Shown: positions 1 through 64,000 of the stretch, in pieces
Numbering within the stretch: position 1 is the stretch's first letter
How the letters are laid out: every line of letters starts with the position of its first letter
DNA from: Desulfuromonadales bacterium
Lineage (GTDB): Bacteria; Desulfobacterota; Desulfuromonadia; Desulfuromonadales; JACZKF01
NCBI GenBank assembly: GCA_041677125.1
Contig: JBAYQP010000005.1
Span: forward strand, 23,007-87,006
DNA length: 64,000 nucleotides
Direction: 5' to 3'
The notes under the pieces: model-generated
Databases searched by the model: none
Told to the model about the DNA's origin: nothing
What the model saw: the letters and a program-made list of their open reading frames with translations, nothing else
Program-made: the position numbers and the translations under genes

Positions 1-56
1 CGGGAGCGGTTCTGCGCGGGAAGTCGAGACTGGCGCAGGAGGAATCAACCGGGCTG

Positions 57-818
57 GTGGCGAAAATGACCAAGCCGCTGCACAAGCTTTCGGTGCCGAG
101 CGAAGAATCTATTCGCAAGAAGATTCGGCTGAAGCTGATTCAGGCCGGCTTTCGTTCGAATCAGGCCTACCGCAATTTTCTCGCGGCGAAAACCGCCGGC
201 GCCGTCCTTCTCCCCGTGGTCTGGCTTTTTCGCGGCCTTTTCGTTTCTCTCGATCCGAAAACCCTGGCGATCGCCTTCGCCCTGGCCGCCGTCGGTTATT
301 TACTGCCCGATTTCGTTCTCACCCATTTTCGCCAGAAACGGCAGGAAAGAATTTTCAAGGCGGTGCCCGATGCCCTGGACATGATGGTTGTCTGCGTCGA
401 GGCCGGGCTGGGGCTGGATATGACCTTCAAGCGGGTCGGCGAGGAAATCCGCTCCCTGTCGGTGGACTTGAGCGATGAGTATCTGCTGACCAACCTGGAA
501 GTGCGCGCCGGCAAAGGGCGGGAGGACGCCCTGCGCAACATGGGCCAGCGCACGGGAGTAGCGGAGGTGCAGAATCTGACGACGGTGCTGATCCAGACCA
601 GCCGTTTCGGCACCAGTCTGGCCAAGGCGTTGCGGGTGCATTCCGAAAGCATGCGCACCAAAAGACGCCAGATGGCCGAAGAGATCGCGGCCAAGGCGGC
701 GGTCAAACTGCTTTTCCCGCTGGTCCTGTTTATCTTCCCGACGATTTTTGTCGTTCTGCTCGGGCCGGCCGCCATCCAGATCGCCCGTAATCTTCTCCCG
801 GCCCTGGGGGGCCGCTAA
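57..818 (+). CDS. tadC: Tad/Flp pilus assembly inner-membrane protein TadC (type II secretion system F family); possibly 5'-truncated by the window edge
   Basis: The translation has a T2SS-F/TadC-like layout: a soluble N-terminal region ('IRKKIRLKLIQAGF') followed by paired TM segments, ending 'LLFPLVLFIFPTIFVVLLGPA'. A TPR lipoprotein follows, as in tad loci. The frame stays open back to position 3, so the true start may be upstream. In-window starts are GTG57 and ATG66. Confidence 0.7.
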   Translation: MAKMTKPLHKLSVPSEESIRKKIRLKLIQAGFRSNQAYRNFLAAKTAGAVLLPVVWLFRGLFVSLDPKTLAIAFALAAVGYLLPDFVLTHFRQKRQERIFKAVPDALDMMVVCVEAGLGLDMTFKRVGEEIRSLSVDLSDEYLLTNLEVRAGKGREDALRNMGQRTGVAEVQNLTTVLIQTSRFGTSLAKALRVHSESMRTKRRQMAEEIAAKAAVKLLFPLVLFIFPTIFVVLLGPAAIQIARNLLPALGGR

Positions 819-821
819 GGA

Positions 822-1742
822 ATGAAAACGATGAAATATCCGGCCATGATCCTGTTCCTCCTGCTTTGCGGCTGCACGACGACCACGGTGCAACACGCGA
901 ACATTACCGCGGCGGAAATGGCAAAGCTCGATACGGTGGCGGACGCGGACCAAAGCAAAGCGCTGGAAAATCTCTCCGTCCCGGATCTGCTGCGCGAAGG
1001 CGCCGGCTATCTGAGCCAGGGCAATCCGTCGCTGGCCGAGTTGCACTTTCTCATCGCCCTGAAAAAAGATCCCGGATCGGCGGCGGCCTGCACCGGTTTC
1101 GGTCGGGCACGGGCGGCTGTCGGCGACGCGAAAAAAGCGGAAATGGCCTTCCGCGAAGCGCTGCAACGGCAGCCGACCCATCTGCCCGCCCTTCTCGGCC
1201 TTGGCCGTCTGCACCGGCAGACGGGCAAAACGGAACAAGCGCGGGAGATCCTTGAAACCGCGCTGGAGAGCCATCCCGGACAGGTGGAAATCGCCTCGGA
1301 GCTGGCCATCGTCTACGACGGCTTTGGCCGGTACGACAAGGCCGAGCCGCTGCACCGGCAGGTGGTCGAGAAACAACCGGGATCGGCAGCCGCGTTGAAC
1401 AATCTCGGGTTCCACTTTCTGCTGCGCGAGCGCAATAGCGATGCCGTTGCGGCGTTGCAGCGAGCCTGGCGGCTCGAACCGGACAATCCCGTGATGCGCA
1501 ACAATCTGGCCGTGGTCTACGTTCTCGGCGGCGAAAGCGATCAGGCCCTGGCGCTGTTCCAGAAAACGCTGGGACCGGCCGCCGCCTGGAACAACCTCGG
1601 CTACATCCTGATGACGCAGGGGAAGAAGGAGCAGGCGGAAAAAGCCTTTCGCCAGGCGCTCGACCTGAACCCCCGTTTCTATGCCAATGCCAAGGAAAAT
1701 CTGGAGAAGCTTCAGCGCCGGGAAGAAACCACTGTCGAATAG
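822..1742 (+). CDS. tadD: TPR-repeat lipoprotein, TadD-like
   Basis: Lipoprotein signal 'MILFLLLCGCTTTT'. Multiple TPR units are present ('AELHFLIALKKDPGSAAA', 'AEMAFREALQRQPTHLPA', 'AEKAFRQALDLNPRF'). The ATG lies 3 nt after the tadC stop, with an AAGGA RBS. Confidence 0.65.
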   Translation: MKTMKYPAMILFLLLCGCTTTTVQHANITAAEMAKLDTVADADQSKALENLSVPDLLREGAGYLSQGNPSLAELHFLIALKKDPGSAAACTGFGRARAAVGDAKKAEMAFREALQRQPTHLPALLGLGRLHRQTGKTEQAREILETALESHPGQVEIASELAIVYDGFGRYDKAEPLHRQVVEKQPGSAAALNNLGFHFLLRERNSDAVAALQRAWRLEPDNPVMRNNLAVVYVLGGESDQALALFQKTLGPAAAWNNLGYILMTQGKKEQAEKAFRQALDLNPRFYANAKENLEKLQRREETTVE

Positions 1743-1764
1743 GTTGCCCAAGGGGAGAGTATCG

Positions 1765-2433
1765 ATGAAAAAAATCGTTTTCCTGCTGATTTTCCTTTTC
1801 GCCGCCGGGCCGGCTCTCGCCTTTCACATCGGACCGGCGACGCCGGCGGCGGACCACGGCGAGGTGAATCTCGGCGTGGGAACCTTCAACCACAAAGCGC
1901 AATTCGAGGCAATCGACTTCGAGCAGACCCGGGCCTACGCGCATCTGGGTTTCGGCCTCGGCCTCGAAAACGAACCCCGCCTGGAAATCTACCTGCGCGG
2001 CGGCGCGGCGGTTCTCGGCGATGAAAAAGATTTCAAGGATTACGTCGAAGAGGAGGGCCAAGCCTTTGGCGCCGTCGGACTCAAGGGCGCTTTCCAGGAA
2101 GGAAAATACTTCAGCTGGGGAATGTGTCTGCAGGGCGCCTATTTCGGCGATTATAAATCCAGGGAGCTGGAGATCAGGGACAACTGGGAGATCGAACTCG
2201 CCTTTCCACTCCAGGAACGCCTGGGACCGGTCATTCTTTATGCAGGTCCGGTTTTCTATCACGCCCAATTCAAAATGGACGATGTCCACGGTTTTATATC
2301 GAAGGAGAAAGAGGATGGCAACGCCGGCGGTTTCGGCGGCGTCGGACTGGAGTTGGGGCCGATCCGCCTGGAAGCCGAGGCTCAATACAGGAGCGACCTG
2401 TCGGTCGGCGGCTTCATGTCCGTTCATTTCTGA
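1765..2433 (+). CDS. Outer-membrane beta-barrel protein (small porin/OmpW-like class), paralog 1
   Basis: ATG1765 is preceded by a GGGGAGAG RBS. Signal peptide 'MKKIVFLLIFLFAAGPALA', alternating beta-strand pattern and a terminal aromatic residue ('SVHF'). It is paralogous to the next gene. Confidence 0.7.
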   Translation: MKKIVFLLIFLFAAGPALAFHIGPATPAADHGEVNLGVGTFNHKAQFEAIDFEQTRAYAHLGFGLGLENEPRLEIYLRGGAAVLGDEKDFKDYVEEEGQAFGAVGLKGAFQEGKYFSWGMCLQGAYFGDYKSRELEIRDNWEIELAFPLQERLGPVILYAGPVFYHAQFKMDDVHGFISKEKEDGNAGGFGGVGLELGPIRLEAEAQYRSDLSVGGFMSVHF

Positions 2434-2484
2434 CAGGAACCAAAGCTTAACCTTTCAGCCAGTCGAATCTTTACGGAGAAGCCG

Positions 2485-3117
2485 ATGAAAAAATTCATTC
2501 TGGTTTTTGTTTTCCTCGCCGTCTGCACCCCGGCTTTCGCCTTTCATATCGGCCCGGCGACGCCGGCGGCGGACCACGGCGAAGTAAATTTCGGCGTTGG
2601 TTATTTTCTGTACCAGGCCGAATGGGACGGTTTCGACGTCGAGCAGAACCGGGGTTACGTGCACCTGGGCTACGGTTTGGGAATTGAGGACGAGCCCCGC
2701 TGGGAGGCCTACATTCGCGGCGGCGCCGCCAACCTGGAAACGGCGGACGAGAATTTCGATGCCGATTTCGAGCCCTTCGGCATGATCGGCATCAAGGGAG
2801 CGTTCCACGACGGCGAGCATTTCGGCTGGGGGATGGCGCTACAGGGCGGAATCTTCGGCGACTTCGAGGACAACGGAGGCATGGTCGAAGACCTCTGGGA
2901 AATCGAGGCAGGCTTTCCCTTCCAGATGGGCGCCGGACCATTCGTGCTCTATGCGGGCCCGGTCTTCTACCGGATGAAATCGGAGCGGATCGAAGAAGAA
3001 GACAATTTCGGCGGTTTTGCCGGCCTGGCCATCACCCTCGGCCCCCTGAGCCTGGAGCTTGAAGGCCAGCTCAAAAGCGACATCTCGGCCGGGGGAAATC
3101 TGACCGTTCAATTCTAG
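2485..3117 (+). CDS. Outer-membrane beta-barrel protein, paralog 2
   Basis: Signal peptide 'MKKFILVFVFLAVCTPAFA', C-terminal 'LTVQF'. It shares the block 'AFHIGPATPAADHGEVN.GVG' and many internal motifs with the 1765..2433 product. Confidence 0.7.
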   Translation: MKKFILVFVFLAVCTPAFAFHIGPATPAADHGEVNFGVGYFLYQAEWDGFDVEQNRGYVHLGYGLGIEDEPRWEAYIRGGAANLETADENFDADFEPFGMIGIKGAFHDGEHFGWGMALQGGIFGDFEDNGGMVEDLWEIEAGFPFQMGAGPFVLYAGPVFYRMKSERIEEEDNFGGFAGLAITLGPLSLELEGQLKSDISAGGNLTVQF

Positions 3118-3150
3118 GACATATCGGTGCTTTGCAACAGGAGACTGGAA

Positions 3151-5064
3151 ATGCGCAAATGGATCATGGCGGCGCTCTGCATTCTGGCCCTCGCCGGCTG
3201 CGGGGACAATGACAGGAACAATGAGGACAACCCCTTTCGGTCGGACACAACCGCCGGCGATCCCAGACTCGCCCGGATGTCTCTTGCCGCCTCCCAATAT
3301 ACGGTGCTGACGGACAATTCCGACATGGCCACGGTGACCGTAACCGCCCTCGACCAGAACAATGCCGCCCTTGCGGACGTGCCGGTTGCGATACGCGCCT
3401 CGGCCGGGCTGCTGAGCGCGGCGGCGACAACCACCGGCGCGGACGGGACAGCCGCCTTCACTTTCCGGGCGGGTCCGGAGAAAGCCAACCAGGTGGTCAC
3501 CCTGACCGTCGCCTCGGGCGATACGGTTAAAACCGTGCCGATGACGATCACCGGCACGACGCTGAGCCTGAACGCTTCGAAAACCTCGCTGCTGGCGAGC
3601 GATACGCAGGGGATTGCGGTGTCCGGGCAAATTCGCGACGCCGGCGGAACCCCCCTTTTCGGGGAGGAGTTGATCCTGTCCTCCAACCTCGGCAATACCC
3701 TTTCGGCAACGGCGGAATTCGGCGGGACGACATCGGGCCCCATCATCGTGCTCACCACCAATGTCGATGGCGAATTTCAGGCCGGTTACAGCGGCGATGT
3801 CCTCGGTCAGGACACGGTCACCGTCAAAGGCGGCGGAGCGCAAAAGGATGTCCTGCTCACGGTAAAGGACACCCGTTTCGGTTTCGTCGATCCGGCTCAG
3901 GATACTTCCGTGCCGGTGGCCAGCGACGACAACGACCTGCGGGTCCAGTGGGAAGATGACAACGGTCCGGTCGAAGGGCAAATCCTGACCTTCAGCGCCA
4001 GCCACGGCGGCTTTGCCGGGGAGAGCGCTCCGGGACAAATCGAGGCGACGACGGATTCCCAGGGGCGGGCGACGGTGCGGTACATCGCCAGCAACCTGGC
4101 GACGCCGGCGACCATTCAGGTTTCCAGTTCGACGGGCCTGGCGGATTTTCTCCGGCTGAATGTCCTGGCGGTCAATCCGAGTCGTCTTGATGTGCAGGCT
4201 TTTCCCACCGTTCTTCCACCCAGCGTCGGCATCGCCGCTTCGACCTCCGACCTCGTCGCCACGGTCCGCGATGCTTCGAACAATCCGGTTCAGGGAGCGC
4301 GGGTGAATTTTCAACTCATCGCCGGTCCCGGAGGAGGCGAAAGCATTTCCCCCCTTGCCGCCCTGACCGACACCGCCGGTCAGGCGACTGCCGTCTTTAC
4401 CGCGGGCAGTCTGCCGTCCGCCCAGAATGGCGTCCAAATCCGCGCGGCAACCAGCGGCCTGATCACCGATGACGCCAGCGATCTTTACCTCACCATCGGC
4501 CAGAAAGCGGCGCGTATCGTTATCGGCACCACCAATCGGCTGGAAATCATCGAGCGGGACGGCATCGAGGTCGCCTACGGCATGCCGGTCACCGTTCTGG
4601 TCACCGACAACAACGGCAACCCTATCGCCGATCAGAAAATCAATCTGGGAATCCATCCGGTCCGGTTTAAATCCGGGCACTGGGAACGCATCACCGATGA
4701 GGAAATGCTCGGCGACGATCCACCGCATAGTCAGGCCGAGGTTACCGCTGTTTTCGAGAATGAGGATCGGAACAGAAACGGCATTCTCGATGCCGGCGAA
4801 GACGACGTCATTGTCAACGGACAACTCGATCCCGGCAACGTCGCCTCCATACCGCAAGAAGTGATTACGGATGAGTACGGGCTGGCGTCGTACAAGGTTG
4901 TCTATGCCAAGTCCTTCGCGGTCTGGACCGATGTGGAGTTGTCCGCCTTCACGGTCGTATCGGGCAGCGAGGCGAAGACGAAAACAGAGAGGAGCTTGCC
5001 GTGGCTGGCCGATGAAAACGGCTTCCCGGTGGAGCCGGTCATCAATTCGCCTTTTGGATTCTGA
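3151..5064 (+). CDS. Surface lipoprotein with repeated bacterial Ig-like (Big_1/invasin-type) domains
   Basis: ATG3151 follows an AGGAGA RBS. Lipobox 'ILALAGCGDN'. Repeated ~90-aa units of Big_1 type, e.g. 'ATVTVTALDQNNAALADVPVAIRASAG...GADGTAAFTFRAG' and 'LVATVRDASNNPVQGARVNFQLIAG...TDTAGQATAVFTAG'. Confidence 0.7.
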   Translation: MRKWIMAALCILALAGCGDNDRNNEDNPFRSDTTAGDPRLARMSLAASQYTVLTDNSDMATVTVTALDQNNAALADVPVAIRASAGLLSAAATTTGADGTAAFTFRAGPEKANQVVTLTVASGDTVKTVPMTITGTTLSLNASKTSLLASDTQGIAVSGQIRDAGGTPLFGEELILSSNLGNTLSATAEFGGTTSGPIIVLTTNVDGEFQAGYSGDVLGQDTVTVKGGGAQKDVLLTVKDTRFGFVDPAQDTSVPVASDDNDLRVQWEDDNGPVEGQILTFSASHGGFAGESAPGQIEATTDSQGRATVRYIASNLATPATIQVSSSTGLADFLRLNVLAVNPSRLDVQAFPTVLPPSVGIAASTSDLVATVRDASNNPVQGARVNFQLIAGPGGGESISPLAALTDTAGQATAVFTAGSLPSAQNGVQIRAATSGLITDDASDLYLTIGQKAARIVIGTTNRLEIIERDGIEVAYGMPVTVLVTDNNGNPIADQKINLGIHPVRFKSGHWERITDEEMLGDDPPHSQAEVTAVFENEDRNRNGILDAGEDDVIVNGQLDPGNVASIPQEVITDEYGLASYKVVYAKSFAVWTDVELSAFTVVSGSEAKTKTERSLPWLADENGFPVEPVINSPFGF

Positions 5065-5068
5065 AAAA

Positions 5069-6115
5069 ATGCTGTCCTGGCAAAAAATCCGCAGCGTCGG
5101 GTTGAAAGAGGCGCCCGCATCGCTCTATGAATCGCCGTGGCACCTGATGGCCATCCTGGTTTTCTCCATCTTCTTTGCCGAATCGGCGATGATGGCCCTG
5201 CTCTATCTGGTCGTGCCGCTGCCACAGGTTTTATCGTATTTGAACGATCCGCGGCTGGTCGTGTTTTTTCTTGTGCCGGCCCTGCTGATTTTGTTCCTGT
5301 TTCCGACTCTTGTTTTTTTCGTTTTGCATCCGCTGCGAAAAAACATTACCGAGCGCAAAAAGACCGAAACCGAGCTGAGGACATCGAGAGAACAGTTGCG
5401 CCATTTTTCATGGCGCCTGCAAGCGGCGCGGGAAGAAGAAAGAAAAAGGATCGCCCGGGAAATCCATGACGAATTGGGACAGGTGCTGGCAACCCTGGCC
5501 TTGGAGATTTCCGATCTGGAAGGCGATCTGCCGCTTGATCCGGGCAAACTGCGGCGCAAGCTCGCCGGCATGTCGCGGATGACGGCTTCGACCATCAAGA
5601 CCGTCCAGCGGGTCTCAGCGGACCTGCGGCCGATCATGCTGGACGATCTCGGGCTGGCCGCCGCTGTCCAATGGCAAGTCGGGGAATTTCGGAAACGGAG
5701 CGGCATCGCCTGCGATCTCCGTATCGAACTCGACCACCAGGAGCCCGACCGAGAACGGGCGACGGCGCTGTTCCGCATCCTCCAGGAAGCGTTGACCAAC
5801 ATACTGCGCCATGCTCAGGCCACCAGAGTCTCCGTGCGCCTGATCGAATCCGAATCCCGACTGATGCTGCAGGTCGGCGACAATGGCCGCGGGATCACCA
5901 GGGACGAAATCGCCCATCGGCATTCCCTCGGCCTTCTCGGCATTCGCGAACGCATCGTCTTTTTTGGCGGCGAGGTCAGGTTCAGGGGTTTGCCGGGGCT
6001 GGGGACGTCGGTGAAGGTCACGATTCCCCATCGGGTCATCGCGACGCAACCGGCGCCCGAGCTTTTGCCCGAATGGTCCTTGGGGGAAATGGCGCTGCCC
6101 AAGGCCGCCTCATGA
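5069..6115 (+). CDS. Membrane sensor histidine kinase, NarL/LiaS class (HisKA_3 + HATPase_c)
   Basis: ATG5069 lies 4 nt after the preceding stop. N-terminal TM helices are present. H-box 'REIHDELGQVLATL', then ATPase motifs 'LQEALTNILRHA', 'VGDNGRGI' and 'GLLGIRERIVFFGG'. The longer track ORF from 4871 overlaps the previous gene in an Arg-rich frame and was rejected. Confidence 0.85.
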   Translation: MLSWQKIRSVGLKEAPASLYESPWHLMAILVFSIFFAESAMMALLYLVVPLPQVLSYLNDPRLVVFFLVPALLILFLFPTLVFFVLHPLRKNITERKKTETELRTSREQLRHFSWRLQAAREEERKRIAREIHDELGQVLATLALEISDLEGDLPLDPGKLRRKLAGMSRMTASTIKTVQRVSADLRPIMLDDLGLAAAVQWQVGEFRKRSGIACDLRIELDHQEPDRERATALFRILQEALTNILRHAQATRVSVRLIESESRLMLQVGDNGRGITRDEIAHRHSLGLLGIRERIVFFGGEVRFRGLPGLGTSVKVTIPHRVIATQPAPELLPEWSLGEMALPKAAS

Positions 6116-6140
6116 CTTTGGCAACGGAAGAAACCGGCCG

Positions 6141-6767
6141 ATGATCAAGCGCGTTTTGATTGCCGACGACCATGCTATTTTCCGTGAAGGCCTCAAGCAG
6201 GTCATCATCGACAAAGCTGCGGCGGCAAGCGTCGATGAGGCGGCGAACGGCGCCGAGGCCTTGAAGAAGGTCGGCGCCAACCCCTACGACCTGGTCTTTC
6301 TCGATATTTCCATGCCGGGCCGCAGCGGCCTGGATGTGCTGATGGAACTCAAAAGGATACGGCCGGAATTGCCCGTGTTGATGCTCAGCATGTACCCCGA
6401 AGAGCAGTACGCGTTGCGCGCCTTTCGCGCCGGCGCGTCGGGCTACATGACCAAGGGCTGCACCCCCGCCGAACTGCTGTCGGCCATGCGCCGGGTGAGC
6501 GCCGGAAAGAAATATGTCAGCCCCGCCCTGGCCGAGGTTCTCGTGTCGATGGAAGGAGATGGAAAGCCTCTTCACACCCATCTATCCAACCGCGAATACC
6601 AGGTTCTTTGCATGCTCGCCTCGGGAAAAACCGTCAGCATGGTGGCGGCCGAACTGGCCCTGAGCATCAAAACGGTCAGCACCCACCGGTCGCATCTGCT
6701 GGGTAAAATGAATCTGAAGAACAACGCCGAACTGACCCGGTACGCCATTGAGCAGCAGTTGGTCTGA
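6141..6767 (+). CDS. Response regulator, NarL/FixJ (LuxR-type HTH) family
   Basis: Receiver domain ('VLIADDHAIFREG', 'DLVFLDISMPGRSG', 'VLMLSMY') plus a C-terminal LuxR HTH ('LSNREYQVLCMLASGKTVSMVAAELALSIKTVSTHRSHLLGKM'). Confidence 0.9.
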   Translation: MIKRVLIADDHAIFREGLKQVIIDKAAAASVDEAANGAEALKKVGANPYDLVFLDISMPGRSGLDVLMELKRIRPELPVLMLSMYPEEQYALRAFRAGASGYMTKGCTPAELLSAMRRVSAGKKYVSPALAEVLVSMEGDGKPLHTHLSNREYQVLCMLASGKTVSMVAAELALSIKTVSTHRSHLLGKMNLKNNAELTRYAIEQQLV

Positions 6768-6818
6768 AGTCCTTTCGGCACGCCCCGTCCCCCTGGTCAA
6801 CCGCCCTGCTCCGCCCCG

Positions 6819-6838
6819 CCCGCCGGCGGGATTTTTTG
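6819..6838 (+). terminator. Possible weak intrinsic terminator after the response regulator gene
   Basis: GC palindrome CCCGCCGGCGGG (6819-6830) followed by ATTTTTT (6831-6837). The stem is short. Confidence 0.4.
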
Positions 6839-6889
6839 ATACAGATACACCCTCCCCGCAAGCGCAGCGACAGGTGGAAGCGCTACGCC

Positions 6890-7045
6890 GGCTCATTGAT
6901 CTCGAAAATCATGAAAGGTCAGCTTGATGGCTTTTCTCTGGAAAAGCTCTGCATGTTGCTGGTGGCGTTCGACCGTGACGTGGATATCGTCATCAAGAAA
7001 CGAAGAAAAGGCGGGAGCGCCCACCTTAAGGTGGTGTACGGCTGA
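6890..7045 (+). pseudogene. 5'-truncated remnant of an XRE-family (HigA/antitoxin-like) DNA-binding protein
   Basis: 'SLISKIMKGQLDGFSLEKLCMLLVAFDRDVDIVIKKR' resembles the C-terminal half of small XRE antitoxins ('...VSDLLRGKIDKFSLDxLvxMLxxxGxxVxIxV'). The helix-turn-helix N-terminal half is absent and the upstream in-frame sequence looks non-protein-like. Confidence 0.4.
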
Positions 7046-7123
7046 AACGACCGGTTTGGTGAGCAGAAAACTTCCACCGCCATAAAAACGAAACTTCGTT
7101 CCGATGCTCACCATGGGCGCCGG

Positions 7124-7867
7124 TCATCCCCGTTTCCGGGAACTGGCCCATAAACCGCCTTCAATCAACGAAGTCCCGCCGTCTTCTTCCCACGTCCAGC
7201 GCAAAAGCGCATTCACCGCCCCACCCGATATCGCCAGCGCCCCGAGGTGCGAGGGTGCGACAAAGAAGTGGCGGAGGCGCCATGCGGAGTTCTCAGGCTC
7301 GGCGAGGTTCGCCGAAAATCCCCCTCCCCTCCCCTTCAGGTACGCCTCCTTGCGCGTCCAGAGCCGGTAGAAGGCACGCCGGCGGCGGTGTGGCGGGGCC
7401 TGCCGCAACGCCGCCTGTTCGGCCGGGGTGAAAAAGCGCTCGGCCAACGGGGCGAAATCCAGAGCAGGGTCGATCCGTTCGAGATCGACGCCGAGCGGCC
7501 GGCCGGCCACCGCCAACAGGAGAAGATCGCCCGAATGGGCCAGGTTGAAATGCAGGGTGCAATAATGTTCGGGGTTCAGGGCGGGTTTGCCGTGCGGACC
7601 GTAAACGAAGGAAAGCTCCGTCGGGGCAAGATCGAGATAGCGGCCGAGAATTTGCCGCAGGCGGGTGCGGCCGGCGGCGAAGGCGTGCGCCTTTTCCGGC
7701 AGGCGCAGGCGCTCGGCGCGGGCAAGTTCGTCGGGAGAGAGCAGGTTTTTGTGCCGCAGATAGCTTTTTTCCGCATCCGCCAGCGACACCCGCCACAGAT
7801 GCGCCTCGTCTGTGCCGAGGCTGAGTCGCTGCGGGGCCGCACGCCAGGGGGATACAGGCGCAAGCAC
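7124..7867 (-). CDS. 4'-phosphopantetheinyl transferase, Sfp type (candidate activator of the Pfa ACP domains)
   Basis: Sfp/EntD-like motifs: 'GPHGKPAL', 'FNLAHSGDLLLLAVA', 'GVDLERI', 'FYRLWTRKEAYLKGRG'. The track ORF (to 8170) has no internal ATG. GTG7867 lies 5 nt after the oleD stop and gives a typical 247-aa product. The upstream 101 codons overlap oleD and are Arg/Pro-rich. Confidence 0.8.
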   Translation of the reverse strand: MLAPVSPWRAAPQRLSLGTDEAHLWRVSLADAEKSYLRHKNLLSPDELARAERLRLPEKAHAFAAGRTRLRQILGRYLDLAPTELSFVYGPHGKPALNPEHYCTLHFNLAHSGDLLLLAVAGRPLGVDLERIDPALDFAPLAERFFTPAEQAALRQAPPHRRRRAFYRLWTRKEAYLKGRGGGFSANLAEPENSAWRLRHFFVAPSHLGALAISGGAVNALLRWTWEEDGGTSLIEGGLWASSRKRG

Positions 7868-7872
7868 GGGCG

Positions 7873-8880
7873 TTATTCGCTCTGGGGCGGCGGCCCGGCG
7901 GCCAGCCAGCGCTCCAGCCGCGCCATCCCTTCGTCGAAGGAGACGCGCGGCGCGTAGCCGAAATCGCGGCGGGCGGCGCTCAGGTCGAACCAGTGGGCGG
8001 TGGAGAGTTCGCGGGCGACGAAGCGGGTCAGACGCGGCTCGCCGGAGAGGCGCAGCCCGCCATAAATTTTCTCCAGCAACCAGCCGATCCGGTAGGCGGC
8101 GGCCGGCGAAATGCTGCGGCGGACCGGGGGCAGGCCGCCGGCGGCGAGGATGCGATTGACGATTTCCCACAACGGCTTTGGCTCCCCCTGGGCGAGGAAG
8201 TAGGCGCGCCCCGCCGGCGGCGAGCCGGCGACGAGACGGTCGGCGGCTTGCAGGTGCGCCTCGGCGGCGTTATCGATGTAGATGGTATCGACCAGGCAGG
8301 GGCGGTTGCCGATGCGGCGCAAGGCGCCGGCCCGGCCGCGGGCGAGAATGCGCGGCGCCAGATGGTTGTCTCCCGGTCCCCAGATCAGGTGCGGGCGCAG
8401 GGCGACAGTGGCGAGGCTGGCGCTGTTGGCGGCCAGCACCAGCCGTTCGGCTTCCGCCTTGGTCGCCGGGTAGCTGGCGTCGAAATGCCGCGGATAAGGG
8501 ATGGACTCGTCCACCCCTTCCATGTCGCTGCCGTCGAAGACGACGCTCGGCGAACTGGTGTAAACGAGTTTGCCGATGTCGTACTGCCGGCAGGCGGCGA
8601 GGACGTTGCGTGTGCCAACCACATTGGCCCGATAAAAATCGGCGTGCGCCCCCCAGACCCCGGCTTTGGCGGCGATATGGAAGACGATGTCGCACCCTTT
8701 CGCGGCTGCGGCCAGCGCCGGCGCATCGGTCAGCTCACCCAGGCAATGCTCGACATCCAGAGCGGCCAGCTCGGGGTGGGGACGCCGGGAGAAGGAGCGG
8801 ACCGCATCCCCACGCGCCCGGAGCAGGCGCACCACGGCTTGGCCGAGAAATCCGCCGCCGCCGGTGACCAGCGCCTTCAC
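7873..8880 (-). CDS. oleD: OleD: NAD(P)H-dependent 2-alkyl-3-ketoalkanoate reductase (3-beta-HSD/SDR family)
   Basis: Rossmann motif 'KALVTGGGGFLG' and catalytic 'SYPATKAEAE' (YxxxK), with overall 3-beta-hydroxysteroid dehydrogenase-like sequence. It is fourth in an oleA-B-C-D order. GTG8880 overlaps the oleC stop (GTGA). The TTG at 8901 is an alternative start. Confidence 0.8.
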   Translation of the reverse strand: MKALVTGGGGFLGQAVVRLLRARGDAVRSFSRRPHPELAALDVEHCLGELTDAPALAAAAKGCDIVFHIAAKAGVWGAHADFYRANVVGTRNVLAACRQYDIGKLVYTSSPSVVFDGSDMEGVDESIPYPRHFDASYPATKAEAERLVLAANSASLATVALRPHLIWGPGDNHLAPRILARGRAGALRRIGNRPCLVDTIYIDNAAEAHLQAADRLVAGSPPAGRAYFLAQGEPKPLWEIVNRILAAGGLPPVRRSISPAAAYRIGWLLEKIYGGLRLSGEPRLTRFVARELSTAHWFDLSAARRDFGYAPRVSFDEGMARLERWLAAGPPPQSE

Positions 8881-10535
8881 GCCAGTTCCTTTTCCGCCCA
8901 AAGGGCGAGCTTCTCGCGAAAAATTTTCGCATTGTGCCGGATATCGACGGGAAACAGAGGGTGAAACAGAACGTCGGCGATGCCGGCGGTCATCGGGTTC
9001 TCCCCGGCACTCGTCAGCAACTCTTCGCGAATACGGGGATAGGCGGAGCGCGGCACGCCAAGTTCGGTCTCGATGCAGATAACCGGGCGCTGCCGCCCCG
9101 GCGCGCCAACACCGACCAGAGCGCTGCGAAACACCTGCCGGTGGGCGTTGAAGAGCGCCTCGCAGGGGATGGTGAACAGGGTGCCGTCGGCGGTGATGAC
9201 GCGGTGCGCCTTGCGCCCGCAGAACCAGATGCGCCCTTGCGCGTCGCGGTAGCCGAGATCGCCCATGCGGTGGAAAAAGCCGCCGGCCGGATCGACGATC
9301 TTGCCCAGTGCCGTCGACTCGGGCCGGCGATAATAGCCGGCTGTCACCTGCGGCCCCTGGACGACGATTTCGCCGATTTCGCCGACGGGCAGTTTCAGTT
9401 CCTCATCCCACCTTGCCACCGGTTCGTCGCTGATGGCGATGATTTCCAGCCGCAGCTCCGGCACCGGCCGGCCGACGCAGATCCCCTCCCCTTTATCGGT
9501 TTGGCGCCGCGTCTGGCCGAGAATTTCCCGGCTGCCGATGGAGCAGACCGGCAACGCCTCGGTGGCGCCGTACGGGGTGAAGATTTGCGTGTCGGGCGAC
9601 AGCAGGGTGGCAAAGCGTTCGAGAACTTTGGCCGGCACCGGCGCGCCGGCGGAAATCACCCGCCGGATGGTGGTCAGGCGGATTCCGTTTTCCAGGCCAT
9701 AGCGCCCAACCCGGTTGATCAGGGCCGGCGAGCCGAACATATTGGTCACGCCGAACTGCTGGATGGCGGCCACCAGCTTTTGCGGGTTAATCAGTGCCGG
9801 GCGGGTGAAGTCCATCTCCGGAATGACCGCCGTCATCCCCAGCGCCGGGTCGAACAGCGCAAAAAGCGGAAAGGTCGGCAGATCGATTTCGCCGGGGCGG
9901 ATATCGTAGAGTTCGCGCAGCCTTTCCACCTGGGCGGCGAAATTGCCGTGGCTGTAGACGGCCCCTTTCGGCGCCCCGGTGCTGCCGCTGGTGAAGAGAA
10001 TGGCCGCCGTCTCCTTTGCGTCCGTCGGCGCCAGGAGATAAGGGCGTTCGCTGGGCACGGTGGCGACCAGCTTCTGCAAGGTCGTCCCGCCCCAGCCGAA
10101 ACGGCGGCCGACGGTCAACAGCAGGCGCAAATCCTTTTTCCCCCAACCGAAGAGGAGGCGGGCGATATGCGCCTTGGGCACGCCGATAAACGCCTCGGGC
10201 GCGGCCTCCTCCAGGCAGACCTTGAGATTCTTCACCCCCATGCCGGGATCGACCAGAATCGGCACCGCGCCGACTTTGAACAGGGCGAAAGTCAGGGCGA
10301 AAAAATCGAGGCCGGGGGGCGCCATCAGCACGGTGCGGACGCCGCGCCCGATGCCGAACCCTTCGAGGGCGTGGGCGATGCGGTTGCTCTCTTGTTCAAG
10401 CTGGGCGAAGGTGGCGTGGCGGTAGGAGAGTTGGCCGTTCCGGCGGTGCGGTACATGGATGGCGGGGGTGTCGGGCTGCTGTCGCGCCATCTCCGGGAGA
10501 TGGGCGGCGATGTTGATCGGGCGCGCTTCGCTCAT
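8877..10535 (-). CDS. oleC: OleC: AMP-dependent synthetase family, olefin beta-lactone synthetase
   Basis: ATG10535 ('MSEARPINIAAHLPEMARQQPDTPAI') overlaps the oleB stop (ATGA). Adenylation motifs 'ILFTSGSTGAPKG', 'YGATE' and 'GDLGYRDAQGRIWFCGRKAHRV'. The N-terminal extension of the track ORF (to 10868) overlaps oleB and was rejected. Confidence 0.85.
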   Translation of the reverse strand: MSEARPINIAAHLPEMARQQPDTPAIHVPHRRNGQLSYRHATFAQLEQESNRIAHALEGFGIGRGVRTVLMAPPGLDFFALTFALFKVGAVPILVDPGMGVKNLKVCLEEAAPEAFIGVPKAHIARLLFGWGKKDLRLLLTVGRRFGWGGTTLQKLVATVPSERPYLLAPTDAKETAAILFTSGSTGAPKGAVYSHGNFAAQVERLRELYDIRPGEIDLPTFPLFALFDPALGMTAVIPEMDFTRPALINPQKLVAAIQQFGVTNMFGSPALINRVGRYGLENGIRLTTIRRVISAGAPVPAKVLERFATLLSPDTQIFTPYGATEALPVCSIGSREILGQTRRQTDKGEGICVGRPVPELRLEIIAISDEPVARWDEELKLPVGEIGEIVVQGPQVTAGYYRRPESTALGKIVDPAGGFFHRMGDLGYRDAQGRIWFCGRKAHRVITADGTLFTIPCEALFNAHRQVFRSALVGVGAPGRQRPVICIETELGVPRSAYPRIREELLTSAGENPMTAGIADVLFHPLFPVDIRHNAKIFREKLALWAEKELA

Positions 10536-11428
10536 GCCGCGTGCGGCTCCAGCGGGTGACGGGCGAGAAAATCGCGAACCAGCGGGATGACCTCTTCGGC
10601 TGCATCCTCGAGGATATAGTGGCCGCAATCGGCGAAGGAGTTCACTTCGGCGCGGGGAAAGCGCCGCCGCCATTCGGCGAGAAAATGCCGGTCGAAGACG
10701 AAATCCCGCTCCCCCCAGCAGATCAGCATCGGCCGGTCGGCAAAACGGTGCAGGCCCGCCTGGACATGGTTGATCATGGCGTAGCCGGCATCGCTCGGCG
10801 CCAGAGGGATGTCCTGGACGAAGCGCAAGGTGGCGATGCGGTTGCGCCACGAATCGTAGGGACGGCAATAGGCGTCGCGCAGTTCGGCCGGCATCGGCCG
10901 GCGCTTGCAGCCGACCCGGGCGGCGGCGCGGGCAAAGGCGTTGCCGCCGCGGATGAGCAGCGAGCCGAGGGGAGTGCGGCAGAGTTTCAGGGCAAAGGGA
11001 AAGCTTTTGCTCGCCGGCAGGTGAAAGGCGGCGGTGTTGAGAATGACCAGACGACGGACGCGTTCGGGATGGCGGCTGGCATAAGCCATGCCGATCATCC
11101 CGCCCCAGTCGTGCAGCACCAGGGTGATCTTTTCGTCGATGCCGAGTTCATCGAGCAACCCGGCCAGATCGTCCACCCGCTGCCGCAAGGTGTAGCTGTA
11201 GAGGGTGTCGTCCGGCTTGTCGGAGAGACCGCAGCCGATGTGGTCGGGGACGATAACCCGGCAACGGTCGCGCAGGGCGAGCACCAGATTGCGGTAGTAG
11301 AAGGACCAGGAAGGATTGCCGTGCAGCATGACCACCGGCTCCCCCGCGCCTTCATCGAGGTAATGCTGGCGCAGGCCGCCGAGGTCGCGGAATTTTCCGG
11401 TAAAGGGATAGAGATCCTTGCTTACCAC
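10532..11428 (-). CDS. oleB: OleB: alpha/beta-hydrolase (haloalkane-dehalogenase-like), beta-lactone decarboxylase
   Basis: 'VVMLHGNPSWSFYYRNL', nucleophile-elbow 'VLHDWGGMIGMAYA' and C-terminal 'CGHYILEDA'. GTG11428 overlaps the oleA stop (GTGGTAA). The track ORF's extension to 11812 lies inside oleA and was rejected. Confidence 0.8.
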   Translation of the reverse strand: MVSKDLYPFTGKFRDLGGLRQHYLDEGAGEPVVMLHGNPSWSFYYRNLVLALRDRCRVIVPDHIGCGLSDKPDDTLYSYTLRQRVDDLAGLLDELGIDEKITLVLHDWGGMIGMAYASRHPERVRRLVILNTAAFHLPASKSFPFALKLCRTPLGSLLIRGGNAFARAAARVGCKRRPMPAELRDAYCRPYDSWRNRIATLRFVQDIPLAPSDAGYAMINHVQAGLHRFADRPMLICWGERDFVFDRHFLAEWRRRFPRAEVNSFADCGHYILEDAAEEVIPLVRDFLARHPLEPHAA

Positions 11429-12465
11429 TGAATCCCCAGCATCAAACAGTTCAGGCCGCTGCCGATGCCGAGGAAGCCGACGATATCCCCGGGCAGGAGA
11501 AGATCGCGTTCCTTGGCGATGGCGGCGGTGATCGGCAGGGAAACGGTGCCCATGTTGCCGAGAAATTCGAAGGTGGTGAAATCTTTTTCCGCGGCAATGC
11601 CGAGGGTCTGCAAAATGAGTTTCTGATGCGCCTCGCCCACCTGGTGGCAGATGACCTTGTTGATGCGCGGGGCGGTCAACTCCAGTTCGGTCAGGAAGGC
11701 ATCCCAGGTGCGCTTGCCGAGTTCGACCCCGTGCTTCATCACGGCCACCGCGTCGGTGCGCATGTAGGGGGTCTGACAGGCCGGATTCTCCCCCTCGATC
11801 CCCCAGCGGCAAAGCGCATGGTGCCGCGGTTCGGCGACATTGACGCCGCCGAGCAGACGCGGCCGGCGCGAGGGCGTGAAGGAGCCGTCGGTGAGGAGAA
11901 TAGCCACCGCGCCGGATCCGCCGGTGAAAGTGGCCAAGGAGGTGGTGAAGAGCTCCATGCTCGGCTTATCGAGCAGGCGGCGCATCATGATTTCGTTGAT
12001 TTCCCGCGAGCTTTCGCAGGCGACGACGAGCCCGGCGCGAATCTGCCCGAGCTCGATGCGGTTGGCGACGTCGAGAACGCCGTTGAGCACCCCCAGACAG
12101 GCATTGGAGATGTCGTAGACGGCGGCATTGCCCTGAATGCCGATGGCGGCGGCGACCTGACAGGCGGTGGCGGGCTCGAAGTGCTCCCGGCAGACGCCGG
12201 CGTAAACCAGCGCGCCGATCTCCTGCGGGGCGACATCGCGCCCCTGCAAAGCCTTGGTTGCAGCGGCAATGGCGCCTTGGGACACCGGCGTGTGCGGCTT
12301 CCACCAACGCCGCTCGCGGATGCCGGTAAGCGCCTCCAGTTGCCCCGGCGCGATGTGCAGCGCCTCGTACATCGGTTTCAGCCGATTTTCCAGCTCCATC
12401 GATGTGACGACGATCGGCGCCAGCTCATAGCCGACCGATTCCAAATATACGCGTGAATATCTCAT
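11422..12465 (-). CDS. oleA: OleA: FabH-like thiolase for head-to-head (non-decarboxylative) Claisen condensation of two acyl thioesters
   Basis: ATG12465 ('MRYSRVYLESVGYELAPIVVTS'). Active-site Cys context 'DISNACLGVLNG'. KAS-III-like C-terminal half ('ICHQVGEAHQKL', 'GNMGTVSLP'). First gene of the A-B-C-D set. Confidence 0.85.
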   Translation of the reverse strand: MRYSRVYLESVGYELAPIVVTSMELENRLKPMYEALHIAPGQLEALTGIRERRWWKPHTPVSQGAIAAATKALQGRDVAPQEIGALVYAGVCREHFEPATACQVAAAIGIQGNAAVYDISNACLGVLNGVLDVANRIELGQIRAGLVVACESSREINEIMMRRLLDKPSMELFTTSLATFTGGSGAVAILLTDGSFTPSRRPRLLGGVNVAEPRHHALCRWGIEGENPACQTPYMRTDAVAVMKHGVELGKRTWDAFLTELELTAPRINKVICHQVGEAHQKLILQTLGIAAEKDFTTFEFLGNMGTVSLPITAAIAKERDLLLPGDIVGFLGIGSGLNCLMLGIQW

Positions 12466-12680
12466 GCCCGTCCGGTTGATTGTTTTACGCAGGATCCCGG
12501 AAGCGGAGGTTAATCCGACTGCCGAATGGATGGTTGTAGCAGAAAATCGCACGCAGGTGAAGGAAAAACCTTCCCGGCGCCTTCCGGGTTGCGCGCCGGC
12601 TGAAGCGGATCCGATGCGCCCTGAAGCACCCGCCAGCAGTCAGGCCCGCCCATTCAGTCACCCGGACAAATCTTCCGCCT

Positions 12681-15600
12681 TCAGCCGCACACCCGCACCG
12701 TGAAGTCGAACATCTGGTAGATAATTTTGCCGTCAACGGACAGGTAGCCGTCGGCCTTGAGCAGGCGCTGGTCGTCGTCGATACCGGTGATTACCGCCTC
12801 GACGCTGGCCGCCTGGTTGGCCGGTACGATTTGGCCGCGATAATTCCAGCGGTGTTCGGCGCCGAGGGCGACCGTTTCGAACACGGCGTCCCCCCCGCCC
12901 CCCCAGCGATCGACGGCGACCACCTTGAGCAGTTGCAGAAACGATTCGAGACCGAGGGAGCCGGGCCAGACCGGATCCTGGTAAAAGTGGGCCTGAAAGA
13001 ACCATTCATCCGGGTCGACCGGTTTGCTGCCGCGAATATAACCGAGGCGGTGCGGGCCGCCGTGGCGCAGAAAAGCATCGACGTGGGCGATCATGCGCAG
13101 TTTGGCTTCGGGAAAGGGCGCCTCGGTCGGATACGGGAACGATTCCGCGCCGGCCAGTTCGCCGGCGGCGGGCTGCCACGGCTTGGCGTCGCGCACCCCG
13201 ACCTGCTGGGCGAGGGCTTCCCTGGAGAAAAAACCGAAAACGGTGTCGCCGCTGTAAACCGGTCCCCGCCGGTCGTGGATGGCGAAATCGTACCCCTGAA
13301 TGATCATGCCGCCGCTGGTGGCGACGCGGGTGATCTTCACTTGGGTGGTCAGCGTTCCGGAGTCGGGAGTGACCGGCCGGTGCTGGACGGCGCGGCCGTC
13401 GAGATTGCGGAAGGAGAGATCGACCGGGCTGGTCAGCGCCGAGCCGAGATAGGCCGCCAGCCAACCGCACGGCTGCAGCCCGATTTCGAGCAGGATGCTG
13501 AAGGGCATCTGCGGCTGGCGGCCGGCGGCGAAATACCAGGCGTCGGGCGGCACGTCGTACTCGGCCGCCACCGTCGCCCCGGAAACCAGCTTCCACGGCT
13601 CGCCGGCAATGGCGACGATGCGGTCGAGAAACTGAAAAGGAGGACCGGGCAGACGGGCGATGCGCCGTTCCTCGTCAAAGATCCGGTACGGCTCGCCGAA
13701 GGCCTCCGACGGCTTGCCGACGGCAAAGGCAAGGATGCGCTCATAGTCGTACACGGGGACTGTCCCCCCGTTTTTGGGGAGGGCTGTCCCCCGGTTTTCA
13801 GCCGCCGCCACGGGGACAGTCGCCGAAACCGGGTCAGTCGCCCCCGCCCAGAAACCCTCCACCTTCTCCCGTGTCAGCCCGGTCAGACGCACCGACATGT
13901 CGCCGATTTCGACCACCGGTTGGCCGTCGGCGTACATCAGGGCGTTGACGATGGCGTACGGCTCGGGACGGTAGCCGATCTCCTTGATGCTTACTTCGTA
14001 AGTGACCCGCCGCGTCGCCTCGGTGACCTGCCCCCGGCACTTGAGCTGACTGGCGACCCCGGCAACCGGCTGGTAAACGACCTCGTCCGCCTCACCGACC
14101 CAGCCCAGACGCAGCAGGTAAATACGCAGGGTGTGCAGACAGCATTCGTACATCAGGGTGCCCGGCATGACGTTGTCGTCGCAGAAGTGGCAGACCAGAA
14201 ACCAGTCGTCCGGATGGATATCGGCTTCGGCGCGAATCAGGCCGATACCGAAGCGTCCGCCGGCCGGATCGAGGTGCGTCACCCGATCGACCAGTTTCAG
14301 CTTGCCGCCCGGCAGGGTCGCCGGCCGCCTTATCGGCAGTTGGCCGAAAAGCGGACCGAAACAGCCGGCGAGATCACCACGATAAAGGGCGTCGATCTGC
14401 CGCTCGTCGTAGGCTTCGACCGCCATGGCGGCCAGTTCCCGCCAGTCGGCGGGGCGAACTCCCGGCTGCGGCAGCAGGTCGAATTTGGTGTGCACGATCC
14501 CCTTGCCGGCGGCGAGCTCCGCCTCGGTGAAGAAACCGGCGCAACCGTTCTTCATGCTGAGCAGCGGCTCGCCGTTGACCGTCCCCTCGAAACTGAAGCG
14601 GAGTAGATAGGTCTGGTCCTGGCGAAAGAAACGTTCGATACGGATGTCGTAGCGGATGGTGTCGCCGGCAACGGGCAGCGGCCGATGAAAGGTCACCACC
14701 GCGTCCAGCAGACGGTAAACGGCCAGACCGCGGGTAATGAAATCGATACCCAGAAACCCGGCGAGGAACAGGTCCGCCTGCCCGGCCTCGACGGCAATGC
14801 AGGTGGGGATGCGGCCGCCGTCCAGATACCAGCGATCAGCGGTGACATCGTGCTCGGTGATCACCCGGCCGCTCGTCATCGAACGGGGTGCGCCCTCGAT
14901 GGCGACGATGCGATCGACCAGCATCAGCGGCTCGTCGGGCAAACGAACACGGGTTGGGAAGGTATCGACCTCCGCGAACTCCGGTCCGAGCATGGCGGCA
15001 ATGGAACCGACGGCGAACTCCATGCACATGGGGCGGTCGAAGGCGGGGGGCGGCGCGGCGGCGGTTTCCCGCCGGGGCGCGGGCTGGGAGGAAAGGGGTA
15101 TTTCCTCCCCGTTCGCCGCCATTTTCCGCAGCAGCTCCATTTGCAGGCCGATGTTATCGGCCATCGCCCGGTTCACCGTTTCGGCAAAACGCAGGTAGAC
15201 CCCGTGCGCCGCGGCGGTCTGCGCGGCGGCGCGCTGCACGGGCGCAAGCGCCGCGTTCTCCACGGACTTTGCTGAGTCCGCGGTTTTCACTGGCTTCATG
15301 GAATCTACAGAACTTATGGGATTCATGGGGCTTCTCTGTGCCGCAGGCGGCGTTTGTTTCGGCATCGGCACTGAAAAAGGCGCACCGCCGATGGGGGCGT
15401 AAATGCGGTTTACCGTCGCGATCGCCGCTGCCGGACTTGGTGCGGGATAGAGGGCGCCCAGATCGACGGTCACCCGTTCGGCCAGGCATTGGGCAAGCAG
15501 GCGCAACACCAGAGAGGATGGGTCCTGTCCCGGATAGCAGGCGGAGCGGGCCATATGCGGCCGGTCGTGCAGAATGCGCCCGATCATCCGGCTGCAGGAA

Positions 15601-18600
15601 TTTCCCGGTCCCATCTCCAGAAAGATGCGGATGCCGTCCGCGTAGAGTTGCTCGACCAGCCGGGGGTAATCGACGGTCTCCAGCGCCTGGGCGAGAATGG
15701 CGTCGGCGATGCGCTCCTCGCTCAACTGGTAGCTTTTACCCCAGGCGCCGCTGTAAAAGGCGATTCCCGGAGGAGGCGTGGTGGCGAAAAGATGCAGATC
15801 GCGATAGGCGGCCGCCACCGGCCGGGCCACTTCGCAGTGAACGGTGGTCACGCCGCGCAGGGGGAGGAAATGACAGCCGAGCCGCCGCACCAGCTCTTCC
15901 ACCTGCTGTCGGTCGCCGCCGACCACGCATTCGCGCGGGGTGTTGACGATCAGCAGATACACCCGGTCAAGCCCCGGCAATGCCTGCCGCACCTGTTCGG
16001 CGGGGACGGCGGCCAGCCCGAGCAGCCACTCGATCCGTTCCTCCGGCGCAACGCCCCAGATGCGACGGGCGGCGAGGCAGGCGCCGGCCAGTTCTTCGGT
16101 AAACAGGGTGGAGGCGGCAAGGCGACTCGCCATGCCGTCGCGATCTTGCCAGGCGCCGAAGGAGAAGAGTCCGGCCGATTCGCCGAGACTGTAACCGCTC
16201 ACCGCTTGCGGCTCGATGCCGAAGCTGCGCACCAGATCGCTGACCGCCGTCCCCAGGGCGACCTGACCAATGACGAGTGCGTTGTGGTCTTCGTGCACCG
16301 CCTCGTCCAGCTCTTGCGTCCAGAAGTCGGCGGGACGGTACTGGCGGGCGAGATAGCGGTTGCGCAGATCCTGACGACGGAAAATCGCCGGCCAGCGGGC
16401 CGACAGCTCTCGCCCCATGCCGGCAAAATGGTTTCCCGAGCCGGGGAAGATGAAGGCGATGCCGCCTTGGCCGGCGAGGGGCGCCGGGTTGTAGAAGAGG
16501 CGGTCGCGCAGCGGACCAGGGAGCGCGCCGCCGCCGTGACCGTCGAGGCGCTGCTCGGGATGCCGGCGCAGCCAATCCTCCCCCTGACGCAGCAGCTCGG
16601 TCAATTCCCGGCGGCTGCCGACGACCACCGCCAGACAAAGCTTGCGCCGCCCGTCCAGCGGTGCGGCGGCCAACCAGCGCCCGGCCGCCGCCTCGACCCC
16701 CTCGGCGGCGTGCTCCGTCAGAAACGAGCGCAGGCGATCGATTTGCTCCAGCAGATCCGCGACGGCATCCCCTTCCAGGGCAAAGAGGGCCTCGCCGCAG
16801 GGGCCCAGCGGCGCCGGATCGGCGCCGGATCGGCAGAGATCGGCTTTGTCCTCCCAGCCTTCCAGCAGTACATGGGAGGAGCCGCCGTCGCTGCCGAGCC
16901 CGCTGACCAGCGCCCGGCGCGGACCGTCGGCGCGGTTGCGCAGCCAGAATTGCGGACCGGCGGGATAGCGGAAATCCCGTTGGCTTTCGGGCCATGCGGG
17001 ACGTTCCTGGTCGCCGCCACGCAGCGGCGGCAGGATCTGCCGATGCAGGCAGAGAGCGGCCTTGACCAGCGAAGCCAATCCGGAAGCAGCGCCGGCGTGG
17101 CCGACATCGGCCTTGACGCTGCCGAGGAAACAGGTGTTCGCGGTCGGAAGCTCGCCGAAGATGACGGGCAGCACCGCCCCTTCCACGGCATCCTCGGCGG
17201 CAATGCCGCTGCCGTGCACCTCCAAGTAGCCGACCGAATCCGGGGCGCAGCCGGCCTCCTGCAAGGTGCGCCGCAGGGCGAGGGAACAGGCCTTGGCGTC
17301 GGGATGCGGCACTTCCGGCCGGCCGCCGACGGCTGAACCGACGCCGCGGATGACGGCGTAAATACGGTCGCCGTCCCGCTGCGCCTCCTCCAGTTCTTTG
17401 AGCACCAGCGCCGCCGCCCCCTCGCCGATGACACAGTCGTTGGCCCCTCGGCCGAGAACGGCGCGCAGATCGCCGGCGAAGTCGACCGCGCCGACCACGG
17501 CGCGGTTGATCGACCCCTCCTGCAGGGCGCGCACCGCCACCTCCAGGGCGCTGAGCCCCGAATTTTCCTCGCTGGCGATGGTGAAGCTCGGGCCGCCGAT
17601 GCGAAATTCCTTGGCGATGCGGCTGGCGACGATGCTCCCCAGCGCCCCCATGGTGCGGTTGGCGCTCAGGGGGGGGCCGCAGGCGTCGCGCAGGTCGGCA
17701 ACCCAGGCGGCAAGTTCCTCCGGGGTCGGACGCAGACCGAGCCGTTGCGCCCAGGCGGCGGCTTGGTTTTCGATCCCCCAGCGGACGCTGAAGTTGGTGG
17801 CATTGAGATCGAGACCGGCGCCGATATAAACGCCGGTGAACAGCAGATCTTCGTTTTTCAGCCCGGCGTCGCGCAGGGCGGCATCAGCCACCTTGAGCAT
17901 GAGCAACTGGCGGGGCAGCATCTCCGCCAGTTCGCGGGGGGGAATGCGAAACTCGCCGGGAGCGGCGCCCACTTCGGGCACGAGATAGCCGCGCACGGCG
18001 GCGCGATCATGGCCGGCTTCGGCAAACCAGCGGCTGCCTTCCGCACCCCACCATGTTTCCGGCGCCGTCGGCGAAACTTCGGCGGGATTGCCGAGCACGC
18101 GCTGTTGAAAACTTGCCAACGAATCCCAGGGGCCGAAATGAGCGCCCAGGCCGATGATGGCCACCGGCGGATTCTTGCGCTGGAAGGACGGCGGAAAGGC
18201 CACGGTGGCGCGCGCCGGTTTTTTCGGCAGCCATTCCTCCAGCAGCAGATGGGCGTTGATGCCGCCGAAACCGAAGGCGCTGACCGCCGCCCGGCGTCCC
18301 CTTCCCTTCTGCCGCACCGCCCAGTCGCTCCCCTGATCGGGAATGCGAAACGGGCTGTCCGCCAGGGGAATTCCCCGCGCCGGAGTTTCGAAGTTGGCCG
18401 TCGGCGGCAGGGTGCGGTGTTTCAGCGCCAGCAGCGTCTTGATCAGCGCCGCCGAACCGGCGGCGGTGAGCAGATGACCGATGTTCGACTTGACCGAGCC
18501 GATGACGCACTGCCCCCGCCGCCAACCGCCCTCGCCCCACAGGGTCCGCAGACTGGCGAATTCGACCGCGTCGCCCACCGGCGTGCCGGTGGCGTGACAT

Positions 18601-19577
18601 TCGATCAGATCGACGTCGGTTGGCGACCAGCCGGCCTGCTGATAGGCGGCGCGCATCGCCCGCAGCTGCCCCTCCGAAACCGGCGCCAGCAAACTGCCGC
18701 CGAGATCGCTGGACAGGCCGATGCCGCGGATGACGGCGTAGATGTGGTCGCCATCGCGCACCGCGTCCTCGGTGCGTTTCAAGAGCAGCATGCCGCAGCC
18801 TTCGCCGACCACCAGACCGTCGCCGCGCGCGTCGAAGGGCGCACAGGCGCCGCTTGGCGACAGGGCGTGCAGCTGCGAAAAACCCATCTGGGTGTAGAGG
18901 GAGTCGGGACGGGACAGACCGCCGGTAAGCATGGCGTCGGCGCGCCCGGAAGCCAGTTCGTCGGCGGCCAGCTTGATGGCGTACAGGGACGAGGCGCAGG
19001 CGGCGTCGAGGGTGAAACAGGCGCCGCCGAGACCAAGGCTGCGCGCCAGTACGCCGGCCGGCAGGCCGGCGACCTGGACATTGCGCGGATCGATGCCGGC
19101 GGCCTCGGTGGCCGGCGGTGCGCCGAGAAGCTTCTCGGCGAAGGTGCGGCCGAGCCAATCGCGGGCCAGGGCCGAGGAGGTCTCGCTGGGCAGGGCCAGA
19201 TTGCCGATGATCACCCCGACGCGGGCACGGTCGAGGGGCGCGGTAACGCCGTCGAGAAAGGCCTGACGGCCGGCATGCAGCAGCAGGTGGAAAAGGGGGT
19301 CGAGACCGTTTAGAAACTGCGGGTCGATGGCCAGCCCGTCGAGGGGCAGGGATTTCAGATCCTCCTCGATGAAGCAGGCTTTTTGCGAATACACCTTGTC
19401 GGCGGCGCCAACGGTCGGATCGTAAACCGCCTCCGGCTCCAGCAGCCAGCGCCCCTCGGGAGGACGGCGGGCGGTGTTGACGTTGGCGAGGATGTTCCGC
19501 CAGAAACGATCCAGGGTCGGCGCCCCGGGAAACAGGCCGCCGACCCCGACGATTGCCACAGATTTTCCGTGGTTCAT
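12681..19577 (-). CDS. pfaC: PfaC-type PUFA/polyketide synthase subunit with embedded acyltransferase: KS - CLF - AT - 2x FabA-like DH
   Basis: 2298 aa. KS motif 'TLDAACASSLYA' (Cys codon 18998-18996). A second KS-like domain lacks the Cys ('FTIASEENSGLSALE', ~17.55 kb), which marks it as a CLF. AT motif 'GYSLGESAG' (Ser codon 16190-16188). Two FabA-type dehydratase motifs: 'LVCHFCDDNVMPGTLMYE' (~14.19 kb) and 'FQAHFYQDPVWPGSLGLE' (~12.99 kb). ATG19577 lies 2 nt after the pfaA stop. Confidence 0.9.
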   Translation of the reverse strand: MNHGKSVAIVGVGGLFPGAPTLDRFWRNILANVNTARRPPEGRWLLEPEAVYDPTVGAADKVYSQKACFIEEDLKSLPLDGLAIDPQFLNGLDPLFHLLLHAGRQAFLDGVTAPLDRARVGVIIGNLALPSETSSALARDWLGRTFAEKLLGAPPATEAAGIDPRNVQVAGLPAGVLARSLGLGGACFTLDAACASSLYAIKLAADELASGRADAMLTGGLSRPDSLYTQMGFSQLHALSPSGACAPFDARGDGLVVGEGCGMLLLKRTEDAVRDGDHIYAVIRGIGLSSDLGGSLLAPVSEGQLRAMRAAYQQAGWSPTDVDLIECHATGTPVGDAVEFASLRTLWGEGGWRRGQCVIGSVKSNIGHLLTAAGSAALIKTLLALKHRTLPPTANFETPARGIPLADSPFRIPDQGSDWAVRQKGRGRRAAVSAFGFGGINAHLLLEEWLPKKPARATVAFPPSFQRKNPPVAIIGLGAHFGPWDSLASFQQRVLGNPAEVSPTAPETWWGAEGSRWFAEAGHDRAAVRGYLVPEVGAAPGEFRIPPRELAEMLPRQLLMLKVADAALRDAGLKNEDLLFTGVYIGAGLDLNATNFSVRWGIENQAAAWAQRLGLRPTPEELAAWVADLRDACGPPLSANRTMGALGSIVASRIAKEFRIGGPSFTIASEENSGLSALEVAVRALQEGSINRAVVGAVDFAGDLRAVLGRGANDCVIGEGAAALVLKELEEAQRDGDRIYAVIRGVGSAVGGRPEVPHPDAKACSLALRRTLQEAGCAPDSVGYLEVHGSGIAAEDAVEGAVLPVIFGELPTANTCFLGSVKADVGHAGAASGLASLVKAALCLHRQILPPLRGGDQERPAWPESQRDFRYPAGPQFWLRNRADGPRRALVSGLGSDGGSSHVLLEGWEDKADLCRSGADPAPLGPCGEALFALEGDAVADLLEQIDRLRSFLTEHAAEGVEAAAGRWLAAAPLDGRRKLCLAVVVGSRRELTELLRQGEDWLRRHPEQRLDGHGGGALPGPLRDRLFYNPAPLAGQGGIAFIFPGSGNHFAGMGRELSARWPAIFRRQDLRNRYLARQYRPADFWTQELDEAVHEDHNALVIGQVALGTAVSDLVRSFGIEPQAVSGYSLGESAGLFSFGAWQDRDGMASRLAASTLFTEELAGACLAARRIWGVAPEERIEWLLGLAAVPAEQVRQALPGLDRVYLLIVNTPRECVVGGDRQQVEELVRRLGCHFLPLRGVTTVHCEVARPVAAAYRDLHLFATTPPPGIAFYSGAWGKSYQLSEERIADAILAQALETVDYPRLVEQLYADGIRIFLEMGPGNSCSRMIGRILHDRPHMARSACYPGQDPSSLVLRLLAQCLAERVTVDLGALYPAPSPAAAIATVNRIYAPIGGAPFSVPMPKQTPPAAQRSPMNPISSVDSMKPVKTADSAKSVENAALAPVQRAAAQTAAAHGVYLRFAETVNRAMADNIGLQMELLRKMAANGEEIPLSSQPAPRRETAAAPPPAFDRPMCMEFAVGSIAAMLGPEFAEVDTFPTRVRLPDEPLMLVDRIVAIEGAPRSMTSGRVITEHDVTADRWYLDGGRIPTCIAVEAGQADLFLAGFLGIDFITRGLAVYRLLDAVVTFHRPLPVAGDTIRYDIRIERFFRQDQTYLLRFSFEGTVNGEPLLSMKNGCAGFFTEAELAAGKGIVHTKFDLLPQPGVRPADWRELAAMAVEAYDERQIDALYRGDLAGCFGPLFGQLPIRRPATLPGGKLKLVDRVTHLDPAGGRFGIGLIRAEADIHPDDWFLVCHFCDDNVMPGTLMYECCLHTLRIYLLRLGWVGEADEVVYQPVAGVASQLKCRGQVTEATRRVTYEVSIKEIGYRPEPYAIVNALMYADGQPVVEIGDMSVRLTGLTREKVEGFWAGATDPVSATVPVAAAENRGTALPKNGGTVPVYDYERILAFAVGKPSEAFGEPYRIFDEERRIARLPGPPFQFLDRIVAIAGEPWKLVSGATVAAEYDVPPDAWYFAAGRQPQMPFSILLEIGLQPCGWLAAYLGSALTSPVDLSFRNLDGRAVQHRPVTPDSGTLTTQVKITRVATSGGMIIQGYDFAIHDRRGPVYSGDTVFGFFSREALAQQVGVRDAKPWQPAAGELAGAESFPYPTEAPFPEAKLRMIAHVDAFLRHGGPHRLGYIRGSKPVDPDEWFFQAHFYQDPVWPGSLGLESFLQLLKVVAVDRWGGGGDAVFETVALGAEHRWNYRGQIVPANQAASVEAVITGIDDDQRLLKADGYLSVDGKIIYQMFDFTVRVCG

Positions 19578-19579
19578 GC

Positions 19580-22500
19580 TCAGGCGGCTCCCTGCAGCTT
19601 GTTGCGCTGGAAGCTCTGGTTCAAGGAGGCATCAATGACACACTCGTAGTCTTCAATGCGGGCGACCAGCCGGCCGTCGGCCGGATCGACGAAATCGATA
19701 TCGGCCGTCGCCTTGCTCTCCTGCTGACGGGTGACGCGGATGCGGATTTCGCACCCCGCCGCCGGGAAGACCTCCCGATACTGGCGGTAGCGGCCGGCGA
19801 AAACGGGCAGGGAACCGGCCTGAAACCGCTCAAAGCTCCAAAGGATCATCATCTGGAAGCTGCTGTCCAGGGCCAGCGGGTCGGCGAGCCAGCTGTTGCG
19901 CAGCGGTTGGGCGATCCAATCGGCGGGCGACGGCGCCGGTTTCACCCGGGCGGCTATCCCCTCTTTGCCGCAACCGGCAACCTCCTCGATACCGTGGAAA
20001 TCCGGGCCGTGGAAGAGTCGCTCGGGGCGATAAATCTGGGCGGCATCCAGCGGATAGGGAGAGAGTTCCAGGCGCTCGGCCGCAGCTTTGCCCTCGGGCA
20101 GGCGGCCGGCAAGAACAATCTTCGCCCGCGCGTGCACAAAGGGCTGGGCAATGCCGTCGCCACCGGAAAGCTCCACCGGTACGACGTGGAAGCCGCCGCT
20201 TTTGAAGGCCTTGCCGGTCATGACCTGCAACGTGTGCCGGTGGCCTTCGAGCAGAGTGACGCCCTTGAGGAGGCGCAGATCGTTGAAGCCATGGAAGCGC
20301 AGCCCCGGGTTGTTGTGAATGGCGCCGTGCGCCATCCATTCGATGATCATCGCCATCGGCAGAACCGCCTTCTTGTCCATCACATGCGAGCGCAGGAAGG
20401 GATACTGCTCCACCGTCAGATCGAGATCGAAGGCCTTGGAAATGCAGGCGTTGGCGGCCACCGGGGCAGCCCCCTCGATATGGGCTCCGGCCTTGGCGCC
20501 GGCAATGACCAGTTCGACGGGACCGCCCGGCGCGGTGGCCAACTCGCGCAGCAGATAGTCGGCGCCGGCGGCCAAATCGATGATTTCCACCCCCTCGGCG
20601 GCGAAGATCTTCTTCAGCGCCGGGGTGACCATGCCGCCGTCCCACGGCCCCCAGTTCAGCGACACCACCCGGCAATCCGGCCGGCGGCGCGCCTCCAACT
20701 GGGCCCATTTGTTCAGCACCTCGTTGGCGACGGCGTAGTCGATCTGTCCGATGCGGCCGAAGCGGCCGGTGGAGGAGGAGAAAAGAGCGAGAAATTTCAG
20801 CTCGTCCTCGCCGGCGGCGGCAAGCAGGGCGCGCAGACCGGCGACTTTGGTGGCGTAGACGCCGGCAAACTGCTCGATGGTTTTATCCTCGATGCGGCGG
20901 TCGGCGAGCACTCCGGCGCCGTGCACGATGCCGCGCACCGGACCGTATGCGGCGCGCACCGCGGCAAAGGCCTTCTCGACGGCGAGGGAATCGCGCAGAT
21001 CGACGGGGCGGTAGACGGCGACGCCCCCCGCCGCCTCGATACGCCGCAGGGTGGCGCGGATTTCCCGGTCGGCGACAATGCGCCGGTAGCGCGCCTCGAT
21101 TTCGCGCGGTTTGAGGGGTGCGGACGCTTGGGCGACCACCCCTTTTTTGATCTCCCCTTCCCCGGTCAAACCGGTCAGCCAGGCGGCTTCTTCCGCCTCG
21201 GGAGCGGGCGTGCGGCCGAGAAGGACCAGAGTCGGCCGGCACGCCGCCGCCATGGCGACAGCGATTTCGGCGGTAACTCCGCGAGCGCCGCCACTGATGA
21301 CGACGACATCGCCGGCGGCAATGGGCAGCGGCAACGCCTCGCCGGCCAGGGGGGCGTCGGTGAGCTTCAGGGTGTGCAGTCCACGGGCCGATACTCCCAC
21401 TTCCAGAGGCCCATCGAGGAGCAGTTCGGCGACAATCGTTTCCGCCGATCCCTCGCCGGCATCGGCGGCGAGATCGAGGGCTTTGCAATGCAGCTTCGGC
21501 CATTCGAGAGCAGCGGTCTTGACCAGTCCGGCGAGCCCGCCGGAGAGGGGATCGCCCGGTTCTTCGCCGGGTGGAAGACCAAAACAGCCGTTGAGCCGGG
21601 CAATGCCGGCGAGAAGCGCTGTGCCGCTGGCGGCGGCGGCGCACAGCCCCGGCCCGGCCAGCTGCAGCAGGCGGAAAGCCTGTTGCAAAGAGGCGTCGCT
21701 GGTTCCGGCTTCCGGCGTCAACAGTATGAGACCGACCAGTTCGGCCGGCGGCGCAAGGGCGTCCAGCTGCGCCGGGTCGATCCGCACCGGATTGAGCCGG
21801 CGGGCGGTCAGCGCGGCGCAGATGTCGCCGGCAAGAGCGGAGCCGTCGTCGCCGACCCAGATCGTCGCGCCGGCGGGAAGTTCCAGCGCGGGACGATCCC
21901 CCCGCCCCTGCAGCGGCGCCACCTTGAGCAGCTTGCGGTCGATGCAGGCCGCGCGGGGCGCGCTATCGACGGCGGTTTCGGCGGCGGGCGACGGCCCGGC
22001 GCCGGTGACACTGGCGAGAAAATCGACGATCTGCCGCACCGTCTGCAAGGTGCCGAGGTGTTCCGGACGCACGGCGGGCGCACCGGGCAATTCTTCCTGC
22101 AAAGCGGAGAGAATCTCCACCCGCTTGATGGAATCGATACCCAGATCGGCGTCGAGAGCCATGTCGAGTTCGAGCATCTCCACCGGATAGCCGGTCTTGG
22201 CGGCGATCACCGCCAGCAGAGTGCGGGCGACGGTGTCGCGCGCCAGCGGCGCCGCTGTCGGCTTCTCCGGTTCGGCGGGCGGCTCCGGCCGGCGGCCGCC
22301 GGCGGCGAGAAAATCGACGATCTGGCCGAGGGTCTGCAAAGTGCCGAGATGTTCGGGACGCACGGCCGGCGCTTCCGGCAGTTGCTCCTGCACGGCGGAG
22401 AGGATCTCCACCCGCTTGATCGAATCGATGCCCAGATCGGTATCCAGCGCCATTTCGAGTTCGAGCATCTCCACCGGATAGCCGGTCTTCTCGGCGATGA

Positions 22501-25500
22501 CCGCCAGCAGGACGGCGGCGATCCGCCCGCCCGCCAGGGGAAGCGACGCCGGCGATGCAGCGGCGGCCTGTTGCGCCGAGCCAGCGCCAAGGTGCGCAAC
22601 AATCTGGCCGAGGGTCTGCAAGACGCCGAGGTGCTCGGGACGAATGGCCGGCGCTTCCGGCAGTTGCTCCTGCACGGCGGAGAGAATCTCCACCCGCTTG
22701 ATCGAATCGATGCCCAGATCGGTATCGAGGGCCATATCGAGGTCGAGCATCTCCACCGGATAGCCGGTCTTCTCGGCGATAACCGCCAGCAGGACTTCGG
22801 CGATCCTTTCGCCGGCCACCGGCGCCGCTGCGGGGGCGCCGACCGTTGCCGGCTGACCGTCGCCGAGGTGCTCGACGATCTGGCCGAGGGTCTGCAGGAC
22901 GCCGAGATGCTCCGGGCGAATCACCGGTGCTGCCGGCAGCTGCTCCTGCACGGCGGAGAGAATTTCCACCCGCTTGATCGAATCGATGCCAAGATCGGCG
23001 TCCAGGGCCATATCGAGATCGAGCATTTCCACCGGATAGCCGGTCTTCTCGGCGATGACCGCCAGCAGCACCTCCGCCACCTTGCCGTCGGTGGCCGGTT
23101 GGGAAGGAACTCGGTCCGGGGCCGCAGCCGGTTCGGCAAAGGTAGCGGCAAGCGCCGGAGCGGCTGCGAGCGCCGGGGCCGGGGCCGGGTGCGGCGCCTC
23201 GGCGGGAAACGAAGACGCTCCGACGACGGGTCTCGGCGCTGACGGCACGCCGCCCTGGAAGAGCTGACGCTGCTGTTCGATAAGACCGAGCACGGTGCGA
23301 CCGGCCAGTTCCTGCCCTTCGAGAAACTTCTGATGCAATTGCGCCGTCTGCTCCTGCAAGGTCTGCAACGCCTGCATGCTCTGTTGGGTGAGACGCAGCG
23401 CCTCCTGCAAATTGCCGGCGGGCGCGGCCGGGGCATGCGGCGCATCTCCCATATTTGCCATGCCTCCCACTGCTACCGGCGCCTTCACTGCCGCCTCTCC
23501 CGCTTTCTTCGCCACCGGTGGCCGTTTCGGCGGCGGCTGGAAGTGGTTGGCGCCCGAGATCGGCACGGTCATGCCGGGCTTTTTCTTCTCCGGGCGGTTG
23601 GCCAGCGCCGCCGCTTCGGCGTCCCAGCCACGCAGATCGACGGCATGCCCAAGGGCCGCCAGTTGGGCCAGGGTCCGGGCCAGATCGAGGACTCCGGAGC
23701 GCTTGCCCGCCGAAGCGTCAACAGCCAGCGCCTGATGCTCCTGATCGGCGAGGATCGCCCGGACCATTCCGGTCAACCGGCCGCCGGGGCCAGCTTCGAG
23801 AAAGGTGCGAACGCCCGATGCGTAGAGATTTTGGATTTCATCGACGAACGCGACGGGTCGGGCGAGCTGATTGGCAAGCAGTTGTCGGGCCGCATCGGCC
23901 GATGCCGGATAGGCCTCGCCGGTCGTATTGGCAAAAACCGGGATCTTGGCATCGGCAAAGGGAACATCCCGCAGGCGGGCGGCAAAAGGTCCGCTCGCCT
24001 CGGCCACCAGTTCGCTGTGAAAGGCCGCCGCCACCGAAAGTTCCTTGCAGGCGATTCCTTTGCGCCCGAGAATTTCGGCCGCCTTGCGGATTTCCGCGGT
24101 GGCGCCGGAAAGAACCCCCTGCTGTGGCGTGTTGCGGTTGGCGAGAACCAGAGGCAAACCCTCTTCTCCCAGCAGCTTCTCGATCTCGGCCAGAGGCGAC
24201 GAAACCGCCAGCATCGAACCTCTGTCGCCGGCGCCGGCGGCCATCAATTCGCCGCGCAGACGGGAAAGGGCGTGCAGGGCCGGGCGGTCGAAGCGGCCGG
24301 CGGCGCACAGGGCGGTCAGTTCGCCGTAACTGTGGCCGGCAAAAGCGTCGGCGCGCACGCCGAAGGCGGCGAGAACATCGAGGGCGCCGAGGCTGACCGC
24401 GCCGAGGGCCGGCTGGGCGACTTCGGTGGCCTGCAGACGGCGCTCGTTGGCCGATCGCTGCTCGGCGGTGAAGGCCGGCCGGGGGTGGATAAGTTCGCCC
24501 AGGTCGCCCTGCCCCGCCCCGGCATGAACGGCAAAGGCGGCGTCGGCCTCTTGCAGGGCGTTGAGGAATTCGGGGAAATGCAGCGCCAGATCGCGCAGCA
24601 TGCCGGGATATTGCGCCCCCTGACCGGGGAAAAGGATGGCCAGTCCGCCGGCGGCTGCGCCAACGGACAGGAACACGCCGTCGGGGGTGCTCCAACTCCC
24701 TTCGCCGACGTTATTCTCCAGCAGCGCCAGCGCCTTGCGCATCTGCTCCGACGGATTTCCCTGCTTCTTCTCCAGGGTCAGCAGCAATCGGCATGGGTGG
24801 CGCGGATCGAAAGCGGCGCGGCTGGCGTGCGCCGCCACCCGGATATCGCTCCAGGCCGCCGCAGCGGGAAACCGGTTCATGGCGGCGGTCAACGCACCGC
24901 GCTCCTCGCCGCTGAAGGCGAGAATCTGCATGTCCACCGTCGCGTCGGAAGCCGGCTTGTCCCGACGGTATTCCTCCAGCAGGCAATGGAAATTGCTGCC
25001 GCCGAAACCGAGGGCGCTGACCCCGGCGCGGCGCGGATGGTCGCCACGGGGAATCCAGGGGCGGGCTTCGCTGTTGACGTAGAAGGGGGTGCGGCCGGCG
25101 GTGACCGCCTCCAGCGGCTGCTTGACCTTGATCGTCGGCGGCAAAACTTTGTGGTAGAGGGCCATGGTGGCCTTGATCAGTCCGGCGGCGCCAGCGGCCG
25201 CCTTGGTGTGGCCGATCTGCGACTTGACCGAACCGATGGCGCACCACGGCTGGTCCGCTTCGCCGAAAACCGACCGCAGCGCCTTGATCTCGATGGCGTC
25301 GCCGACTTTGGTGCCGGTGCCGTGCGCCTCGACCAGTTCGATGCTGTCGGGCGTAACGCCCGCCTGCTCGTAGGCGCGGCGCAGAGCTTTTTCCTGGCCG
25401 GCGGCGTTCGGCTCGTAGATCGCCGCGCCTCGGCCGTCGCTGGAGGAGCCGATGCCGCGAACCACGGCATAAATGCGATCGCCGTCCCGTTCGGCGTCGG

Positions 25501-26371
25501 CCAGCCGCTTCAGCACGATGATGCCCAGACCCTCGCCGAGGGTGGTGCCGTCGCCTTCGGCATCGAAGGAGCGGGCGTGGCCGGAGGGGGACAGGGCCGG
25601 GGTCTTGCTGAAACAGGTGTACATGAAGATGTCGTTGAAGGTGTCGATGCCGCCGGTCACCACCATGTCCGTCTTCCCCGCCGCCAGTTCAAGAGCAGCC
25701 AGGTTGAGGGCGCTCAGGGAGCTGCCGCAGGCGGCGTCGCAAACGCAATTGGTGCCGCTGAAATTGAAATGCCGGCTGATCCGCCCGGCGACCACGTTGC
25801 CGAGCAGACCGGGGAAGGAGGTCTCCTGCCAGGGGACGTAGGAGTCGCTGATGCGCCGCATGGCGTCTTCGGCGACCGCATCTTCAACGCCGGCTTCTTT
25901 CAGCGCCACGCGCCAGCGCGGATGCCCAAGGCGCGCGCCCAGGGGAATGACCAGTTCGAGAGTGCCGGTAACCCCGAGGATAACGCTGACCCGCTCCCGG
26001 TCGAACTCCTTCTCCGCTCCGTAGCCGGCGTCCTTGAGCGCCTGATCGACCGCCACCAGACCGAGAAGCTGCGAGGTGTCGGTCGCTTCCAGGGCGTTGG
26101 GGAGGATGCCGTATTCGAGCGGATTAAAATCGACGGGGGACAAAAACCCGCCGTGGCGGGCATAGACCTTGTCCGGCGATTTGGGATCGGCATCGAAATA
26201 GTCCTCCGGCCGCCAGTGGCTCGGCGGCACCTCGGTGATGGCATCGATGCCCTGACGGATGTTGGCCCAGTAAGCGCCGACATTCTCCGCGCCGGGAAAC
26301 AGGCAGCCGAGACCGACAATGGCCAAAGCAGAAGACGAGGGCGGGGTTTGCTTTTCGCGGTTTTTTTTCAA
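19580..26371 (-). CDS. pfaA: PfaA-type PUFA/polyketide synthase subunit: KS - AT - 4x ACP - KR - PKS-type DH
   Basis: KS motif 'CDAACGSSLSALNLA' (Cys codon 25729-25727). AT motif 'GHSYGELTAL' (Ser codon 24331-24329). Four 'LGIDSIKRVEILSA' carrier domains. KR Rossmann motif 'VVVISGGARGVTAEIA' (~21.29 kb). DH motif 'LRSHVMDKKAVLP' (~20.38 kb). The proposed start TTG26371 ('MKKNREKQTPPSSSALAIVGLGCLFPG') overlaps the pfaD stop (TTGA), with AAGGAG ~11 nt upstream. The 62 further codons in the track ORF lie inside pfaD. Confidence 0.9.
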   Translation of the reverse strand: MKKNREKQTPPSSSALAIVGLGCLFPGAENVGAYWANIRQGIDAITEVPPSHWRPEDYFDADPKSPDKVYARHGGFLSPVDFNPLEYGILPNALEATDTSQLLGLVAVDQALKDAGYGAEKEFDRERVSVILGVTGTLELVIPLGARLGHPRWRVALKEAGVEDAVAEDAMRRISDSYVPWQETSFPGLLGNVVAGRISRHFNFSGTNCVCDAACGSSLSALNLAALELAAGKTDMVVTGGIDTFNDIFMYTCFSKTPALSPSGHARSFDAEGDGTTLGEGLGIIVLKRLADAERDGDRIYAVVRGIGSSSDGRGAAIYEPNAAGQEKALRRAYEQAGVTPDSIELVEAHGTGTKVGDAIEIKALRSVFGEADQPWCAIGSVKSQIGHTKAAAGAAGLIKATMALYHKVLPPTIKVKQPLEAVTAGRTPFYVNSEARPWIPRGDHPRRAGVSALGFGGSNFHCLLEEYRRDKPASDATVDMQILAFSGEERGALTAAMNRFPAAAAWSDIRVAAHASRAAFDPRHPCRLLLTLEKKQGNPSEQMRKALALLENNVGEGSWSTPDGVFLSVGAAAGGLAILFPGQGAQYPGMLRDLALHFPEFLNALQEADAAFAVHAGAGQGDLGELIHPRPAFTAEQRSANERRLQATEVAQPALGAVSLGALDVLAAFGVRADAFAGHSYGELTALCAAGRFDRPALHALSRLRGELMAAGAGDRGSMLAVSSPLAEIEKLLGEEGLPLVLANRNTPQQGVLSGATAEIRKAAEILGRKGIACKELSVAAAFHSELVAEASGPFAARLRDVPFADAKIPVFANTTGEAYPASADAARQLLANQLARPVAFVDEIQNLYASGVRTFLEAGPGGRLTGMVRAILADQEHQALAVDASAGKRSGVLDLARTLAQLAALGHAVDLRGWDAEAAALANRPEKKKPGMTVPISGANHFQPPPKRPPVAKKAGEAAVKAPVAVGGMANMGDAPHAPAAPAGNLQEALRLTQQSMQALQTLQEQTAQLHQKFLEGQELAGRTVLGLIEQQRQLFQGGVPSAPRPVVGASSFPAEAPHPAPAPALAAAPALAATFAEPAAAPDRVPSQPATDGKVAEVLLAVIAEKTGYPVEMLDLDMALDADLGIDSIKRVEILSAVQEQLPAAPVIRPEHLGVLQTLGQIVEHLGDGQPATVGAPAAAPVAGERIAEVLLAVIAEKTGYPVEMLDLDMALDTDLGIDSIKRVEILSAVQEQLPEAPAIRPEHLGVLQTLGQIVAHLGAGSAQQAAAASPASLPLAGGRIAAVLLAVIAEKTGYPVEMLELEMALDTDLGIDSIKRVEILSAVQEQLPEAPAVRPEHLGTLQTLGQIVDFLAAGGRRPEPPAEPEKPTAAPLARDTVARTLLAVIAAKTGYPVEMLELDMALDADLGIDSIKRVEILSALQEELPGAPAVRPEHLGTLQTVRQIVDFLASVTGAGPSPAAETAVDSAPRAACIDRKLLKVAPLQGRGDRPALELPAGATIWVGDDGSALAGDICAALTARRLNPVRIDPAQLDALAPPAELVGLILLTPEAGTSDASLQQAFRLLQLAGPGLCAAAASGTALLAGIARLNGCFGLPPGEEPGDPLSGGLAGLVKTAALEWPKLHCKALDLAADAGEGSAETIVAELLLDGPLEVGVSARGLHTLKLTDAPLAGEALPLPIAAGDVVVISGGARGVTAEIAVAMAAACRPTLVLLGRTPAPEAEEAAWLTGLTGEGEIKKGVVAQASAPLKPREIEARYRRIVADREIRATLRRIEAAGGVAVYRPVDLRDSLAVEKAFAAVRAAYGPVRGIVHGAGVLADRRIEDKTIEQFAGVYATKVAGLRALLAAAGEDELKFLALFSSSTGRFGRIGQIDYAVANEVLNKWAQLEARRRPDCRVVSLNWGPWDGGMVTPALKKIFAAEGVEIIDLAAGADYLLRELATAPGGPVELVIAGAKAGAHIEGAAPVAANACISKAFDLDLTVEQYPFLRSHVMDKKAVLPMAMIIEWMAHGAIHNNPGLRFHGFNDLRLLKGVTLLEGHRHTLQVMTGKAFKSGGFHVVPVELSGGDGIAQPFVHARAKIVLAGRLPEGKAAAERLELSPYPLDAAQIYRPERLFHGPDFHGIEEVAGCGKEGIAARVKPAPSPADWIAQPLRNSWLADPLALDSSFQMMILWSFERFQAGSLPVFAGRYRQYREVFPAAGCEIRIRVTRQQESKATADIDFVDPADGRLVARIEDYECVIDASLNQSFQRNKLQGAA
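22010..23085. repeat. Four tandem ~276-291-bp coding repeats (the ACP domains of pfaA)
   Basis: The near-identical block '...gagcatctccaccggatagccggtctt...' / 'atctccacccgcttgatcgaatcgatgcc' recurs. The phosphopantetheine Ser codons fall at ~22131, 22422, 22704 and 22980. Confidence 0.9.
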
Positions 26372-27975
26372 CGGAGGCGCTCCTTGATCTTTTCCATCTG
26401 CAGGGGGGCGATCAGGGCCGCCATATCGGCGATCCGCCCTCCCTGAAGGCGCAACTGATTGGCCCGGACGAGCAGGGCGGCGCCGAAAAGAATATTGTAG
26501 GCAATGGTGGCGACGCGGCGCTGGCCGACATCCTCGAGAAAGGAGCCGCGCACCCATTCGTTAAAGGCGCCCATGGCCGGACCGCACCAGATCTGATAAT
26601 CCATGCGCCGGTCCGCCTCCCCCCGGTTGGCCCAGACCGGCGACTGACCCAGGTACCAGCGGAAAACGAGCGCCATTTTATGTCTGGGATCGGCTTCGGC
26701 CCGGACGATCTGGCGGGGATCGCGCTGTTCGAAATAGCCGCGCGTCTCGGCCCAGACGGTTTCCAGCGGGCGCTGGAAGAAAGTCTTTTCCAGTTTCTGC
26801 CGTTCGGCCGCCGGCAATTGGTCAAGGCTGCCGTGCGCCCGGTACAATTCATAGAGTTTGCCCGCGCGCATGGAGAACATCGTACCACGCTTGAGCACCT
26901 GAACGTGCACGCCCATCTCGAACATGTCGCCCGAGGGCGCCATGGTGATGTCCGCCTGCCGGGTCTCGGCAAGCATCCGCCGCACTTCGTCGCAGGTGCC
27001 CGACTCGATACAGGCCTGGTTGACCGAACCGGTCACCAGATAATCGGCGCCCATGGCAAAAACCGCCGCCGCCGCCGCAGGCGTGGCGATTCCGCCGCCG
27101 AGGCCGATGCGCGGTTGCTGCTCGAAACGGTATTGCTCCTGCATCCGGTCGCGCAGCGTCTGAATCGTCGGCAGCAGCGCCAGAGCCGGCCGATTGTCGG
27201 TATGGCCGCCGCTGTCCGCCTCGGCGGTGATGTCCTGCGCCATCGGGATCAGCGCCGCCAGCTCCGCCTGTTGCACGGTGAGATCGCCGGCGGCGACCAA
27301 TTCGCGCAGCAGACGTTCCGGTGGCGGGGCGAGAAATTTGGCCGCCACCTCCTCGCGGGAGATCTTGGCGATCAGCCGGTTCGGGGCGACGATCCGCCCG
27401 GCGGCATCGCGGCCGATGCCGTGCGTGCGGTAGCGCACCACCGCCGGGGTCAGATCGAGAAAGGCCGAAGCTTCCACCAGCCGAACCTTGCGCCGCAGGT
27501 ACAGATCGACCAGGGCATTCTCCAGATCCGGCTCATTCGGGCTGTGAATCAGGTTGACCCCGAAAGGAAATCCGTCCCCGAGACGCTGCAATTGCTCGAC
27601 CGCCCCTTCCACTTCGCCGAGCGTCAAGCCAGCGGCGCCGAAACAGCCGAGCATCCCCTCCCGGCCGAGAGCCTCGACCATGGCGACAGAGCTGATCCCT
27701 TTGGCCATCGAACCGCCGACATAGGCGAAGCGCAGCCCGTGCTCGGCACAGAAAGCGGCATCCCCCAACCGTTGCAAGGGACAGGCGAGGATGGTTCCGG
27801 CATCCGGTCCGGGCTCCTGCCGAAAGACGGGTATTCCGTCCACCAGCGTGAAGTAGAGCGACTTTTCGATCCGGCGCAAAGCATCCAGCGCAGAAGAAAA
27901 GTCCCCCATTTTGTCAGGCGTGACGATCAAATGATTTTCCTTGCTTGGCGAATCGGCTGAATCTGCTGGCGCCAC
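26368..27975 (-). CDS. pfaD: PfaD-type trans-acting enoyl reductase (FMN-dependent, nitronate monooxygenase/2-nitropropane dioxygenase fold)
   Basis: 'FAYVGGSMAKGISSVAMVEALGREGMLGCFGAAGL', 'FGVNLIHSP', 'ITAEADSGGHTD' and the C-terminal 'YQIWCGPAMGAFNEW' are characteristic of PfaD. The start is uncertain: GTG27975 (3 nt after the ispH stop) or ATG27909. Confidence 0.85.
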   Translation of the reverse strand: MAPADSADSPSKENHLIVTPDKMGDFSSALDALRRIEKSLYFTLVDGIPVFRQEPGPDAGTILACPLQRLGDAAFCAEHGLRFAYVGGSMAKGISSVAMVEALGREGMLGCFGAAGLTLGEVEGAVEQLQRLGDGFPFGVNLIHSPNEPDLENALVDLYLRRKVRLVEASAFLDLTPAVVRYRTHGIGRDAAGRIVAPNRLIAKISREEVAAKFLAPPPERLLRELVAAGDLTVQQAELAALIPMAQDITAEADSGGHTDNRPALALLPTIQTLRDRMQEQYRFEQQPRIGLGGGIATPAAAAAVFAMGADYLVTGSVNQACIESGTCDEVRRMLAETRQADITMAPSGDMFEMGVHVQVLKRGTMFSMRAGKLYELYRAHGSLDQLPAAERQKLEKTFFQRPLETVWAETRGYFEQRDPRQIVRAEADPRHKMALVFRWYLGQSPVWANRGEADRRMDYQIWCGPAMGAFNEWVRGSFLEDVGQRRVATIAYNILFGAALLVRANQLRLQGGRIADMAALIAPLQMEKIKERLR

Positions 27976-27978
27976 GGG

Positions 27979-28830
27979 TCAAAGGGCGGCGAGAGCCCGC
28001 TGGATCTCGTCGATCACCTTCTGCGGGGTGGAGGCGCCGGCGGTGAGGCCGATCCTTGAATAATTCTTCAGCTCCGCCAGCGGCAGTTCGGATACCTTTT
28101 CCACATGCAACACCGGGGTTCCCTGGGCGGCGACCACCTGGGCCAGACGCTTGGTGTTGCTGCTTTCGTAACCGCCGGCCACGATAACGAAGTCGACCTC
28201 GCGGGCAATACGGATCGCTTCTTCCTGGCGCTGCTTGGTGGCGCTGCAGATCGTCTGCAAGACGACCAGGTTGAAATCGCCTCTTTCTTGCAGATCCCGG
28301 ACCAAATCCGAAAAAATTTCTTTATCCTGCGTGGTCTGGGCCGCCAGGCAATACTCCTGGCCCGGCTGGAGCGTCAGGGCGGCCAGCGCCTGCCGCGAAT
28401 TGAAAACGTACGTGGGGCCGCCGGCATAGCTCAACAGGGCCTTCACCTCCGGATGCGTTTCATCCCCGTACAACAAAAGCGTGCGCCCGCCGGCGGTATG
28501 CTTCTCGATGCGCAAACACGCATTGGTCACCTTGGGACAGGTGGCGTCGACAATGGTCACCCCCCGCCGGTGCAGATCCTCGCGCACATTCCGGGCGATG
28601 CCGTGGGCGCGGATGACCACGGTCGCCCCGGACGGCGCCTCGGCCGGAGAAGTCAGGGTGGTAACGCCCCGCCGGGCATATTCCTCGACAACCTGCGGGT
28701 TGTGAATGATCGAACCTAGAATATAGATCGATCCGGGCTCAGTCTCTCTGGCAATCAGATGTTCGAGTTTATAGAGGGCAAGATCGACGCCCATGCAGAA
28801 ACCGGCCTTTTTGGCCCGTACAATTTCCAT
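27979..28830 (-). CDS. ispH: 4-hydroxy-3-methylbut-2-enyl diphosphate reductase (IspH/LytB), cluster-associated second copy
   Basis: ATG28830 ('MEIVRAKKAGFCMGV'). All three cluster Cys are present ('GFCMGV', 'DATCPKV', 'TICSAT'), as are 'IIHN', 'AHG', 'THPEV', 'AQTT', 'SSNT' and 'GASTP'. A second ispH lies at 47625..48470. Confidence 0.85.
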   Translation of the reverse strand: MEIVRAKKAGFCMGVDLALYKLEHLIARETEPGSIYILGSIIHNPQVVEEYARRGVTTLTSPAEAPSGATVVIRAHGIARNVREDLHRRGVTIVDATCPKVTNACLRIEKHTAGGRTLLLYGDETHPEVKALLSYAGGPTYVFNSRQALAALTLQPGQEYCLAAQTTQDKEIFSDLVRDLQERGDFNLVVLQTICSATKQRQEEAIRIAREVDFVIVAGGYESSNTKRLAQVVAAQGTPVLHVEKVSELPLAELKNYSRIGLTAGASTPQKVIDEIQRALAAL

Positions 28831-28910
28831 CTTGTTTAGTTTCCCGGAACGCATCCCCGCCGACGCCCCCACCGGCGAAGCGGAAAGAAGCCTTCGATAA
28901 AATGGGGTGA

Positions 28911-28939
28911 ATTATAGGGATTAACCGGGAGTATGCCAA
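28911..28939 (-). promoter_or_regulatory. Sigma-70-type promoter reading into ispH-pfa-ole
   Basis: On the minus strand: TTGGCA (28939-28934), 17 nt, TATAAT (28916-28911). This is ~80 nt upstream of ATG28830, and the tRNA-Val terminator lies upstream of it. Confidence 0.55.
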
Positions 28940-28965
28940 GGTTTAATTTGTCGGTTTAATTTGTC
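28940..28965 (-). promoter_or_regulatory. Perfect tandem 13-bp direct repeat abutting the -35 element (candidate activator site)
   Basis: Minus strand reads GACAAATTAAACC GACAAATTAAACC, immediately followed by TTGGCA. It is an AT-rich island in GC-rich DNA. Confidence 0.5.
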
Positions 28966-29028
28966 GCGCCGCTCCCACCCGCACGTGAGCGGTGCGGGGC
29001 GGAGCAGATCGGCCGCGCTTGTTCCCGC

Positions 29029-29060
29029 AAAAAAGGCACCCAGGAGAAATCCTGAGTGCC
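29029..29060 (-). terminator. Rho-independent terminator downstream of tRNA-Val
   Basis: Minus strand: GGCACTCAGG-atttct-CCTGGGTGCC followed by TTTTTT. Confidence 0.8.
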
Positions 29061-29068
29061 TGAATATC

Positions 29069-29143
29069 TGGTGGGCGATGTTGGGATTGAACCAACGACC
29101 CCTCGCGTGTGAGGCGAGTGCTCTCCCGCTGAGCTAATCGCCC
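29069..29143 (-). tRNA. tRNA-Val (anticodon CAC), CCA encoded
   Basis: Reverse complement GGGCGATTAGCTCAGCGGGAGAGCACTCGCCTCACACGCGAGGGGTCGTTGGTTCAATCCCAACATCGCCCACCA folds as a 75-nt cloverleaf. Acceptor GGGCGAT/ATCGCCC; anticodon stem CTCGC/GCGAG with loop CT-CAC-AC; T arm GTTGG-TTCAATC-CCAAC. Confidence 0.95.
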
Positions 29144-29222
29144 GGGAATGTGAACAGGTTTGGATTTATAGCAACTCGGACTTGCGCTGTCAATGGAAAA
29201 ACCGGAAAAGCCGGCGGCAAGT

Positions 29223-30188
29223 TCAGCCGCAGGGGCCGTCCTTGTCGCGGACCACCATTTCCCGCAAAACATCCTCCACCGCCGTGTAGGGGTCGAGTTC
29301 GCGGCGGGCGATGGCCTGAATGGTTTGGCTGAGACGGTTGCCTTCGCTGATGCGTTCGTGGACCTGATGGAAAAGGCGCTCCTTGAGCAGTTCGGTGAAA
29401 CGCAGGGCGCTCTTGTTCTCTTCGAAACGCGTCAGCCGTCCGGAGCGGCAGAGATGCGCGCGGTGCGCCGCGATTTTTTCCATCAATTCGGCGATGCCGG
29501 CGTGCTTCTGCGCCACCGTCTTCACCACTGGCGGCCACCAGTCCCCTTCCTCCGGATGATTCATTTCGATCATCGTCCGCAGATCGCGGACCGCCCGATC
29601 GGCATCGGCGCGATCGGCCTTGTTGACCACGAAGACGTCGCCGATCTCGAGAATGCCCGCCTTGATCGCCTGGATATCGTCGCCCAGACCGGGGACGGTC
29701 ACCACCAGGGACGTATGGGCGGTGCGCACGATCTCCACTTCATCCTGCCCGACGCCGACCGTTTCGATGAGGATGACTTCCCAGCCCATGGCGTCGAAGA
29801 CAGTGGCGATATCGTTGGTCGAATGCGAGATGCCGCCAAGATGGCCGCGGGTGCCGAGAGAGCGGATGAACACCCCTTCGTCGCAGGCATGGCGGTTCAT
29901 GCGGATGCGGTCGCCGAGAATGGCGCCACCGGTGAAGGGACTGGTCGGATCGACGGCGATGACGGCGACGGTTTGGCCCTGCTGCCGGAAGCTCTCAATC
30001 AGTTTGTCGGTCAGGGTCGATTTGCCGGCCCCCGGCGGTCCGGTGATGCCGACAATATAAGCGCGGCCAGTATGCGGATAGAGCTTCTTCAACTCACCGA
30101 CGGCGCTCGGCATCCCATCATCAATGTCCCGCATCAAACGGGCCGCCGAGCGGATATCGCCCGCGAGTATTTTTTCCGCCAGCGACAT
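29223..30188 (-). CDS. meaB: Methylmalonyl-CoA mutase-associated G-protein chaperone (MeaB/ArgK family)
   Basis: P-loop 'GITGPPGAGKST', 'AVIAVDPTSPFTGGAILGDRIRM' and 'VVNKADR', typical of the MeaB/ArgK SIMIBI GTPases. Confidence 0.85.
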   Translation of the reverse strand: MSLAEKILAGDIRSAARLMRDIDDGMPSAVGELKKLYPHTGRAYIVGITGPPGAGKSTLTDKLIESFRQQGQTVAVIAVDPTSPFTGGAILGDRIRMNRHACDEGVFIRSLGTRGHLGGISHSTNDIATVFDAMGWEVILIETVGVGQDEVEIVRTAHTSLVVTVPGLGDDIQAIKAGILEIGDVFVVNKADRADADRAVRDLRTMIEMNHPEEGDWWPPVVKTVAQKHAGIAELMEKIAAHRAHLCRSGRLTRFEENKSALRFTELLKERLFHQVHERISEGNRLSQTIQAIARRELDPYTAVEDVLREMVVRDKDGPCG

Positions 30189-30192
30189 TTTT

Positions 30193-30600
30193 CTACGCCC
30201 GCGGGTGAATGTTGTCGCGCACCCATTGATTGATGGACTCGGTGCTCGCGCCGGGAGTGAAAATTTCCAGGACGCCGGCCTCTTTCAGCCCAGGGATATC
30301 GTCTTCGGGGATGATGCCGCCGCCGAATACGGGAACGTCCTGCGCCCCTTTTTCCTTCAGCAACTGCACGACCCGGGGGAACAGGGTATTGTGGGCGCCG
30401 GAGAGGATGGAAAGGGTCACCGCGTCCACGTCCTCCTGAATGGCGGTGTTGACGATCTGCTCCGGCGTCTGCCGCAGCCCGGTGTAGATCACCTCGAATC
30501 CGGCATCGCGAAAGGCGCGCGCCACAATTTTAGCGCCCCGGTCATGCCCGTCCAGGCCCGGTTTGGCTACCAGCAATCTAAGTTTTCTTGCCATGGTCAT
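30193..30600 (-). CDS. Cobalamin-binding small subunit/domain of methylmalonyl-CoA-mutase-type isomerase
   Basis: 135 aa. The B12-binding signature '[16 protein letters not shown]' (DxHxxG) and 'SILSGAH' (SxL...GG) are present. There is no TIM-barrel substrate domain in this ORF or elsewhere in the window. Confidence 0.85.
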
Positions 30601-30684
30601 CTCCTTTGAATCATCGGAATGGAAATCGAATTAACAGGAGGCACAGGATGTTCAGGATAGGTAAGCCGTTTTATTTTGTTCGGA

Positions 30685-31227
30685 TCAGGATTCAATCCCC
30701 CTGCGCGCCGGTTGGCCGGCGTTGAAATAATGCTTGATATCGCGCATTTCGGTGACCAGATCGGCTAGTTCGATGATTTCCGGACGGGCGCCGCGACCGG
30801 TAAGGACGAGTTCGGTATGCGGCGCTTTGTTTCGGACCAGGTCCACGGCGTCGGCCAGCGCAATGAGACCAAGATCGACCGCGCCGTTGATTTCGTCGAG
30901 GATAACCAGATCATATTCGCCGCCGCCGACCAGTTGCCGGGCGCGGGTAAAGGCCGCCTGCGCCATTTGCGTATCGACGGGATCGATGTGGCCGGGGATG
31001 ACAAAGGTGTCGCGTCCGACCTGTTCGAGGGTCAGTTCCGGGGCCAGACGCCGGGAGGAAACGAGTTCGCTGTAATCTTGCCCCTTCAGGAACTGCATGA
31101 CATAAACGCGCATGCCGTGCCCGACGGCGCGCAGCGCCAGCCCGAGAGCGGCGGTGGTCTTCCCTTTGCCGTTGCCAGTATAAACCTGCACCAGCCCTTT
31201 GGTTAATTTTGCAGCCTGCGGTTCCAT
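30685..31227 (-). CDS. cobO: Cob(I)yrinic acid a,c-diamide / cob(I)alamin adenosyltransferase (CobO/BtuR type)
   Basis: 'GLVQVYTGNGKGKTTAALGLALRAVGHGMRVYVMQFLKG' and 'DLVILDE' are CobA/CobO/BtuR hallmarks. Confidence 0.85.
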   Translation of the reverse strand: MEPQAAKLTKGLVQVYTGNGKGKTTAALGLALRAVGHGMRVYVMQFLKGQDYSELVSSRRLAPELTLEQVGRDTFVIPGHIDPVDTQMAQAAFTRARQLVGGGEYDLVILDEINGAVDLGLIALADAVDLVRNKAPHTELVLTGRGARPEIIELADLVTEMRDIKHYFNAGQPARRGIES

Positions 31228-31360
31228 ACCGGGTCCTTCGCGGTTTGAATTTCGGTGCTGCCGATGGGGGGAAAGGGGCGATCGGCCGACGGATGCAAAA
31301 ACGGCAGTTGGAGAAACCGCCGTTATATTTAAGCGAAACTAAAAAGATTTAGCAGGGCGA

Positions 31361-31389
31361 AATATAACAACAGGCCCATGGCCTGTCAA
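31361..31389 (-). promoter_or_regulatory. Sigma-70-type promoter for cobO / B12-domain gene / meaB, with a palindrome in the spacer
   Basis: Minus strand: TTGACA (31389-31384), 17 nt, TATATT (31366-31361). The spacer contains the inverted repeat CAGGCC-cat-GGCCTG (31371-31385). Confidence 0.55.
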
Positions 31390-31450
31390 GAAAATCGGCC
31401 CTTTAAAACGGATTTTTGCCGATGCCGCAGAGGAAAGGGGACGGGGCAGG

Positions 31451-31939
31451 TTAAAGGTAGATGGCGAGAGCCCTCCGGTACCCCGCTTCCGTGACCATGG
31501 CTTTTTCGAGCACACTGCGGACCCTCTCCGGCGTCTTGCCGGGGAGGATCGCTTCCAGATTGACCAGCGCGTCGGCGTCCCAGAGGATGCGGAATTCGGG
31601 GGAATCGACGCCGGCGGGGGTGTGATGCGCGCCGATCAGGACGCAGACGGAATCGATGAACGCCGCCGGCGCCCCCAGCCCTTCGAGAATTTCCCGGGCG
31701 ACCGGCGGCCCTTCCTGCTCCTGGTGCGGCCCGGCGCAGGAGCCGTATTTGCGCTCCGCCTCCGGGATGCCGATATCGTGCAACCAGGCGGCCGCCATGG
31801 TCAGCGTCTCGTCGGCGTCGATAAAAGCCAGCAGATCCCGGGCGTGGCCGGCGACCCGATAGGCGTGCTCGATGCGCCGGGCATCGGCGCCGAAATAGAC
31901 CTCCATGGCCAGGCGGATTCGTTCCAGCAACTCGTTCAT
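31451..31939 (-). CDS. HD-domain metal-dependent phosphohydrolase
   Basis: ATG31939 ('MNELLERIR'). 'EHAYRVAGHA...AAWLHDIG' provides the H...HD motif. The track ORF's extension to 32242 runs antisense/out of frame through the upstream gene. Confidence 0.75.
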   Translation of the reverse strand: MNELLERIRLAMEVYFGADARRIEHAYRVAGHARDLLAFIDADETLTMAAAWLHDIGIPEAERKYGSCAGPHQEQEGPPVAREILEGLGAPAAFIDSVCVLIGAHHTPAGVDSPEFRILWDADALVNLEAILPGKTPERVRSVLEKAMVTEAGYRRALAIYL

Positions 31940-31958
31940 CGCAAAGCCCTCAGCCTTT

Positions 31959-32723
31959 CTATTTGACATCTCCCTGGATGCCGACCCGGACCAGTTCGAG
32001 AGGGACCTCCTTGCCGCTGGCGGCGAGGGCCTGTTTGGCGATCTGCACCAGCCCGGAGCAGCAGGGAACCTCCATGAAAACCACGGCCAGGGATTTGATC
32101 TCGTTCTGCGCCAGGATGGCGGTGAGTTTTTCCAGATAGGCGCGGCCGTCGTCGAGCTTCGGGCAACCGATGAGCAGCGCCTTGCCTTGCAGCAGATCGC
32201 GGTGGAAATCCGCATAAGCGAAGGCGGCGCAGTCGGCGGCAAGCAGCAGGTCGGCCTGCGTGAGGAAAGGGGCGCTCGGCGGCACCAGATGCATCTGCAC
32301 CGGCCACTGGCGCAGCTCAGAGGGACGCCGTTCCGTCTCCCCCGCCCCCGCGGTCGCCGCCGGGCGCTCCGTCGTCATCACCTGCGCCGACGGGCAGCCG
32401 CCGGCGGGAGCGAAGCTTTTCACCTGGGCCGAAGGGCAACCGCCGCCGTGGGCGGGCGCTGCCGGGTGCAGCGGCGTCTTATTTTCGGCGTGCAGATGCT
32501 TCTCCACCGCTTCTTCATCAAATCCGTCGGCATCGCGTTTTTCGATGAGAATGGCATCCTTCGGGCAGTGCCCAAGGCAGGCGCCGAGACCGTCGCAGAG
32601 ATTATCGGCGAGCAGTTTCGCCTTGCCGTTCACGATCTTGATCGCCCCCTCGGCGCAAGCCGGAACGCACAGACCGCAGCCGTCGCACTTTTCTTCATCA
32701 ATCGTCACAATTTCACGGATCAT
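31959..32723 (-). CDS. 4Fe-4S dicluster domain protein of unknown function
   Basis: N-terminal 'CDGCGLCVPACAEGAI...CDGLGACLGHCP' (2x[4Fe-4S]). Internal duplicated 'GGCPSAQV' motifs. C-terminal Cys pair 'MEVPCCSG'. Confidence 0.75.
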   Translation of the reverse strand: MIREIVTIDEEKCDGCGLCVPACAEGAIKIVNGKAKLLADNLCDGLGACLGHCPKDAILIEKRDADGFDEEAVEKHLHAENKTPLHPAAPAHGGGCPSAQVKSFAPAGGCPSAQVMTTERPAATAGAGETERRPSELRQWPVQMHLVPPSAPFLTQADLLLAADCAAFAYADFHRDLLQGKALLIGCPKLDDGRAYLEKLTAILAQNEIKSLAVVFMEVPCCSGLVQIAKQALAASGKEVPLELVRVGIQGDVK

Positions 32724-32814
32724 GATTTTCTCCTCAATTGAATGGTTTTCGTATGTCGGGATTAAACCTGGAATGTTTGGGGTTGCTTGCGCGGCGTCAA
32801 TCGGCGTTTTTCCC

Positions 32815-33201
32815 CTAGAAAAGATAATGCCAGAGAAGATCGAGCCGCCCCCGCAGCAGCAGGCGGCGGCCGGAAAAGCGCATGATTTCCTTCACCTTCT
32901 CCCGATGCCCCGGCCGATAGCAATGAACATGACAGTGCTTGCAGGTCGGCTTGGGATCAAGCGGGCATTTGCGGCGCCGGGCTATGGCGTAAGCCAGAAA
33001 CTCACGGCACTCGGTGCAGCAGCGGTACCGTTCCAGACCGATTGTCGCCAGATCGGCATTGGCAGGCAACGGTAATTTTTCCCCACTGTGGCGGGCCCGG
33101 CAGAAAACGGCGGTAAACCAGGCCAGAACCCGAAGGTCCTTGCTTTCTTTCCGGGTGAGGGGCGCGGGCGTCGTTGAAGTCATCTTTTCCATGCTTGGCA
33201 T
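32815..33201 (-). CDS. Nitrous-oxide-stimulated-promoter family protein (YgbA-like)
   Basis: 'CCTECREFLAYAIARRRKCPLDPKPTCKHCHVHCYRPGHREKVKEIMRFSGRRLL' matches the YgbA pattern (CP..KP.C..C.VHCY.P..RE..K.IMR). Confidence 0.75.
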   Translation of the reverse strand: MPSMEKMTSTTPAPLTRKESKDLRVLAWFTAVFCRARHSGEKLPLPANADLATIGLERYRCCTECREFLAYAIARRRKCPLDPKPTCKHCHVHCYRPGHREKVKEIMRFSGRRLLLRGRLDLLWHYLF

Positions 33202-33290
33202 CGTAATCGATATTCTCCCGGCAATCCTTGATTGAAGTCAATCCGTTAAAAACGGCGTTAAATTCCGATTTATGTCCGTTTTACGGATAC

Positions 33291-33318
33291 TTGCATCGTC
33301 TTCACAACTTGATATGAT
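33291..33318 (+). promoter_or_regulatory. Candidate promoter for csbD-like gene
   Basis: TTGCAT (33291-33296), 16 nt, TATGAT (33313-33318). It lies 34 nt upstream of ATG33352, whose RBS is AGGAGA. Confidence 0.45.
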
Positions 33319-33351
33319 TTTATTGGCACCTTTCCCAGAAAGGAGAAAACC

Positions 33352-33549
33352 ATGAACAAAGAAGAATTGAAAGGCAAATGGAACCAGCTCAAGGGTTCGA
33401 TCAAGTCGCGCTGGGGCAAGCTTTCCGACGACGATATCCAGAGGATCGAAGGGGAAAAGGATAAACTGGTCGGCAAGGTTCAGGAAAAATACGGCCGCAG
33501 CCGGGAAGAGGCGGAAAAGGAAGTCGATGATTTCACCACTCGACATTAA
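33352..33549 (+). CDS. CsbD-family general stress protein
   Basis: 'ELKGKWNQLKGSIKSRWGKLSDDDIQRIEGEKDKLVGKVQEKYG' is the CsbD signature. Confidence 0.85.
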   Translation: MNKEELKGKWNQLKGSIKSRWGKLSDDDIQRIEGEKDKLVGKVQEKYGRSREEAEKEVDDFTTRH

Positions 33550-33574
33550 GACTTATGCCGTTAACGCGCAATGG

Positions 33575-33606
33575 AAAGGGCGATTCGAGAGAACCGCCCT
33601 TTTTTC
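33575..33606 (+). terminator. Rho-independent terminator after csbD-like gene
   Basis: AAAGGGCG-attcgagagaac-CGCCCTTT followed by a T run (33600-33605). Confidence 0.75.
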
Positions 33607-33696
33607 GCGTCCCGGTCCCCTCTTGCGGTTTCCCAGCGCCCCCCAGACAAGATTAAAATGCAAGGTTCCGGTTTTCCGGCGCATACTTCGACGGAT

Positions 33697-33724
33697 TTGA
33701 CATGTAAGATTGGAGCGATAAAGT
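33697..33724 (+). promoter_or_regulatory. Candidate promoter for DUF1328 gene
   Basis: TTGACA (33697-33702), 16 nt, TAAAGT (33719-33724). Confidence 0.4.
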
Positions 33725-33850
33725 GAGGCTAAGAATGATGCCTTGATCCGGTCCTTTTCCGCCGCCTTCCGGGGCAAAAAGAGAAAAGGGCGCAAAGTTG
33801 GACAAGGAGAAGGAAAGCAAACCCGCATTACAGATTGGGAGGTGAAACAT

Positions 33851-34021
33851 ATGTTATCCTGGGCACTTGGCTTTTTCATCGTCGCCATTATCGCTGCCAT
33901 CTTCGGGTTCGGCGGCATCGCGGCGGGCGCGACCAATATCGCGCAGTTCCTGTTCTGGTTGTTCGTCATTCTCTTTATCGTTTCCCTGGTTGTCGGGCTG
34001 GTCCGCCGGCCCCGGGTTTGA
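33851..34021 (+). CDS. DUF1328/UPF0391 small membrane protein (YtjA-like)
   Basis: ATG33851 follows a GGGAGGTG RBS. '[47 protein letters not shown]' is typical of this family. The longer track ORF from 33743 adds a Lys/Arg-rich non-membrane leader. Confidence 0.8.
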
Positions 34022-34025
34022 GGCA

Positions 34026-34057
34026 AAGAACCGCGCCCCGCTTGGGGCGCGGTTCTT
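34026..34057. terminator. Bidirectional terminator hairpin between DUF1328 (+) and otsB (-)
   Basis: AAGAACCGCGCCCC-gctt-GGGGCGCGGTTCTT, a perfect 14-bp stem with U-rich flanks on both strands. Confidence 0.8.
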
Positions 34058-34067
34058 CTTTAGCCCT

Positions 34068-34925
34068 TCAGCCGCCAAGTCGCTGCGCCAGCGTTGCAAG
34101 GAAAAGTCGCACCTCTTCCGTATCCTCGAGAGCATAATCGGCATAACTCGGTCGCGGCTCGTCGCGGACGACGATGCCGACGCCACGCCCCTGCAAGGCG
34201 CGAAAGGCGTCCTCGTCGGTGAGATCGTCGCCCAGGTAGAAGGGCACGAAGTCGGCGTCATCGAGCTCAAGCTGGCGCATGAGAAAAAAGACCGCCCGCC
34301 CCTTGTCCCAGTCGATATCCGGACGCAGTTCGAAAACCTTCTTGCCGCCCGTCCGGCGCAGACCGGGCGTTGCCGCCCGCACCCCATCGACGACCGCCTG
34401 CACCCGCGCTTCGGCTTTCTCGCCGCCCTCGCGAAAATGCACCGCGACGGCAAACTTCTTACGCTCCACCCGGACGCCGGCGATGCCGGACAATCGCTCT
34501 TGCAGCGCCTGTTCGGCGCGGTCGAGGGCCGGCAGACATTCGCTCCCCTGGCGGAAGGCGAGATCGCCGCCCGCCGGCCCTTGAATATCGAAACCATGGC
34601 TGCCGGCGTAGGCGATCCCTTCGATCCCGGCCAGCTGCCGCACATCGCGCAAATCGCGGCCGCTGACCAGCGCCACCGGGCAGAGCTCGGCCAGCCGCCG
34701 CACCGTTCGCCGCATTTCGGCGCTCATCAGAGCATCCTGCGGATGGCGCACGATCGGCGTCAGCACGCCATCGTAATCGAGAAACACCGCCGGCCGTTTA
34801 CCATTGAAATGTCCGGCGATTTCGTCCTGACAGGCCAAGGCCGAGGGGAGATCAGCCGTATTGCGGGATTGGGGATGGTTCGATCGCTGGGGCAAAATGT
34901 CCTCCTTTGTTCTCATCTCAGGCAC
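34068..34925 (-). CDS. otsB: Trehalose-6-phosphate phosphatase (HAD superfamily)
   Basis: HAD motif I 'FLDYDGVLTPIV', 'VALVSGRD' and 'FYLGDDLTDEDAF' (motif IV), in an OtsB-like arrangement. Confidence 0.8.
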   Translation of the reverse strand: MPEMRTKEDILPQRSNHPQSRNTADLPSALACQDEIAGHFNGKRPAVFLDYDGVLTPIVRHPQDALMSAEMRRTVRRLAELCPVALVSGRDLRDVRQLAGIEGIAYAGSHGFDIQGPAGGDLAFRQGSECLPALDRAEQALQERLSGIAGVRVERKKFAVAVHFREGGEKAEARVQAVVDGVRAATPGLRRTGGKKVFELRPDIDWDKGRAVFFLMRQLELDDADFVPFYLGDDLTDEDAFRALQGRGVGIVVRDEPRPSYADYALEDTEEVRLFLATLAQRLGG

Positions 34926-35199
34926 CCTTCAAAGAACCCCGGCGCGAAAATCGTCAATTCGTATCCGCCGGGCTCTGCGATTGTAACAGATCGGGGCGCA
35001 GCGGACATCGGCAGAGTCCCCTCGATTTCTCTCTTCGCGAAAAAACCTCCCCGCCCCGGTCATTGACAGGCAACTGTTCTGTGCTATTTGATTAGCTTGC
35101 CTACATACACCTTCATCGCGCGACCGGCACCGGCACGAGGCGGACAATAATCTGCGACTGGTCGAATCCCTGGCCGGACCCCTGCCGCCGGAGCAGCGA

Positions 35200-35652
35200 G
35201 TGCCGAGCATCCTGGGCCATCCGGCGGAAACGGCGCGCCGGAACGAACAGCTTGCAACACTTCTCCATAATATTCCGGCCGATGCGCCCCTGCTGCTGGT
35301 CCACCCCGGCGCCGACTGGCGTGACGACCGCGACGAAACCGCACGCCGGCGGCTGCCCTTGTATCTGCTGGCCGGCGGCTCCGGTCGGGAGGAAAATCTG
35401 CGCCGGGCCGCCCAGGCGGCCGGCGGCGCACTGCTCGCCTGCTTTACGCCGGGATCGGCCCCCTGGTGGCGCGAACGTCTCGGCGCCGATGTCGCCGCCT
35501 GGCTGCGGGAGCCCGACGCCGACTCCTACGCCGACGGCATCCCGCACCGAAGCTCCGGCGATCTCCAGGAACTGCTCCGGCAAACCGTCCCCGCCGTGCG
35601 CCTGCGCAAATGGCTGGCGGCGCGGCCGGCCGACGCCCAGCCGCCCATCTGA
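35200..35652 (+). CDS. Hypothetical protein
   Basis: GTG-initiated ORF with strongly G/C-biased third codon positions, unlike the overlapping frames. I recognised no family. Confidence 0.4.
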   Translation: MPSILGHPAETARRNEQLATLLHNIPADAPLLLVHPGADWRDDRDETARRRLPLYLLAGGSGREENLRRAAQAAGGALLACFTPGSAPWWRERLGADVAAWLREPDADSYADGIPHRSSGDLQELLRQTVPAVRLRKWLAARPADAQPPI

Positions 35653-35777
35653 GATTATAAGCGATCATTCTCTGGCTGGACTCCCCGCCGCCAGCATCTT
35701 TTTGACAAAATGCCTGTGCCAGGTATTTTCATGTCGGGAGGGATCGGGCGAATTCTCAAGAAGAAGGGGGAACGGGA

Positions 35778-36179
35778 TTGAATATTCGGCAAAATGGCAG
35801 CAAGAAGGATCGGCGCTGCCGGCTCGCGGTGAAGGAGGGTCTGTATTACGGGACGACGGGGCTCTGGCCCCTGCTGCATCTGCCCTCCTTCCTCTGGGTC
35901 ACCGGGCCGAAACGGGACCTTTGGCTGGTGCGGACGGTCGGCGCCCTGGTGGCGGTCTCCGGCGTCACCCTCCTCGCGGCCGGCCGCCGCGGGCGGGTCA
36001 CTCCCGAGATCGCCCTTCTCGGGGCCGGTCAGTCCGCAGCCTTTTTCCTGATCGATACCGTCTATGCGCTACGGGGGCGGATCGCGAAAATCTACCTGGC
36101 CGATGCCGTGCTGCAATTGGGGCTTTTAGCCGCCTGGGGGCTTGCCGGCAGAGGACAGCCGCCGGAGGGAAAAAACTAG
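35778..36179 (+). CDS. Hypothetical small integral membrane protein (about 4 TM helices)
   Basis: TTG start with an AAGGGGGA RBS. Hydrophobic segments include 'GLWPLLHLPSFLWVTG', 'TVGALVAVSGVTLLAAG', 'ALLGAGQSAAFFLIDTVYAL' and 'AVLQLGLLAAWGLAG'. Confidence 0.5.
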   Translation: MNIRQNGSKKDRRCRLAVKEGLYYGTTGLWPLLHLPSFLWVTGPKRDLWLVRTVGALVAVSGVTLLAAGRRGRVTPEIALLGAGQSAAFFLIDTVYALRGRIAKIYLADAVLQLGLLAAWGLAGRGQPPEGKN

Positions 36180-36291
36180 CGCGCGGTAGGCCTCCCGCCG
36201 GTGCGCCACCTGCAAACTTCCGGAAAACCCACGATTGCCCGGCCACCCGCCCAGCCGACCTTGCGCAGCGGTCTTCCTCCGGACTAGCCGG

Positions 36292-36456
36292 CAAAATATG
36301 CCGCAGGAGAAGCGGATAACTATCCGTCGCCCCTATTCCGTCCGTTTCGAGAAGTTTCGGTTCGCTGCTCATCAGCAGCGGTCCATCGGCCGGATCGTCG
36401 GTGATCCGGCCATGCGAGCCTTTGACCAGGGACGGATCAAGGGGGATTACGTTCAT
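36292..36456 (-). pseudogene. 3'-terminal fragment of an alkaline-phosphatase/nucleotide-pyrophosphatase-family gene
   Basis: 'IPLDPSLVKGSHGRITDDPADGPLLMSS' resembles the conserved C-terminal block of type-I phosphodiesterase/AP-superfamily proteins. No N-terminal catalytic part is present upstream. Confidence 0.35.
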
Positions 36457-36612
36457 CTGGTAGCGGAACCCCGAGGTGCTCAGCGACGCGGAACTCGAAT
36501 CGGTGATCGCTTATCTCGACTTCCTCCGGCGCCGTGGGCGGCAAGGCTAGCGAACAGACGGCACGAGGGGCCGCTCCGCGGATTTTTGTTGCTGAGCGCC
36601 GGAGGGCTGCGG

Positions 36613-38100
36613 CTACTTTAGCTCCTGACGGTCGAGTTCGCTGACCTTGCGAAAATGGTAGCCGTAAATGGCCAGAGTGATGGCGGCCGGAATCAGTCGG
36701 GGGCGATGCAGCGCCGTCCAGAGCAGGACTTTCCAGAAATGGACCCGTTCGCGGCCGAGAATGCCAAGACGGTAGATCGACTGGAAAAAGGCAATTTTGT
36801 AGTCGAAATCGAGGCCGGCGCGAATTTTCGGCGGGCGGTATTCGCGCAGAAAGGTCATGACCCGGCGATAATAAGGTCCGGGGGAGTAGAGCCTTTCCAG
36901 CAAAAAACGGTACCCCTCAAGCAGGGTCTCCAGGTTCATTCGGGTCACGATATTCGTAAGACCGTTGGCGTTGTCGCCGGACATTTCCCCCAGAAGCCTT
37001 CCCTCCCGCTTCAACCGCTCGTAAAGACGAGTGCCGTGGGGCGCCTGTAGCAGTCCGACCATGGCGGTGACGATGCCGCTGTTCTGGATGAAATCGATCT
37101 GTTTTTGAAATATGGAAAGAGGATCGCTGTCGAAGCCGACGATGAACCCGCCCTGCACCTGCAATCCGGCGTGCTGCAGGCGTTTGACATCCGCGACCAG
37201 ATCGCGTTGCTGGTTTTGCCGCTTGCAACTTTCGCCCAGGCTCGCCTCGTTGGGCGTTTCGATGCCGATGAACACCTGGCTGAAGCCGGCTTCCACCATC
37301 ATCGCCGTTAATTCGGCGTCATCGGCCAGATCGATGGAAACCTCGGTGTAGAAGGTGATCCCCTTCTTGTCGCGCTGCCAATCGATCAGGCGCGGCAGCA
37401 GCTCGTTCTTGAGCAGTTGCTTATTGCCGATGAAATTGTCATCGACAAAAAAGATGCTGGAGCGCCAGCCTGCCGCATACAGGCTGTCCAGTTCAGCGAT
37501 GATCTGAGTCGCCAATTTGGTCCGCGTCTTGCGGCCGAAGAGGGCGGTGACGTTGCAGAAATCGCACTGCCAGGGGCAGCCGCGGGAGAACTGGACGCTC
37601 ATTGCCGCGTAGCGGCGGCGCTCGACCAGTTCCCAGCGGGGGACGGGAGTTGCGGTCAGATCGGCGAATTGGTCGCTGCGGTAAATGGGACCGGCGCACC
37701 CGGCCGCCAGATCGGTGAGAAACGGAGGAAGGCTAAGCTCGGCCTCATTGAGGACGAAATGATCGACCTGCGGAAACTGCCCGTGCTCGCCGGTGAAGAG
37801 CGGGCCGCCGGCGACGATGCGCACGCCGGCGGCGCGGCAGCGCTCGATGATCTGGTGCGCCGATTGGCGCTGCACATTCATGGCGCCGATAAAAACCATG
37901 TCGGCCCAGGCCAGATCGGCGTCGGTCAGGGGAGCGACATTCAGATCGATCAGGCGCACCGGCCACTCGGCTGGCAGCAGGGCGGCCACGGTGAGCAGCC
38001 CCAGGGGCGGCGAGGACGCCCGTTTGCGGGCGAATTTCAGGGCGTGCTTAAAGCTCCAGAAGGTGTCGGGGAATTCGGGATAGATAAGCAGAGTGTGCAT
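36613..38100 (-). CDS. B12-binding-domain radical SAM protein (class B rSAM with DUF4070-like C-terminus)
   Basis: ATG38100 is preceded by GGAGGT. N-terminal cobalamin-binding-like domain ('LGLLTVAALLP...MVFIGAM'). Radical SAM motif 'SRGCPWQCDFC'. C-terminal extension 'YRRVMTFLREYRPP'. Confidence 0.85.
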   Translation of the reverse strand: MHTLLIYPEFPDTFWSFKHALKFARKRASSPPLGLLTVAALLPAEWPVRLIDLNVAPLTDADLAWADMVFIGAMNVQRQSAHQIIERCRAAGVRIVAGGPLFTGEHGQFPQVDHFVLNEAELSLPPFLTDLAAGCAGPIYRSDQFADLTATPVPRWELVERRRYAAMSVQFSRGCPWQCDFCNVTALFGRKTRTKLATQIIAELDSLYAAGWRSSIFFVDDNFIGNKQLLKNELLPRLIDWQRDKKGITFYTEVSIDLADDAELTAMMVEAGFSQVFIGIETPNEASLGESCKRQNQQRDLVADVKRLQHAGLQVQGGFIVGFDSDPLSIFQKQIDFIQNSGIVTAMVGLLQAPHGTRLYERLKREGRLLGEMSGDNANGLTNIVTRMNLETLLEGYRFLLERLYSPGPYYRRVMTFLREYRPPKIRAGLDFDYKIAFFQSIYRLGILGRERVHFWKVLLWTALHRPRLIPAAITLAIYGYHFRKVSELDRQELK

Positions 38101-38455
38101 AGGGACCTCCATCTGACCTCCTAGCCTATCATGGCGCGGCCGGTGTTCAAGCTGACCGTCGGCGAACCGGACAGAGGCCCTGCCGCTCGCCCTCGCCGCC
38201 AGCACGACGCACAGGGAAACAACCACCATCCGGGAGGTCCAGCGGGAAATGGCCGAATCGGTCGACAAACTCCGGGATTATTCGGCCGAGCAGATGACGG
38301 AGGCGGAAAAAGCTGCGCCGACAGCGCATCGATGTTGCACATTGGTATAATGAGCTGCAGCGCAAATCTGCTTTTGCAAACCACGCCGCGAGCGGTGCGC
38401 TATTGGTGCCGCGTACTCTAAGTCCATCTGATCGCTGGTCAAATTATTGAGGATC

Positions 38456-39550
38456 ATGCGCCTCCCCTTCCGCATCCTTGAGCCTGCCTTCTTCGCCGGA
38501 CTTGCCGACGACCCCCTGCTGCTCGTCCAAGTCCGCCCCCTCGGCCGTTCCCTCCTCTTCGATTGCGGCCAGATCAACCATCTGGCCAAACGGGTGCTGC
38601 GCTCCATCGACGCCCTATTCATCAGCCACGCCCATATGGATCACTTCATGGGCATGGATACCTTTACCCGTCATATCCTCGTCTCGCCGCGCACCATCGA
38701 CATCTTCGGACCGCCGGGCATCGCCGCCCGACTGGCAAACAAGCTCGCCGGCTACGACTGGAACCTGAGGGAGGATTTCTGGTGCTCGTTTCGCGTTCAC
38801 GAGGTGCATCCGCATCGTCTGCGCATTTTTCAGTTGGTCGGAGCCGAGGGATTTGCCTGCCGGCCGCAAGGCGAGGAAGACCGCTGCGACCTGGACATTT
38901 ATGCCAACCGCTACCTGAAGGTGGCGGCCGATGCCGGGGACCACAAAATTCCGGTGCTCTTCTTCCGTATTACCGAGAAAGCCGCTTTCGCCTTGGACGA
39001 AAACAAGATGGCTGCTGCCGGGCTGGCGCCGGGCGATTGGCTGAAAACCCTGAAGACTCTCTTTTTTCGCGGAACGCTGGCGGGCGCCCCGATCAGTGTC
39101 CTGCAACAGCGGGGCGCCGCCGTCGAAGAAGCGATCCGGCCGGATGCCGCCGCCCTGTACGCAACCATTCGCCGAAACGATTCGCCTGCCAGCCTCGGCT
39201 ATTTCACCGACCTGGATTTCAGCGACGAAAACCGCGCAAAGCTCCGTCGTCTGCTGCACGCAGTGAGTCTCCTGGTCGGTGAATGCGCCTACCTGCGCCG
39301 CGACAAAGAACGGGCTCGGGCCTCGCGCCACCTCTGCACCGAGGATATCAATTCTCTGCTTGACGACCTGCGACCGGCCTACTTCATGCCCATGCACCTG
39401 TCGAAAAGCAACCTCGGACACAGCCAACAACTGTACGACGAAATCGAGCCGCCGCCGGGCACCACCCTCCTGCGCCTGCCCAAACGCATTACCCCCCGCC
39501 CCCTGCTCCCCGACGAACTGCCGCCTTCCGCGCGAGGGAGATTTCGCTGA
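38456..39550 (+). CDS. MBL-fold metallo-hydrolase (RNase Z/beta-lactamase superfamily)
   Basis: 'LLFDCGQ...ALFISHAHMDHFMGMD' (HxHxDH motif). ATG38456 follows GAGGA. The track start TTG38447 is also possible. Confidence 0.75.
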   Translation: MRLPFRILEPAFFAGLADDPLLLVQVRPLGRSLLFDCGQINHLAKRVLRSIDALFISHAHMDHFMGMDTFTRHILVSPRTIDIFGPPGIAARLANKLAGYDWNLREDFWCSFRVHEVHPHRLRIFQLVGAEGFACRPQGEEDRCDLDIYANRYLKVAADAGDHKIPVLFFRITEKAAFALDENKMAAAGLAPGDWLKTLKTLFFRGTLAGAPISVLQQRGAAVEEAIRPDAAALYATIRRNDSPASLGYFTDLDFSDENRAKLRRLLHAVSLLVGECAYLRRDKERARASRHLCTEDINSLLDDLRPAYFMPMHLSKSNLGHSQQLYDEIEPPPGTTLLRLPKRITPRPLLPDELPPSARGRFR

Positions 39551-39635
39551 ACTCGCACCTCCGACCGCCGCGCGCATTGACAGCGTCCGCCTTGGTGTTA
39601 ACATCCTCTAAACTTCCAATAACAAGGAGGAAAGC

Positions 39636-39968
39636 ATGTCTCGTCCATCGCAAGGGATTATCAAGTATTTCATGCTCCTGGTCTGCATCTCCTTTTTGGC
39701 GGCCTGCACGAGTTCCCCCACAAGCCGGGGCACCGGCGAATATGTCGAGGACAAAACCGTGGCCGCCAAGGTAAAGACGGAACTGGCCAGGGAACCGGCA
39801 ACCAAAGCCAGCCAGATTGAGGTGGAGGTCTTCCGCGGCACGGTGCAGCTCAGCGGGTTTGTCGATAGCGAACAGAGCAAAAAGCTGGCCGGGGAAATCG
39901 CCCAGGGTGTCGAGGGAGCGCAAGAGGTGGTGAACAACATCATGGTGAAAGAGCCCAGACAGCAATAG
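39636..39968 (+). CDS. BON-domain lipoprotein (OsmY-like)
   Basis: Lipobox 'ISFLAACTSS'. BON domain 'DKTVAAKVKTELAREPATKASQIEVEVFRGTVQLSGFVDSEQSKKLAGEIAQGVEGAQEVVNNI'. Confidence 0.85.
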   Translation: MSRPSQGIIKYFMLLVCISFLAACTSSPTSRGTGEYVEDKTVAAKVKTELAREPATKASQIEVEVFRGTVQLSGFVDSEQSKKLAGEIAQGVEGAQEVVNNIMVKEPRQQ

Positions 39969-40016
39969 CGTAAGAGCAAAGAGATAGCCGGCCCTTCGCG
40001 CCGGAAGACGAAAAGA

Positions 40017-40053
40017 AAATGGGTTAGCCAAGGGGAATGGCTAACCCATTTTT
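40017..40053. terminator. Terminator hairpin (copy 1), serving the BON gene on the + strand
   Basis: AAATGGGTTAGCCA-aggggaa-TGGCTAACCCATTT followed by TT. Confidence 0.75.
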
Positions 40054-40150
40054 ATGTTTCTGGTCGGGACGGGGGGTCGAACCCGTACCGTGGTGCGGCT
40101 GTGGCGCAACAACTGGGACATGGGTGTCCTTGGGTTTGCGCCGGAAGCCA

Positions 40151-40192
40151 AAAAGGAAATGGGTTAGCCAAGGGGACTGGCTAACCCATTTT
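40151..40192 (-). terminator. Terminator hairpin (copy 2) downstream of tRNA-Leu
   Basis: Same 14-bp stem as copy 1 (40157-40170 / 40178-40191), with loop aggggac. On the minus strand it is followed by ATTTCCTTTT. Confidence 0.7.
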
Positions 40193-40199
40193 ATGTCTC

Positions 40200-40288
40200 T
40201 GGTGCCCGGGACGAGGATCGAACTCGTACAGGGGTTACCCCCCGAGGGATTTTAAGTCCCTTGCGTCTGCCAGTTCCGCCACCCGGGC
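40200..40288 (-). tRNA. tRNA-Leu (anticodon TAA), long variable arm, CCA encoded
   Basis: The reverse complement GCCCGGGTGGCGGAACTGGCAGACGCAAGGGACTTAAAATCCCTCGGGGGGTAACCCCTGTACGAGTTCGATCCTCGTCCCGGGCACCA is 89 nt. Acceptor GCCCGGG/CCCGGGC; anticodon arm AGGGA-CT-TAA-AA-TCCCT; T arm ACGAG-TTCGATC-CTCGT. Confidence 0.95.
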
Positions 40289-40348
40289 TTTGGATTGGTG
40301 TATTATTGCGATTGCGCCGGATATGTCAACGATTAATGGAGGTTTCTT

Positions 40349-40846
40349 ATGGCCGGGAAAAAACTTGAATGCCCCAACTGCGGAAGCACGGTGGAAACCT
40401 TTCGCAATCCCTTTCCGACGGTGGACATCATCATCCGCCAGGAAGACAGCATCGTGCTCATCGAGCGACGGAACGAACCGGTCGGCTGGGCTTTGCCGGG
40501 GGGATTCGTCGATTATGGCGAGAGCCTGGAAACGGCGGCAGCGCGTGAGGCGAGGGAGGAGACAGGCCTCGATCTGCGCGATTTACGGCAGTTTGCCGCC
40601 TATTCGGACCCGGCTCGCGACCCCAGGCAACACAACCTTTCCATCGTCTTCACCGCCGAAGGCGCCGGCATTCTGCAAGGGGGCGACGATGCCGCTCGCG
40701 CCGCCCTTTTTCTCCTCAACGCCCTTCCCTCCCCGCTTTGCTTCGACCATGGACAAATCCTTGCCGATTACCGGGAATGGCTGCAGGGTTCCGGCTGCAG
40801 CCCGAATATCTTTTCCCGCACGGAGGCGCGGCGAGATTGCGATTAA
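40349..40846 (+). CDS. NUDIX hydrolase with N-terminal zinc-ribbon
   Basis: 'CPNCGS' zinc ribbon. Nudix box 'GGFVDYGESLETAAAREAREETGL'. Confidence 0.85.
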   Translation: MAGKKLECPNCGSTVETFRNPFPTVDIIIRQEDSIVLIERRNEPVGWALPGGFVDYGESLETAAAREAREETGLDLRDLRQFAAYSDPARDPRQHNLSIVFTAEGAGILQGGDDAARAALFLLNALPSPLCFDHGQILADYREWLQGSGCSPNIFSRTEARRDCD

Positions 40847-40864
40847 ATCGCTTCGGGAAGCGGA

Positions 40865-41686
40865 TCAGGAGAAGAAACGGATCTCGGGCATTTCCGGCAA
40901 AAATTCATATTTTACGCACAATTGGTAAAACAGCCGCAGACCGGCAAGGTGGGGTTCGGTGAGGTTGAAGGACATGGCCCGCCAATAATCGACCAAAGCC
41001 GATTCGCCGAGCCATTCCCTTTCGGGCGCGGCGGCGGCCAAGCGGTGCAGGCTGGCAAAGGCTCGCCGGCGGGATTCTTCGAGTTGGGCGACAAGCTCGC
41101 GAATCGCGGCCGCCTGATCGGCAACGACCTGCCGACGAAGGATCCAGAGGGCGAAAACGAAGGGCAGACCGGTATGCCGCTGCCACAGTTCGCCCAAGTC
41201 GTAAATTTGCATGCCGGGGGGCGGGGCGAGGGCGGCGCGCAGGGCGCGGTCGCCGATCAGCAAAGCCGGACGGCCGGCGGCGATGAGCTCCTCTATCGGT
41301 GCAGTGGGAACCGCCGCCCGGACTTGCTTCAAACCGGAAAATTCGCGCAGAAGAATGTGCAGCAGACGCACCGACGTGGCCGATTCGCCGGTCAGGGCGA
41401 TTTCTGTTCCGGCGAGATCCTCCGGTGCCGAGGGAGAAAAAAGCAAGACGCTTTTCACCGCCCCGAAGGCGCTGATGGATAAATCCGGGAGAAGAAAATA
41501 TTTCTGCCAGTTGCGCGCGTATTCAAAGGAGGACGAGGGACTTGCGTCGACTTGTCCGGCCGCGAGTTTGCTGTTCAATTGCGCGGGCACGCCGGGCACG
41601 ATCCGTCCCCGGAAACCGGCCTCCACCAAATGATGGAAGAACGGGGTGCAGTTGGCGTAGGTGATATGGCCGACGGCGAGGGTCAT
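40865..41686 (-). CDS. Menaquinone (futalosine-pathway) biosynthesis protein, MqnA/MqnD family (PF02621-like)
   Basis: 'ITYANCTPFF', 'VPAQLNSKLAAGQVDASPSSSFEYA', 'YFLLPDLSISAFGAVKSVLLFS' and 'LPFVFALW' match the family pattern. ATG41686 overlaps the tolC-like stop (ATGA). Confidence 0.7.
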   Translation of the reverse strand: MTLAVGHITYANCTPFFHHLVEAGFRGRIVPGVPAQLNSKLAAGQVDASPSSSFEYARNWQKYFLLPDLSISAFGAVKSVLLFSPSAPEDLAGTEIALTGESATSVRLLHILLREFSGLKQVRAAVPTAPIEELIAAGRPALLIGDRALRAALAPPPGMQIYDLGELWQRHTGLPFVFALWILRRQVVADQAAAIRELVAQLEESRRRAFASLHRLAAAAPEREWLGESALVDYWRAMSFNLTEPHLAGLRLFYQLCVKYEFLPEMPEIRFFS

Positions 41687-43194
41687 TCAGGATTCAGCGC
41701 AGGGGGTGCGCCCTCCGTGGAAAGATCACAGGTAAGACGGAAATTTTCATGGGCAAGAAGCTGCCCGGTAGCGAGCAGATAAGCGGTGACCGCCTGATTG
41801 TAGTCAGCGAGGGCGGCGATGTGCAACGTGCGCGCTTCGGCCAGGTCTTCCTCCCCTTCGAGAACGTCGCGGGTGGTGGCGAGGCCGACATCTTTGCGTT
41901 TGAGCAGGGTTTCCAGGCGCTCGCTGGCCAGTTGCGTCCCGAGCTGGGTGACCTCGATTTTCTTGCGGTTGACGTCGAGGTCGCGAATGGCCGAACGAAT
42001 TTCAGTCCGCACTTCATCGCGCAATTGGGTCAGAAGGGAATTCTGGCTCTTGAGCAGGAAATTGACACGCTGCAGTTCCTGCCGGGCGGCGGTATTGCCG
42101 AAAGGATAGGAAAAAAGGACGCCGATTTCCCAACTGTTGAAGTCAACGTCCGAAAGATCCGAAACTGCGCCGCCGTAAGTGCCATCCAGTCCGGCATGTT
42201 GATAACTGCCTACCAGATCGAACTGCGGCAGCAGGCTGTTGCGGGCGAGGTCGCGGGCCAGACCGAGGCGTTCGATTTCCTGCAGCCGGCTCAATACGTC
42301 GGGGCGCTGCGTGAGAGCTGCGCGCACCCCCTCTTCCAGGTTGGTTTCGATGGGTTGCGCCTCCAGAGGCTCCATCGCTACATCGACCGGCTCCTGCAGG
42401 TTCAGGCGCAGGGCCAGCCGGTCGATGGCATCTTCATAGGCCCGATTGGCGTCCAGCAATTCGCGCTCGCGCAGCTGCATCCCGACCTGGGCTTCCAGAA
42501 TCTCCACCGGGGCCAGAACGCCCGCTTCCACTCGCGCCCGGTTCTCTTCCAGCACCCGCTCGGCCAGCGCCACGGAGGTGCGACGGAAAGCCACCTCGTC
42601 ACGAAAGCGCAAGGCCTCGAAATAGGCATTGCGGACAAGATTCAACAGGTCGAAGGCGCTCTGCCGCAAATCCTGCACGGAAAGGTTGCGATCGTAGGCG
42701 GCGAACAGGATCTCCTGCTCGGTCACAGTGCGGCCAAATCCGCGCAGCAGCGGTTGGACAAGACTTAATCGAAGAGAGCTGTCGAATGAAGGATTGAGAA
42801 TCGATGACGATGAAGCAAGAGAGGAGGAAACATCCTGGTGCTGATTGTCGAAGGCAAGAATCAGTTGCCCCCCGGTCGGCACGGCTTGCACGAGAGAGAA
42901 ATTGAAACGCTCGTATTCCGTTTCAAACGATCTGGTCAGGGTGGAGCCGGCGGTCAGGATGCTATTCAGCTGGTTGGCTTTGCCGGCGGCAAGGTCGGCC
43001 TGCAGAACCGGATCGTAGATGCCGAAACCGCGGCGCACCAAGGCGTCGGCGGCCTGGGTGGCGTAGGACTGCGCTTGCAGGTTGAGGTTGCGCTCCATGG
43101 CCAGGCGCTGTGCGGTGCGCAGATCGAGAGTCTGCGCACCGGCCGCGGTGGTCGCCAACAACAAAAGCATCGCAAATGCGAAAGTTATGCGCAT
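41683..43194 (-). CDS. TolC-family outer-membrane efflux protein
   Basis: Signal peptide 'MRITFAFAMLLLLATTAAGAQT'. Two repeated coiled-coil/OEP halves ('LDLRTAQRLAMERNLNLQA', 'YNQAVTAYLLATGQLL'). Confidence 0.85.
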   Translation of the reverse strand: MRITFAFAMLLLLATTAAGAQTLDLRTAQRLAMERNLNLQAQSYATQAADALVRRGFGIYDPVLQADLAAGKANQLNSILTAGSTLTRSFETEYERFNFSLVQAVPTGGQLILAFDNQHQDVSSSLASSSSILNPSFDSSLRLSLVQPLLRGFGRTVTEQEILFAAYDRNLSVQDLRQSAFDLLNLVRNAYFEALRFRDEVAFRRTSVALAERVLEENRARVEAGVLAPVEILEAQVGMQLRERELLDANRAYEDAIDRLALRLNLQEPVDVAMEPLEAQPIETNLEEGVRAALTQRPDVLSRLQEIERLGLARDLARNSLLPQFDLVGSYQHAGLDGTYGGAVSDLSDVDFNSWEIGVLFSYPFGNTAARQELQRVNFLLKSQNSLLTQLRDEVRTEIRSAIRDLDVNRKKIEVTQLGTQLASERLETLLKRKDVGLATTRDVLEGEEDLAEARTLHIAALADYNQAVTAYLLATGQLLAHENFRLTCDLSTEGAPPALNPE

Positions 43195-43294
43195 GATCCC
43201 TCCTTACCGGGGGGCCGTCTGGCGGCTACAAAAAATCTGCATTCTTTTACCATACCAGAGAATCAGGCGCAATCGGCCATCCTCGGCTCAAGGT

Positions 43295-44218
43295 TTATTT
43301 TCCTGCACGCAGGGCCTCCAGACAGGAGGAAAAAGCAGCGGCAGGCGGCGCTTCCAGCCTGAGATCCTCACCGGTCACCGGATGCCTGAGCTGTAGCTGC
43401 CAGGCGTGCAGCATCAGCCGCGGGATAGCGCTGCTCCGCAGCACCTTCGGGCCCCCGTAGCGCCGGTCGCCAAGAATTGGATGCCCAGCTTCCGCCATAT
43501 GCACCCGGATCTGGTGGGTGCGGCCGGTGAGAATCTGCACCTCCAGCAGGCTGGCTTCGTCGAAACCCTCCAGCAGGCGATAGCGGGTAATGGCTTCCTT
43601 GCCGCCGCAAGCGACCGATTTCATCCGATTGTCGGCCCGTCCGCGGGCAAGAAGCGAACGTATTTCTCCAGCCGCCGGCGGCTGGCCCTGGGTGAGGGCG
43701 AGATAGGTTTTCTTCGCACCGCGTCCGCCCATCGCCTCAGTCAGGCCGCGGTGCGCCCTGGGATGGATGGAGAAGAGAATAACCCCCGACGTTTCCCGGT
43801 CGAGACGCTGCGCCATGCCAATCTCCGGTTGCTGCTGGGGACGGAACGGATCGCGGAGAAATACCTGCAACGCTTCATAGAGAGTCCCCCGGTAGCGTGC
43901 AGGGGTGGGCTGGGTTTCTATCCCCGACGGTTTGTTGATGGCGAGCAAGAAACGGTCTCGGTAGAGGACATCGGTGGATTCCAGACGCCAGGGATCGAGG
44001 GAAGCTCCATCGAGGAATATTTCCACCTGTTCCCCGGCCTGGATCGGATGCGAGGCGCGGCGAATCCGGCGGCCACCGACATGCACCCCGCCCAATTCAA
44101 TGATGCGCCGCACCATGGTGCGAGATAGTTCAGCCGCTTGCGTCGGGATGTATTGATCGAGACGCATCCCTGCGAATTCGGCGACGGGGAGAAAGCGGAA
44201 GGTGCGATTTTCCGACAT
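43295..44218 (-). CDS. RluA-family 23S rRNA pseudouridine synthase (RluD-like, with S4 domain)
   Basis: N-terminal S4 domain ('MRLDQYI...SRTMVRRIIELGGVHVGGRR'). Catalytic 'HRLDRETSGVILF'. 'GRTHQIRVHMA'. Confidence 0.85.
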   Translation of the reverse strand: MSENRTFRFLPVAEFAGMRLDQYIPTQAAELSRTMVRRIIELGGVHVGGRRIRRASHPIQAGEQVEIFLDGASLDPWRLESTDVLYRDRFLLAINKPSGIETQPTPARYRGTLYEALQVFLRDPFRPQQQPEIGMAQRLDRETSGVILFSIHPRAHRGLTEAMGGRGAKKTYLALTQGQPPAAGEIRSLLARGRADNRMKSVACGGKEAITRYRLLEGFDEASLLEVQILTGRTHQIRVHMAEAGHPILGDRRYGGPKVLRSSAIPRLMLHAWQLQLRHPVTGEDLRLEAPPAAAFSSCLEALRAGK

Positions 44219-44232
44219 AAAGAAAGCGCCCC

Positions 44233-44261
44233 TTGACAGCTCCGGAGGAGGGGGCTATCAT
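44233..44261 (+). promoter_or_regulatory. Strong sigma-70-type promoter for the 6S RNA candidate
   Basis: TTGACA (44233-44238), 17 nt, TATCAT (44256-44261). Confidence 0.6.
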
Positions 44262-44278
44262 AATTATTAAATTTATTC

Positions 44279-44462
44279 AACTTCTCTGGAGTGTTCGGAA
44301 TCGGGCCTTGTCGTAGCGCCCAACAGCCGAAAAAAGTGCCCTTGGTCAAGACCATGGTGAGCCAGCCCACCGGGTAGTGGGACGCCTGAAATGGCATTCA
44401 GAGGGCAAACAGAAGAAAAACACAGGCCAGGGATAATACCCGACCGACACTCCAGGGTCCCA
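44279..44462 (+). ncRNA. ssrS: 6S RNA (ssrS) candidate
   Basis: It sits in a 330-bp gene-free gap. A long closing helix pairs 5' CTGGAGTGT-CGG-TCGGG (from 44286) with CCCGA-CCG-ACACTCCAG (to 44455). An internal helix TGCCCT/AGGGCA flanks large unpaired regions, and the apical hairpins are GGTC/GACC, CCCAC/GTGGG and CTGAA/TTCAG. The 5' end 'CUUCUCUGGAGUGUUCGGAAUCGGGCC' closely parallels E. coli 6S 'UUUCUCUGAGAUGUUCGCAAGCGGGCC' as I recall it, with 'GGUGAGC' at a similar offset. It is flanked by a promoter (44233-61) and a terminator (44497-524). Confidence 0.7.
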
Positions 44463-44496
44463 TTTACAAACAGCGACACCGTGCCGTTAAATACAC

Positions 44497-44524
44497 AAAA
44501 GCCCCATGACAGGGGCTTTTGTGT
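44497..44524. terminator. Bidirectional terminator hairpin (6S candidate on +, ihfB on -)
   Basis: AAAAGCCCC-atgaca-GGGGCTTTT, with T runs on both strands. Confidence 0.75.
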
Positions 44525-44548
44525 TGGTGTATTTGGTCTCTCAATCGC

Positions 44549-44833
44549 TTATACGGCGACGTTAACTCTTTCCCGCAGTTCTTTGCCTGTTTTGAAAAAT
44601 GGAGTCTTTTTCGGCGGGATTTTGACGATATCGCCGCTTTTCGGATTCCTTGCCTCGCGACCGTCACGCACCCGGATGCTGAAGGATCCGAAGCCGCGAA
44701 TTTCGACGCGACCACCGGTGACCAAAGCATCGCCGATGCTGTCGAAAATGGTATTGACGATCAATTCCGCCTCTTTTTTGTTGAGGGTACCGCTGGTAAA
44801 GGATAACCGCTCAATCAATTCACTCTTGGTCAT
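44549..44833 (-). CDS. ihfB: Integration host factor beta subunit
   Basis: 'MTKSELIERL...EIRGFGSFSIRVRDGREARNPKSGDIVKIPPKKTPFFKTGKELRERVN' is an HU/IHF fold with the IHF-beta N-terminus. Confidence 0.85.
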   Translation of the reverse strand: MTKSELIERLSFTSGTLNKKEAELIVNTIFDSIGDALVTGGRVEIRGFGSFSIRVRDGREARNPKSGDIVKIPPKKTPFFKTGKELRERVNVAV

Positions 44834-44844
44834 AGCACTCCTCC

Positions 44845-45729
44845 TTATTCAACTCCAGACCAAAGAAACTGCAAACCAACCGGTCCCTCCCGCAGGCCGT
44901 GCCGAAGACCGCTCACGGTCTCTTGAACCAGGTAATCAATAATTTTCATTTTTTCGCGGGGCGGATAGACGACGTTGGGTTCGCCACTGATATTGCCCAT
45001 CTGCGCAGCGACCGCGATCGCGTCCTGCAGGTTCCCGAGTTCATCGACAAGACCGGCCTGCATAGCCTGCCGGCCGGTAAAGATGCGGCCATCGGCAAGA
45101 CTTTGAACCTTCTCCATTTCGAGCTGACGCCCTTCGCAAATGGCAGTGACGAACTGCTGATGCACATCGTCGATCACCTCCTGGAGGATCGCTCGATCCC
45201 CCTCGGACATGTCCCGCACCGGCGAAGCGATATCCTTATGATCACCGCTCTTCACCACATTCATTTGCAGACCGATTTTTTCGAGCAGGTCCTGAATATT
45301 GGCGAATTCCATGATCACCCCGATACTGCCGGTGATGGTTCCGGGATTGGCCAGAATGCGCTGCGCGGGGGCGGCAATATAGTAGCCGCCGGATGCCGCG
45401 ACGGAGCCCATGGAGATTACCACCGGCTTTTGGGCAGCCGTCTTCCGGACTTCCTCATGGATCTCCTGCGACGGCCCAACTCCTCCGCCCGGCGAATCGA
45501 TCCTCAAGACGATGGCCTTGATGGAGTCGTCTTTGCGGAAAAGCAGAAGATGATCAATGGTTTCCCGGGATGAGGTAATGACTCCGGTGACTTCAACCAC
45601 CCCAACCTTATCGCCGAAAGCAAACTCCCGTCCGCTGAAATGAACGATGAGAAGAGCAATCGCAAAAAAGAAGAGAAAAATAACGGCGAGAATCAGCAGA
45701 GCCAGGAGAAATGGATTTTTCTTCATCAT
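44845..45729 (-). CDS. sppA: Signal peptide peptidase SppA (36K type)
   Basis: N-terminal TM segment. 'AIVLRIDSPGGGV', 'SMGSVAASGGYYIA' (catalytic Ser) and 'SGDHKD'. Confidence 0.85.
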   Translation of the reverse strand: MMKKNPFLLALLILAVIFLFFFAIALLIVHFSGREFAFGDKVGVVEVTGVITSSRETIDHLLLFRKDDSIKAIVLRIDSPGGGVGPSQEIHEEVRKTAAQKPVVISMGSVAASGGYYIAAPAQRILANPGTITGSIGVIMEFANIQDLLEKIGLQMNVVKSGDHKDIASPVRDMSEGDRAILQEVIDDVHQQFVTAICEGRQLEMEKVQSLADGRIFTGRQAMQAGLVDELGNLQDAIAVAAQMGNISGEPNVVYPPREKMKIIDYLVQETVSGLRHGLREGPVGLQFLWSGVE

Positions 45730-45735
45730 TCACAG

Positions 45736-45766
45736 AAAAAGGGACCCCGCCTTACGGCGGGGTCCC
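45736..45766 (-). terminator. Terminator/attenuator hairpin after rpsA
   Basis: Minus strand: GGGACCCCGCC-gtaa-GGCGGGGTCCC followed by TTTTT. It lies only ~7 nt before the sppA start. Confidence 0.65.
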
Positions 45767-45780
45767 CTGTTTCTCCGGTG

Positions 45781-47520
45781 TTATTCCTCGTCCTTGTTGT
45801 CGCCGCCTGCTTTGCCCATAGCGCCTTGCAGCAGATCGCCAAAATTGGAAGTGGCTTTCTTTTGCGCGCCGAGATAAGCATCGACTTCTGCTTTTTCCTT
45901 TTGATCGGAAAGATGCTTTACAGACAGAGCGATTTTACGATCGGCGGTGTCGACATGCAGAACAACAGCTTCAAGATCGTCCCCGACCTTGGCAAAGGTC
46001 TTCGGGGAATCGATTTTCTCTTTGCTGATCTCGGAAACATGGATCAGGCCTTCGATGCCTTCTTCAACTTCGAGGAAGATGCCGAAGTCGGTTACCGAGG
46101 TCACCTGGCCGTGGATGATGGTCCCCGGGGTGTAGCGCTGGGGAATCGTCTGCCAGGGATCCTGCTGCAGCTGCTTGACACCTAGGGAGAACCGCTCGTT
46201 TTCCCGGTCGATGTTGAGCACGACGGCGCGAACGATGTCACCCTTCTTGTACAGTTCGGAGGGGTGCTTGATGCGCTTGGTCCAGGAAAGATCGGAAATA
46301 TGGACCAGACCGTCGATCCCCTCGTCCACCCCGACAAAAATGCCGAAGTCGGTGAGGTTCTTCACTTGCCCTTCGATGATGGTGCCGATGGGGAATTTCT
46401 CCCCGATAACTTCCCAGGGATTGGTCTCGGCCTGTTTAAGGCCCAGAGAAATCCGGCGGTTGGGAATATCGAGCGCCAACACGAGCGAATCGACTTCGTC
46501 GCCGATATTGAGAATTTTGTTGGGATGTTTGATGCGTTTGGTCCAGCTCATTTCCGAGACATGGATGAGACCCTCGACCCCTTCTTCAAGCTCGATGAAG
46601 GCGCCATAATCGGTGAGGCTCACAACCTTGCCGCGCACCCGGGCGCTGACCGGGAATTTTTCCTCGACATCGAGCCAGGGATCGGGAGTGATCTGCTTGA
46701 GGCCAAGGGAAACCCGCTCGCGCTCACGATCGAACTTGAGGACCTTGACTTTGATTTTATCGCCCACCCCGAGAATATCCGATGGGTGGTTGACCCGTCC
46801 CCAGGACATATCGGTGATGTGCAGCAGACCATCGATGCCGCCCAGATCGATGAAGCAACCGTAATCGGTCAGGTTCTTCACCACGCCTTCGATCTCCTGC
46901 CCTTCGGTAAGGGTTTTCAGAGTATCGGCACGCTGATTCTCACGCTGTTCTTCCAGAAGAACCCGGCGGGACAGGACGATATTACCGCGCCGTTTGTTGA
47001 GCTTGATGATTTTGAACTGAAAAGTATCTCCAAGCAGCTTGTCGAGATTGCGCACCGGACGAAGGTCGACCTGTGAGCCGGGCAGAAAGGCATTGACGCC
47101 GATATCGACCGACAGACCGCCTTTGATCCGACTGACAATGCGGCCGTCCACCACTGCGCCCTCTTCCAGGGAATTCCAGATCTTCTGCCGGTCCGCCTTT
47201 TCCTTGGACAGGCCGATAAGCCCGTTTTCATTCTCCCGCCGCTCGAACAGAACATCGATCTTGTCGCCGACCTTGACATTCGGTTTTTCGCCGTCAACGG
47301 AGAATTCGCTGAGGGGAATCATCCCCTCCGACTTGTAACCGACGTCGACGACGACCGAATCAGGATTGAGCTGTACGATCGTGCCTTCGACGACATCGCC
47401 GACGTTCAACTCCCGGATGCTGCTCTCAAAAAGCTCGCTGAAACTTTGTTCTTGCTCGCCGAACTCGTCGTCGTCATCCAGTTCGGGATCGTGTTGGGTG
47501 ATGCCCTTGTCTTCAACCAT
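45781..47520 (-). CDS. rpsA: 30S ribosomal protein S1
   Basis: Six S1 (OB-fold) repeats, e.g. 'GDVVEGTIV', 'GAVVDGRIVSRIKGGLSVDIG', 'GQEIEGVVKNLTDYGCFIDLG'. 579 aa. Confidence 0.95.
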   Translation of the reverse strand: MVEDKGITQHDPELDDDDEFGEQEQSFSELFESSIRELNVGDVVEGTIVQLNPDSVVVDVGYKSEGMIPLSEFSVDGEKPNVKVGDKIDVLFERRENENGLIGLSKEKADRQKIWNSLEEGAVVDGRIVSRIKGGLSVDIGVNAFLPGSQVDLRPVRNLDKLLGDTFQFKIIKLNKRRGNIVLSRRVLLEEQRENQRADTLKTLTEGQEIEGVVKNLTDYGCFIDLGGIDGLLHITDMSWGRVNHPSDILGVGDKIKVKVLKFDRERERVSLGLKQITPDPWLDVEEKFPVSARVRGKVVSLTDYGAFIELEEGVEGLIHVSEMSWTKRIKHPNKILNIGDEVDSLVLALDIPNRRISLGLKQAETNPWEVIGEKFPIGTIIEGQVKNLTDFGIFVGVDEGIDGLVHISDLSWTKRIKHPSELYKKGDIVRAVVLNIDRENERFSLGVKQLQQDPWQTIPQRYTPGTIIHGQVTSVTDFGIFLEVEEGIEGLIHVSEISKEKIDSPKTFAKVGDDLEAVVLHVDTADRKIALSVKHLSDQKEKAEVDAYLGAQKKATSNFGDLLQGAMGKAGGDNKDEE

Positions 47521-47624
47521 TCAGATGTTACCCCCTAGCGATTTTCTGTCGCCTTAGCCGACAGCATGGCGTTGAGCGGCCATGAAGGTGGACCATACCA
47601 CAAGGTTATGAAAAAAACAAACCG

Positions 47625-48470
47625 TTATTTGGGGTTATTTGCCCTGCCAGCCAGCTTTTCCACCACCTCGTCGATTATCCAGCAAGGGGTCGAAGCACCG
47701 GCGGTAATGCCGACTTTTTCCACTCCGGGAAGCCAGGCGGGATCGATCTGCGCCGCGGTTTCCACATGACGGGTGTGGGGTTGAATTTCCCGGCAGATGC
47801 GCGCCAAACGTGTGGTGTTGGCGCTATTGTAACCGCCCACGACCAGGACGAGATCGGATTGTCGGGCGACCGTCCGCGCTTCCTCCTGACGCACCATGGT
47901 GGCGTCGCAGATGGTGTTGAAAACCCGCAGCTCCTTGCATCTGCCGAGACATGCATCGACAACCGCGCGCAGGTTCTCCTGCGATTGCGTCGTTTGCGCG
48001 AGGACCCCCATCCGCCTGCGCCGGGGGACCCGTTCCGCTTCGCCTCGCGTGGCGACAACGAAAACTTCCCCCTCGGCATAGGAAACCAGTCCCTGCACTT
48101 CCGGATGATCCTTGTCGCCGAGCAGGACTATTGTGTAGCCTTCGCGGTGCAGCAGAGCGACATGTTCCTGGGCTTTTTTAACAAATGGGCAGGTGGCATC
48201 GATGATGCTGAGCTGGCGCTCCTGAATGGAGTCGAGTTCCGTGGCGGTTACCCCGTGCGAGCGGATGATCACCGCCCCTTCCGGGATTTCCTCGACTTGC
48301 CGGATGACCGAAACACCCTTTCCGGCAAGTTTATCGACCAACTGCGGAGAGTGAATGATGGGGCCGAGAGAACAGATTTTCGAATGATGTTCGGCTGCCT
48401 CGAAGGCCATCTGGGTGGCCCGCTTGACGCCAAAGCAAAAACCGGCGCTGCGGGCGAGAATGATTTCCAT
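47625..48470 (-). CDS. ispH: 4-hydroxy-3-methylbut-2-enyl diphosphate reductase (housekeeping copy)
   Basis: 'MEIILARSAGFCFGV', 'IIHS', 'SHG', 'DATCPFV', 'DHPEV', 'AQTT', 'TICDAT', 'SANT' and 'GASTP'. It sits in the conserved cmk-ispH-rpsA context. Confidence 0.9.
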   Translation of the reverse strand: MEIILARSAGFCFGVKRATQMAFEAAEHHSKICSLGPIIHSPQLVDKLAGKGVSVIRQVEEIPEGAVIIRSHGVTATELDSIQERQLSIIDATCPFVKKAQEHVALLHREGYTIVLLGDKDHPEVQGLVSYAEGEVFVVATRGEAERVPRRRRMGVLAQTTQSQENLRAVVDACLGRCKELRVFNTICDATMVRQEEARTVARQSDLVLVVGGYNSANTTRLARICREIQPHTRHVETAAQIDPAWLPGVEKVGITAGASTPCWIIDEVVEKLAGRANNPK

Positions 48471-48536
48471 GTACGCTTCGCTGGAAGAGGTAATGGCTTC
48501 AGGGCAACAAGACCCAATAGCCTGCGAAGTCTACCA

Positions 48537-49223
48537 TTATTCTTTCGTTTTTCCTCTTTGCGCCGCGACCAACCGCAGCATTTCCGCCAAAACCTCGTCG
48601 ATGCCGAGACGGGTTGAATCGATGGCAACGGCATCGGTCGCCTGGACCAGGGGGGCATGTTCCCGGGCGCTGTCGGCGGCATCGCGGGCTTCCACTTCGG
48701 CGATGGTCTGCGCCAGGTTCACTTGCAGGCCTTTTCCCCGCAGCTCCCGATATCGCCGCGCGCCCCGCTCGTCGGCGCTGGCGAGGAGAAAAAATTTGAT
48801 ATCGGCCTGGGGAAAAACCACTGTACCGATATCCCGCCCTTCGAGCACCACCCCCCCATGCTCGCCCATCTGTCGCTGCCGCTCGACCATGTTTTGCCGG
48901 ACCACGGCGCAGGCCGAAATGCGCGAAGTCAGCAGGCTGATTTCCGGTGTGCGGATAGCGGCGGAGACATCTTCACCGTTCAGCAGGACTCGCTCCCCGT
49001 GCGCCCCCTGCAAAAAAGAAATGTCCATCTCCCGGCAAAGCCGCTCCAGGGCGGCCGGATCGGCCGGATCGATTCCGGCGCGTTGCGCCGCCAGGGCCAC
49101 CGTGCGGTACATGGCGCCGGTGTCGATATTCAGATAGCCGAGTCGCTGCGCCAGCAGTTTGCTCAGCGTGCTCTTGCCGGCTCCCGAAGGTCCGTCGATG
49201 GCGATAATCAGCTCTCTGCTCAT
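48537..49223 (-). CDS. cmk: Cytidylate kinase
   Basis: ATG49223 overlaps the aroA stop (ATGA). 'IIAIDGPSGAGKSTLSKLLAQRLGYLNIDTGAMYR'. Confidence 0.9.
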   Translation of the reverse strand: MSRELIIAIDGPSGAGKSTLSKLLAQRLGYLNIDTGAMYRTVALAAQRAGIDPADPAALERLCREMDISFLQGAHGERVLLNGEDVSAAIRTPEISLLTSRISACAVVRQNMVERQRQMGEHGGVVLEGRDIGTVVFPQADIKFFLLASADERGARRYRELRGKGLQVNLAQTIAEVEARDAADSAREHAPLVQATDAVAIDSTRLGIDEVLAEMLRLVAAQRGKTKE

Positions 49224-50527
49224 GCCGCCCCGACTCCGCTGCGCACGTGTTCCAGCAATTCCCAAAAGCCGGGGAAGGACGTGGCCGTACAGGCGGTATC
49301 ATCGATGGTCACAGCGGCGGCCGCGCCCAGGGCCGCGACGGCCAGACTCATGGCGATGCGGTGATCGCCGGAAGAGGAAACCTTGCCGCCGCCGAGTTGT
49401 TCGACACCGGTGATGATCATGCCGTCCGCCTGCGGTTCGACCCGCGCCCCGAGCGTGGCGAGACCGGCGGTAATGGTCTCGATGCGGTCGGTTTCTTTGA
49501 CCCGCAGTTCGCGGGCGTCGCGAATCACCGTACGCCCTTCGGCGCGGGCGGCGGCGACCGCCACCACCGGAAACTCGTCAATGGCCCGGGGCACGACGGA
49601 ACCGCCGATCTCGATCCCTTTGAGCGTGCTGCTTTTTACCAGGATATCGGCCACCGGCTCCCCGGCCAATTCCCGCTGATTCTTCAGTTCGATAAAGCCG
49701 CCCATCTCCTGCAGGATATCGATAATCCCGCTGCGGGTGGGATTCACCCCGACATTGCGCACCAGAAGTTCGGCGCCCGGGGTGATCAAAGCGGCGACAA
49801 GAAAGAAGGCGGCGGAGGAGATATCGCCGGGGACGAAGACTTCCCGCCCCTCCAACCGGGGCCGTCCCTGAAGCGCAACGCCCCCCGCGAAGGGACGTAC
49901 GTCGGCGCCGAAATACCTCAGCATGCGTTCGCTGTGATCGCGGGAGAGGTGCGGTTCGCGCACCTCGGTCCGGCCCTCTGCATACAGGCCGGCCAGCAAA
50001 ATGGCCGATTTCACCTGAGCGCTGGCGATCAGTGACTCGTAGCTGGTTGGCCGCAGCCCGCCCCCCTGTATCGCCAGCGGCGCAAGATCGTCGCCACGGC
50101 GTCCCCAGATGCGCGCGCCCATCGTCGTCAGCGGGGCAACCACCCGCTTCATCGGCCGCTTGCGCAGGTACTGATCGCCGGTGAGGACGGAGAAAAATTT
50201 CTGGCCGGCAAGCAGACCGGTCATCAGACGAATCGTCGTTCCCGAGTTGCCGCAGTCGAGCACATCCCCCGGCTCGTGGAGCCCATCCAATCCCTTGCCA
50301 TGGATCTTCAGCACACCGCCGGCAAGCTCTTCAACGGTTATCCCCATGGCGCGAAACGCCCGCAGGGTGGCGTGGTTATCCTCCCCGTGCAGGAAACCGT
50401 GCACCATGGTGGTTCCCTCGGCCAGGGCGCCGAGCATGATCGAACGATGGGAAATCGATTTGTCGCCGGGAATTGAAATTTCGCCGCGCAGGCCGCGGGC
50501 GGGGTGGACGGTACGTGTTTCGGACAT
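49220..50527 (-). CDS. aroA: 3-phosphoshikimate 1-carboxyvinyltransferase (EPSP synthase)
   Basis: 'PGDKSISHRSIMLGALAEG', 'LDCGNSGTTIRLMTGLLA' and 'RVKETDRI'. Confidence 0.9.
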   Translation of the reverse strand: MSETRTVHPARGLRGEISIPGDKSISHRSIMLGALAEGTTMVHGFLHGEDNHATLRAFRAMGITVEELAGGVLKIHGKGLDGLHEPGDVLDCGNSGTTIRLMTGLLAGQKFFSVLTGDQYLRKRPMKRVVAPLTTMGARIWGRRGDDLAPLAIQGGGLRPTSYESLIASAQVKSAILLAGLYAEGRTEVREPHLSRDHSERMLRYFGADVRPFAGGVALQGRPRLEGREVFVPGDISSAAFFLVAALITPGAELLVRNVGVNPTRSGIIDILQEMGGFIELKNQRELAGEPVADILVKSSTLKGIEIGGSVVPRAIDEFPVVAVAAARAEGRTVIRDARELRVKETDRIETITAGLATLGARVEPQADGMIITGVEQLGGGKVSSSGDHRIAMSLAVAALGAAAAVTIDDTACTATSFPGFWELLEHVRSGVGAA

Positions 50528-50581
50528 GGTTGTTCCTTATGGTCATGAATCGCCCACCAGGGGCGGGCCCAGGGCCAGCTC

Positions 50582-51469
50582 CTACAAAATGGCGTCGCGG
50601 CTCTTTTTCGAGCGCAGGAAAAACTCGAACAGACGCTCGCCATCGCCTCGCCGGACGTCTTCTTTCAGTTCAGCGAAGAAAACTTCGAAGCGTTCCATCA
50701 TCTCCAGCAGAGCTTCGCGATTGCTGGCGGCGATGTCTCGCCACATGGTGGGATCGGAAGAAGCGATACGGGTGAAATCGCGAAAACCCCCGGCCGAATA
50801 TTCGAGAATATTCTCCTCGTAGCGGTCATAGGAGCCGACGGCATTGACCAGTGAATAGGCGACCATATGCGGCAGATGGCTGATCGCCGCCAGAATACGG
50901 TCGTGTTTCTCCACTGCCATGACCACCACCTCGCTGCCGGCCGTCCGCCACATCCGCCGCACCAAATCCAAGGCTTGCGCATCGGTGCGCGCGGTGGGGG
51001 TGAGAATGCATCGTCGATCCCGATACAAGGTGGGGAAAGCGGCCTCGGCGCCGCTTTTTTCCGTTCCGGCGATCGGATGCCCGGGGACAAAATGAATGCC
51101 GGGAGACAACAGCGGCTCAATGCCGCGCACCACGTCCCCTTTGACGCTGCCGCCATCGGTCAATATCGCCCCGGGTTTCAAATGCGGCATGATGGCGGCG
51201 GCGATAGCTCCCAGAGTGCGAACCGGCGTGGCGAGAAAAACGACGTCGGCGCCCTGGCAACCTGCCACCGGATCGGTGGCGATGCGATCGACCACCCCGA
51301 GCGCCAAGGCCTTTTCCAGATTGTCCCGTCCCCGGCCGATGCCGACGACCTCGCCCACCACCCCGGCGGCTTTCAGAGCCAGCGCCAGAGAGCCGCCGAT
51401 GAGGCCGACGCCAACCACTGCCAGGCGCGGGATATAAAGCTCGGCCGAATGCATCTTATCTGCGCCCAT
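50582..51469 (-). CDS. tyrA: Prephenate dehydrogenase
   Basis: Rossmann motif 'LAVVGVGLIGGSLALALK', 'HFVPGHPIAGTEKSG' and 'SHLPHMVAY'. The start is ATG51469 or ATG51454. The track start at 51553 would overlap pheA. Confidence 0.85.
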   Translation of the reverse strand: MGADKMHSAELYIPRLAVVGVGLIGGSLALALKAAGVVGEVVGIGRGRDNLEKALALGVVDRIATDPVAGCQGADVVFLATPVRTLGAIAAAIMPHLKPGAILTDGGSVKGDVVRGIEPLLSPGIHFVPGHPIAGTEKSGAEAAFPTLYRDRRCILTPTARTDAQALDLVRRMWRTAGSEVVVMAVEKHDRILAAISHLPHMVAYSLVNAVGSYDRYEENILEYSAGGFRDFTRIASSDPTMWRDIAASNREALLEMMERFEVFFAELKEDVRRGDGERLFEFFLRSKKSRDAIL

Positions 51470-51504
51470 TACGTCGATTTTGCCGGGGGGAAGCGTAGCA
51501 CTCT

Positions 51505-52590
51505 TCAAATTCTGGCTTTCGGATATGAACCCAGCACCTTGAGGAACTGGCAATAGGTTTTCAACTCGTCGATGGCTTCGCGGACATTGGTTTCTTCGAC
51601 ATGCCCTTCCATGTCAAGGAAAAAGATGTATTCCCAGACTTTCGTCTTCATCGGCCGGCTTTCGATTTTGGATAGATTGACACCGCGCTGGCTGAACGGT
51701 TCCAGCATCCGGTAAAGAATGCCCGGTTCGTCGCGGACGCTGAACATCACCGAGGTCTTGTCACGCCCGCTGCGTGCCGGAGAACGGCTGCCGATAACCA
51801 GAAAGCGGGTGAAGTTGCTGGTGTTGTCCTCGATTTTCTCCTTGACCGTCCGCAGCCCATAAAGGGAGGCCGCCATCTCGCTGGCAATGGCGGCGGCGGT
51901 CTCGTCCTCGGCGGCCATCTGCGCCGCCAGGGCGGTGCTGCCGACATCGATCAAGGGAATGTCGGGAACGTTTTCCTCCAGCCACTTGCGACACTGGGCC
52001 AGCGGCTGGGGATGGGAGAGGATTTTCTTCACTTCCGTCAGCTGCCCGCTGCGGGAAAGGAGAAAATGAGAGATTTGCAGCAGAACCTCGGCACTGATCT
52101 GGAGTTCGGATTCCATGAACATGTCGAGCGTATGCGAAACGACGCCCTCGGTGGAATTCTCCACCGGAACGACCCCGTAATGGACGCGCCCGCGCCTGAC
52201 CTCGTCGAAAATCGCGGGAATGCTCTTCTGCGGCACCAGTTGGGCGGAGAAGCCGAACTGTTGCATGGCGGCAACGTGGGTGAAGGTCCCCTGCGGTCCG
52301 AGGAAAGCCACCTTCATCGGCTGTTCCAGGGCCAGGGAAGCGGAGATAATCTCGCGGAAAACCCGGCGGATGGCCTCGGTGGGAAACGGTCCGGGATTGC
52401 TGGCCGTCAATCGTTCGTAAATCGCCTGCTCCCGGCTGGGAACATAGAAGTCCTGGTTGTGTCCGGACTTGGCCCGTCCAACCTCGATAACCACCTGCGC
52501 CCGCTGGTTCAGCAGGTCGAGAATCTGGTCGTCCAGACTGTCGATCCGCTGCCGCAGTTCGCCAAGATCTTTTTTACGCATCCGGCTCAT
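51505..52590 (-). CDS. pheA: Bifunctional chorismate mutase / prephenate dehydratase (P-protein)
   Basis: CM domain 'LGELRQRIDSLDDQILDLLNQRAQ'. PDT domain 'VAFLGPQGTFTH' and 'VPVENSTEGVV'. ACT domain 'SRPMKTKVWEYIFFLD'. Confidence 0.9.
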   Translation of the reverse strand: MSRMRKKDLGELRQRIDSLDDQILDLLNQRAQVVIEVGRAKSGHNQDFYVPSREQAIYERLTASNPGPFPTEAIRRVFREIISASLALEQPMKVAFLGPQGTFTHVAAMQQFGFSAQLVPQKSIPAIFDEVRRGRVHYGVVPVENSTEGVVSHTLDMFMESELQISAEVLLQISHFLLSRSGQLTEVKKILSHPQPLAQCRKWLEENVPDIPLIDVGSTALAAQMAAEDETAAAIASEMAASLYGLRTVKEKIEDNTSNFTRFLVIGSRSPARSGRDKTSVMFSVRDEPGILYRMLEPFSQRGVNLSKIESRPMKTKVWEYIFFLDMEGHVEETNVREAIDELKTYCQFLKVLGSYPKARI

Positions 52591-52748
52591 CCTTTGCCCG
52601 TTGGGAGCCGGAAATGTAGCCCATCCGGGGGTAAAAAGCAAGACGACCCAAATGATCTATTGCACAGCCGGGCGGGGCAAAATCCAAATTGCCTTTCCAC
52701 CATTTCCTCGTTAAACTGCACGCCATTAATCTGCAAAGGAGTTCGGAA

Positions 52749-53945
52749 ATGGCGATAGCGGAAAAGGTTAAAAGCAGCATTCAGGGTTCCTCGTGGATCC
52801 GCAAGATGTTCGAAGAGGGGGCCAAACTGCGGCAGTTGCATGGCGCGGAGAACGTCTTCGACTTCACCCTCGGCAACCCCTCGGTGGAGCCGCCGGAAGC
52901 TTTTCGGCGGGAGTTGCGTCGCCTGGCCGATGCGCCGGTTGCCGGCATGCACCGGTACATGAGCAACGCCGGCTACGAAGAGACGCGGGCGGCGATCGCG
53001 GCAATCATCGCCGAGCGCTCCGGTCGACCGGTTGCGGCCAGGCATGTCCTGATGACCTGCGGCGCCGGCGGAGCGATCAACGTTGCCCTGAAGACGATCC
53101 TCAACCCCGGGGATGAGGTGATCATCCTCGCCCCCTATTTCGTCGAATACAAGTTTTACATCGACAACCATGGCGGGGTCAGCCGCGAGGTGTGGACCGA
53201 CCGGGAAACCTTTCAAATCGATGTTCCCGCCATCGAGCAGGCGATCGGTCCGCAAACCCGGGCGCTTATCGTCAACTCACCGAACAATCCGACGGGAGTC
53301 ATCTATCCGGAGGAAGCCCTGCGCTCCCTCGGGGAAATGCTGGAGCGCAAAGAGCGTGAACTGGGACGGCGGATCTATGTCATTTCCGACGAACCGTACG
53401 CCCGCCTGGCCTTTGACGGGCAGAGGGCGCCGGCCATTTTTGCCTCGGTCCGCAACGCGATTATCGCCACGTCCCATTCGAAGGATCTGGCATTGCCCGG
53501 CGAACGCATCGGTTATCTGGCGGCAAATCCTGCGATGGAGGACGTAGATCTATTCATGGAAGGGGCGGTTTTCTGTAACCGGGTGCTCGGTTTCGTCAAC
53601 GCTCCGGCGCTGATGCAGCGTCTGATAACCGGTTTGCAGCGGGAGAGTGTGGATATCGGCGAATACCAGGAAAAGCGGGATCTCCTGTACGATCATCTCG
53701 GCAAACTTGGTTTTCGCATGGTGAAGCCGGGAGGCGGCTTCTATCTCTTCCCGCAGTCGCCGCTGGCGGACGATATCGCCTTTGTCCGGCAGGCGCAGCA
53801 ACACAATATTCTCCTCGTCCCCGGGGCCGGTTTCGGCGCCCCCGGTTTTTTCCGCATCGCCTACTGCATCGACATGGCGACAATCCGCCGCAGCTTGCCG
53901 GCCTGGGAGCGGCTGGCGCAGGCCGTCAAGCTCCCGCCGGCATAG
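52749..53945 (+). CDS. Class I/II pyridoxal-phosphate-dependent aminotransferase (aspartate/aromatic type)
   Basis: ATG52749 follows AAAGGAG. 'FDFTLGNPSVEPP', 'YMSNAGYEETR', 'NSPNNPTGVIY' and 'ATSHSKDLALPGERIGY' (PLP lysine). Confidence 0.85.
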   Translation: MAIAEKVKSSIQGSSWIRKMFEEGAKLRQLHGAENVFDFTLGNPSVEPPEAFRRELRRLADAPVAGMHRYMSNAGYEETRAAIAAIIAERSGRPVAARHVLMTCGAGGAINVALKTILNPGDEVIILAPYFVEYKFYIDNHGGVSREVWTDRETFQIDVPAIEQAIGPQTRALIVNSPNNPTGVIYPEEALRSLGEMLERKERELGRRIYVISDEPYARLAFDGQRAPAIFASVRNAIIATSHSKDLALPGERIGYLAANPAMEDVDLFMEGAVFCNRVLGFVNAPALMQRLITGLQRESVDIGEYQEKRDLLYDHLGKLGFRMVKPGGGFYLFPQSPLADDIAFVRQAQQHNILLVPGAGFGAPGFFRIAYCIDMATIRRSLPAWERLAQAVKLPPA

Positions 53946-55710
53946 CCCCGGAAGACGCAAAAGGTGGCGCGGGCGCGCCGATGTCCACGGCATCGGCGCT
54001 GCGCCGCCAGTCCCGGATGCGCAACTGTACCGAGGATCTGTCGCGCCACTCGTTGATCCCAGGGGTAAAAAGAAGATCGATATCCCCCTGCAGTTCCGTC
54101 ATCCGCTCCGCCATGCCGAAGGCGATGCACGGAAAGCTGTAACCGTCCTGCCGGGCAACAAAGCGAAGGTGGTTCTGCCCGACCGTTTTGATTTGGCTGA
54201 TCTTCACCCCGAGGGCGACATAAGCCGGCTCCGGATTCCCGGCGCCGAAAGGCGCCAGCACAACAAGTTCCCGCACCTTCGCTTCGGTGATCTCCTCGAA
54301 CAGGATTTCGCCGTCGTGCAGAATGCGCGGCAACAGATCCTCTTCGGTCAGAACTTCCCGGGCCACTTGTTCAAAGGCGGTGGCGAAAGCCGACACATTC
54401 TCTTCATCGATGGTCAGCCCGGCGGCGCAGGCGTGGCCGCCAAAGCCTTTCAGATGCGCGGCGCAGCTCTGAAGCGCCCGATAAAGGTGAAATCCGGCGA
54501 TGGCCCGCGCCGAACCCTTGCCCAACCCGTCCGCCAGGGCAATCAGCACCGCCGGTCGATGGTAGCGCTCCACCAGTCGGCTGGCAACGATCCCGATCAC
54601 CCCGGAATGCCAGCGGGAATCGGCCAGAACGATGGTTCGCGCCCCCCCTTCCCCGGCCTCCAGGCGCTCTATCGCCTGACTCAATGTCTCCTTTTCAATC
54701 CGCTGCCGCTCCTGGTTGAAACCGTCGAGCTGTTCGGCGATCGCTTTTGCCCTCTCCTGTTCCCGGGTCAACAGAAGGTCGACGCCAAGAGCGGCATCCT
54801 CCAGCCTGCCGACGGCGTTCAAACGCGGTGCGAGACGGAAACCGACAACTCCGCAAGTGACCTCCCGCACTGCGGCAACCTCTTTCAATGCCGCAATTCC
54901 CGGACGCTCGCCGCCGGCGAGCACCGCCAGTCCGGCGCGGGTCAGCAGCCGGTTCACCCCTTTCAAAGGGACCACATCGGCGATGGTGCCCAAGGCGACC
55001 AGATCGAGCCAGCGACGCAGGTCGGGCTCGGGGCGGCAGGTGAACGCGCCGCTCTCCCGCAGCGTTTTGCGCAAGGCGACAAGAAGGAAGAAAGCCACCC
55101 CGACTCCCGCCAGTTCGGCAAAGGGGAAAGCACTTCCGGGCAGGGCCGGATGCACGATGGCGGTGGCCGGAGGCAGGTGGGCGGGGGGTTGATGATGGTC
55201 GGTGATAATCAAATCGATGCCGAGCTCGGTGGCGAGTTGCGCTTCGGCGGCGGCGGAAACCCCGCAATCGACGGAGACGACGACCCGGGCGCCAGCGGCG
55301 GCCGCCGAACGCAACGCCACGGCGGACAAACCGTAGCCATCCCGCAGGCGCAGAGGAATATGATAATCGACCCGGGCGCCGAAGGCGCGCAGAACCTCCG
55401 TCAGCAGGGTGGCGCCGGTGATGCCGTCCACGTCGTAATCGCCATGCACCGAAATCGCCTCACCCTGGGCAATTGCGCTCGCCAGGCGCACCGTTGCCGC
55501 CTCAATCCCCGGCATGAGAAACGGATCGGGGAGCGCCGCCAAGCGACCAGAGATAAATTCGCGCCCCTCCTCCACCGAGGAAATGCCCCGCAACAGCAAA
55601 GCACGGCCGGCCAGGTTGGATAAACCGAGATCGGCGCAGAGGCGGGATAAATGGTCAAGGCTCCCCTCTTCACCCCGCAACAGCCACCGCCGGCGGCATA
55701 CAGATATCAT
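53926..55710 (-). CDS. recJ: Single-stranded-DNA-specific exonuclease RecJ
   Basis: DHH motifs 'ISVHGDYDVDGITG', 'LIITDHH' and 'GGHACAAG' (DHHA1). Confidence 0.9.
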   Translation of the reverse strand: MISVCRRRWLLRGEEGSLDHLSRLCADLGLSNLAGRALLLRGISSVEEGREFISGRLAALPDPFLMPGIEAATVRLASAIAQGEAISVHGDYDVDGITGATLLTEVLRAFGARVDYHIPLRLRDGYGLSAVALRSAAAAGARVVVSVDCGVSAAAEAQLATELGIDLIITDHHQPPAHLPPATAIVHPALPGSAFPFAELAGVGVAFFLLVALRKTLRESGAFTCRPEPDLRRWLDLVALGTIADVVPLKGVNRLLTRAGLAVLAGGERPGIAALKEVAAVREVTCGVVGFRLAPRLNAVGRLEDAALGVDLLLTREQERAKAIAEQLDGFNQERQRIEKETLSQAIERLEAGEGGARTIVLADSRWHSGVIGIVASRLVERYHRPAVLIALADGLGKGSARAIAGFHLYRALQSCAAHLKGFGGHACAAGLTIDEENVSAFATAFEQVAREVLTEEDLLPRILHDGEILFEEITEAKVRELVVLAPFGAGNPEPAYVALGVKISQIKTVGQNHLRFVARQDGYSFPCIAFGMAERMTELQGDIDLLFTPGINEWRDRSSVQLRIRDWRRSADAVDIGAPAPPFASSGAMPAGA

Positions 55711-55832
55711 TTTACCCCCTGCGCTGTTCCCCCGCCCTGCACCAAATTGGTAAGGAGGGAACGGGTCTGAAACCTACAAGTGAAGTAGAGCGACACGACA
55801 ACGATTGGATGAGCGGCGCATTTCATGCGCAT

Positions 55833-55865
55833 AAAAAAACCCCGAACCACAAGGGCGGTCCGGGG
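55833..55865 (-). terminator. Rho-independent terminator ending the yajC-secDF-TPR unit
   Basis: Minus strand: CCCCGGACC-gcccttgt-GGTTCGGGG followed by TTTTTTT, starting 10 nt after the TPR-gene stop. Confidence 0.75.
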
Positions 55866-55875
55866 CTGATGGCCT

Positions 55876-56472
55876 TTATTTGCCTGTGGGGCCAGAAGCC
55901 CCCGGGCCGCCGGGAACTTGTGGATGGGTGCGAAGAAATTCCATCTCGCCGCGGATCTGTTCCGCGCCGGGGCCGCTCGGATTCAGTTGCAGAAAGCGCT
56001 CCCACGCCTCGATGGCGCGGGGATAATCGTTCAGATCATAGCGATATACCACGCCGAGATTGAACAGGCTCTGCATGTGCGAGGGATTGATACGATTGGC
56101 CTTTTCGAAGTTATCCACCGCCCGGTCGAACCAGCCGAGTTGACGGTACATAACGCCCTGATCGGTGAGAACGTCGGGATCGTTGGGATCAAGCGCCAGC
56201 GCCTTATCATAAGCTTCCACAGCTTTGGCCGCTTGTTGCGAATCGAAATAGGTGTGCCCCAACTGCACCCAGGCGCTTCTGTTTGCGGGGTCCTTGGCCA
56301 CCAGGCCCTCAAGAAGGCGGATTTTCTCCTGGTAATTGACGGCCGGCGCTTGGGCGGGCGCCTGGGCAGTTAGCGCCCCGCCCTTGCCCCGACCACCTTT
56401 ACTGATCAGAATGCCGAGCAAAAGCCCAATGACCAAGGCGACGGCAATCAGGAGCACCGATTCTTTTTTCAT
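55876..56472 (-). CDS. Membrane-anchored TPR-repeat protein
   Basis: N-terminal TM segment 'VLLIAVALVIGLLLGILI'. TPR units include 'AWVQLGHTYFDSQQAAKAVEAYDKALALDPNDP'. The ATG overlaps the secF stop (ATGA). Confidence 0.75.
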   Translation of the reverse strand: MKKESVLLIAVALVIGLLLGILISKGGRGKGGALTAQAPAQAPAVNYQEKIRLLEGLVAKDPANRSAWVQLGHTYFDSQQAAKAVEAYDKALALDPNDPDVLTDQGVMYRQLGWFDRAVDNFEKANRINPSHMQSLFNLGVVYRYDLNDYPRAIEAWERFLQLNPSGPGAEQIRGEMEFLRTHPQVPGGPGASGPTGK

Positions 56473-57398
56473 GAGGTAACTCCTTTTGTCGGAACAGTTT
56501 CCTTCTTGCTTTTATGCGTCTCCCAGAAGAGCAGCACCGGACTGGCGATGAAAATCGAGCTGTAGGTGCCGACGACAATGCCGACCAGCAGGGCGAAAGC
56601 GAAATTGTGGATGACCCCGCCGCCGAAAATGAACAGGGCGAATACGACCAGCAATGTCGTTCCCGAAGTAAGAATGGTGCGGGAAAGGGTTTCATTGATA
56701 CTGCGATTGACTATGGCGGAGAAACTGTGCTGGGACATCTTCCCCAAATTCTCGCGAATCCGGTCATAAATGATGATGGTGTCGTTCAGAGAATATCCGA
56801 TGATCGCCAGAAATGCGGCAATAATCGGCAGATCGATTTCCCTGTTGGTTAGCGCAAAAGCGCCGAGCGTAATCAGCACGTCGTGCAGGATGGCGATGAT
56901 CGAACCGACGGCGAAGCGAAATTCGAAGCGCCAGGTAACGTAGATCAGAATGCCGATCATGGCATAAATTACGGCAAGCAGGCCCTTCTGCCGCAAATCT
57001 TTGCCGGCCTGCGGTCCGACCATTTCGCTACGGCGGATCTCGACTTTTCCTTCCCCGTAGGCTGTTTCCAGAGCCGCTTGAACCTTCTGCGACATCCCCT
57101 GGAGGCCCAAACTCGCCTCTTGGGCGCGAAGCAGAAACTCCCGCGGCGCATCGCCGAACTGCTGTACGACGATATTGGCCAACGCCAGCGGCTCCAGCGC
57201 GTCTTTGATTTCAGCGGCAGTGGTCGCTTCGGTAAACTGGATCTGAATCAGTGTCCCGCCGGCGAAGTCGATGCCGTAATTGGGTCCACGGACGAGCAGG
57301 AAGGCCATGCCGACAACGATCAGCACCAGGGAGAGGAGCAGTGTAATCTTGCGCTTGCCGACGAAATCGAGATTTATATCTGGTCTGATGAATTGCAT
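56469..57398 (-). CDS. secF: Protein translocase subunit SecF
   Basis: 'IDFAGGTLIQIQF', 'LAIIGYSLNDTIIIYDRIREN' and six TM segments. Confidence 0.9.
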   Translation of the reverse strand: MQFIRPDINLDFVGKRKITLLLSLVLIVVGMAFLLVRGPNYGIDFAGGTLIQIQFTEATTAAEIKDALEPLALANIVVQQFGDAPREFLLRAQEASLGLQGMSQKVQAALETAYGEGKVEIRRSEMVGPQAGKDLRQKGLLAVIYAMIGILIYVTWRFEFRFAVGSIIAILHDVLITLGAFALTNREIDLPIIAAFLAIIGYSLNDTIIIYDRIRENLGKMSQHSFSAIVNRSINETLSRTILTSGTTLLVVFALFIFGGGVIHNFAFALLVGIVVGTYSSIFIASPVLLFWETHKSKKETVPTKGVTS

Positions 57399-57408
57399 TC
57401 GCGTCTCC

Positions 57409-59004
57409 TCATATACTCAGTCGTTTTACGGGACGACGGTCCAGGAAGAAGTCGAAGATCGTCCTGGAGACGAAAATGGCGGTGAACAGCGAGGCGATGA
57501 TCCCTACCGACAGGGTGACCGCAAAACCTTTCACCGGCCCGGTGCCAAACTGGAAAAGGACCAGGGCGGCGATGAGGGTGGTGACATTGGCGTCGACAAT
57601 GGTGAGAAAAGCCTTGCTGAAACCGGCGTCGAGAGCCGCCCGGGCAGTTTTGCCAAGGTGGAGTTCCTCCCGAATCCGTTCAAAAATAAGAACGTTGGCA
57701 TCCACGGCCATGCCGAGAGTCAGGACGATGCCGCCGATGCCGGGCAGGGTCAGACTCGCCTTGAACAGCGACAGCAAGGCGAGGATAAAAATCAGGTTGA
57801 GCACCAGGGCGACATTGGCCACCAGTCCGGAAAGCCGATAGTAAATCCCCATGGCCAGAACCACGAGAAGGCCGCCGATCATGACCGACAGGATGCCCTG
57901 CTGAATGGAATCGCGCCCGAGGGAAGGTCCTACGGTGCGGTCTTCGAGAATGTTGACCGGCGCCGGCAGGGAACCGGCGCGCAGAACGATGGCCAGATCG
58001 GTCGCTTCCTGCTCGGTGAAGGAGCCAGAAATCTGTGCGCTGCCGCCGGAGATGCGCTCGCGTATGACCGGCGCCGAGTAGACGGTGTCATCCAGAACAA
58101 TGGCCATGCGCTTGCCGACGTTGGCGGCGGTGATCTGGTCAAAGCGCTTCGCGCCGATGGCGTTGAAATCGATCGCCACATAAGGCTCGTTGAACCGGGT
58201 GTCGATCCGCACCTGCGCATCGGCCAGTTGATCGCCGGTAAGGATGGTTTTTTCCTGAACGACAATCGGGTTTTCGCTAATGGCGCCGGTGCGCGGGTCG
58301 ATCCGACGCTCGTACAGAACCTGGGTATCGACCGGTTGGGTTCCCCGCAAAGCCTCCTGGGGATCCACATCCGCCACCATCTTGAACTCCAGCCGGGCGG
58401 TTTTTCCCAGCAAATCTATGGCCCGCTGCGGATCCTTGATCCCGGGGAGCTGAACCAGAATCCGGTTATCGCTCTGGCGCTGCAGCGTCGGTTCGCTGAC
58501 CCCGAATTGATCGATCCGGTTGCGCATCGTCTCCAGCGCCTGGCGCACCGCATAATCCCTGGTCGCCTCGGCCTCGCTTTCGCTCAGCCGATACCGCTTG
58601 GCCAGGAAATTACCTTCCTCACTGGTTTGGGCCGCAACCAGAGAAGGAAAGTTCTCCCGCATCAACGCATCGACCCTGGTCGCGGCTTGCTGATCATAAA
58701 CGGTAATCGCCAGATCGTTGGCGCCGGAACGGCTGATCCGCTTGAAAACAATATCTTTTTCGCGCAGGAGGTTTTCCATTTGATCGACGATGGAATCAAC
58801 CCGGCTCTCCACCGCTTTTTCCACATCGACTCCGAGCACCAGGTGCATCCCACCCTGCAGGTCGAGGCCGAGATGAATGGGATCGAAAGTCTTGCTCCAC
58901 CAGGCGGGAATACTTTGCGGGAAAAAGGTGGGGGCAAGGGAAACCAGTGCGAAGGCCAGAAGAGACAGGACCAGCAGCCCTCGCCATCGGATACTTTTGG
59001 ACAT
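57409..59004 (-). CDS. secD: Protein translocase subunit SecD
   Basis: 'LGLDLQGGMHLVLGVD', 'LPGIGGIVLTLGMAVDANVLIFERIREE'. Confidence 0.9.
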   Translation of the reverse strand: MSKSIRWRGLLVLSLLAFALVSLAPTFFPQSIPAWWSKTFDPIHLGLDLQGGMHLVLGVDVEKAVESRVDSIVDQMENLLREKDIVFKRISRSGANDLAITVYDQQAATRVDALMRENFPSLVAAQTSEEGNFLAKRYRLSESEAEATRDYAVRQALETMRNRIDQFGVSEPTLQRQSDNRILVQLPGIKDPQRAIDLLGKTARLEFKMVADVDPQEALRGTQPVDTQVLYERRIDPRTGAISENPIVVQEKTILTGDQLADAQVRIDTRFNEPYVAIDFNAIGAKRFDQITAANVGKRMAIVLDDTVYSAPVIRERISGGSAQISGSFTEQEATDLAIVLRAGSLPAPVNILEDRTVGPSLGRDSIQQGILSVMIGGLLVVLAMGIYYRLSGLVANVALVLNLIFILALLSLFKASLTLPGIGGIVLTLGMAVDANVLIFERIREELHLGKTARAALDAGFSKAFLTIVDANVTTLIAALVLFQFGTGPVKGFAVTLSVGIIASLFTAIFVSRTIFDFFLDRRPVKRLSI

Positions 59005-59079
59005 AGCTGAGTGAACTCCTTTCGGGGTTAAACCCGGACGGCCTGGAAAATGCCTTCAGCCGAACCAACCAGCCAACGA

Positions 59080-59406
59080 TCAGGCTTCTTGCTTGGTGCC
59101 GACCACCGAAGAACGATTGACCTTCACCTTGACCCCCGTGGCGATTTCGATCAGGACGATCGAATCTTGCAGGGCCGCGATTTTTCCATGCAGGCCGCCG
59201 GCAGTCACCACCTGGTCGCCGATTTTAAGGCTGTCGATCAATTCGCGATGCTGTTTGGCTCTCTTCTGCTGCGGACGAATCAGCAAAAAGTAGAAGATGG
59301 CGAACATGATCACCAGCATGATGATCCCTTCGTACCCGGGACGCTCCTGTCCACCGGCGGGGCTGCCGGCCATGGCGAAAGCTTCGGAAATGCCGAATAA
59401 ATTCAT
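59080..59406 (-). CDS. yajC: Preprotein translocase subunit YajC
   Basis: 'MLVIMFAIFYFLLIRPQQKRAKQHRELIDSLKIGDQVVTAGGLHGKI'. Confidence 0.9.
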   Translation of the reverse strand: MNLFGISEAFAMAGSPAGGQERPGYEGIIMLVIMFAIFYFLLIRPQQKRAKQHRELIDSLKIGDQVVTAGGLHGKIAALQDSIVLIEIATGVKVKVNRSSVVGTKQEA

Positions 59407-59460
59407 AATGATCTCCTTGGTGAAAAAAACATTGCGAACGAAATGCGGGGGTTGTGTCCG

Positions 59461-60606
<1,146 letters not shown>

Positions 60607-60646
60607 CTATCTGCGATCCGCTGCCGAGCTTCTTTCCCATGCAGCA

Positions 60647-61678
60647 TTAGAGAACCAGCATGCAGTCGCCGTAGCTGAAAAATCGAAAATTTTCCTGAAC
60701 CGCCTGCCGATAAGCATCCAGCACGAAATCCCGCCCGGCAAACGCCGCCACCAGCATGAGCAAGGTCGAACAGGGAAGATGAAAATTGGTGATCAGGGCA
60801 TCGATCACCCGAAATTCGAAACCCGGATAGATGAAAAGATCGGTTGTGCCGCCACCGGCGACCACACGTCCATCCGCAGCAACCGCATACTCCAGGGTGC
60901 GCGCCACCGTCGTGCCGAGGGCAAAAACCCGTCGTCCCTGCTCTTTGGCCCGGTTGACGGCGGCGGCGGTCTCCAGCGGGATATCGAAGACCTCGGCATG
61001 CATTCGATGCTGCCGCACGTCATCGACCCGCACGGGCAGAAAAGTGCCCAGACCAACGTGCAATGTCAGGGGGAGGATGTTCACACCCGCCGCCCGCAAA
61101 GCGTCAAGCAAGGCTTCGGTGAAGTGAAGACCCGCCGTCGGCGCCGCCACCGCCCCCGGCTGCCGAGCGAAAACGGTCTGGTATCGCTCACGGTCGAGGG
61201 GTTCGTCCGTTCTTCGAATGTAGGGCGGCAGCGGAATATGCCCGGTGCGCTCAAGCGCCTGACGAAAATCGCCAGCGCAACGGAAGCGAACGACCCGGTA
61301 GGAAGGCTCCTCCTCTGCCAGAACTGTCCCCTCGATTTCGCCGAGAAGCAGTCGGCAACCGACCCGCGCCGGTTTGGAACAACGGGTGAGGCAGGTCCAG
61401 ACCTCTTCTTCGCCGGGATGCCGGCGGACGAGAAAAATCTCGATTTTTCCGCCCGACTCCTTCTGCCCCTGCAAACGAGCGGGAATAACCCGTGTATCGT
61501 TGATCACCAGCAAATCGCCGGACGTGAAACAACTGGCAATTTCGGGAAAATTTCGCCTCTCCACCGAACGCGACCGACGCCGCAGAACCATGAGCCGGGA
61601 GTCTTCACGAGCAGGGGCGGGGAACTGGGCTATCTGCTCCGGGGGCAGATCGAAGGAATAATTGCTCAGGCGCGTCAC
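60647..61678 (-). CDS. queA: S-adenosylmethionine:tRNA ribosyltransferase-isomerase
   Basis: 'LSNYSFDLPPEQIAQFPA', 'LPPYIRR', 'AAPTAGLHFT' and 'FRFFSYGDCMLV'. GTG61678 gives a typical 343-aa product. The track ORF adds 22 atypical residues. Confidence 0.85.
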   Translation of the reverse strand: MTRLSNYSFDLPPEQIAQFPAPAREDSRLMVLRRRSRSVERRNFPEIASCFTSGDLLVINDTRVIPARLQGQKESGGKIEIFLVRRHPGEEEVWTCLTRCSKPARVGCRLLLGEIEGTVLAEEEPSYRVVRFRCAGDFRQALERTGHIPLPPYIRRTDEPLDRERYQTVFARQPGAVAAPTAGLHFTEALLDALRAAGVNILPLTLHVGLGTFLPVRVDDVRQHRMHAEVFDIPLETAAAVNRAKEQGRRVFALGTTVARTLEYAVAADGRVVAGGGTTDLFIYPGFEFRVIDALITNFHLPCSTLLMLVAAFAGRDFVLDAYRQAVQENFRFFSYGDCMLVL

Positions 61679-61758
61679 ACCGGACGGTTCCGCCGAGCCG
61701 CGAAAAGAGCTTGCAAGTGGATCACAATTATAAGATAAAGTCAATTATCTTCGCCCCC

Positions 61759-61955
61759 TTAGCGGCGCACCAGGTAAATCGTGAGCAAGCCGCAAAGCAT
61801 GGCTGCCAACCCCGACAGGCGAAGGGTGAGATCAGGAATGACCACGATATGCCGGAGTAGATTCTTGACTTTTTTCGGGGAAGGAACCAGGGGATCCCCT
61901 CGATGACCAGAACCAAACCGAGTAGTGTCGTCAAAAGCTCCATCTGCTCCCACAT
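61759..61955 (-). pseudogene. DUF2065 (YjeT-like) small membrane protein gene interrupted by a 1-nt frameshift
   Basis: Frame A reads 'MELLTTLLGLVLVIEGIPWFL'. The -1 frame continues 'PKKVKNLLRHIVVIPDLTLRLSGLAAMLCGLLTIYLVRR*'. Together they match the YjeT pattern (EGLGPMLYPKAWKKM...LR..G....Y.LR). The break falls at the C4/A6 homopolymers, 61870-61880. Confidence 0.6.
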
Positions 61956-61994
61956 TCAGCCCCAAATGCCACTGGCAGATTTATTGCAGACCGC

Positions 61995-62204
61995 ATGGGG
62001 TTTGCTGAAAGGCAGCGCATCTTAGAACATGGCTTCCCCCCTGTCAAGAGAAGGACGTCGTCGAAAAGCAGCCCCATTGACGCTCCGAAACTGGCGGCCG
62101 AGATTGCCAAATCGGTCATTTCATTCGACCCGACTGTCGTCGCAGCTTTTCTGGCGATTTATCGAAATTTCGCTGCGGAAGAGGGGGAAAGACTGGCGGG
62201 GTAA
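61995..62204 (+). pseudogene. Possible C-terminal remnant of an HD-GYP-type signalling protein (very tentative)
   Basis: '...AAEIAKSVISFDPTVVAAFLAIYRNF' resembles the usual HD-GYP C-terminus ('G.qFDP.vV.aFl'). There is no HD motif and no upstream domain. Confidence 0.25.
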
Positions 62205-62219
62205 GGATCCGTTCCGAAC

Positions 62220-64000
62220 TTATTTTTTTTGTTCTGTCCGACCCGTCTTTTCCGATCCCGGCCCAAGAAGCACTTTCCCCTCCTCCATCCTTCCGCAAGT
62301 CCGCAAGGCCTGCAGAACCTCCCGCCGATTTTCCGGCAGATGCCAGAGCAAAAGCGCTTTTTGCAGCCGTCGTTCCTGCGCGGAGCGGGGAACGTGGACC
62401 GGCTCACCGGTTAACGGATCGTGTCCGGTGAAATAGATGCAGGTGGCCAGCGTGCCGGGTGTGGGAGTGAACTCCTGCACCTGTTCCACCCGCAACCGAT
62501 GCCGATGAAGAAATAAAGCGGTCTCGACCATGTCGTCGAGAGTGGTTCCGGGGTGGGCGGCCATCAGATAGGGGACTACCGCCTGGCGTCGCTCAAGCAG
62601 CCGGCTTTGCGCCCGAAACCACTCAAGGAAGGCGGCAAAGACCGGAGCATCGGGCTTGCGCATGATTTTCGTTGCCCGTTCGCCGATCGCCTCCGGCGCC
62701 ACCTTGAGCAAACCGCCGACATGGTGTTTAAGAAGGGTTGCGAAATATTCCGGTTGCTGGTCGAGAAGATCGTAACGGATGCCGGAGGCGACGAAAACGT
62801 GGCGCACTCCCGGCCGCCGACGAATATGTTCCAGCAGGCGAACGGCGCGGGCATTGTCGGTCCGCAGATGCGGACAGGAACGGGGATGCAGGCAACTGCC
62901 CCGGCGGCAGGGATTGCCGGCCGGCTGCGGCCGACCGCAGGAAAGTCCGTACATGTTGGCGGTCGGACCGCCGACATCGGTGATGGTTCCGCGGAACCCC
63001 GGCCGCGCCGCCATGCGGTCTATCTCGGCCACGATGCTGTCTTCGGATCGCGATTGGATGTACTTGCCTTGATGCTGGGTAATGGCGCAAAAGGCGCAGC
63101 CGCCGAAACATCCACGGTGGGTGGTTACGGAAAAACGGATTTGTTCGAAGGCGGGCACCGGCTCCCGGTAGCCGGGGTGGGGCAGACGGGTGAAGGGCAG
63201 AGCGTACAGCCGGTCCAGGCCCTCTTCCGGCAGCGGCAACGCCGGCGGATTCACCACCACATGTCGATTGCCATGTTGCTGGGCAAGAGTTTTGCCGCAA
63301 AAAGGATCGGCCTCGGCGGCGGCCAGACGAAAAGCGGCGCCGAAGGCCTCCTGATCGGTTGCCACCTCTTCGAAAGAAGGAAGGCGGACGGCGGGTTCCG
63401 GCGGCGGCGCCAGATAGGCGGTGCCGCGAATGTCGCGCAGTGTGGCAACAGATTCGCCGGCGGCGGCGCGCCGGGCGATTTCCAGCAGCGGCGCCTCCCC
63501 CATGCCGAACACGAGAAGGTCCGCCTTGCTGTCGACCAGAATCGAGCGGCGAACGGCATCGTCCCAGTAGTCGTAATGCGCCAACCGGCGCAGACTCGCC
63601 TCGATGCCGCCGATGACCACCGGCAGACCTTTGAAGGCGCCCTTGACCGCCGCCGTATAGGCGATAACCGCGCGATTGGGGCGGGCGCCGGCTTTGCCGC
63701 CGGGGGTGTAGGCGTCGTTGCGGCGAATTTTGCGCGCCGCCGTATAGTGATTGACCATGGAGTCCATGGCCCCCGACGAAATGGCGGCAAAAAGGCGCGG
63801 GCGTCCCATGCCCCTCAATGCGTCCGGATGGCGCCAGTCGGGCTGGGCGAGAATTCCGACCCGATAGCCTTCGGCCTCCAGCAACCGGGCGAGCAGAGGG
63901 ACGCCGAAAGCGGGATGATCGATATAGGCGTCTCCGGAGACGAAAAGAACATCCAGTTCCGCCCAACCCCGCGCCGCCATTTCCGGACGGCAGGTGGGAA
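62220..64000 (-). CDS. ygiQ: YgiQ-family radical SAM protein (UPF0313), 5' end outside the window
   Basis: 'ARGWAELDVLFVSGDAYIDHPAFG', 'TTHRGCFGGCAFCAI' (CxxxCxxC variant) and 'SGIRYDL'. The frame remains open upstream of ATG63980 ('..PTCRPEMAARGW' matches the family N-terminus), so the start is beyond 64000. Confidence 0.85.
   Translation of the reverse strand, partial: PTCRPEMAARGWAELDVLFVSGDAYIDHPAFGVPLLARLLEAEGYRVGILAQPDWRHPDALRGMGRPRLFAAISSGAMDSMVNHYTAARKIRRNDAYTPGGKAGARPNRAVIAYTAAVKGAFKGLPVVIGGIEASLRRLAHYDYWDDAVRRSILVDSKADLLVFGMGEAPLLEIARRAAAGESVATLRDIRGTAYLAPPPEPAVRLPSFEEVATDQEAFGAAFRLAAAEADPFCGKTLAQQHGNRHVVVNPPALPLPEEGLDRLYALPFTRLPHPGYREPVPAFEQIRFSVTTHRGCFGGCAFCAITQHQGKYIQSRSEDSIVAEIDRMAARPGFRGTITDVGGPTANMYGLSCGRPQPAGNPCRRGSCLHPRSCPHLRTDNARAVRLLEHIRRRPGVRHVFVASGIRYDLLDQQPEYFATLLKHHVGGLLKVAPEAIGERATKIMRKPDAPVFAAFLEWFRAQSRLLERRQAVVPYLMAAHPGTTLDDMVETALFLHRHRLRVEQVQEFTPTPGTLATCIYFTGHDPLTGEPVHVPRSAQERRLQKALLLWHLPENRREVLQALRTCGRMEEGKVLLGPGSEKTGRTEQKK

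Follow-up and report, generated by a model that had tools for sequence, protein, structure and literature searches.

A published-type pfa-ole gene cluster headed by a second IspH paralog in a Desulfuromonadales bacterium

Gene content of the cluster

A Desulfuromonadales bacterium known from a metagenome contig alone (JBAYQP010000005.1) carries a run of genes in which a Pfa-type synthase adjoins an OleABCD olefin pathway, raising the questions of whether this architecture is new, whether it is a single operon, what it makes, and why an ispH gene stands at its head. The explanation that accounts best for the whole, and that we consider likely, is a pfa-ole polyolefin cluster of the published type, transcribed as two units, with the IspH paralog (IspH2) as a co-expressed HMBPP reductase. 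Positions are those of the window, i.e. the whole 64,000-nucleotide stretch of DNA analysed. The genes and the boundaries of the cluster are:

29069-29143, minus strand: tRNA-Val(cac), upstream boundary (ARAGORN; Rfam tRNA, 67 bits)
29061..29034, minus strand: 12-bp hairpin and T-run after tRNA-Val, upstream boundary (terminator scan)
27979..28830, minus strand: ispH2, HMBPP reductase paralog, 283 aa (Pfam LYTB, E 1.5e-81)
26368..27975, minus strand: pfaD, FMN-type enoyl reductase (TIGR02814 pfaD_fam, 644 bits; cutoff 449)
19580..26371, minus strand: pfaA, KS-MAT-4×ACP-KR-(PS-DH) (TIGR02813, 1623 bits; cutoff 1010; Pfam domains)
12681..19577, minus strand: pfaC, a pfaB/C fusion, KS-CLF-AT-2×FabA-type DH (Pfam)
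11422..12465, minus strand: oleA, head-to-head Claisen-condensing thiolase (PRK09258, 465 bits; cutoff 285)
10532..11428, minus strand: oleB, alpha/beta hydrolase of haloalkane-dehalogenase type, beta-lactone decarboxylase (Pfam Abhydrolase_1)
8877..10535, minus strand: oleC, AMP-dependent beta-lactone synthetase (PRK09274, 779 bits; cutoff 478)
7873..8880, minus strand: oleD, NAD(P)H-dependent 2-alkyl-3-oxoalkanoate reductase (NF042422, E 2e-132)
7124..7867, minus strand: pfaE-type (Sfp/HetI-like) PPTase (Pfam ACPS and AASDHPPT_N; HetI model, 176 bits)
7103..7089 and 7027..7008, minus strand: two terminator-like hairpins 3' of the PPTase stop, downstream boundary (terminator scan)
6141-6767, plus strand: LuxR-type response regulator, the next gene beyond the PPTase, convergent

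All nine consecutive minus-strand ORFs (7124-28872) are free of internal stops, confirming that the nine-gene unit of the preliminary description is real. The eight junctions given there are exact (ispH-pfaD, 3 nt; pfaD-pfaA, TTGA overlap; pfaA-pfaC, 2 nt; pfaC-oleA, 215 nt; oleA-oleB, GTGGTAA overlap; oleB-oleC, ATGA; oleC-oleD, GTGA; oleD-PPTase, 5 nt), and seven of them overlap or span at most 5 nt. The start of pfaD is probably TTG 27930, as in the JGI gene call of the source metagenome (520 aa), with a Shine-Dalgarno sequence AAGGAA 7 nt upstream; the ispH-pfaD gap therefore becomes 48 nt, not 3 nt.

Pfam and family models assign each of the nine products and, together with PDB matches, back all the gene names proposed earlier; motif checks of the products agree that the catalytic motifs are intact in every domain. 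PfaA contains DAACGSS, HGTGT, SQIGH, GHSYG, four copies of LGIDS, GGARGVT and YAVAN; PfaC contains the KS motifs DAACASS, HATGT and SNIGH, a CLF without Cys at the KS active-Cys position (SEENSG), the AT motif GYSLG and the DH motifs CHF..PG and AHF..PG, and the pfaB_fam match spans its residues 1036-1338. The best PDB match of OleA is Xanthomonas OleA (3ROW, E 4e-48; FabH only about 1e-12), and the equivalents of Cys143, Glu117, His285 and Asn315 are all kept in the alignment to that enzyme. OleB matches haloalkane dehalogenases best and has the HDWGG nucleophile elbow and the His of a C-terminal GHY; OleC has TSGSTGAPKG and YGATE, OleD has GGGGFLG and YPATK, and the PPTase has HGKP, FNLAH, GVDLE and WTRKEAYLK. 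OleC scores 685 and 678 bits against the olefin beta-lactone synthetase models, whose strict cutoffs are higher (900 and 850, respectively), and OleD scores 441 bits against NF042422, under the 580-bit cutoff yet by far its top match. That both fall under NCBIfam strict equivalog cutoffs counts against the overall explanation.

Relation to known clusters

Judged by gene order and content, the architecture had already been published, as the Type I pfa cluster accompanied by ole genes and pfaE. Shulse & Allen (2011) described this "Type I" secondary-lipid cluster from anaerobic Deltaproteobacteria, with ole genes often linked (PMC3098273), as the preliminary description had mentioned; it has a pfaBC fusion and a PPTase nearby, and its hosts, among them Desulfuromonas, Pelobacter and Geobacter, are tied to obligate anaerobiosis. 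The present cluster shares with it the leading pfaD, the fused pfaB/pfaC, the nearby PUFA-type PPTase and the linked ole genes. Geobacter bemidjiensis likewise has pfaD-A-B-C-oleABCD-pfaE in tandem (Yoshida et al. 2016, PMC4882568). Geobacter (Citrifermentans) bemidjiensis Bem and the present host, both anaerobic former Deltaproteobacteria with the same expected product, have in common pfaD, pfaA, a pfaB/C-type gene, oleA-D and a terminal PPTase; the present cluster differs from the G. bemidjiensis gene order as published in the IspH paralog that precedes pfaD, and its OleA is only 66-68% identical to those of the Geobacter-type loci L075-L080.

The order pfaC-oleABCD-PPTase recurs in about 50 related genomes, and cultured relatives with the same cluster are Desulfuromusa kysingii DSM 7343 and Malonomonas rubra DSM 5091. 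Among related genomes pfaC lies upstream of oleA at 49 of 62 loci, oleBCD follows oleA in order at 54 of 57, and the PPTase comes next in 49 of those 54; the arrangement is far from chance. The ole genes can nevertheless exist apart from pfa, since some close relatives (Trichloromonas loci L001, L006 and L007) carry ole-PPTase but lack a pfaC in the adjoining 8-10 kb.

One transcription unit or two

Three elements bear on how the cluster is transcribed:

28939..28911, minus strand: sigma-70-like promoter TTGGCA-17-TATAAT before ispH2 (consensus scan, 11/12)
12564..12588, minus strand: weak terminator-like hairpin CCCGG-aaggcg-CCGGG with GTTTTT, in the pfaC-oleA spacer (terminator scan)
12533..12562, minus strand: promoter-like element CTTCACCTG…TGcTACAAC, in the pfaC-oleA spacer (aligned block of relatives)

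The promoter before ispH2 lies just downstream of tRNA-Val and its T-run hairpin, is conserved in the 81%-identical relative L162, and is the only unit-associated minus-strand sigma-70 consensus match in the parts scanned (6500-13000 and 26000-31500). It had accordingly been proposed as the sole promoter of one translationally coupled nine-gene operon. That each block is tightly coupled and that this consensus match stands alone in the scanned parts both hold, and the co-direction of all nine genes, the seven close junctions, the weakness of the spacer hairpin and a pfaC-oleA distance of just 2-11 nt in Geobacter-type relatives (L075, L078-L080), as against 215 nt here, are what a single operon would lead one to expect.

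We nonetheless regard a single operon as doubtful. The spacer element, TTCACC-17-TACAAC with an upstream TG, lies 76 nt ahead of the ATG of oleA and is recognisable only through comparison with relatives. About 36 of 76 related loci, among them loci without pfaC upstream, have it at a distance of 50-130 nt before oleA, against a chance expectation of 0.04 per locus for its -10-like half alone; the bipartite pattern is found once in the window and, across all related loci compared, almost exclusively upstream of oleA. Here it is preceded by the hairpin and T-run, and the pfaC-oleA gap of relatives ranges from -1 nt to more than 8 kb, at times with opposite-strand genes inserted. Because a conserved, oleA-specific promoter-like motif occupies the spacer, two transcription units appear likelier than one: ispH2-pfaD-pfaA-pfaC would be transcribed from the promoter at 28939..28911, and oleABCD-PPTase from the element at 12562..12533. 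Since the hairpin stem is only 5 bp, some transcription of the pfa unit may quite possibly continue past it. The element is without the usual T at the final -10 position and could be a regulator binding site instead of a promoter. Two adjacent units would resemble the pfa-pfaT-ole locus of Photobacterium profundum SS9, where two operons adjoin (PMC6463001).

A second IspH at the head of the cluster

The first gene had been taken as an ordinary ispH; it is a cluster-specific second paralog. Its longest ORF begins at GTG 28872 (27979-28872), and ATG 28830 (MEIVRAKKAGFC) is the more likely start because matches to family models set in only at residue 15-16 of the long ORF. The window also contains a housekeeping ispH (47625-48470, context cmk-ispH-rpsA), whose product is 39% identical to IspH2. 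IspH2 falls in a distinct clade, characterised by two further conserved Cys (105 and 161) and cleanly apart from the housekeeping clade (34-42% identity to housekeeping IspH of the same order). IspH2 scores 251 bits against TIGR00216 (cutoff 188), and the three cluster Cys and every HMBPP-binding residue of E. coli IspH align in it, as in the canonical enzymes (E. coli 3KE8, Aquifex 3DNF). It differs from these, and from LytB1 and LytB2 of Mycobacterium tuberculosis, in its own clade, its linkage to pfaD and its occasional fusion to PfaD.

The eight members of the clade that were sampled are each followed immediately by pfaD or a remnant of it (gaps, 9-48 nt), and one of them is fused to it. 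Different genera (53-81% identity) retain this adjacency, while what lies further upstream changes in every lineage sampled; ispH2 is retained even beside a truncated pfaD remnant, and two separate assemblies encode an in-frame IspH-PfaD fusion protein of 827 aa. The gene is absent from other Pfa/Ole clusters (D. soudanensis L161, L164 and L165) and from all 80 more distant pfaD loci checked. A link of ispH or lytB to pfa or ole genes was not found in the literature searched, and the Type I description of Shulse & Allen (2011) mentions neither gene (PMC3098273); a dedicated second IspH thus appears to be the one unreported feature of an otherwise published cluster. The known Pfa/Ole pathway has no step requiring an IspH.

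The simplest reading of IspH2 is that of an HMBPP reductase isozyme, co-expressed with the cluster, canonical in its residues and linked to pfaD across the order. A tentative alternative, which we think unlikely on balance, is that it functions in the Pfa/Ole pathway itself, as an Fe-S partner trading electrons with the flavoenzyme PfaD or on a non-isoprenoid substrate: the adjacency to pfaD in all eight sampled members despite differing upstream neighbours, the fusions, and the distinct clade with its extra Cys are consistent with this, whereas the conservation of all residues with which E. coli IspH binds HMBPP at its diphosphate and hydroxyl, the score above the IspH equivalog cutoff, the pfaD loci that do without ispH2, and the function of the Shewanella genes in E. 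coli without it (PMC6463001) argue against it. Still less probable is a duplicate that landed by chance beside pfaD; duplicated IspH occurs in other bacteria, e.g. LytB1 and LytB2 of M. tuberculosis (PMC4550268), and part of the pfaD loci lack ispH2, but chance would hardly preserve the adjacency across genera and beside a pfaD remnant while the genes farther upstream differ, nor produce fusion ORFs with PfaD.

Expected product and hand-off to OleA

The mechanism proposed for the pfa, ole and PPTase genes draws on established family biochemistry and on relatives. The PPTase would load the four ACP domains of PfaA; PfaA, PfaB/C and PfaD would assemble a polyunsaturated, ACP-bound acyl chain in iterative rounds, independently of O2 (16:4n-3 is the intermediate used in Shewanella); OleA would condense two Pfa chains head-to-head, probably taken straight from the synthase; OleD would reduce the beta-keto acid, OleC close the beta-lactone and OleB decarboxylate it to a cis-olefin, giving a C31:9-type polyene. 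A long polyunsaturated olefin, as previously predicted for this anaerobe, is the expected product by analogy with G. bemidjiensis, a relative sharing the gene order, which makes C31:9 (Sukovich et al. 2010, AEM 76:3850, as cited in both PMC4882568 and PMC3098273).

Pfam and family models find neither a thioesterase nor an AGPAT domain in the nine products, as had been claimed, and no hot-dog (pfaT-like) thioesterase is encoded in the cluster or the 30 flanking ORFs tested. The transfer from ACP to OleA had been called unexplained; it is not wholly so, as Allemann (2019) gave evidence for a direct supply of OleA by the Pfa synthase, the two interacting directly in vivo (PMC6463001). It is improbable that Pfa instead feeds PUFA to membrane lipids while OleABCD condenses FAS II chains, the linkage reflecting co-regulation with no substrate channel, for although the ole block apparently has its own regulatory element, some relatives have ole-PPTase without adjacent pfaC, and Shulse & Allen left open a stand-alone product of pfa homologs (PMC3098273), the nine products offer no AGPAT or thioesterase with which to free a PUFA or pass it to phospholipid, the 30 flanking ORFs tested add no hot-dog thioesterase, the PPTase that PfaA needs ends the ole block, G. 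bemidjiensis makes C31:9, and Shewanella OleA uses Pfa-derived chains only (PMC6463001).

Hand-off of Pfa chains to OleA would match the cooperation of pfaA-E and oleABCD in Shewanella oneidensis and S. pealeana (PMC6463001). Gammaproteobacterial clusters differ in their separate pfaB, their pfaT hot-dog thioesterase and the order pfaA-D, and in also making EPA or DHA for membranes. The OleB, OleC and OleD families are shared with Xanthomonas campestris and Stenotrophomonas, where OleABCD is biochemically and structurally characterised, though the Ole enzymes there use FAS II-derived acyl-CoA with no link to a Pfa synthase. OleA and 3ROW can be aligned over their full length, the present OleA carrying 9 inserted residues that the Xanthomonas enzyme lacks.

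Composition and boundaries of the cluster

Analysis of the window confirms the nine minus-strand open reading frames (ORFs) that the preliminary description placed at 7124-28965 (ispH2-pfaD-pfaA-pfaC-oleA-oleB-oleC-oleD-PPTase), all free of internal stops. The junctions are also exactly as described: 3 nt between ispH2 and pfaD; a TTGA overlap of pfaD and pfaA; 2 nt between pfaA and pfaC; a 215-nt spacer between pfaC and oleA (12466-12680); a GTGGTAA overlap of oleA and oleB; ATGA and GTGA overlaps at oleB-oleC and oleC-oleD; and 5 nt between oleD and the PPTase gene. The start of ispH2 (27979-28830) is most likely ATG 28830, because the family models match the long ORF only from residue 15-16 onward. 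The gene call of the source metagenome, whose 72.5-kb JGI contig Ga0265293_10000799 contains the window, starts pfaD at TTG 27930, preceded by an AAGGAA Shine-Dalgarno sequence, which gives a gap of 48 nt after ispH2 rather than 3 nt.

The cluster boundaries are clean on both sides. On the 3' side, two terminator-like hairpins past the PPTase stop codon are followed by a convergent response regulator gene. Features upstream of the cluster are:

28939..28911 (-), TTGGCA-17-TATAAT promoter-like site ahead of ispH2
29061..29034 (-), strong hairpin with a T-run, between tRNA-Val and the promoter-like site
29069-29143, tRNA-Val, 5' boundary of the cluster
36613-38268 (-), B12-binding radical-SAM protein with DUF4070
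40203-40288 (-), second tRNA
40865-41686 (-), futalosine-type menaquinone biosynthesis gene (VitK2_biosynth)

Genes for a HisKA_3 histidine kinase and the LuxR-type response regulator (4871-6767, plus strand) converge on the end of the PPTase gene. Directly upstream of the tRNA-Val boundary, 29223-31227 (minus strand) encodes a MeaB-like GTPase, a B12-binding domain protein and a CobO adenosyltransferase, and the same neighbours occur in L162, a relative of 81% identity. Scanned in full with Rfam at gathering thresholds, the window gave the two tRNAs only; the spacer had no match to a riboswitch or to any other known RNA.

Enzymes of polyene synthesis

Annotation with Pfam and NCBIfam models supports every gene name, and the catalytic motifs are intact, as had been claimed, across the KS, CLF, AT, ACP, KR, DH, Ole and PPTase products. 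PfaA scores 1623 bits against TIGR02813 (cutoff 1010) and has the expected KS-MAT, tandem ACPs and KR, with four LGIDS ACP motifs and active-site motifs; the enoyl reductase PfaD scores 644 bits against TIGR02814 (cutoff 449). PfaC contains two KS-like domains and four FabA stretches according to Pfam, corresponding to a KS-CLF pair and two FabA-type DH domains. Cys-His-His is present in both KS domains and the active-site Cys is absent from the CLF; the AT motifs GHSYG and GYSLG, the KR motifs and two FabA-type DH His motifs were also found. PfaC is a PfaB/C fusion, since a PfaB-like AT lies at residues 1036-1338 of its 2298 residues. The PPTase is Sfp/HetI-like, with P1a, P2 and P3 motifs; compared with the PUFA-type motifs (P0 hRxhLS, P1a x[G/D]xP, P1b [F/S]NxSH; PMC3098273), its P1a is HGKP, and P1b (FNLAH, A for S) and P0 (HKNLLS, K for R) are near-matches. 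No pfaT-like hot-dog thioesterase was found among 30 flanking ORFs, a few small ones of which have no Pfam match.

OleA is borne out as such and not as FabH: it scores 465 bits against PRK09258 (cutoff 285), and its best solved relative is Xanthomonas OleA (3ROW, E 4e-48), versus ~1e-12 for FabH. The residues that we take to be catalytic in X. campestris OleA (Cys143, Glu117, His285, Asn315) all have aligned equivalents. The top NCBIfam and PDB matches of OleB are haloalkane dehalogenases, the group of alpha/beta hydrolases with an Asp nucleophile to which OleB enzymes belong, and the HDWGG motif is present; as NCBIfam gave no model named for OleB, the gene was assigned by its family, motif and position. 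Two models for olefin beta-lactone synthetases, NF045786 and NF045785, match OleC over the full length with 685 and 678 bits, below their very strict cutoffs of 900 and 850. OleC exceeds the PRK09274 cutoff of 478 with 779 bits; it contains a P-loop, and a PDB search gave no match at E <= 1e-30. OleD matches the 2-alkyl-3-oxoalkanoate reductase model NF042422 with 441 bits (E 2e-132), below the strict cutoff of 580, the next unrelated family, HpnA, scoring 153 bits, and has Rossmann fold and YxxxK motifs. The four ole genes follow one another on the same strand as A-B-C-D, with overlaps of 7, 4 and 4 nt.

The biochemistry of these families, taken together with the relatives, makes the following pathway quite likely: the PPTase would activate the four ACPs of PfaA; the O2-independent synthase would build a polyunsaturated acyl-ACP; OleA would condense two synthase-derived chains; and OleD, OleC and OleB would then turn the condensed product into a C31:9-like cis-polyene. 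A long-chain cis-olefin is predicted as the product by analogy with G. bemidjiensis.

Conservation in Desulfuromonadales and relation to known clusters

Synteny was compared across 80 related genome loci, all from Desulfuromonadales, the order to which the source organism also belongs; like synteny, the domain content, active sites, coupling within blocks, oleA element, IspH paralogy and pfaD linkage are established from sequence. The closest genome locus (L003) and L162 were kept out of fine comparisons for apparent frameshifts: pfaA is split in L162, and best-segment identities are anomalously low in L003. The pfaC gene lies upstream of oleA on the same strand in 49 of 62 related loci; oleBCD follow oleA in order in 54 of 57, and the PPTase gene comes next in 49 of those. 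The pfa-ole arrangement is the norm across Desulfuromonadales, in dozens of genomes that include cultured, testable strains (Malonomonas rubra, Desulfuromusa kysingii and Pelovirga terrestris). Two loci (L070, L071) have a rearranged ole block, in which oleB, oleC and oleD lie downstream of oleA on the opposite strand.

The cluster has a pfaBC fusion (the AT lying inside the KS-CLF-DH2 protein), pfaD as the 5'-most pfa gene and a deltaproteobacterial anaerobe as host, and on these features is placed in Type I, the secondary-lipid class that Shulse & Allen 2011 tied to obligate anaerobes with a PUFA-type PPTase nearby (PMC3098273). From the production of hentriacontanonaene by G. bemidjiensis, the same authors propose that olefin synthesis draws its precursors from Type I clusters (PMC3098273); C31:9 in this species is reported there and by Yoshida et al. 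(PMC4882568), both citing Sukovich 2010. Yoshida et al. also discuss a possible antioxidant role of the olefin product in strict anaerobes (PMC4882568). The hand-off from ACP to OleA, which the preliminary description called unexplained, has already been addressed by Allemann et al. 2019: in vivo, OleA diverts Pfa-derived chains, and it probably acts directly on the PfaA ACP domains, the pfaT thioesterase being merely accessory (PMC6463001).

The functional reading first given to the cluster is therefore essentially right, but neither the architecture nor the predicted product is new. Publications on an anaerobe with a PUFA synthase joined to an olefin pathway date from 2010-2016, and the combination by itself opens no new question; as architecture and product were already published, the finding as first written is an ordinary further case of a known cluster type. 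Modest additions are the linkage of ispH2 and an oleA-specific element; we did not find either described in the literature searched, which, the two key reviews included, makes no mention of ispH/lytB together with pfa or ole genes. The GC content of the pfa genes is 65-70% (12000-26000) versus ~60% in the flanks, a difference that would fit either codon bias or the horizontal transfer that has been suggested for clusters of Type I.

A paralogous ispH gene linked to pfaD

The window encodes a second LytB of housekeeping type (IspH1), 39% identical to IspH2, which identifies the ispH gene of the cluster as a paralog. IspH1 is found in the classic pheA-tyrA-aroA-cmk-ispH-rpsA context:

45781-47520, rpsA
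47625-48470 (-), housekeeping ispH (lytB)
48537-49265, cmk

Searches with IspH2 and IspH1 retrieve disjoint sets of homologs, which split cleanly in a neighbour-joining tree; members of the IspH2 set share 53-100% identity with one another and those of the IspH1 set 61-100%, against 34-42% between the sets. At least 90% of the IspH2 clade possess Cys105 and Cys161 (codons at ~28516-28518 and ~28348-28350 of the window), where the housekeeping clade has Gln and Gly. We take the functional residues of IspH, in E. coli numbering, to be the three [4Fe-4S] Cys, His41, His74, His124, Glu126, Thr167, Ser225, Ser226, Asn227 and Ser269. Alignment to E. coli IspH structures indicates that IspH2 keeps the three [4Fe-4S] Cys and all HMBPP-binding residues, and loss of HMBPP binding is rejected because every binding residue is conserved. 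Since IspH2 also passes the IspH equivalog cutoff (TIGR00216, 251 bits; cutoff 188), the conservative reading is that it may serve as a co-expressed HMBPP reductase isozyme.

Genes of the IspH2 clade lie directly upstream of pfaD in all eight contexts examined (the window, L162, Desulfuromusa kysingii (L167), and the related loci L168, L169, L171, L163 and L170), and the genes upstream of ispH2 differ in each lineage sampled. In L163 (908-3391), IspH and PfaD are joined in one in-frame ORF of 827 aa, and the fusion (protein P0361) occurs in two separate metagenome assemblies (a JGI contig of 4811 nt and an ENA contig of 7104 nt). In L170 (3001-4537), ispH2 is followed by a remnant of PfaD only (the N-terminal 222 residues, 67% identical) and then by unrelated MFS and IMPDH genes; either the cluster has decayed, or the locus is misassembled close to a contig end. 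At least 12 further IspH2 matches come from contigs of the same length as those of PfaD matches, which is circumstantial evidence of linkage. No ispH2 occurs at the pfaD loci of D. soudanensis, L164 and L165, and a metagenome scan with PfaD, which served as a negative control, found no ispH upstream in 80 more distant pfaD loci (identities <=66%).

The fusion of IspH to the PfaD flavoenzyme leaves room for a more direct role than that of an isozyme. We consider a pathway-specific role of IspH2 unlikely, and similarly doubtful the proposition that ispH2 would belong integrally to the pfa-ole cluster of Desulfuromonadales as its conserved first gene, with a functional coupling to the anaerobic synthesis of polyunsaturated lipids or olefins. 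In such a coupling, IspH2 could exchange electrons with the flavoprotein PfaD, act on a substrate other than an isoprenoid, or supply an isoprenoid partner lipid that has to be made alongside. If functional, the link would tie isoprenoid or Fe-S redox chemistry to anaerobic polyene synthesis, and might be relevant to the antioxidant function proposed for these lipids in strict anaerobes.

A conserved element upstream of oleA

The nine genes had been described as one coupled operon behind a single promoter. Operon-like coupling holds within each block, but the spacer contains a conserved oleA-specific element and the gap between pfaC and oleA is variable. A weak hairpin with a T-run (12588..12564, minus strand) is directly followed by CTTCACCTGcgtgcgattttcTGcTACAAc (12562..12533), which reads TTCACC-17-TACAAC with an extended -10 TG. 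The element lies 76 nt ahead of oleA, has the bipartite form CTTCACCTG…TGnTACAA and is a conserved block in the alignment of oleA upstream regions. Of 76 loci, 39 have its -10-like half in the 300 nt preceding oleA, against a chance expectation of 0.04 per locus, and ~36 have the full bipartite form; the bipartite pattern is found once in the 64-kb window and, across related loci, almost only upstream of oleA.

In the relatives, the distance from pfaC to oleA ranges from -1 nt to >8 kb, exceeding 1 kb in 19 of 49. The interval in Desulfuromusa kysingii (L029, 7988-9883) encodes a secreted-looking protein of 163 aa and an ORF of 461 aa that looks, by eye, like a pyridine-nucleotide disulfide oxidoreductase; that of locus L011 (2753-10000) contains 7 kb of unrelated genes, partly on the opposite strand, including by eye a rubredoxin-type oxidoreductase and a DEAD-box helicase. 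The element is kept where pfaC is 97 nt away, where it is 1.5-2 kb away behind inserted genes, and where it is absent (Trichloromonas loci), and is missing where the gap is 2-11 nt (Geobacter-type loci). Three Trichloromonas metagenome-assembled genomes (L001, L006, L007) possess oleABCD-PPTase with the upstream motif and have no pfaC within 8-10 kb upstream, so the ole block is uncoupled from pfa in some close relatives.

On these sequence patterns, we lean towards two promoters rather than one. The element upstream of oleA is a candidate promoter that could instead be an operator, its -10 hexamer being without the canonical final T. Regulation of the cluster is probably bipartite, and the oleA-specific element would offer a handle on the control of hydrocarbon synthesis separate from that of the synthase. 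Co-regulation of the pfa and ole blocks by one shared motif is rejected, because no oleA-type motif precedes ispH2 or pfaD, either in the window or in relatives, and these upstream regions differ between lineages.

Sigma-54 activator genes adjoin the ispH2-pfa block in L167 (2011-3363) and L168 (2232-3572), and in L168 a GG-N10-GC element, TGGCAACTAGTTAGCT, precedes ispH2 by ~55 nt. Unlike in the window, the pfa block of these two lineages may depend on sigma-54.

Follow-up and report, generated by a model that had tools for sequence, protein, structure and literature searches.

Type I secondary-lipid (Pfa) gene clusters were defined by Shulse and Allen (2011) in Deltaproteobacteria and Planctomycetes, where they were tied to the C31:9 olefin of Geobacter bemidjiensis and their products were proposed to protect obligate anaerobes against oxygen (PMC3098273). 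The locus analysed here shares the pfaD-pfaA-pfaBC order, the linked ole genes and the anaerobic Desulfuromonadales host, but the published description contains no ispH (PMC3098273), whereas the present cluster is headed by one, hereafter ispH2. Duplicate IspH genes and paralogues of MEP-pathway genes in lipid or secondary-metabolite clusters are already known (PMC5462960; PMC4550268), and ispH has been documented to cluster with hpnH and shc (PMC5462960). Mycobacterium tuberculosis likewise carries two canonical IspH paralogues, LytB1 and LytB2, one of them in a housekeeping context (PMC4550268); unlike that pair, ispH2 forms part of a defined lipid operon and belongs to another IspH sub-lineage. 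IspH is also coupled to another process in the IspH-UbiA and IspH-RPS1 fusions ("Rosetta stone" IspH), and the logic proposed for the UbiA fusion is a local supply of IPP and DMAPP (PMC4746011). The housekeeping ispH of our organism keeps the cmk-ispH-rpsA order that underlies the IspH-RPS1 fusions, while ispH2 is unfused, its coupling would be operonic and translational, and its partner does not consume prenyl diphosphates. MEP-pathway paralogues occur inside isoprenoid clusters, namely those for hopanoids, carotenoids and terpenoid antibiotics. What is new here is an ispH stably built into a non-isoprenoid PUFA/olefin operon, in one lineage. Full-text literature searches pairing pfaD, pfaA, oleABCD or hentriacontanonaene with ispH or lytB returned nothing relevant, and the IspH sequence-network paper makes no mention of hopanoid, polyketide or polyunsaturated contexts (PMC4746011).

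The window, by which we mean the whole 64-kb stretch of DNA that was analysed, contains two ispH genes, as the original prediction had stated; both open reading frames and their LYTB matches were confirmed:

27979 to 28830, minus strand: ispH2, pfa-linked IspH/LytB paralogue of 283 amino acids (family profiles; monophyletic clade, bootstrap 100)
47625 to 48470, minus strand: housekeeping ispH, in a Desulfuromonadales clade of its own (gene order pheA-tyrA-aroA-cmk-ispH-rpsA-sppA)

The ispH2 protein matched Pfam LYTB (PF02401) with 274 bits over residues 3-280 and TIGR00216 with 251.4 bits (cut-off 187.85), which makes it a full-length member of the family. In the PDB it matches Aquifex IspH best (3dnf, E = 1e-43), and its fold is not in doubt. 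The likely start is the ATG at 28830, because the homologues are also 283 residues long and begin with MEI. The housekeeping protein scored 320 bits against LYTB, and its gene is flanked by cmk (48537-49265) and rpsA (45781-47520), in line with the cmk-ispH-rpsA setting described earlier. The two proteins are 39% identical. Housekeeping IspH sequences of Desulfuromonadales form a large clade of their own, distinct from the pfa-linked one; given this separation and the low identity, an origin of ispH2 as a recent duplicate of the housekeeping gene is ruled out.

Downstream of ispH2, the genes pfaD, pfaA, pfaBC, oleA, oleB, oleC, oleD and that of a phosphopantetheinyl transferase (PPTase) follow in this order, tightly packed and all on the minus strand:

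26368 to 27930, minus strand: pfaD, enoyl reductase of the Pfa synthase, start inferred from relatives (TIGR02814, 644 bits, cut-off 449)
19580 to 26557, minus strand: pfaA, KS-AT-4xACP-KR-DH, maximal open reading frame (domain profiles)
12681 to 19577, minus strand: fused pfaBC with KS-CLF-AT-FabA-type DH domains, the hallmark of Type I secondary-lipid clusters (domain profiles)
11422 to 12552, minus strand: oleA, thiolase-type condensing enzyme (NF006720, 465 bits, cut-off 285)
10532 to 11812, minus strand: oleB, alpha/beta hydrolase, haloalkane-dehalogenase-like, maximal open reading frame (HMM match)
8877 to 10868, minus strand: oleC, olefin beta-lactone synthetase type, maximal open reading frame (NF006754, 778 bits, cut-off 478)
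7873 to 8901, minus strand: oleD, 2-alkyl-3-oxoalkanoate reductase type (NF042422, 439 bits, below the cut-off of 580)
7124 to 8170, minus strand: 4'-phosphopantetheinyl transferase, pfaE-like, maximal open reading frame (HetI/AcpT-type matches)
7008 to 7027, minus strand: terminator-like hairpin after the PPTase gene (terminator scan)

Several of these maximal frames are probably longer than the genes. The true start of pfaA probably overlaps the pfaD stop near 26371, since relatives have a 4-nt overlap of pfaD and pfaA; that of oleB probably lies near 11428, because the HMM match begins at residue 129 at the earliest; and that of oleC is probably near 10529. The hairpin at 7008-7027 is likely the end of the unit. 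The presence of pfaD, pfaA and a fused pfaBC with KS-CLF-AT-DH domains places the cluster among the Type I secondary-lipid clusters. The ole genes were assigned as OleABCD from four contiguous genes in the expected order, with the OleA and OleC subfamily models above their cut-offs; scores against the species-specific equivalog models of OleC and OleD were high but fell short of the cut-offs (677-684 bits for those of OleC).

On the upstream side, the unit is bounded by a tRNA gene and its strong terminator, which are followed by promoter-like signals:

29069 to 29143, minus strand: tRNA-Val(CAC), upstream boundary of the unit (ARAGORN; Rfam tRNA, 67 bits)
29034 to 29061, minus strand: intrinsic-terminator-like hairpin of 12 pairs with a T run, ending the tRNA transcript (terminator scan)
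28941 to 28966, minus strand: tandem 13-nt direct repeat, two copies of CGACAAATTAAAC, abutting the -35 hexamer (read from the sequence)
28911 to 28939, minus strand: sigma-70-type promoter-like site TTGGCA-17-TATAAT (11 of 12 positions matched)

The promoter-like site announced directly ahead of ispH2 was thus found again at 28939-28911, and a leader of 80 nt separates it from the gene. A promoter scan of 4.5 kb gave 2 sites with at least 9/12 matches, against 0.8 expected. The promoter block is nearly identical in the window and in the 81%-identical relative L001, where ispH2 is preceded by the same tRNA-Val, while the surrounding intergenic DNA has diverged. The tandem repeat, single-copy in L001, may act as an operator or in the manner of an UP element. 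When the ispH2 leader and its flanks were searched against Rfam, the tRNA alone was returned, with no riboswitch or leader RNA. Promoter-like sites in the AT-rich loci L002, L003 and L005 were no commoner than in shuffled sequence. By eye only, we spotted a TTTACA...TATAAC block common to L003, L005 and L170.

The junction between ispH2 and pfaD depends on which pfaD start is used. The original prediction had placed the ispH2 stop 3 nt from a pfaD start at GTG27975. This holds as a description of the open reading frames; as the likely pfaD start it does not, GTG27975 being the longest possible start and lacking a Shine-Dalgarno sequence. The likely start is TTG27930, preceded by AAGGAAAA, because pfaD of relatives starts at a TTG with AGGAG ahead of it. 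With that start the spacer becomes:

27931 to 27978, minus strand: ispH2-pfaD spacer of 48 nt, carrying the AAGGAAAA Shine-Dalgarno sequence

A terminator scan of these 48 nt found no terminator-like site, so that the absence of a terminator between the two genes stands, over 48 nt rather than 3, and no promoter-like site was found ahead of pfaD. Across the loci of the clade the spacers measure 0-48 nt. Five loci (L002, L003, L005, L170 and L171) have their ispH stop codon within a TAGGAG Shine-Dalgarno sequence, 6 nt ahead of the TTG of pfaD, and L174 shows a 4-nt overlap of the two genes. Judged from gene layout, this overlap of stop and Shine-Dalgarno sequence, or of the genes themselves, is a signature of translational coupling in most relatives. 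The predicted co-expression of ispH2 with the lipid genes thereby receives good indirect support from adjacency in 12 of 12 loci whose upstream genes differ, spacers of 0-48 nt and the lack of a terminator. The ole genes are probably on the same transcript as ispH2 and pfa; between pfaBC and oleA, a weak terminator-like hairpin (12588-12573) makes a shared ispH2-pfa-ole transcript less certain.

We then compared the arrangement across relatives. Homologues of ispH2 with 58-81% identity are numerous in Desulfuromonadales (Desulfuromusa, Pelovirga and Desulfuromonadaceae MAGs). Beyond the window, 11 distinct loci covering all major sub-branches were compared (L001, L002, L003/4, L005/6, L016, L087, L170, L171, L174 and L175). 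L002 is that of Desulfuromusa kysingii, a named species carrying the ispH2-pfaD arrangement. In all 12 distinct loci (58-100% identity) pfaD lies directly downstream of the clade ispH, intact in 11 and truncated in one, and pfaA and pfaBC follow wherever the contigs extend far enough. The recurrence of the paralogue ahead of pfa, proposed as a check, was therefore observed, and the adjacency is not accidental. In the exceptional locus, L170, pfaD breaks off after about residue 224 with unrelated genes beyond, while ispH2 is intact, which suggests that the gene is valuable on its own. The upstream neighbours vary, with at least five different contexts: CobA/B12-binding/MeaB/tRNA-Val in the window and L001, a nitrate reductase and a sigma-54 regulator in L002, purLQF...nadB-SLT-CDP-alcohol transferase in L003-6, L170, L171 and L175, an IS200-type transposase in L174 and yet other genes in L016. 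The ispH2-pfaD pair therefore stayed joined through several relocations.

This association is restricted to one lineage of sediment bacteria. A scan of species-representative genomes with exact peptide words of the window's PfaD returned at least 80 loci from many phyla, a sample rather than a census that left out known positives such as Desulfuromusa kysingii. Among the matches listed, 68 of the 69 loci with sufficient upstream sequence had no ispH within 6 kb on the pfaD strand, L016 being the sole carrier; the loci without it include those of Geobacter, Geotalea, Pelotalea, Trichlorobacter, Trichloromonas, Planctomycetota, Verrucomicrobiota and Acidobacteriota. The view of the paralogue as a general head of pfa/ole clusters fails on these counts, and it can be called the first gene of the pfa/ole unit in a single Desulfuromonadales lineage only. 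A PfaD tree groups the ispH2-linked proteins in one 13-member subclade, which includes an ispH-free sub-branch (L007, L009, L011 and L013). The most economical history has a single capture and one or more later losses, on a PfaD node whose support is weak. Since this sub-branch and nearly all other Type I clusters do without ispH2, the gene is dispensable for Pfa/Ole chemistry. A metagenome scan with IspH2 gave a single close relative, and its 79 further loci, ordinary ispH genes of at most 50% identity without pfaD, served as outgroup only.

The origin of ispH2 was traced through its closest sequences. The pfa-linked IspH proteins are monophyletic with a support of 100 (neighbour-joining tree, 100 bootstraps). 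In a search of 1.8 billion representatives at 50% identity, P0121 alone scored 357 bits, the next representatives reached at most 256 bits (45-50% identity) and the bulk of IspH lay near 40%. The nearest relatives, at 58-63% identity as measured to P0121, P0407 and P0478, come from Desulfovibrionales, Candidatus Deferrimicrobium, Desulfobacteraceae and MAGs, and all three of the loci checked were hopanoid loci. L167 encodes HpnA (481 bits) and HpnI (431 bits), both above their cut-offs, with an HpnB-like gene and ispH-dxs; L172, from Maridesulfovibrio salexigens, has HpnH, an HpnN-like transporter, an aminotransferase and ispH; and L173 has HpnH (540 bits, above cut-off), an HpnN-like gene, an aminotransferase and ispH-dxs. 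The neighbour-joining tree puts pfa-linked and hopanoid-locus IspH together with no H1, SIS or OTH sequence inside, in a 62-member clade of bootstrap 20. From the identity levels, this topology and the lack of other groups inside, the pfa-linked IspH looks like an offshoot of a specialised-lipid IspH lineage. In the sister group at 45-50% identity we observed Dus-ispH with flagellar and chemotaxis neighbours and an ispH-HD fusion beside ddl and kdtA, contexts that look like housekeeping ones. The pfa-linked and hopanoid-locus proteins share sub-lineage, length and active site, and both are encoded by a MEP-pathway gene inside a membrane-lipid cluster; they differ in that the hopanoid-locus gene sits with isoprenoid-lipid genes and ispH2 with polyketide-type PUFA/olefin genes. 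Neither the 64-kb window nor the flanking DNA of the pfa-linked loci contained any hpn, shc or dxs gene.

We next considered the active site, using the residue roles described for IspH (PMC8837944). Both copies in the window keep the equivalents of E. coli C12/C96/C197, H41, H74, H124, E126, Q166, T167, T168, S225, N227 and S269 in the alignment, as claimed for the key residues of both proteins. In ispH2 the [4Fe-4S] ligands are C12, C98 and C195, which are 94-100% conserved in 115 members of the clade. In the same 115 members, the diphosphate pocket (equivalents of H41, H74, H124, Q166, T168, S225, N227 and S269) and the proton-relay residues (equivalents of E126 and T167) are 100% conserved. 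All of this evidence agrees with a product that would still be an HMBPP reductase. At a conservation of 90% or more, only four positions, S40, V48, C105 and S224, set the pfa-linked clade apart from hopanoid-locus IspH, and S40, C105 and S224 are invariant within the pfa-linked clade. None of the four is a universally conserved site, E. coli having Glu, Val, His and Ser. Position 40 is Ser in the pfa-linked clade and Pro in the other groups, and position 48 is Val against Leu in the hopanoid-locus and sister groups. The Cys at position 105 replaces a Gln found in 98-100% of the sequences of other groups; in the outgroup that contains E. coli Gln makes up 76%, and E. coli itself has His. Position 224 is Ser in the pfa-linked clade, Gly in hopanoid-locus IspH, Ala in the housekeeping clade and Ser in E. 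coli, so that S224 brings the SSN loop back to its E. coli state. Cys105 lies seven residues after the cluster ligand C98, and S40 and S224 adjoin diphosphate-binding residues. There is a small chance that the invariant Cys105, S40 and S224 mark an added function.

On this basis, we consider it reasonably probable that ispH2 encodes an HMBPP reductase isozyme of the specialised-lipid lineage, which was captured into the pfa operon and would be co-expressed with it, supplying isoprenoid precursors. Its ancestor would be an IspH lineage that other Desulfobacterota carry in hopanoid loci, often by dxs, and that is taken to boost the supply of IPP and DMAPP for a specialised membrane lipid. After capture, the gene would have become the promoter-proximal cistron of a Type I pfa operon in Desulfuromusa, Pelovirga, Desulfuromonadaceae MAGs and the present organism. 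The promoter at 28939-28911 would drive it as the leading cistron of pfa, probably of pfa-ole, and its translation would immediately precede that of pfaD, coupled to it in most relatives, so that extra HMBPP reductase capacity would be made whenever the PUFA/polyolefin machinery is made. Such an arrangement could serve a co-ordinated remodelling of isoprenoids (hopanoids, quinones) and polyunsaturated membrane lipids, a purpose that we infer along with the enzyme activity and the co-transcription. We prefer this product-supply purpose because of the ancestry of ispH2; the physiological reason that would tie isoprenoid supply to PUFA/olefin synthesis is speculative. The lack of hopanoid genes from the 64-kb window, the Type I clusters that do without ispH2 and the invariant Cys105, for which the isozyme reading does not account, count against it. 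The coupling of isoprenoid flux to membrane remodelling, one of the two roles offered by the original prediction, fits the hopanoid loci in which the nearest IspH relatives are found. The other, recruitment as a reductase for a lipid intermediate of the allylic-alcohol kind, lacks support: the diphosphate pocket is invariant in 115 members, and no more than four positions distinguish the clade from hopanoid-locus IspH.

The same features were weighed against other explanations. ispH2 might be a stress isozyme that backs up or replaces the oxygen- and ROS-labile housekeeping IspH when oxygen or cold induces pfa/ole, without feeding any particular product. The canonical active site would suit such a role, as would the existence of non-redundant paralogues elsewhere (M. 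tuberculosis LytB1/LytB2; PMC4550268), the proposed protection of obligate anaerobes against oxygen by Type I pfa products (PMC3098273) and the invariant C105, S40 and S224 near the cluster-binding helix and the diphosphate loops. Descent from hopanoid-locus genes points instead to a supply linked to a product, and most relatives with the same pfa cluster lack ispH2; we consider this explanation unlikely. That lack, in 68 of the 69 other pfaD loci listed and in one sub-branch of the same PfaD subclade, together with the restriction to one lineage, would also be expected if a hopanoid-type ispH had landed upstream of pfaD by chance and been kept because the promoter of the operon and the translation signals of pfaD came to lie in or before it, with no metabolic coupling; the pfaD Shine-Dalgarno sequence overlaps the ispH stop, which would make a clean loss difficult. 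However, catalytic residues strictly kept over 58-100% identity indicate that the enzyme itself was selected and is not a mere spacer, the pair moved as a unit among at least five genomic contexts, and ispH2 is intact where pfaD is truncated (L170), so that passive retention appears quite unlikely.

A change of function has still less in its favour. We give little chance to a role beyond HMBPP reduction, whether as a redox- or Fe-S-sensing first cistron gating an oxygen-sensitive PUFA/olefin pathway or as an enzyme with a new diphosphate-bearing substrate. Smaller yet is the chance that the [4Fe-4S] site has been turned to a non-HMBPP substrate, such as an allylic or alkynyl Pfa/Ole intermediate that it would reductively dehydroxylate or hydrate, or that the protein is an Fe-S redox sensor or a partner of PfaD. 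IspH is known to be promiscuous, with acetylene hydration and isoprene/isoamylene formation (PMC8837944; PMC4864966), and the conserved position at the head of a non-isoprenoid cluster and the invariant, clade-specific Cys105 would be compatible with such a shift. Against it, every residue that binds the HMBPP diphosphate is invariant, as are E126 and T167, identity to hopanoid-locus IspH is about 60%, and homologous pfa/ole clusters, including those of C31:9 producers, have no ispH2. Acyl-ACP and beta-lactone intermediates carry no diphosphate. A diphosphate-free substrate is unlikely because it would not explain the constraint on the pocket.

If ispH2 is truly co-regulated with the lipid genes, the synthesis of hopanoids or other isoprenoids and that of polyunsaturated lipids would belong to a single programme of membrane remodelling in anaerobes that reduce metals and sulfur, which would bear on the interpretation of sediment lipid biomarkers and on the engineering of olefin production. 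If the gene merely hitch-hiked, the locus would illustrate operon capture neatly, with little further meaning. With its two differently controlled IspH isozymes, such a genome offers a natural system for the study of IspH specialisation.

Codon 105 of ispH2, the pfa-linked ispH copy, encodes a cysteine (window 28516-28518, minus strand) that is invariant across the pfa-linked IspH clade and is placed seven residues past the [4Fe-4S] cluster ligand C98. The same position is occupied by glutamine at 98-100% in the hopanoid-locus, housekeeping and sister IspH groups, and by histidine in E. coli. A different ispH locus, L088, encodes at 602-2071 a 489-aa IspH carrying an HD-domain phosphohydrolase fused at its C-terminal end; this fusion gene adjoins ddl and a Kdo transferase gene.

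Upstream of ispH2, a 13-nt A/T-rich element, CGACAAATTAAAC, is present as a perfect tandem duplication (two copies, window 28941-28966, minus strand) directly abutting the -35 hexamer of the promoter-like site. Only a single copy is found in L001, the locus of an 81%-identical relative, whereas the window has two. This tandem element may act as an UP element or as a binding site for a regulator. The purL-context loci, in which ispH2 lies downstream of purLQF...nadB, have other upstream DNA: a conserved block, TGAAAATTGTTTACATTA...TTTTTTATAACTTCT.GCGTTAC, found about 190-210 nt 5' of ispH2 in L003 and L005 and also seen in L170, is unlike the promoter common to the window and L001, and is a possible promoter or operator.

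Between pfaBC and oleA, which lie 128 nt apart, we observed a weak terminator-like hairpin (window 12573-12588, minus strand) with 5 GC pairs and a T-rich tail; the pfa and ole genes may in part be transcribed separately. At 4871-6767 on the plus strand, genes for a HisKA_3 histidine kinase and a LuxR/GerE-type response regulator converge on the end of the pfa-ole-PPTase unit, and this pair is a candidate for its regulation.

On the other side, upstream of the tRNA-Val gene, the window contains a group of cobalamin-related genes:

29223-31227, minus strand: MeaB, a stand-alone B12-binding domain protein and a CobA/BtuR adenosyltransferase, upstream of the tRNA gene
36613-38268, minus strand: B12-binding radical SAM protein with DUF4070, beyond the MeaB/CobA-BtuR genes

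The order of the first three is identical in the window and L001. Several long ORFs (210-483 aa) at 300-2427 and 32260-36319 had no match in Pfam, and some of these putative ORFs overlap on opposite strands.

In L170 (10001-11546), one long metagenomic contig, pfaD ends after about residue 224 while ispH2 is intact, and beyond the shortened pfaD lie an MFS fragment and IMPDH; ispH2 seems to have been retained here while the pfa cluster was lost. At L174, from a Desulfuromonadaceae MAG, an IS200/IS605-type Y1 transposase (13-672) lies about 0.8 kb 5' of ispH2-pfaD, a position that would fit with the ispH2-pfa unit being mobile.
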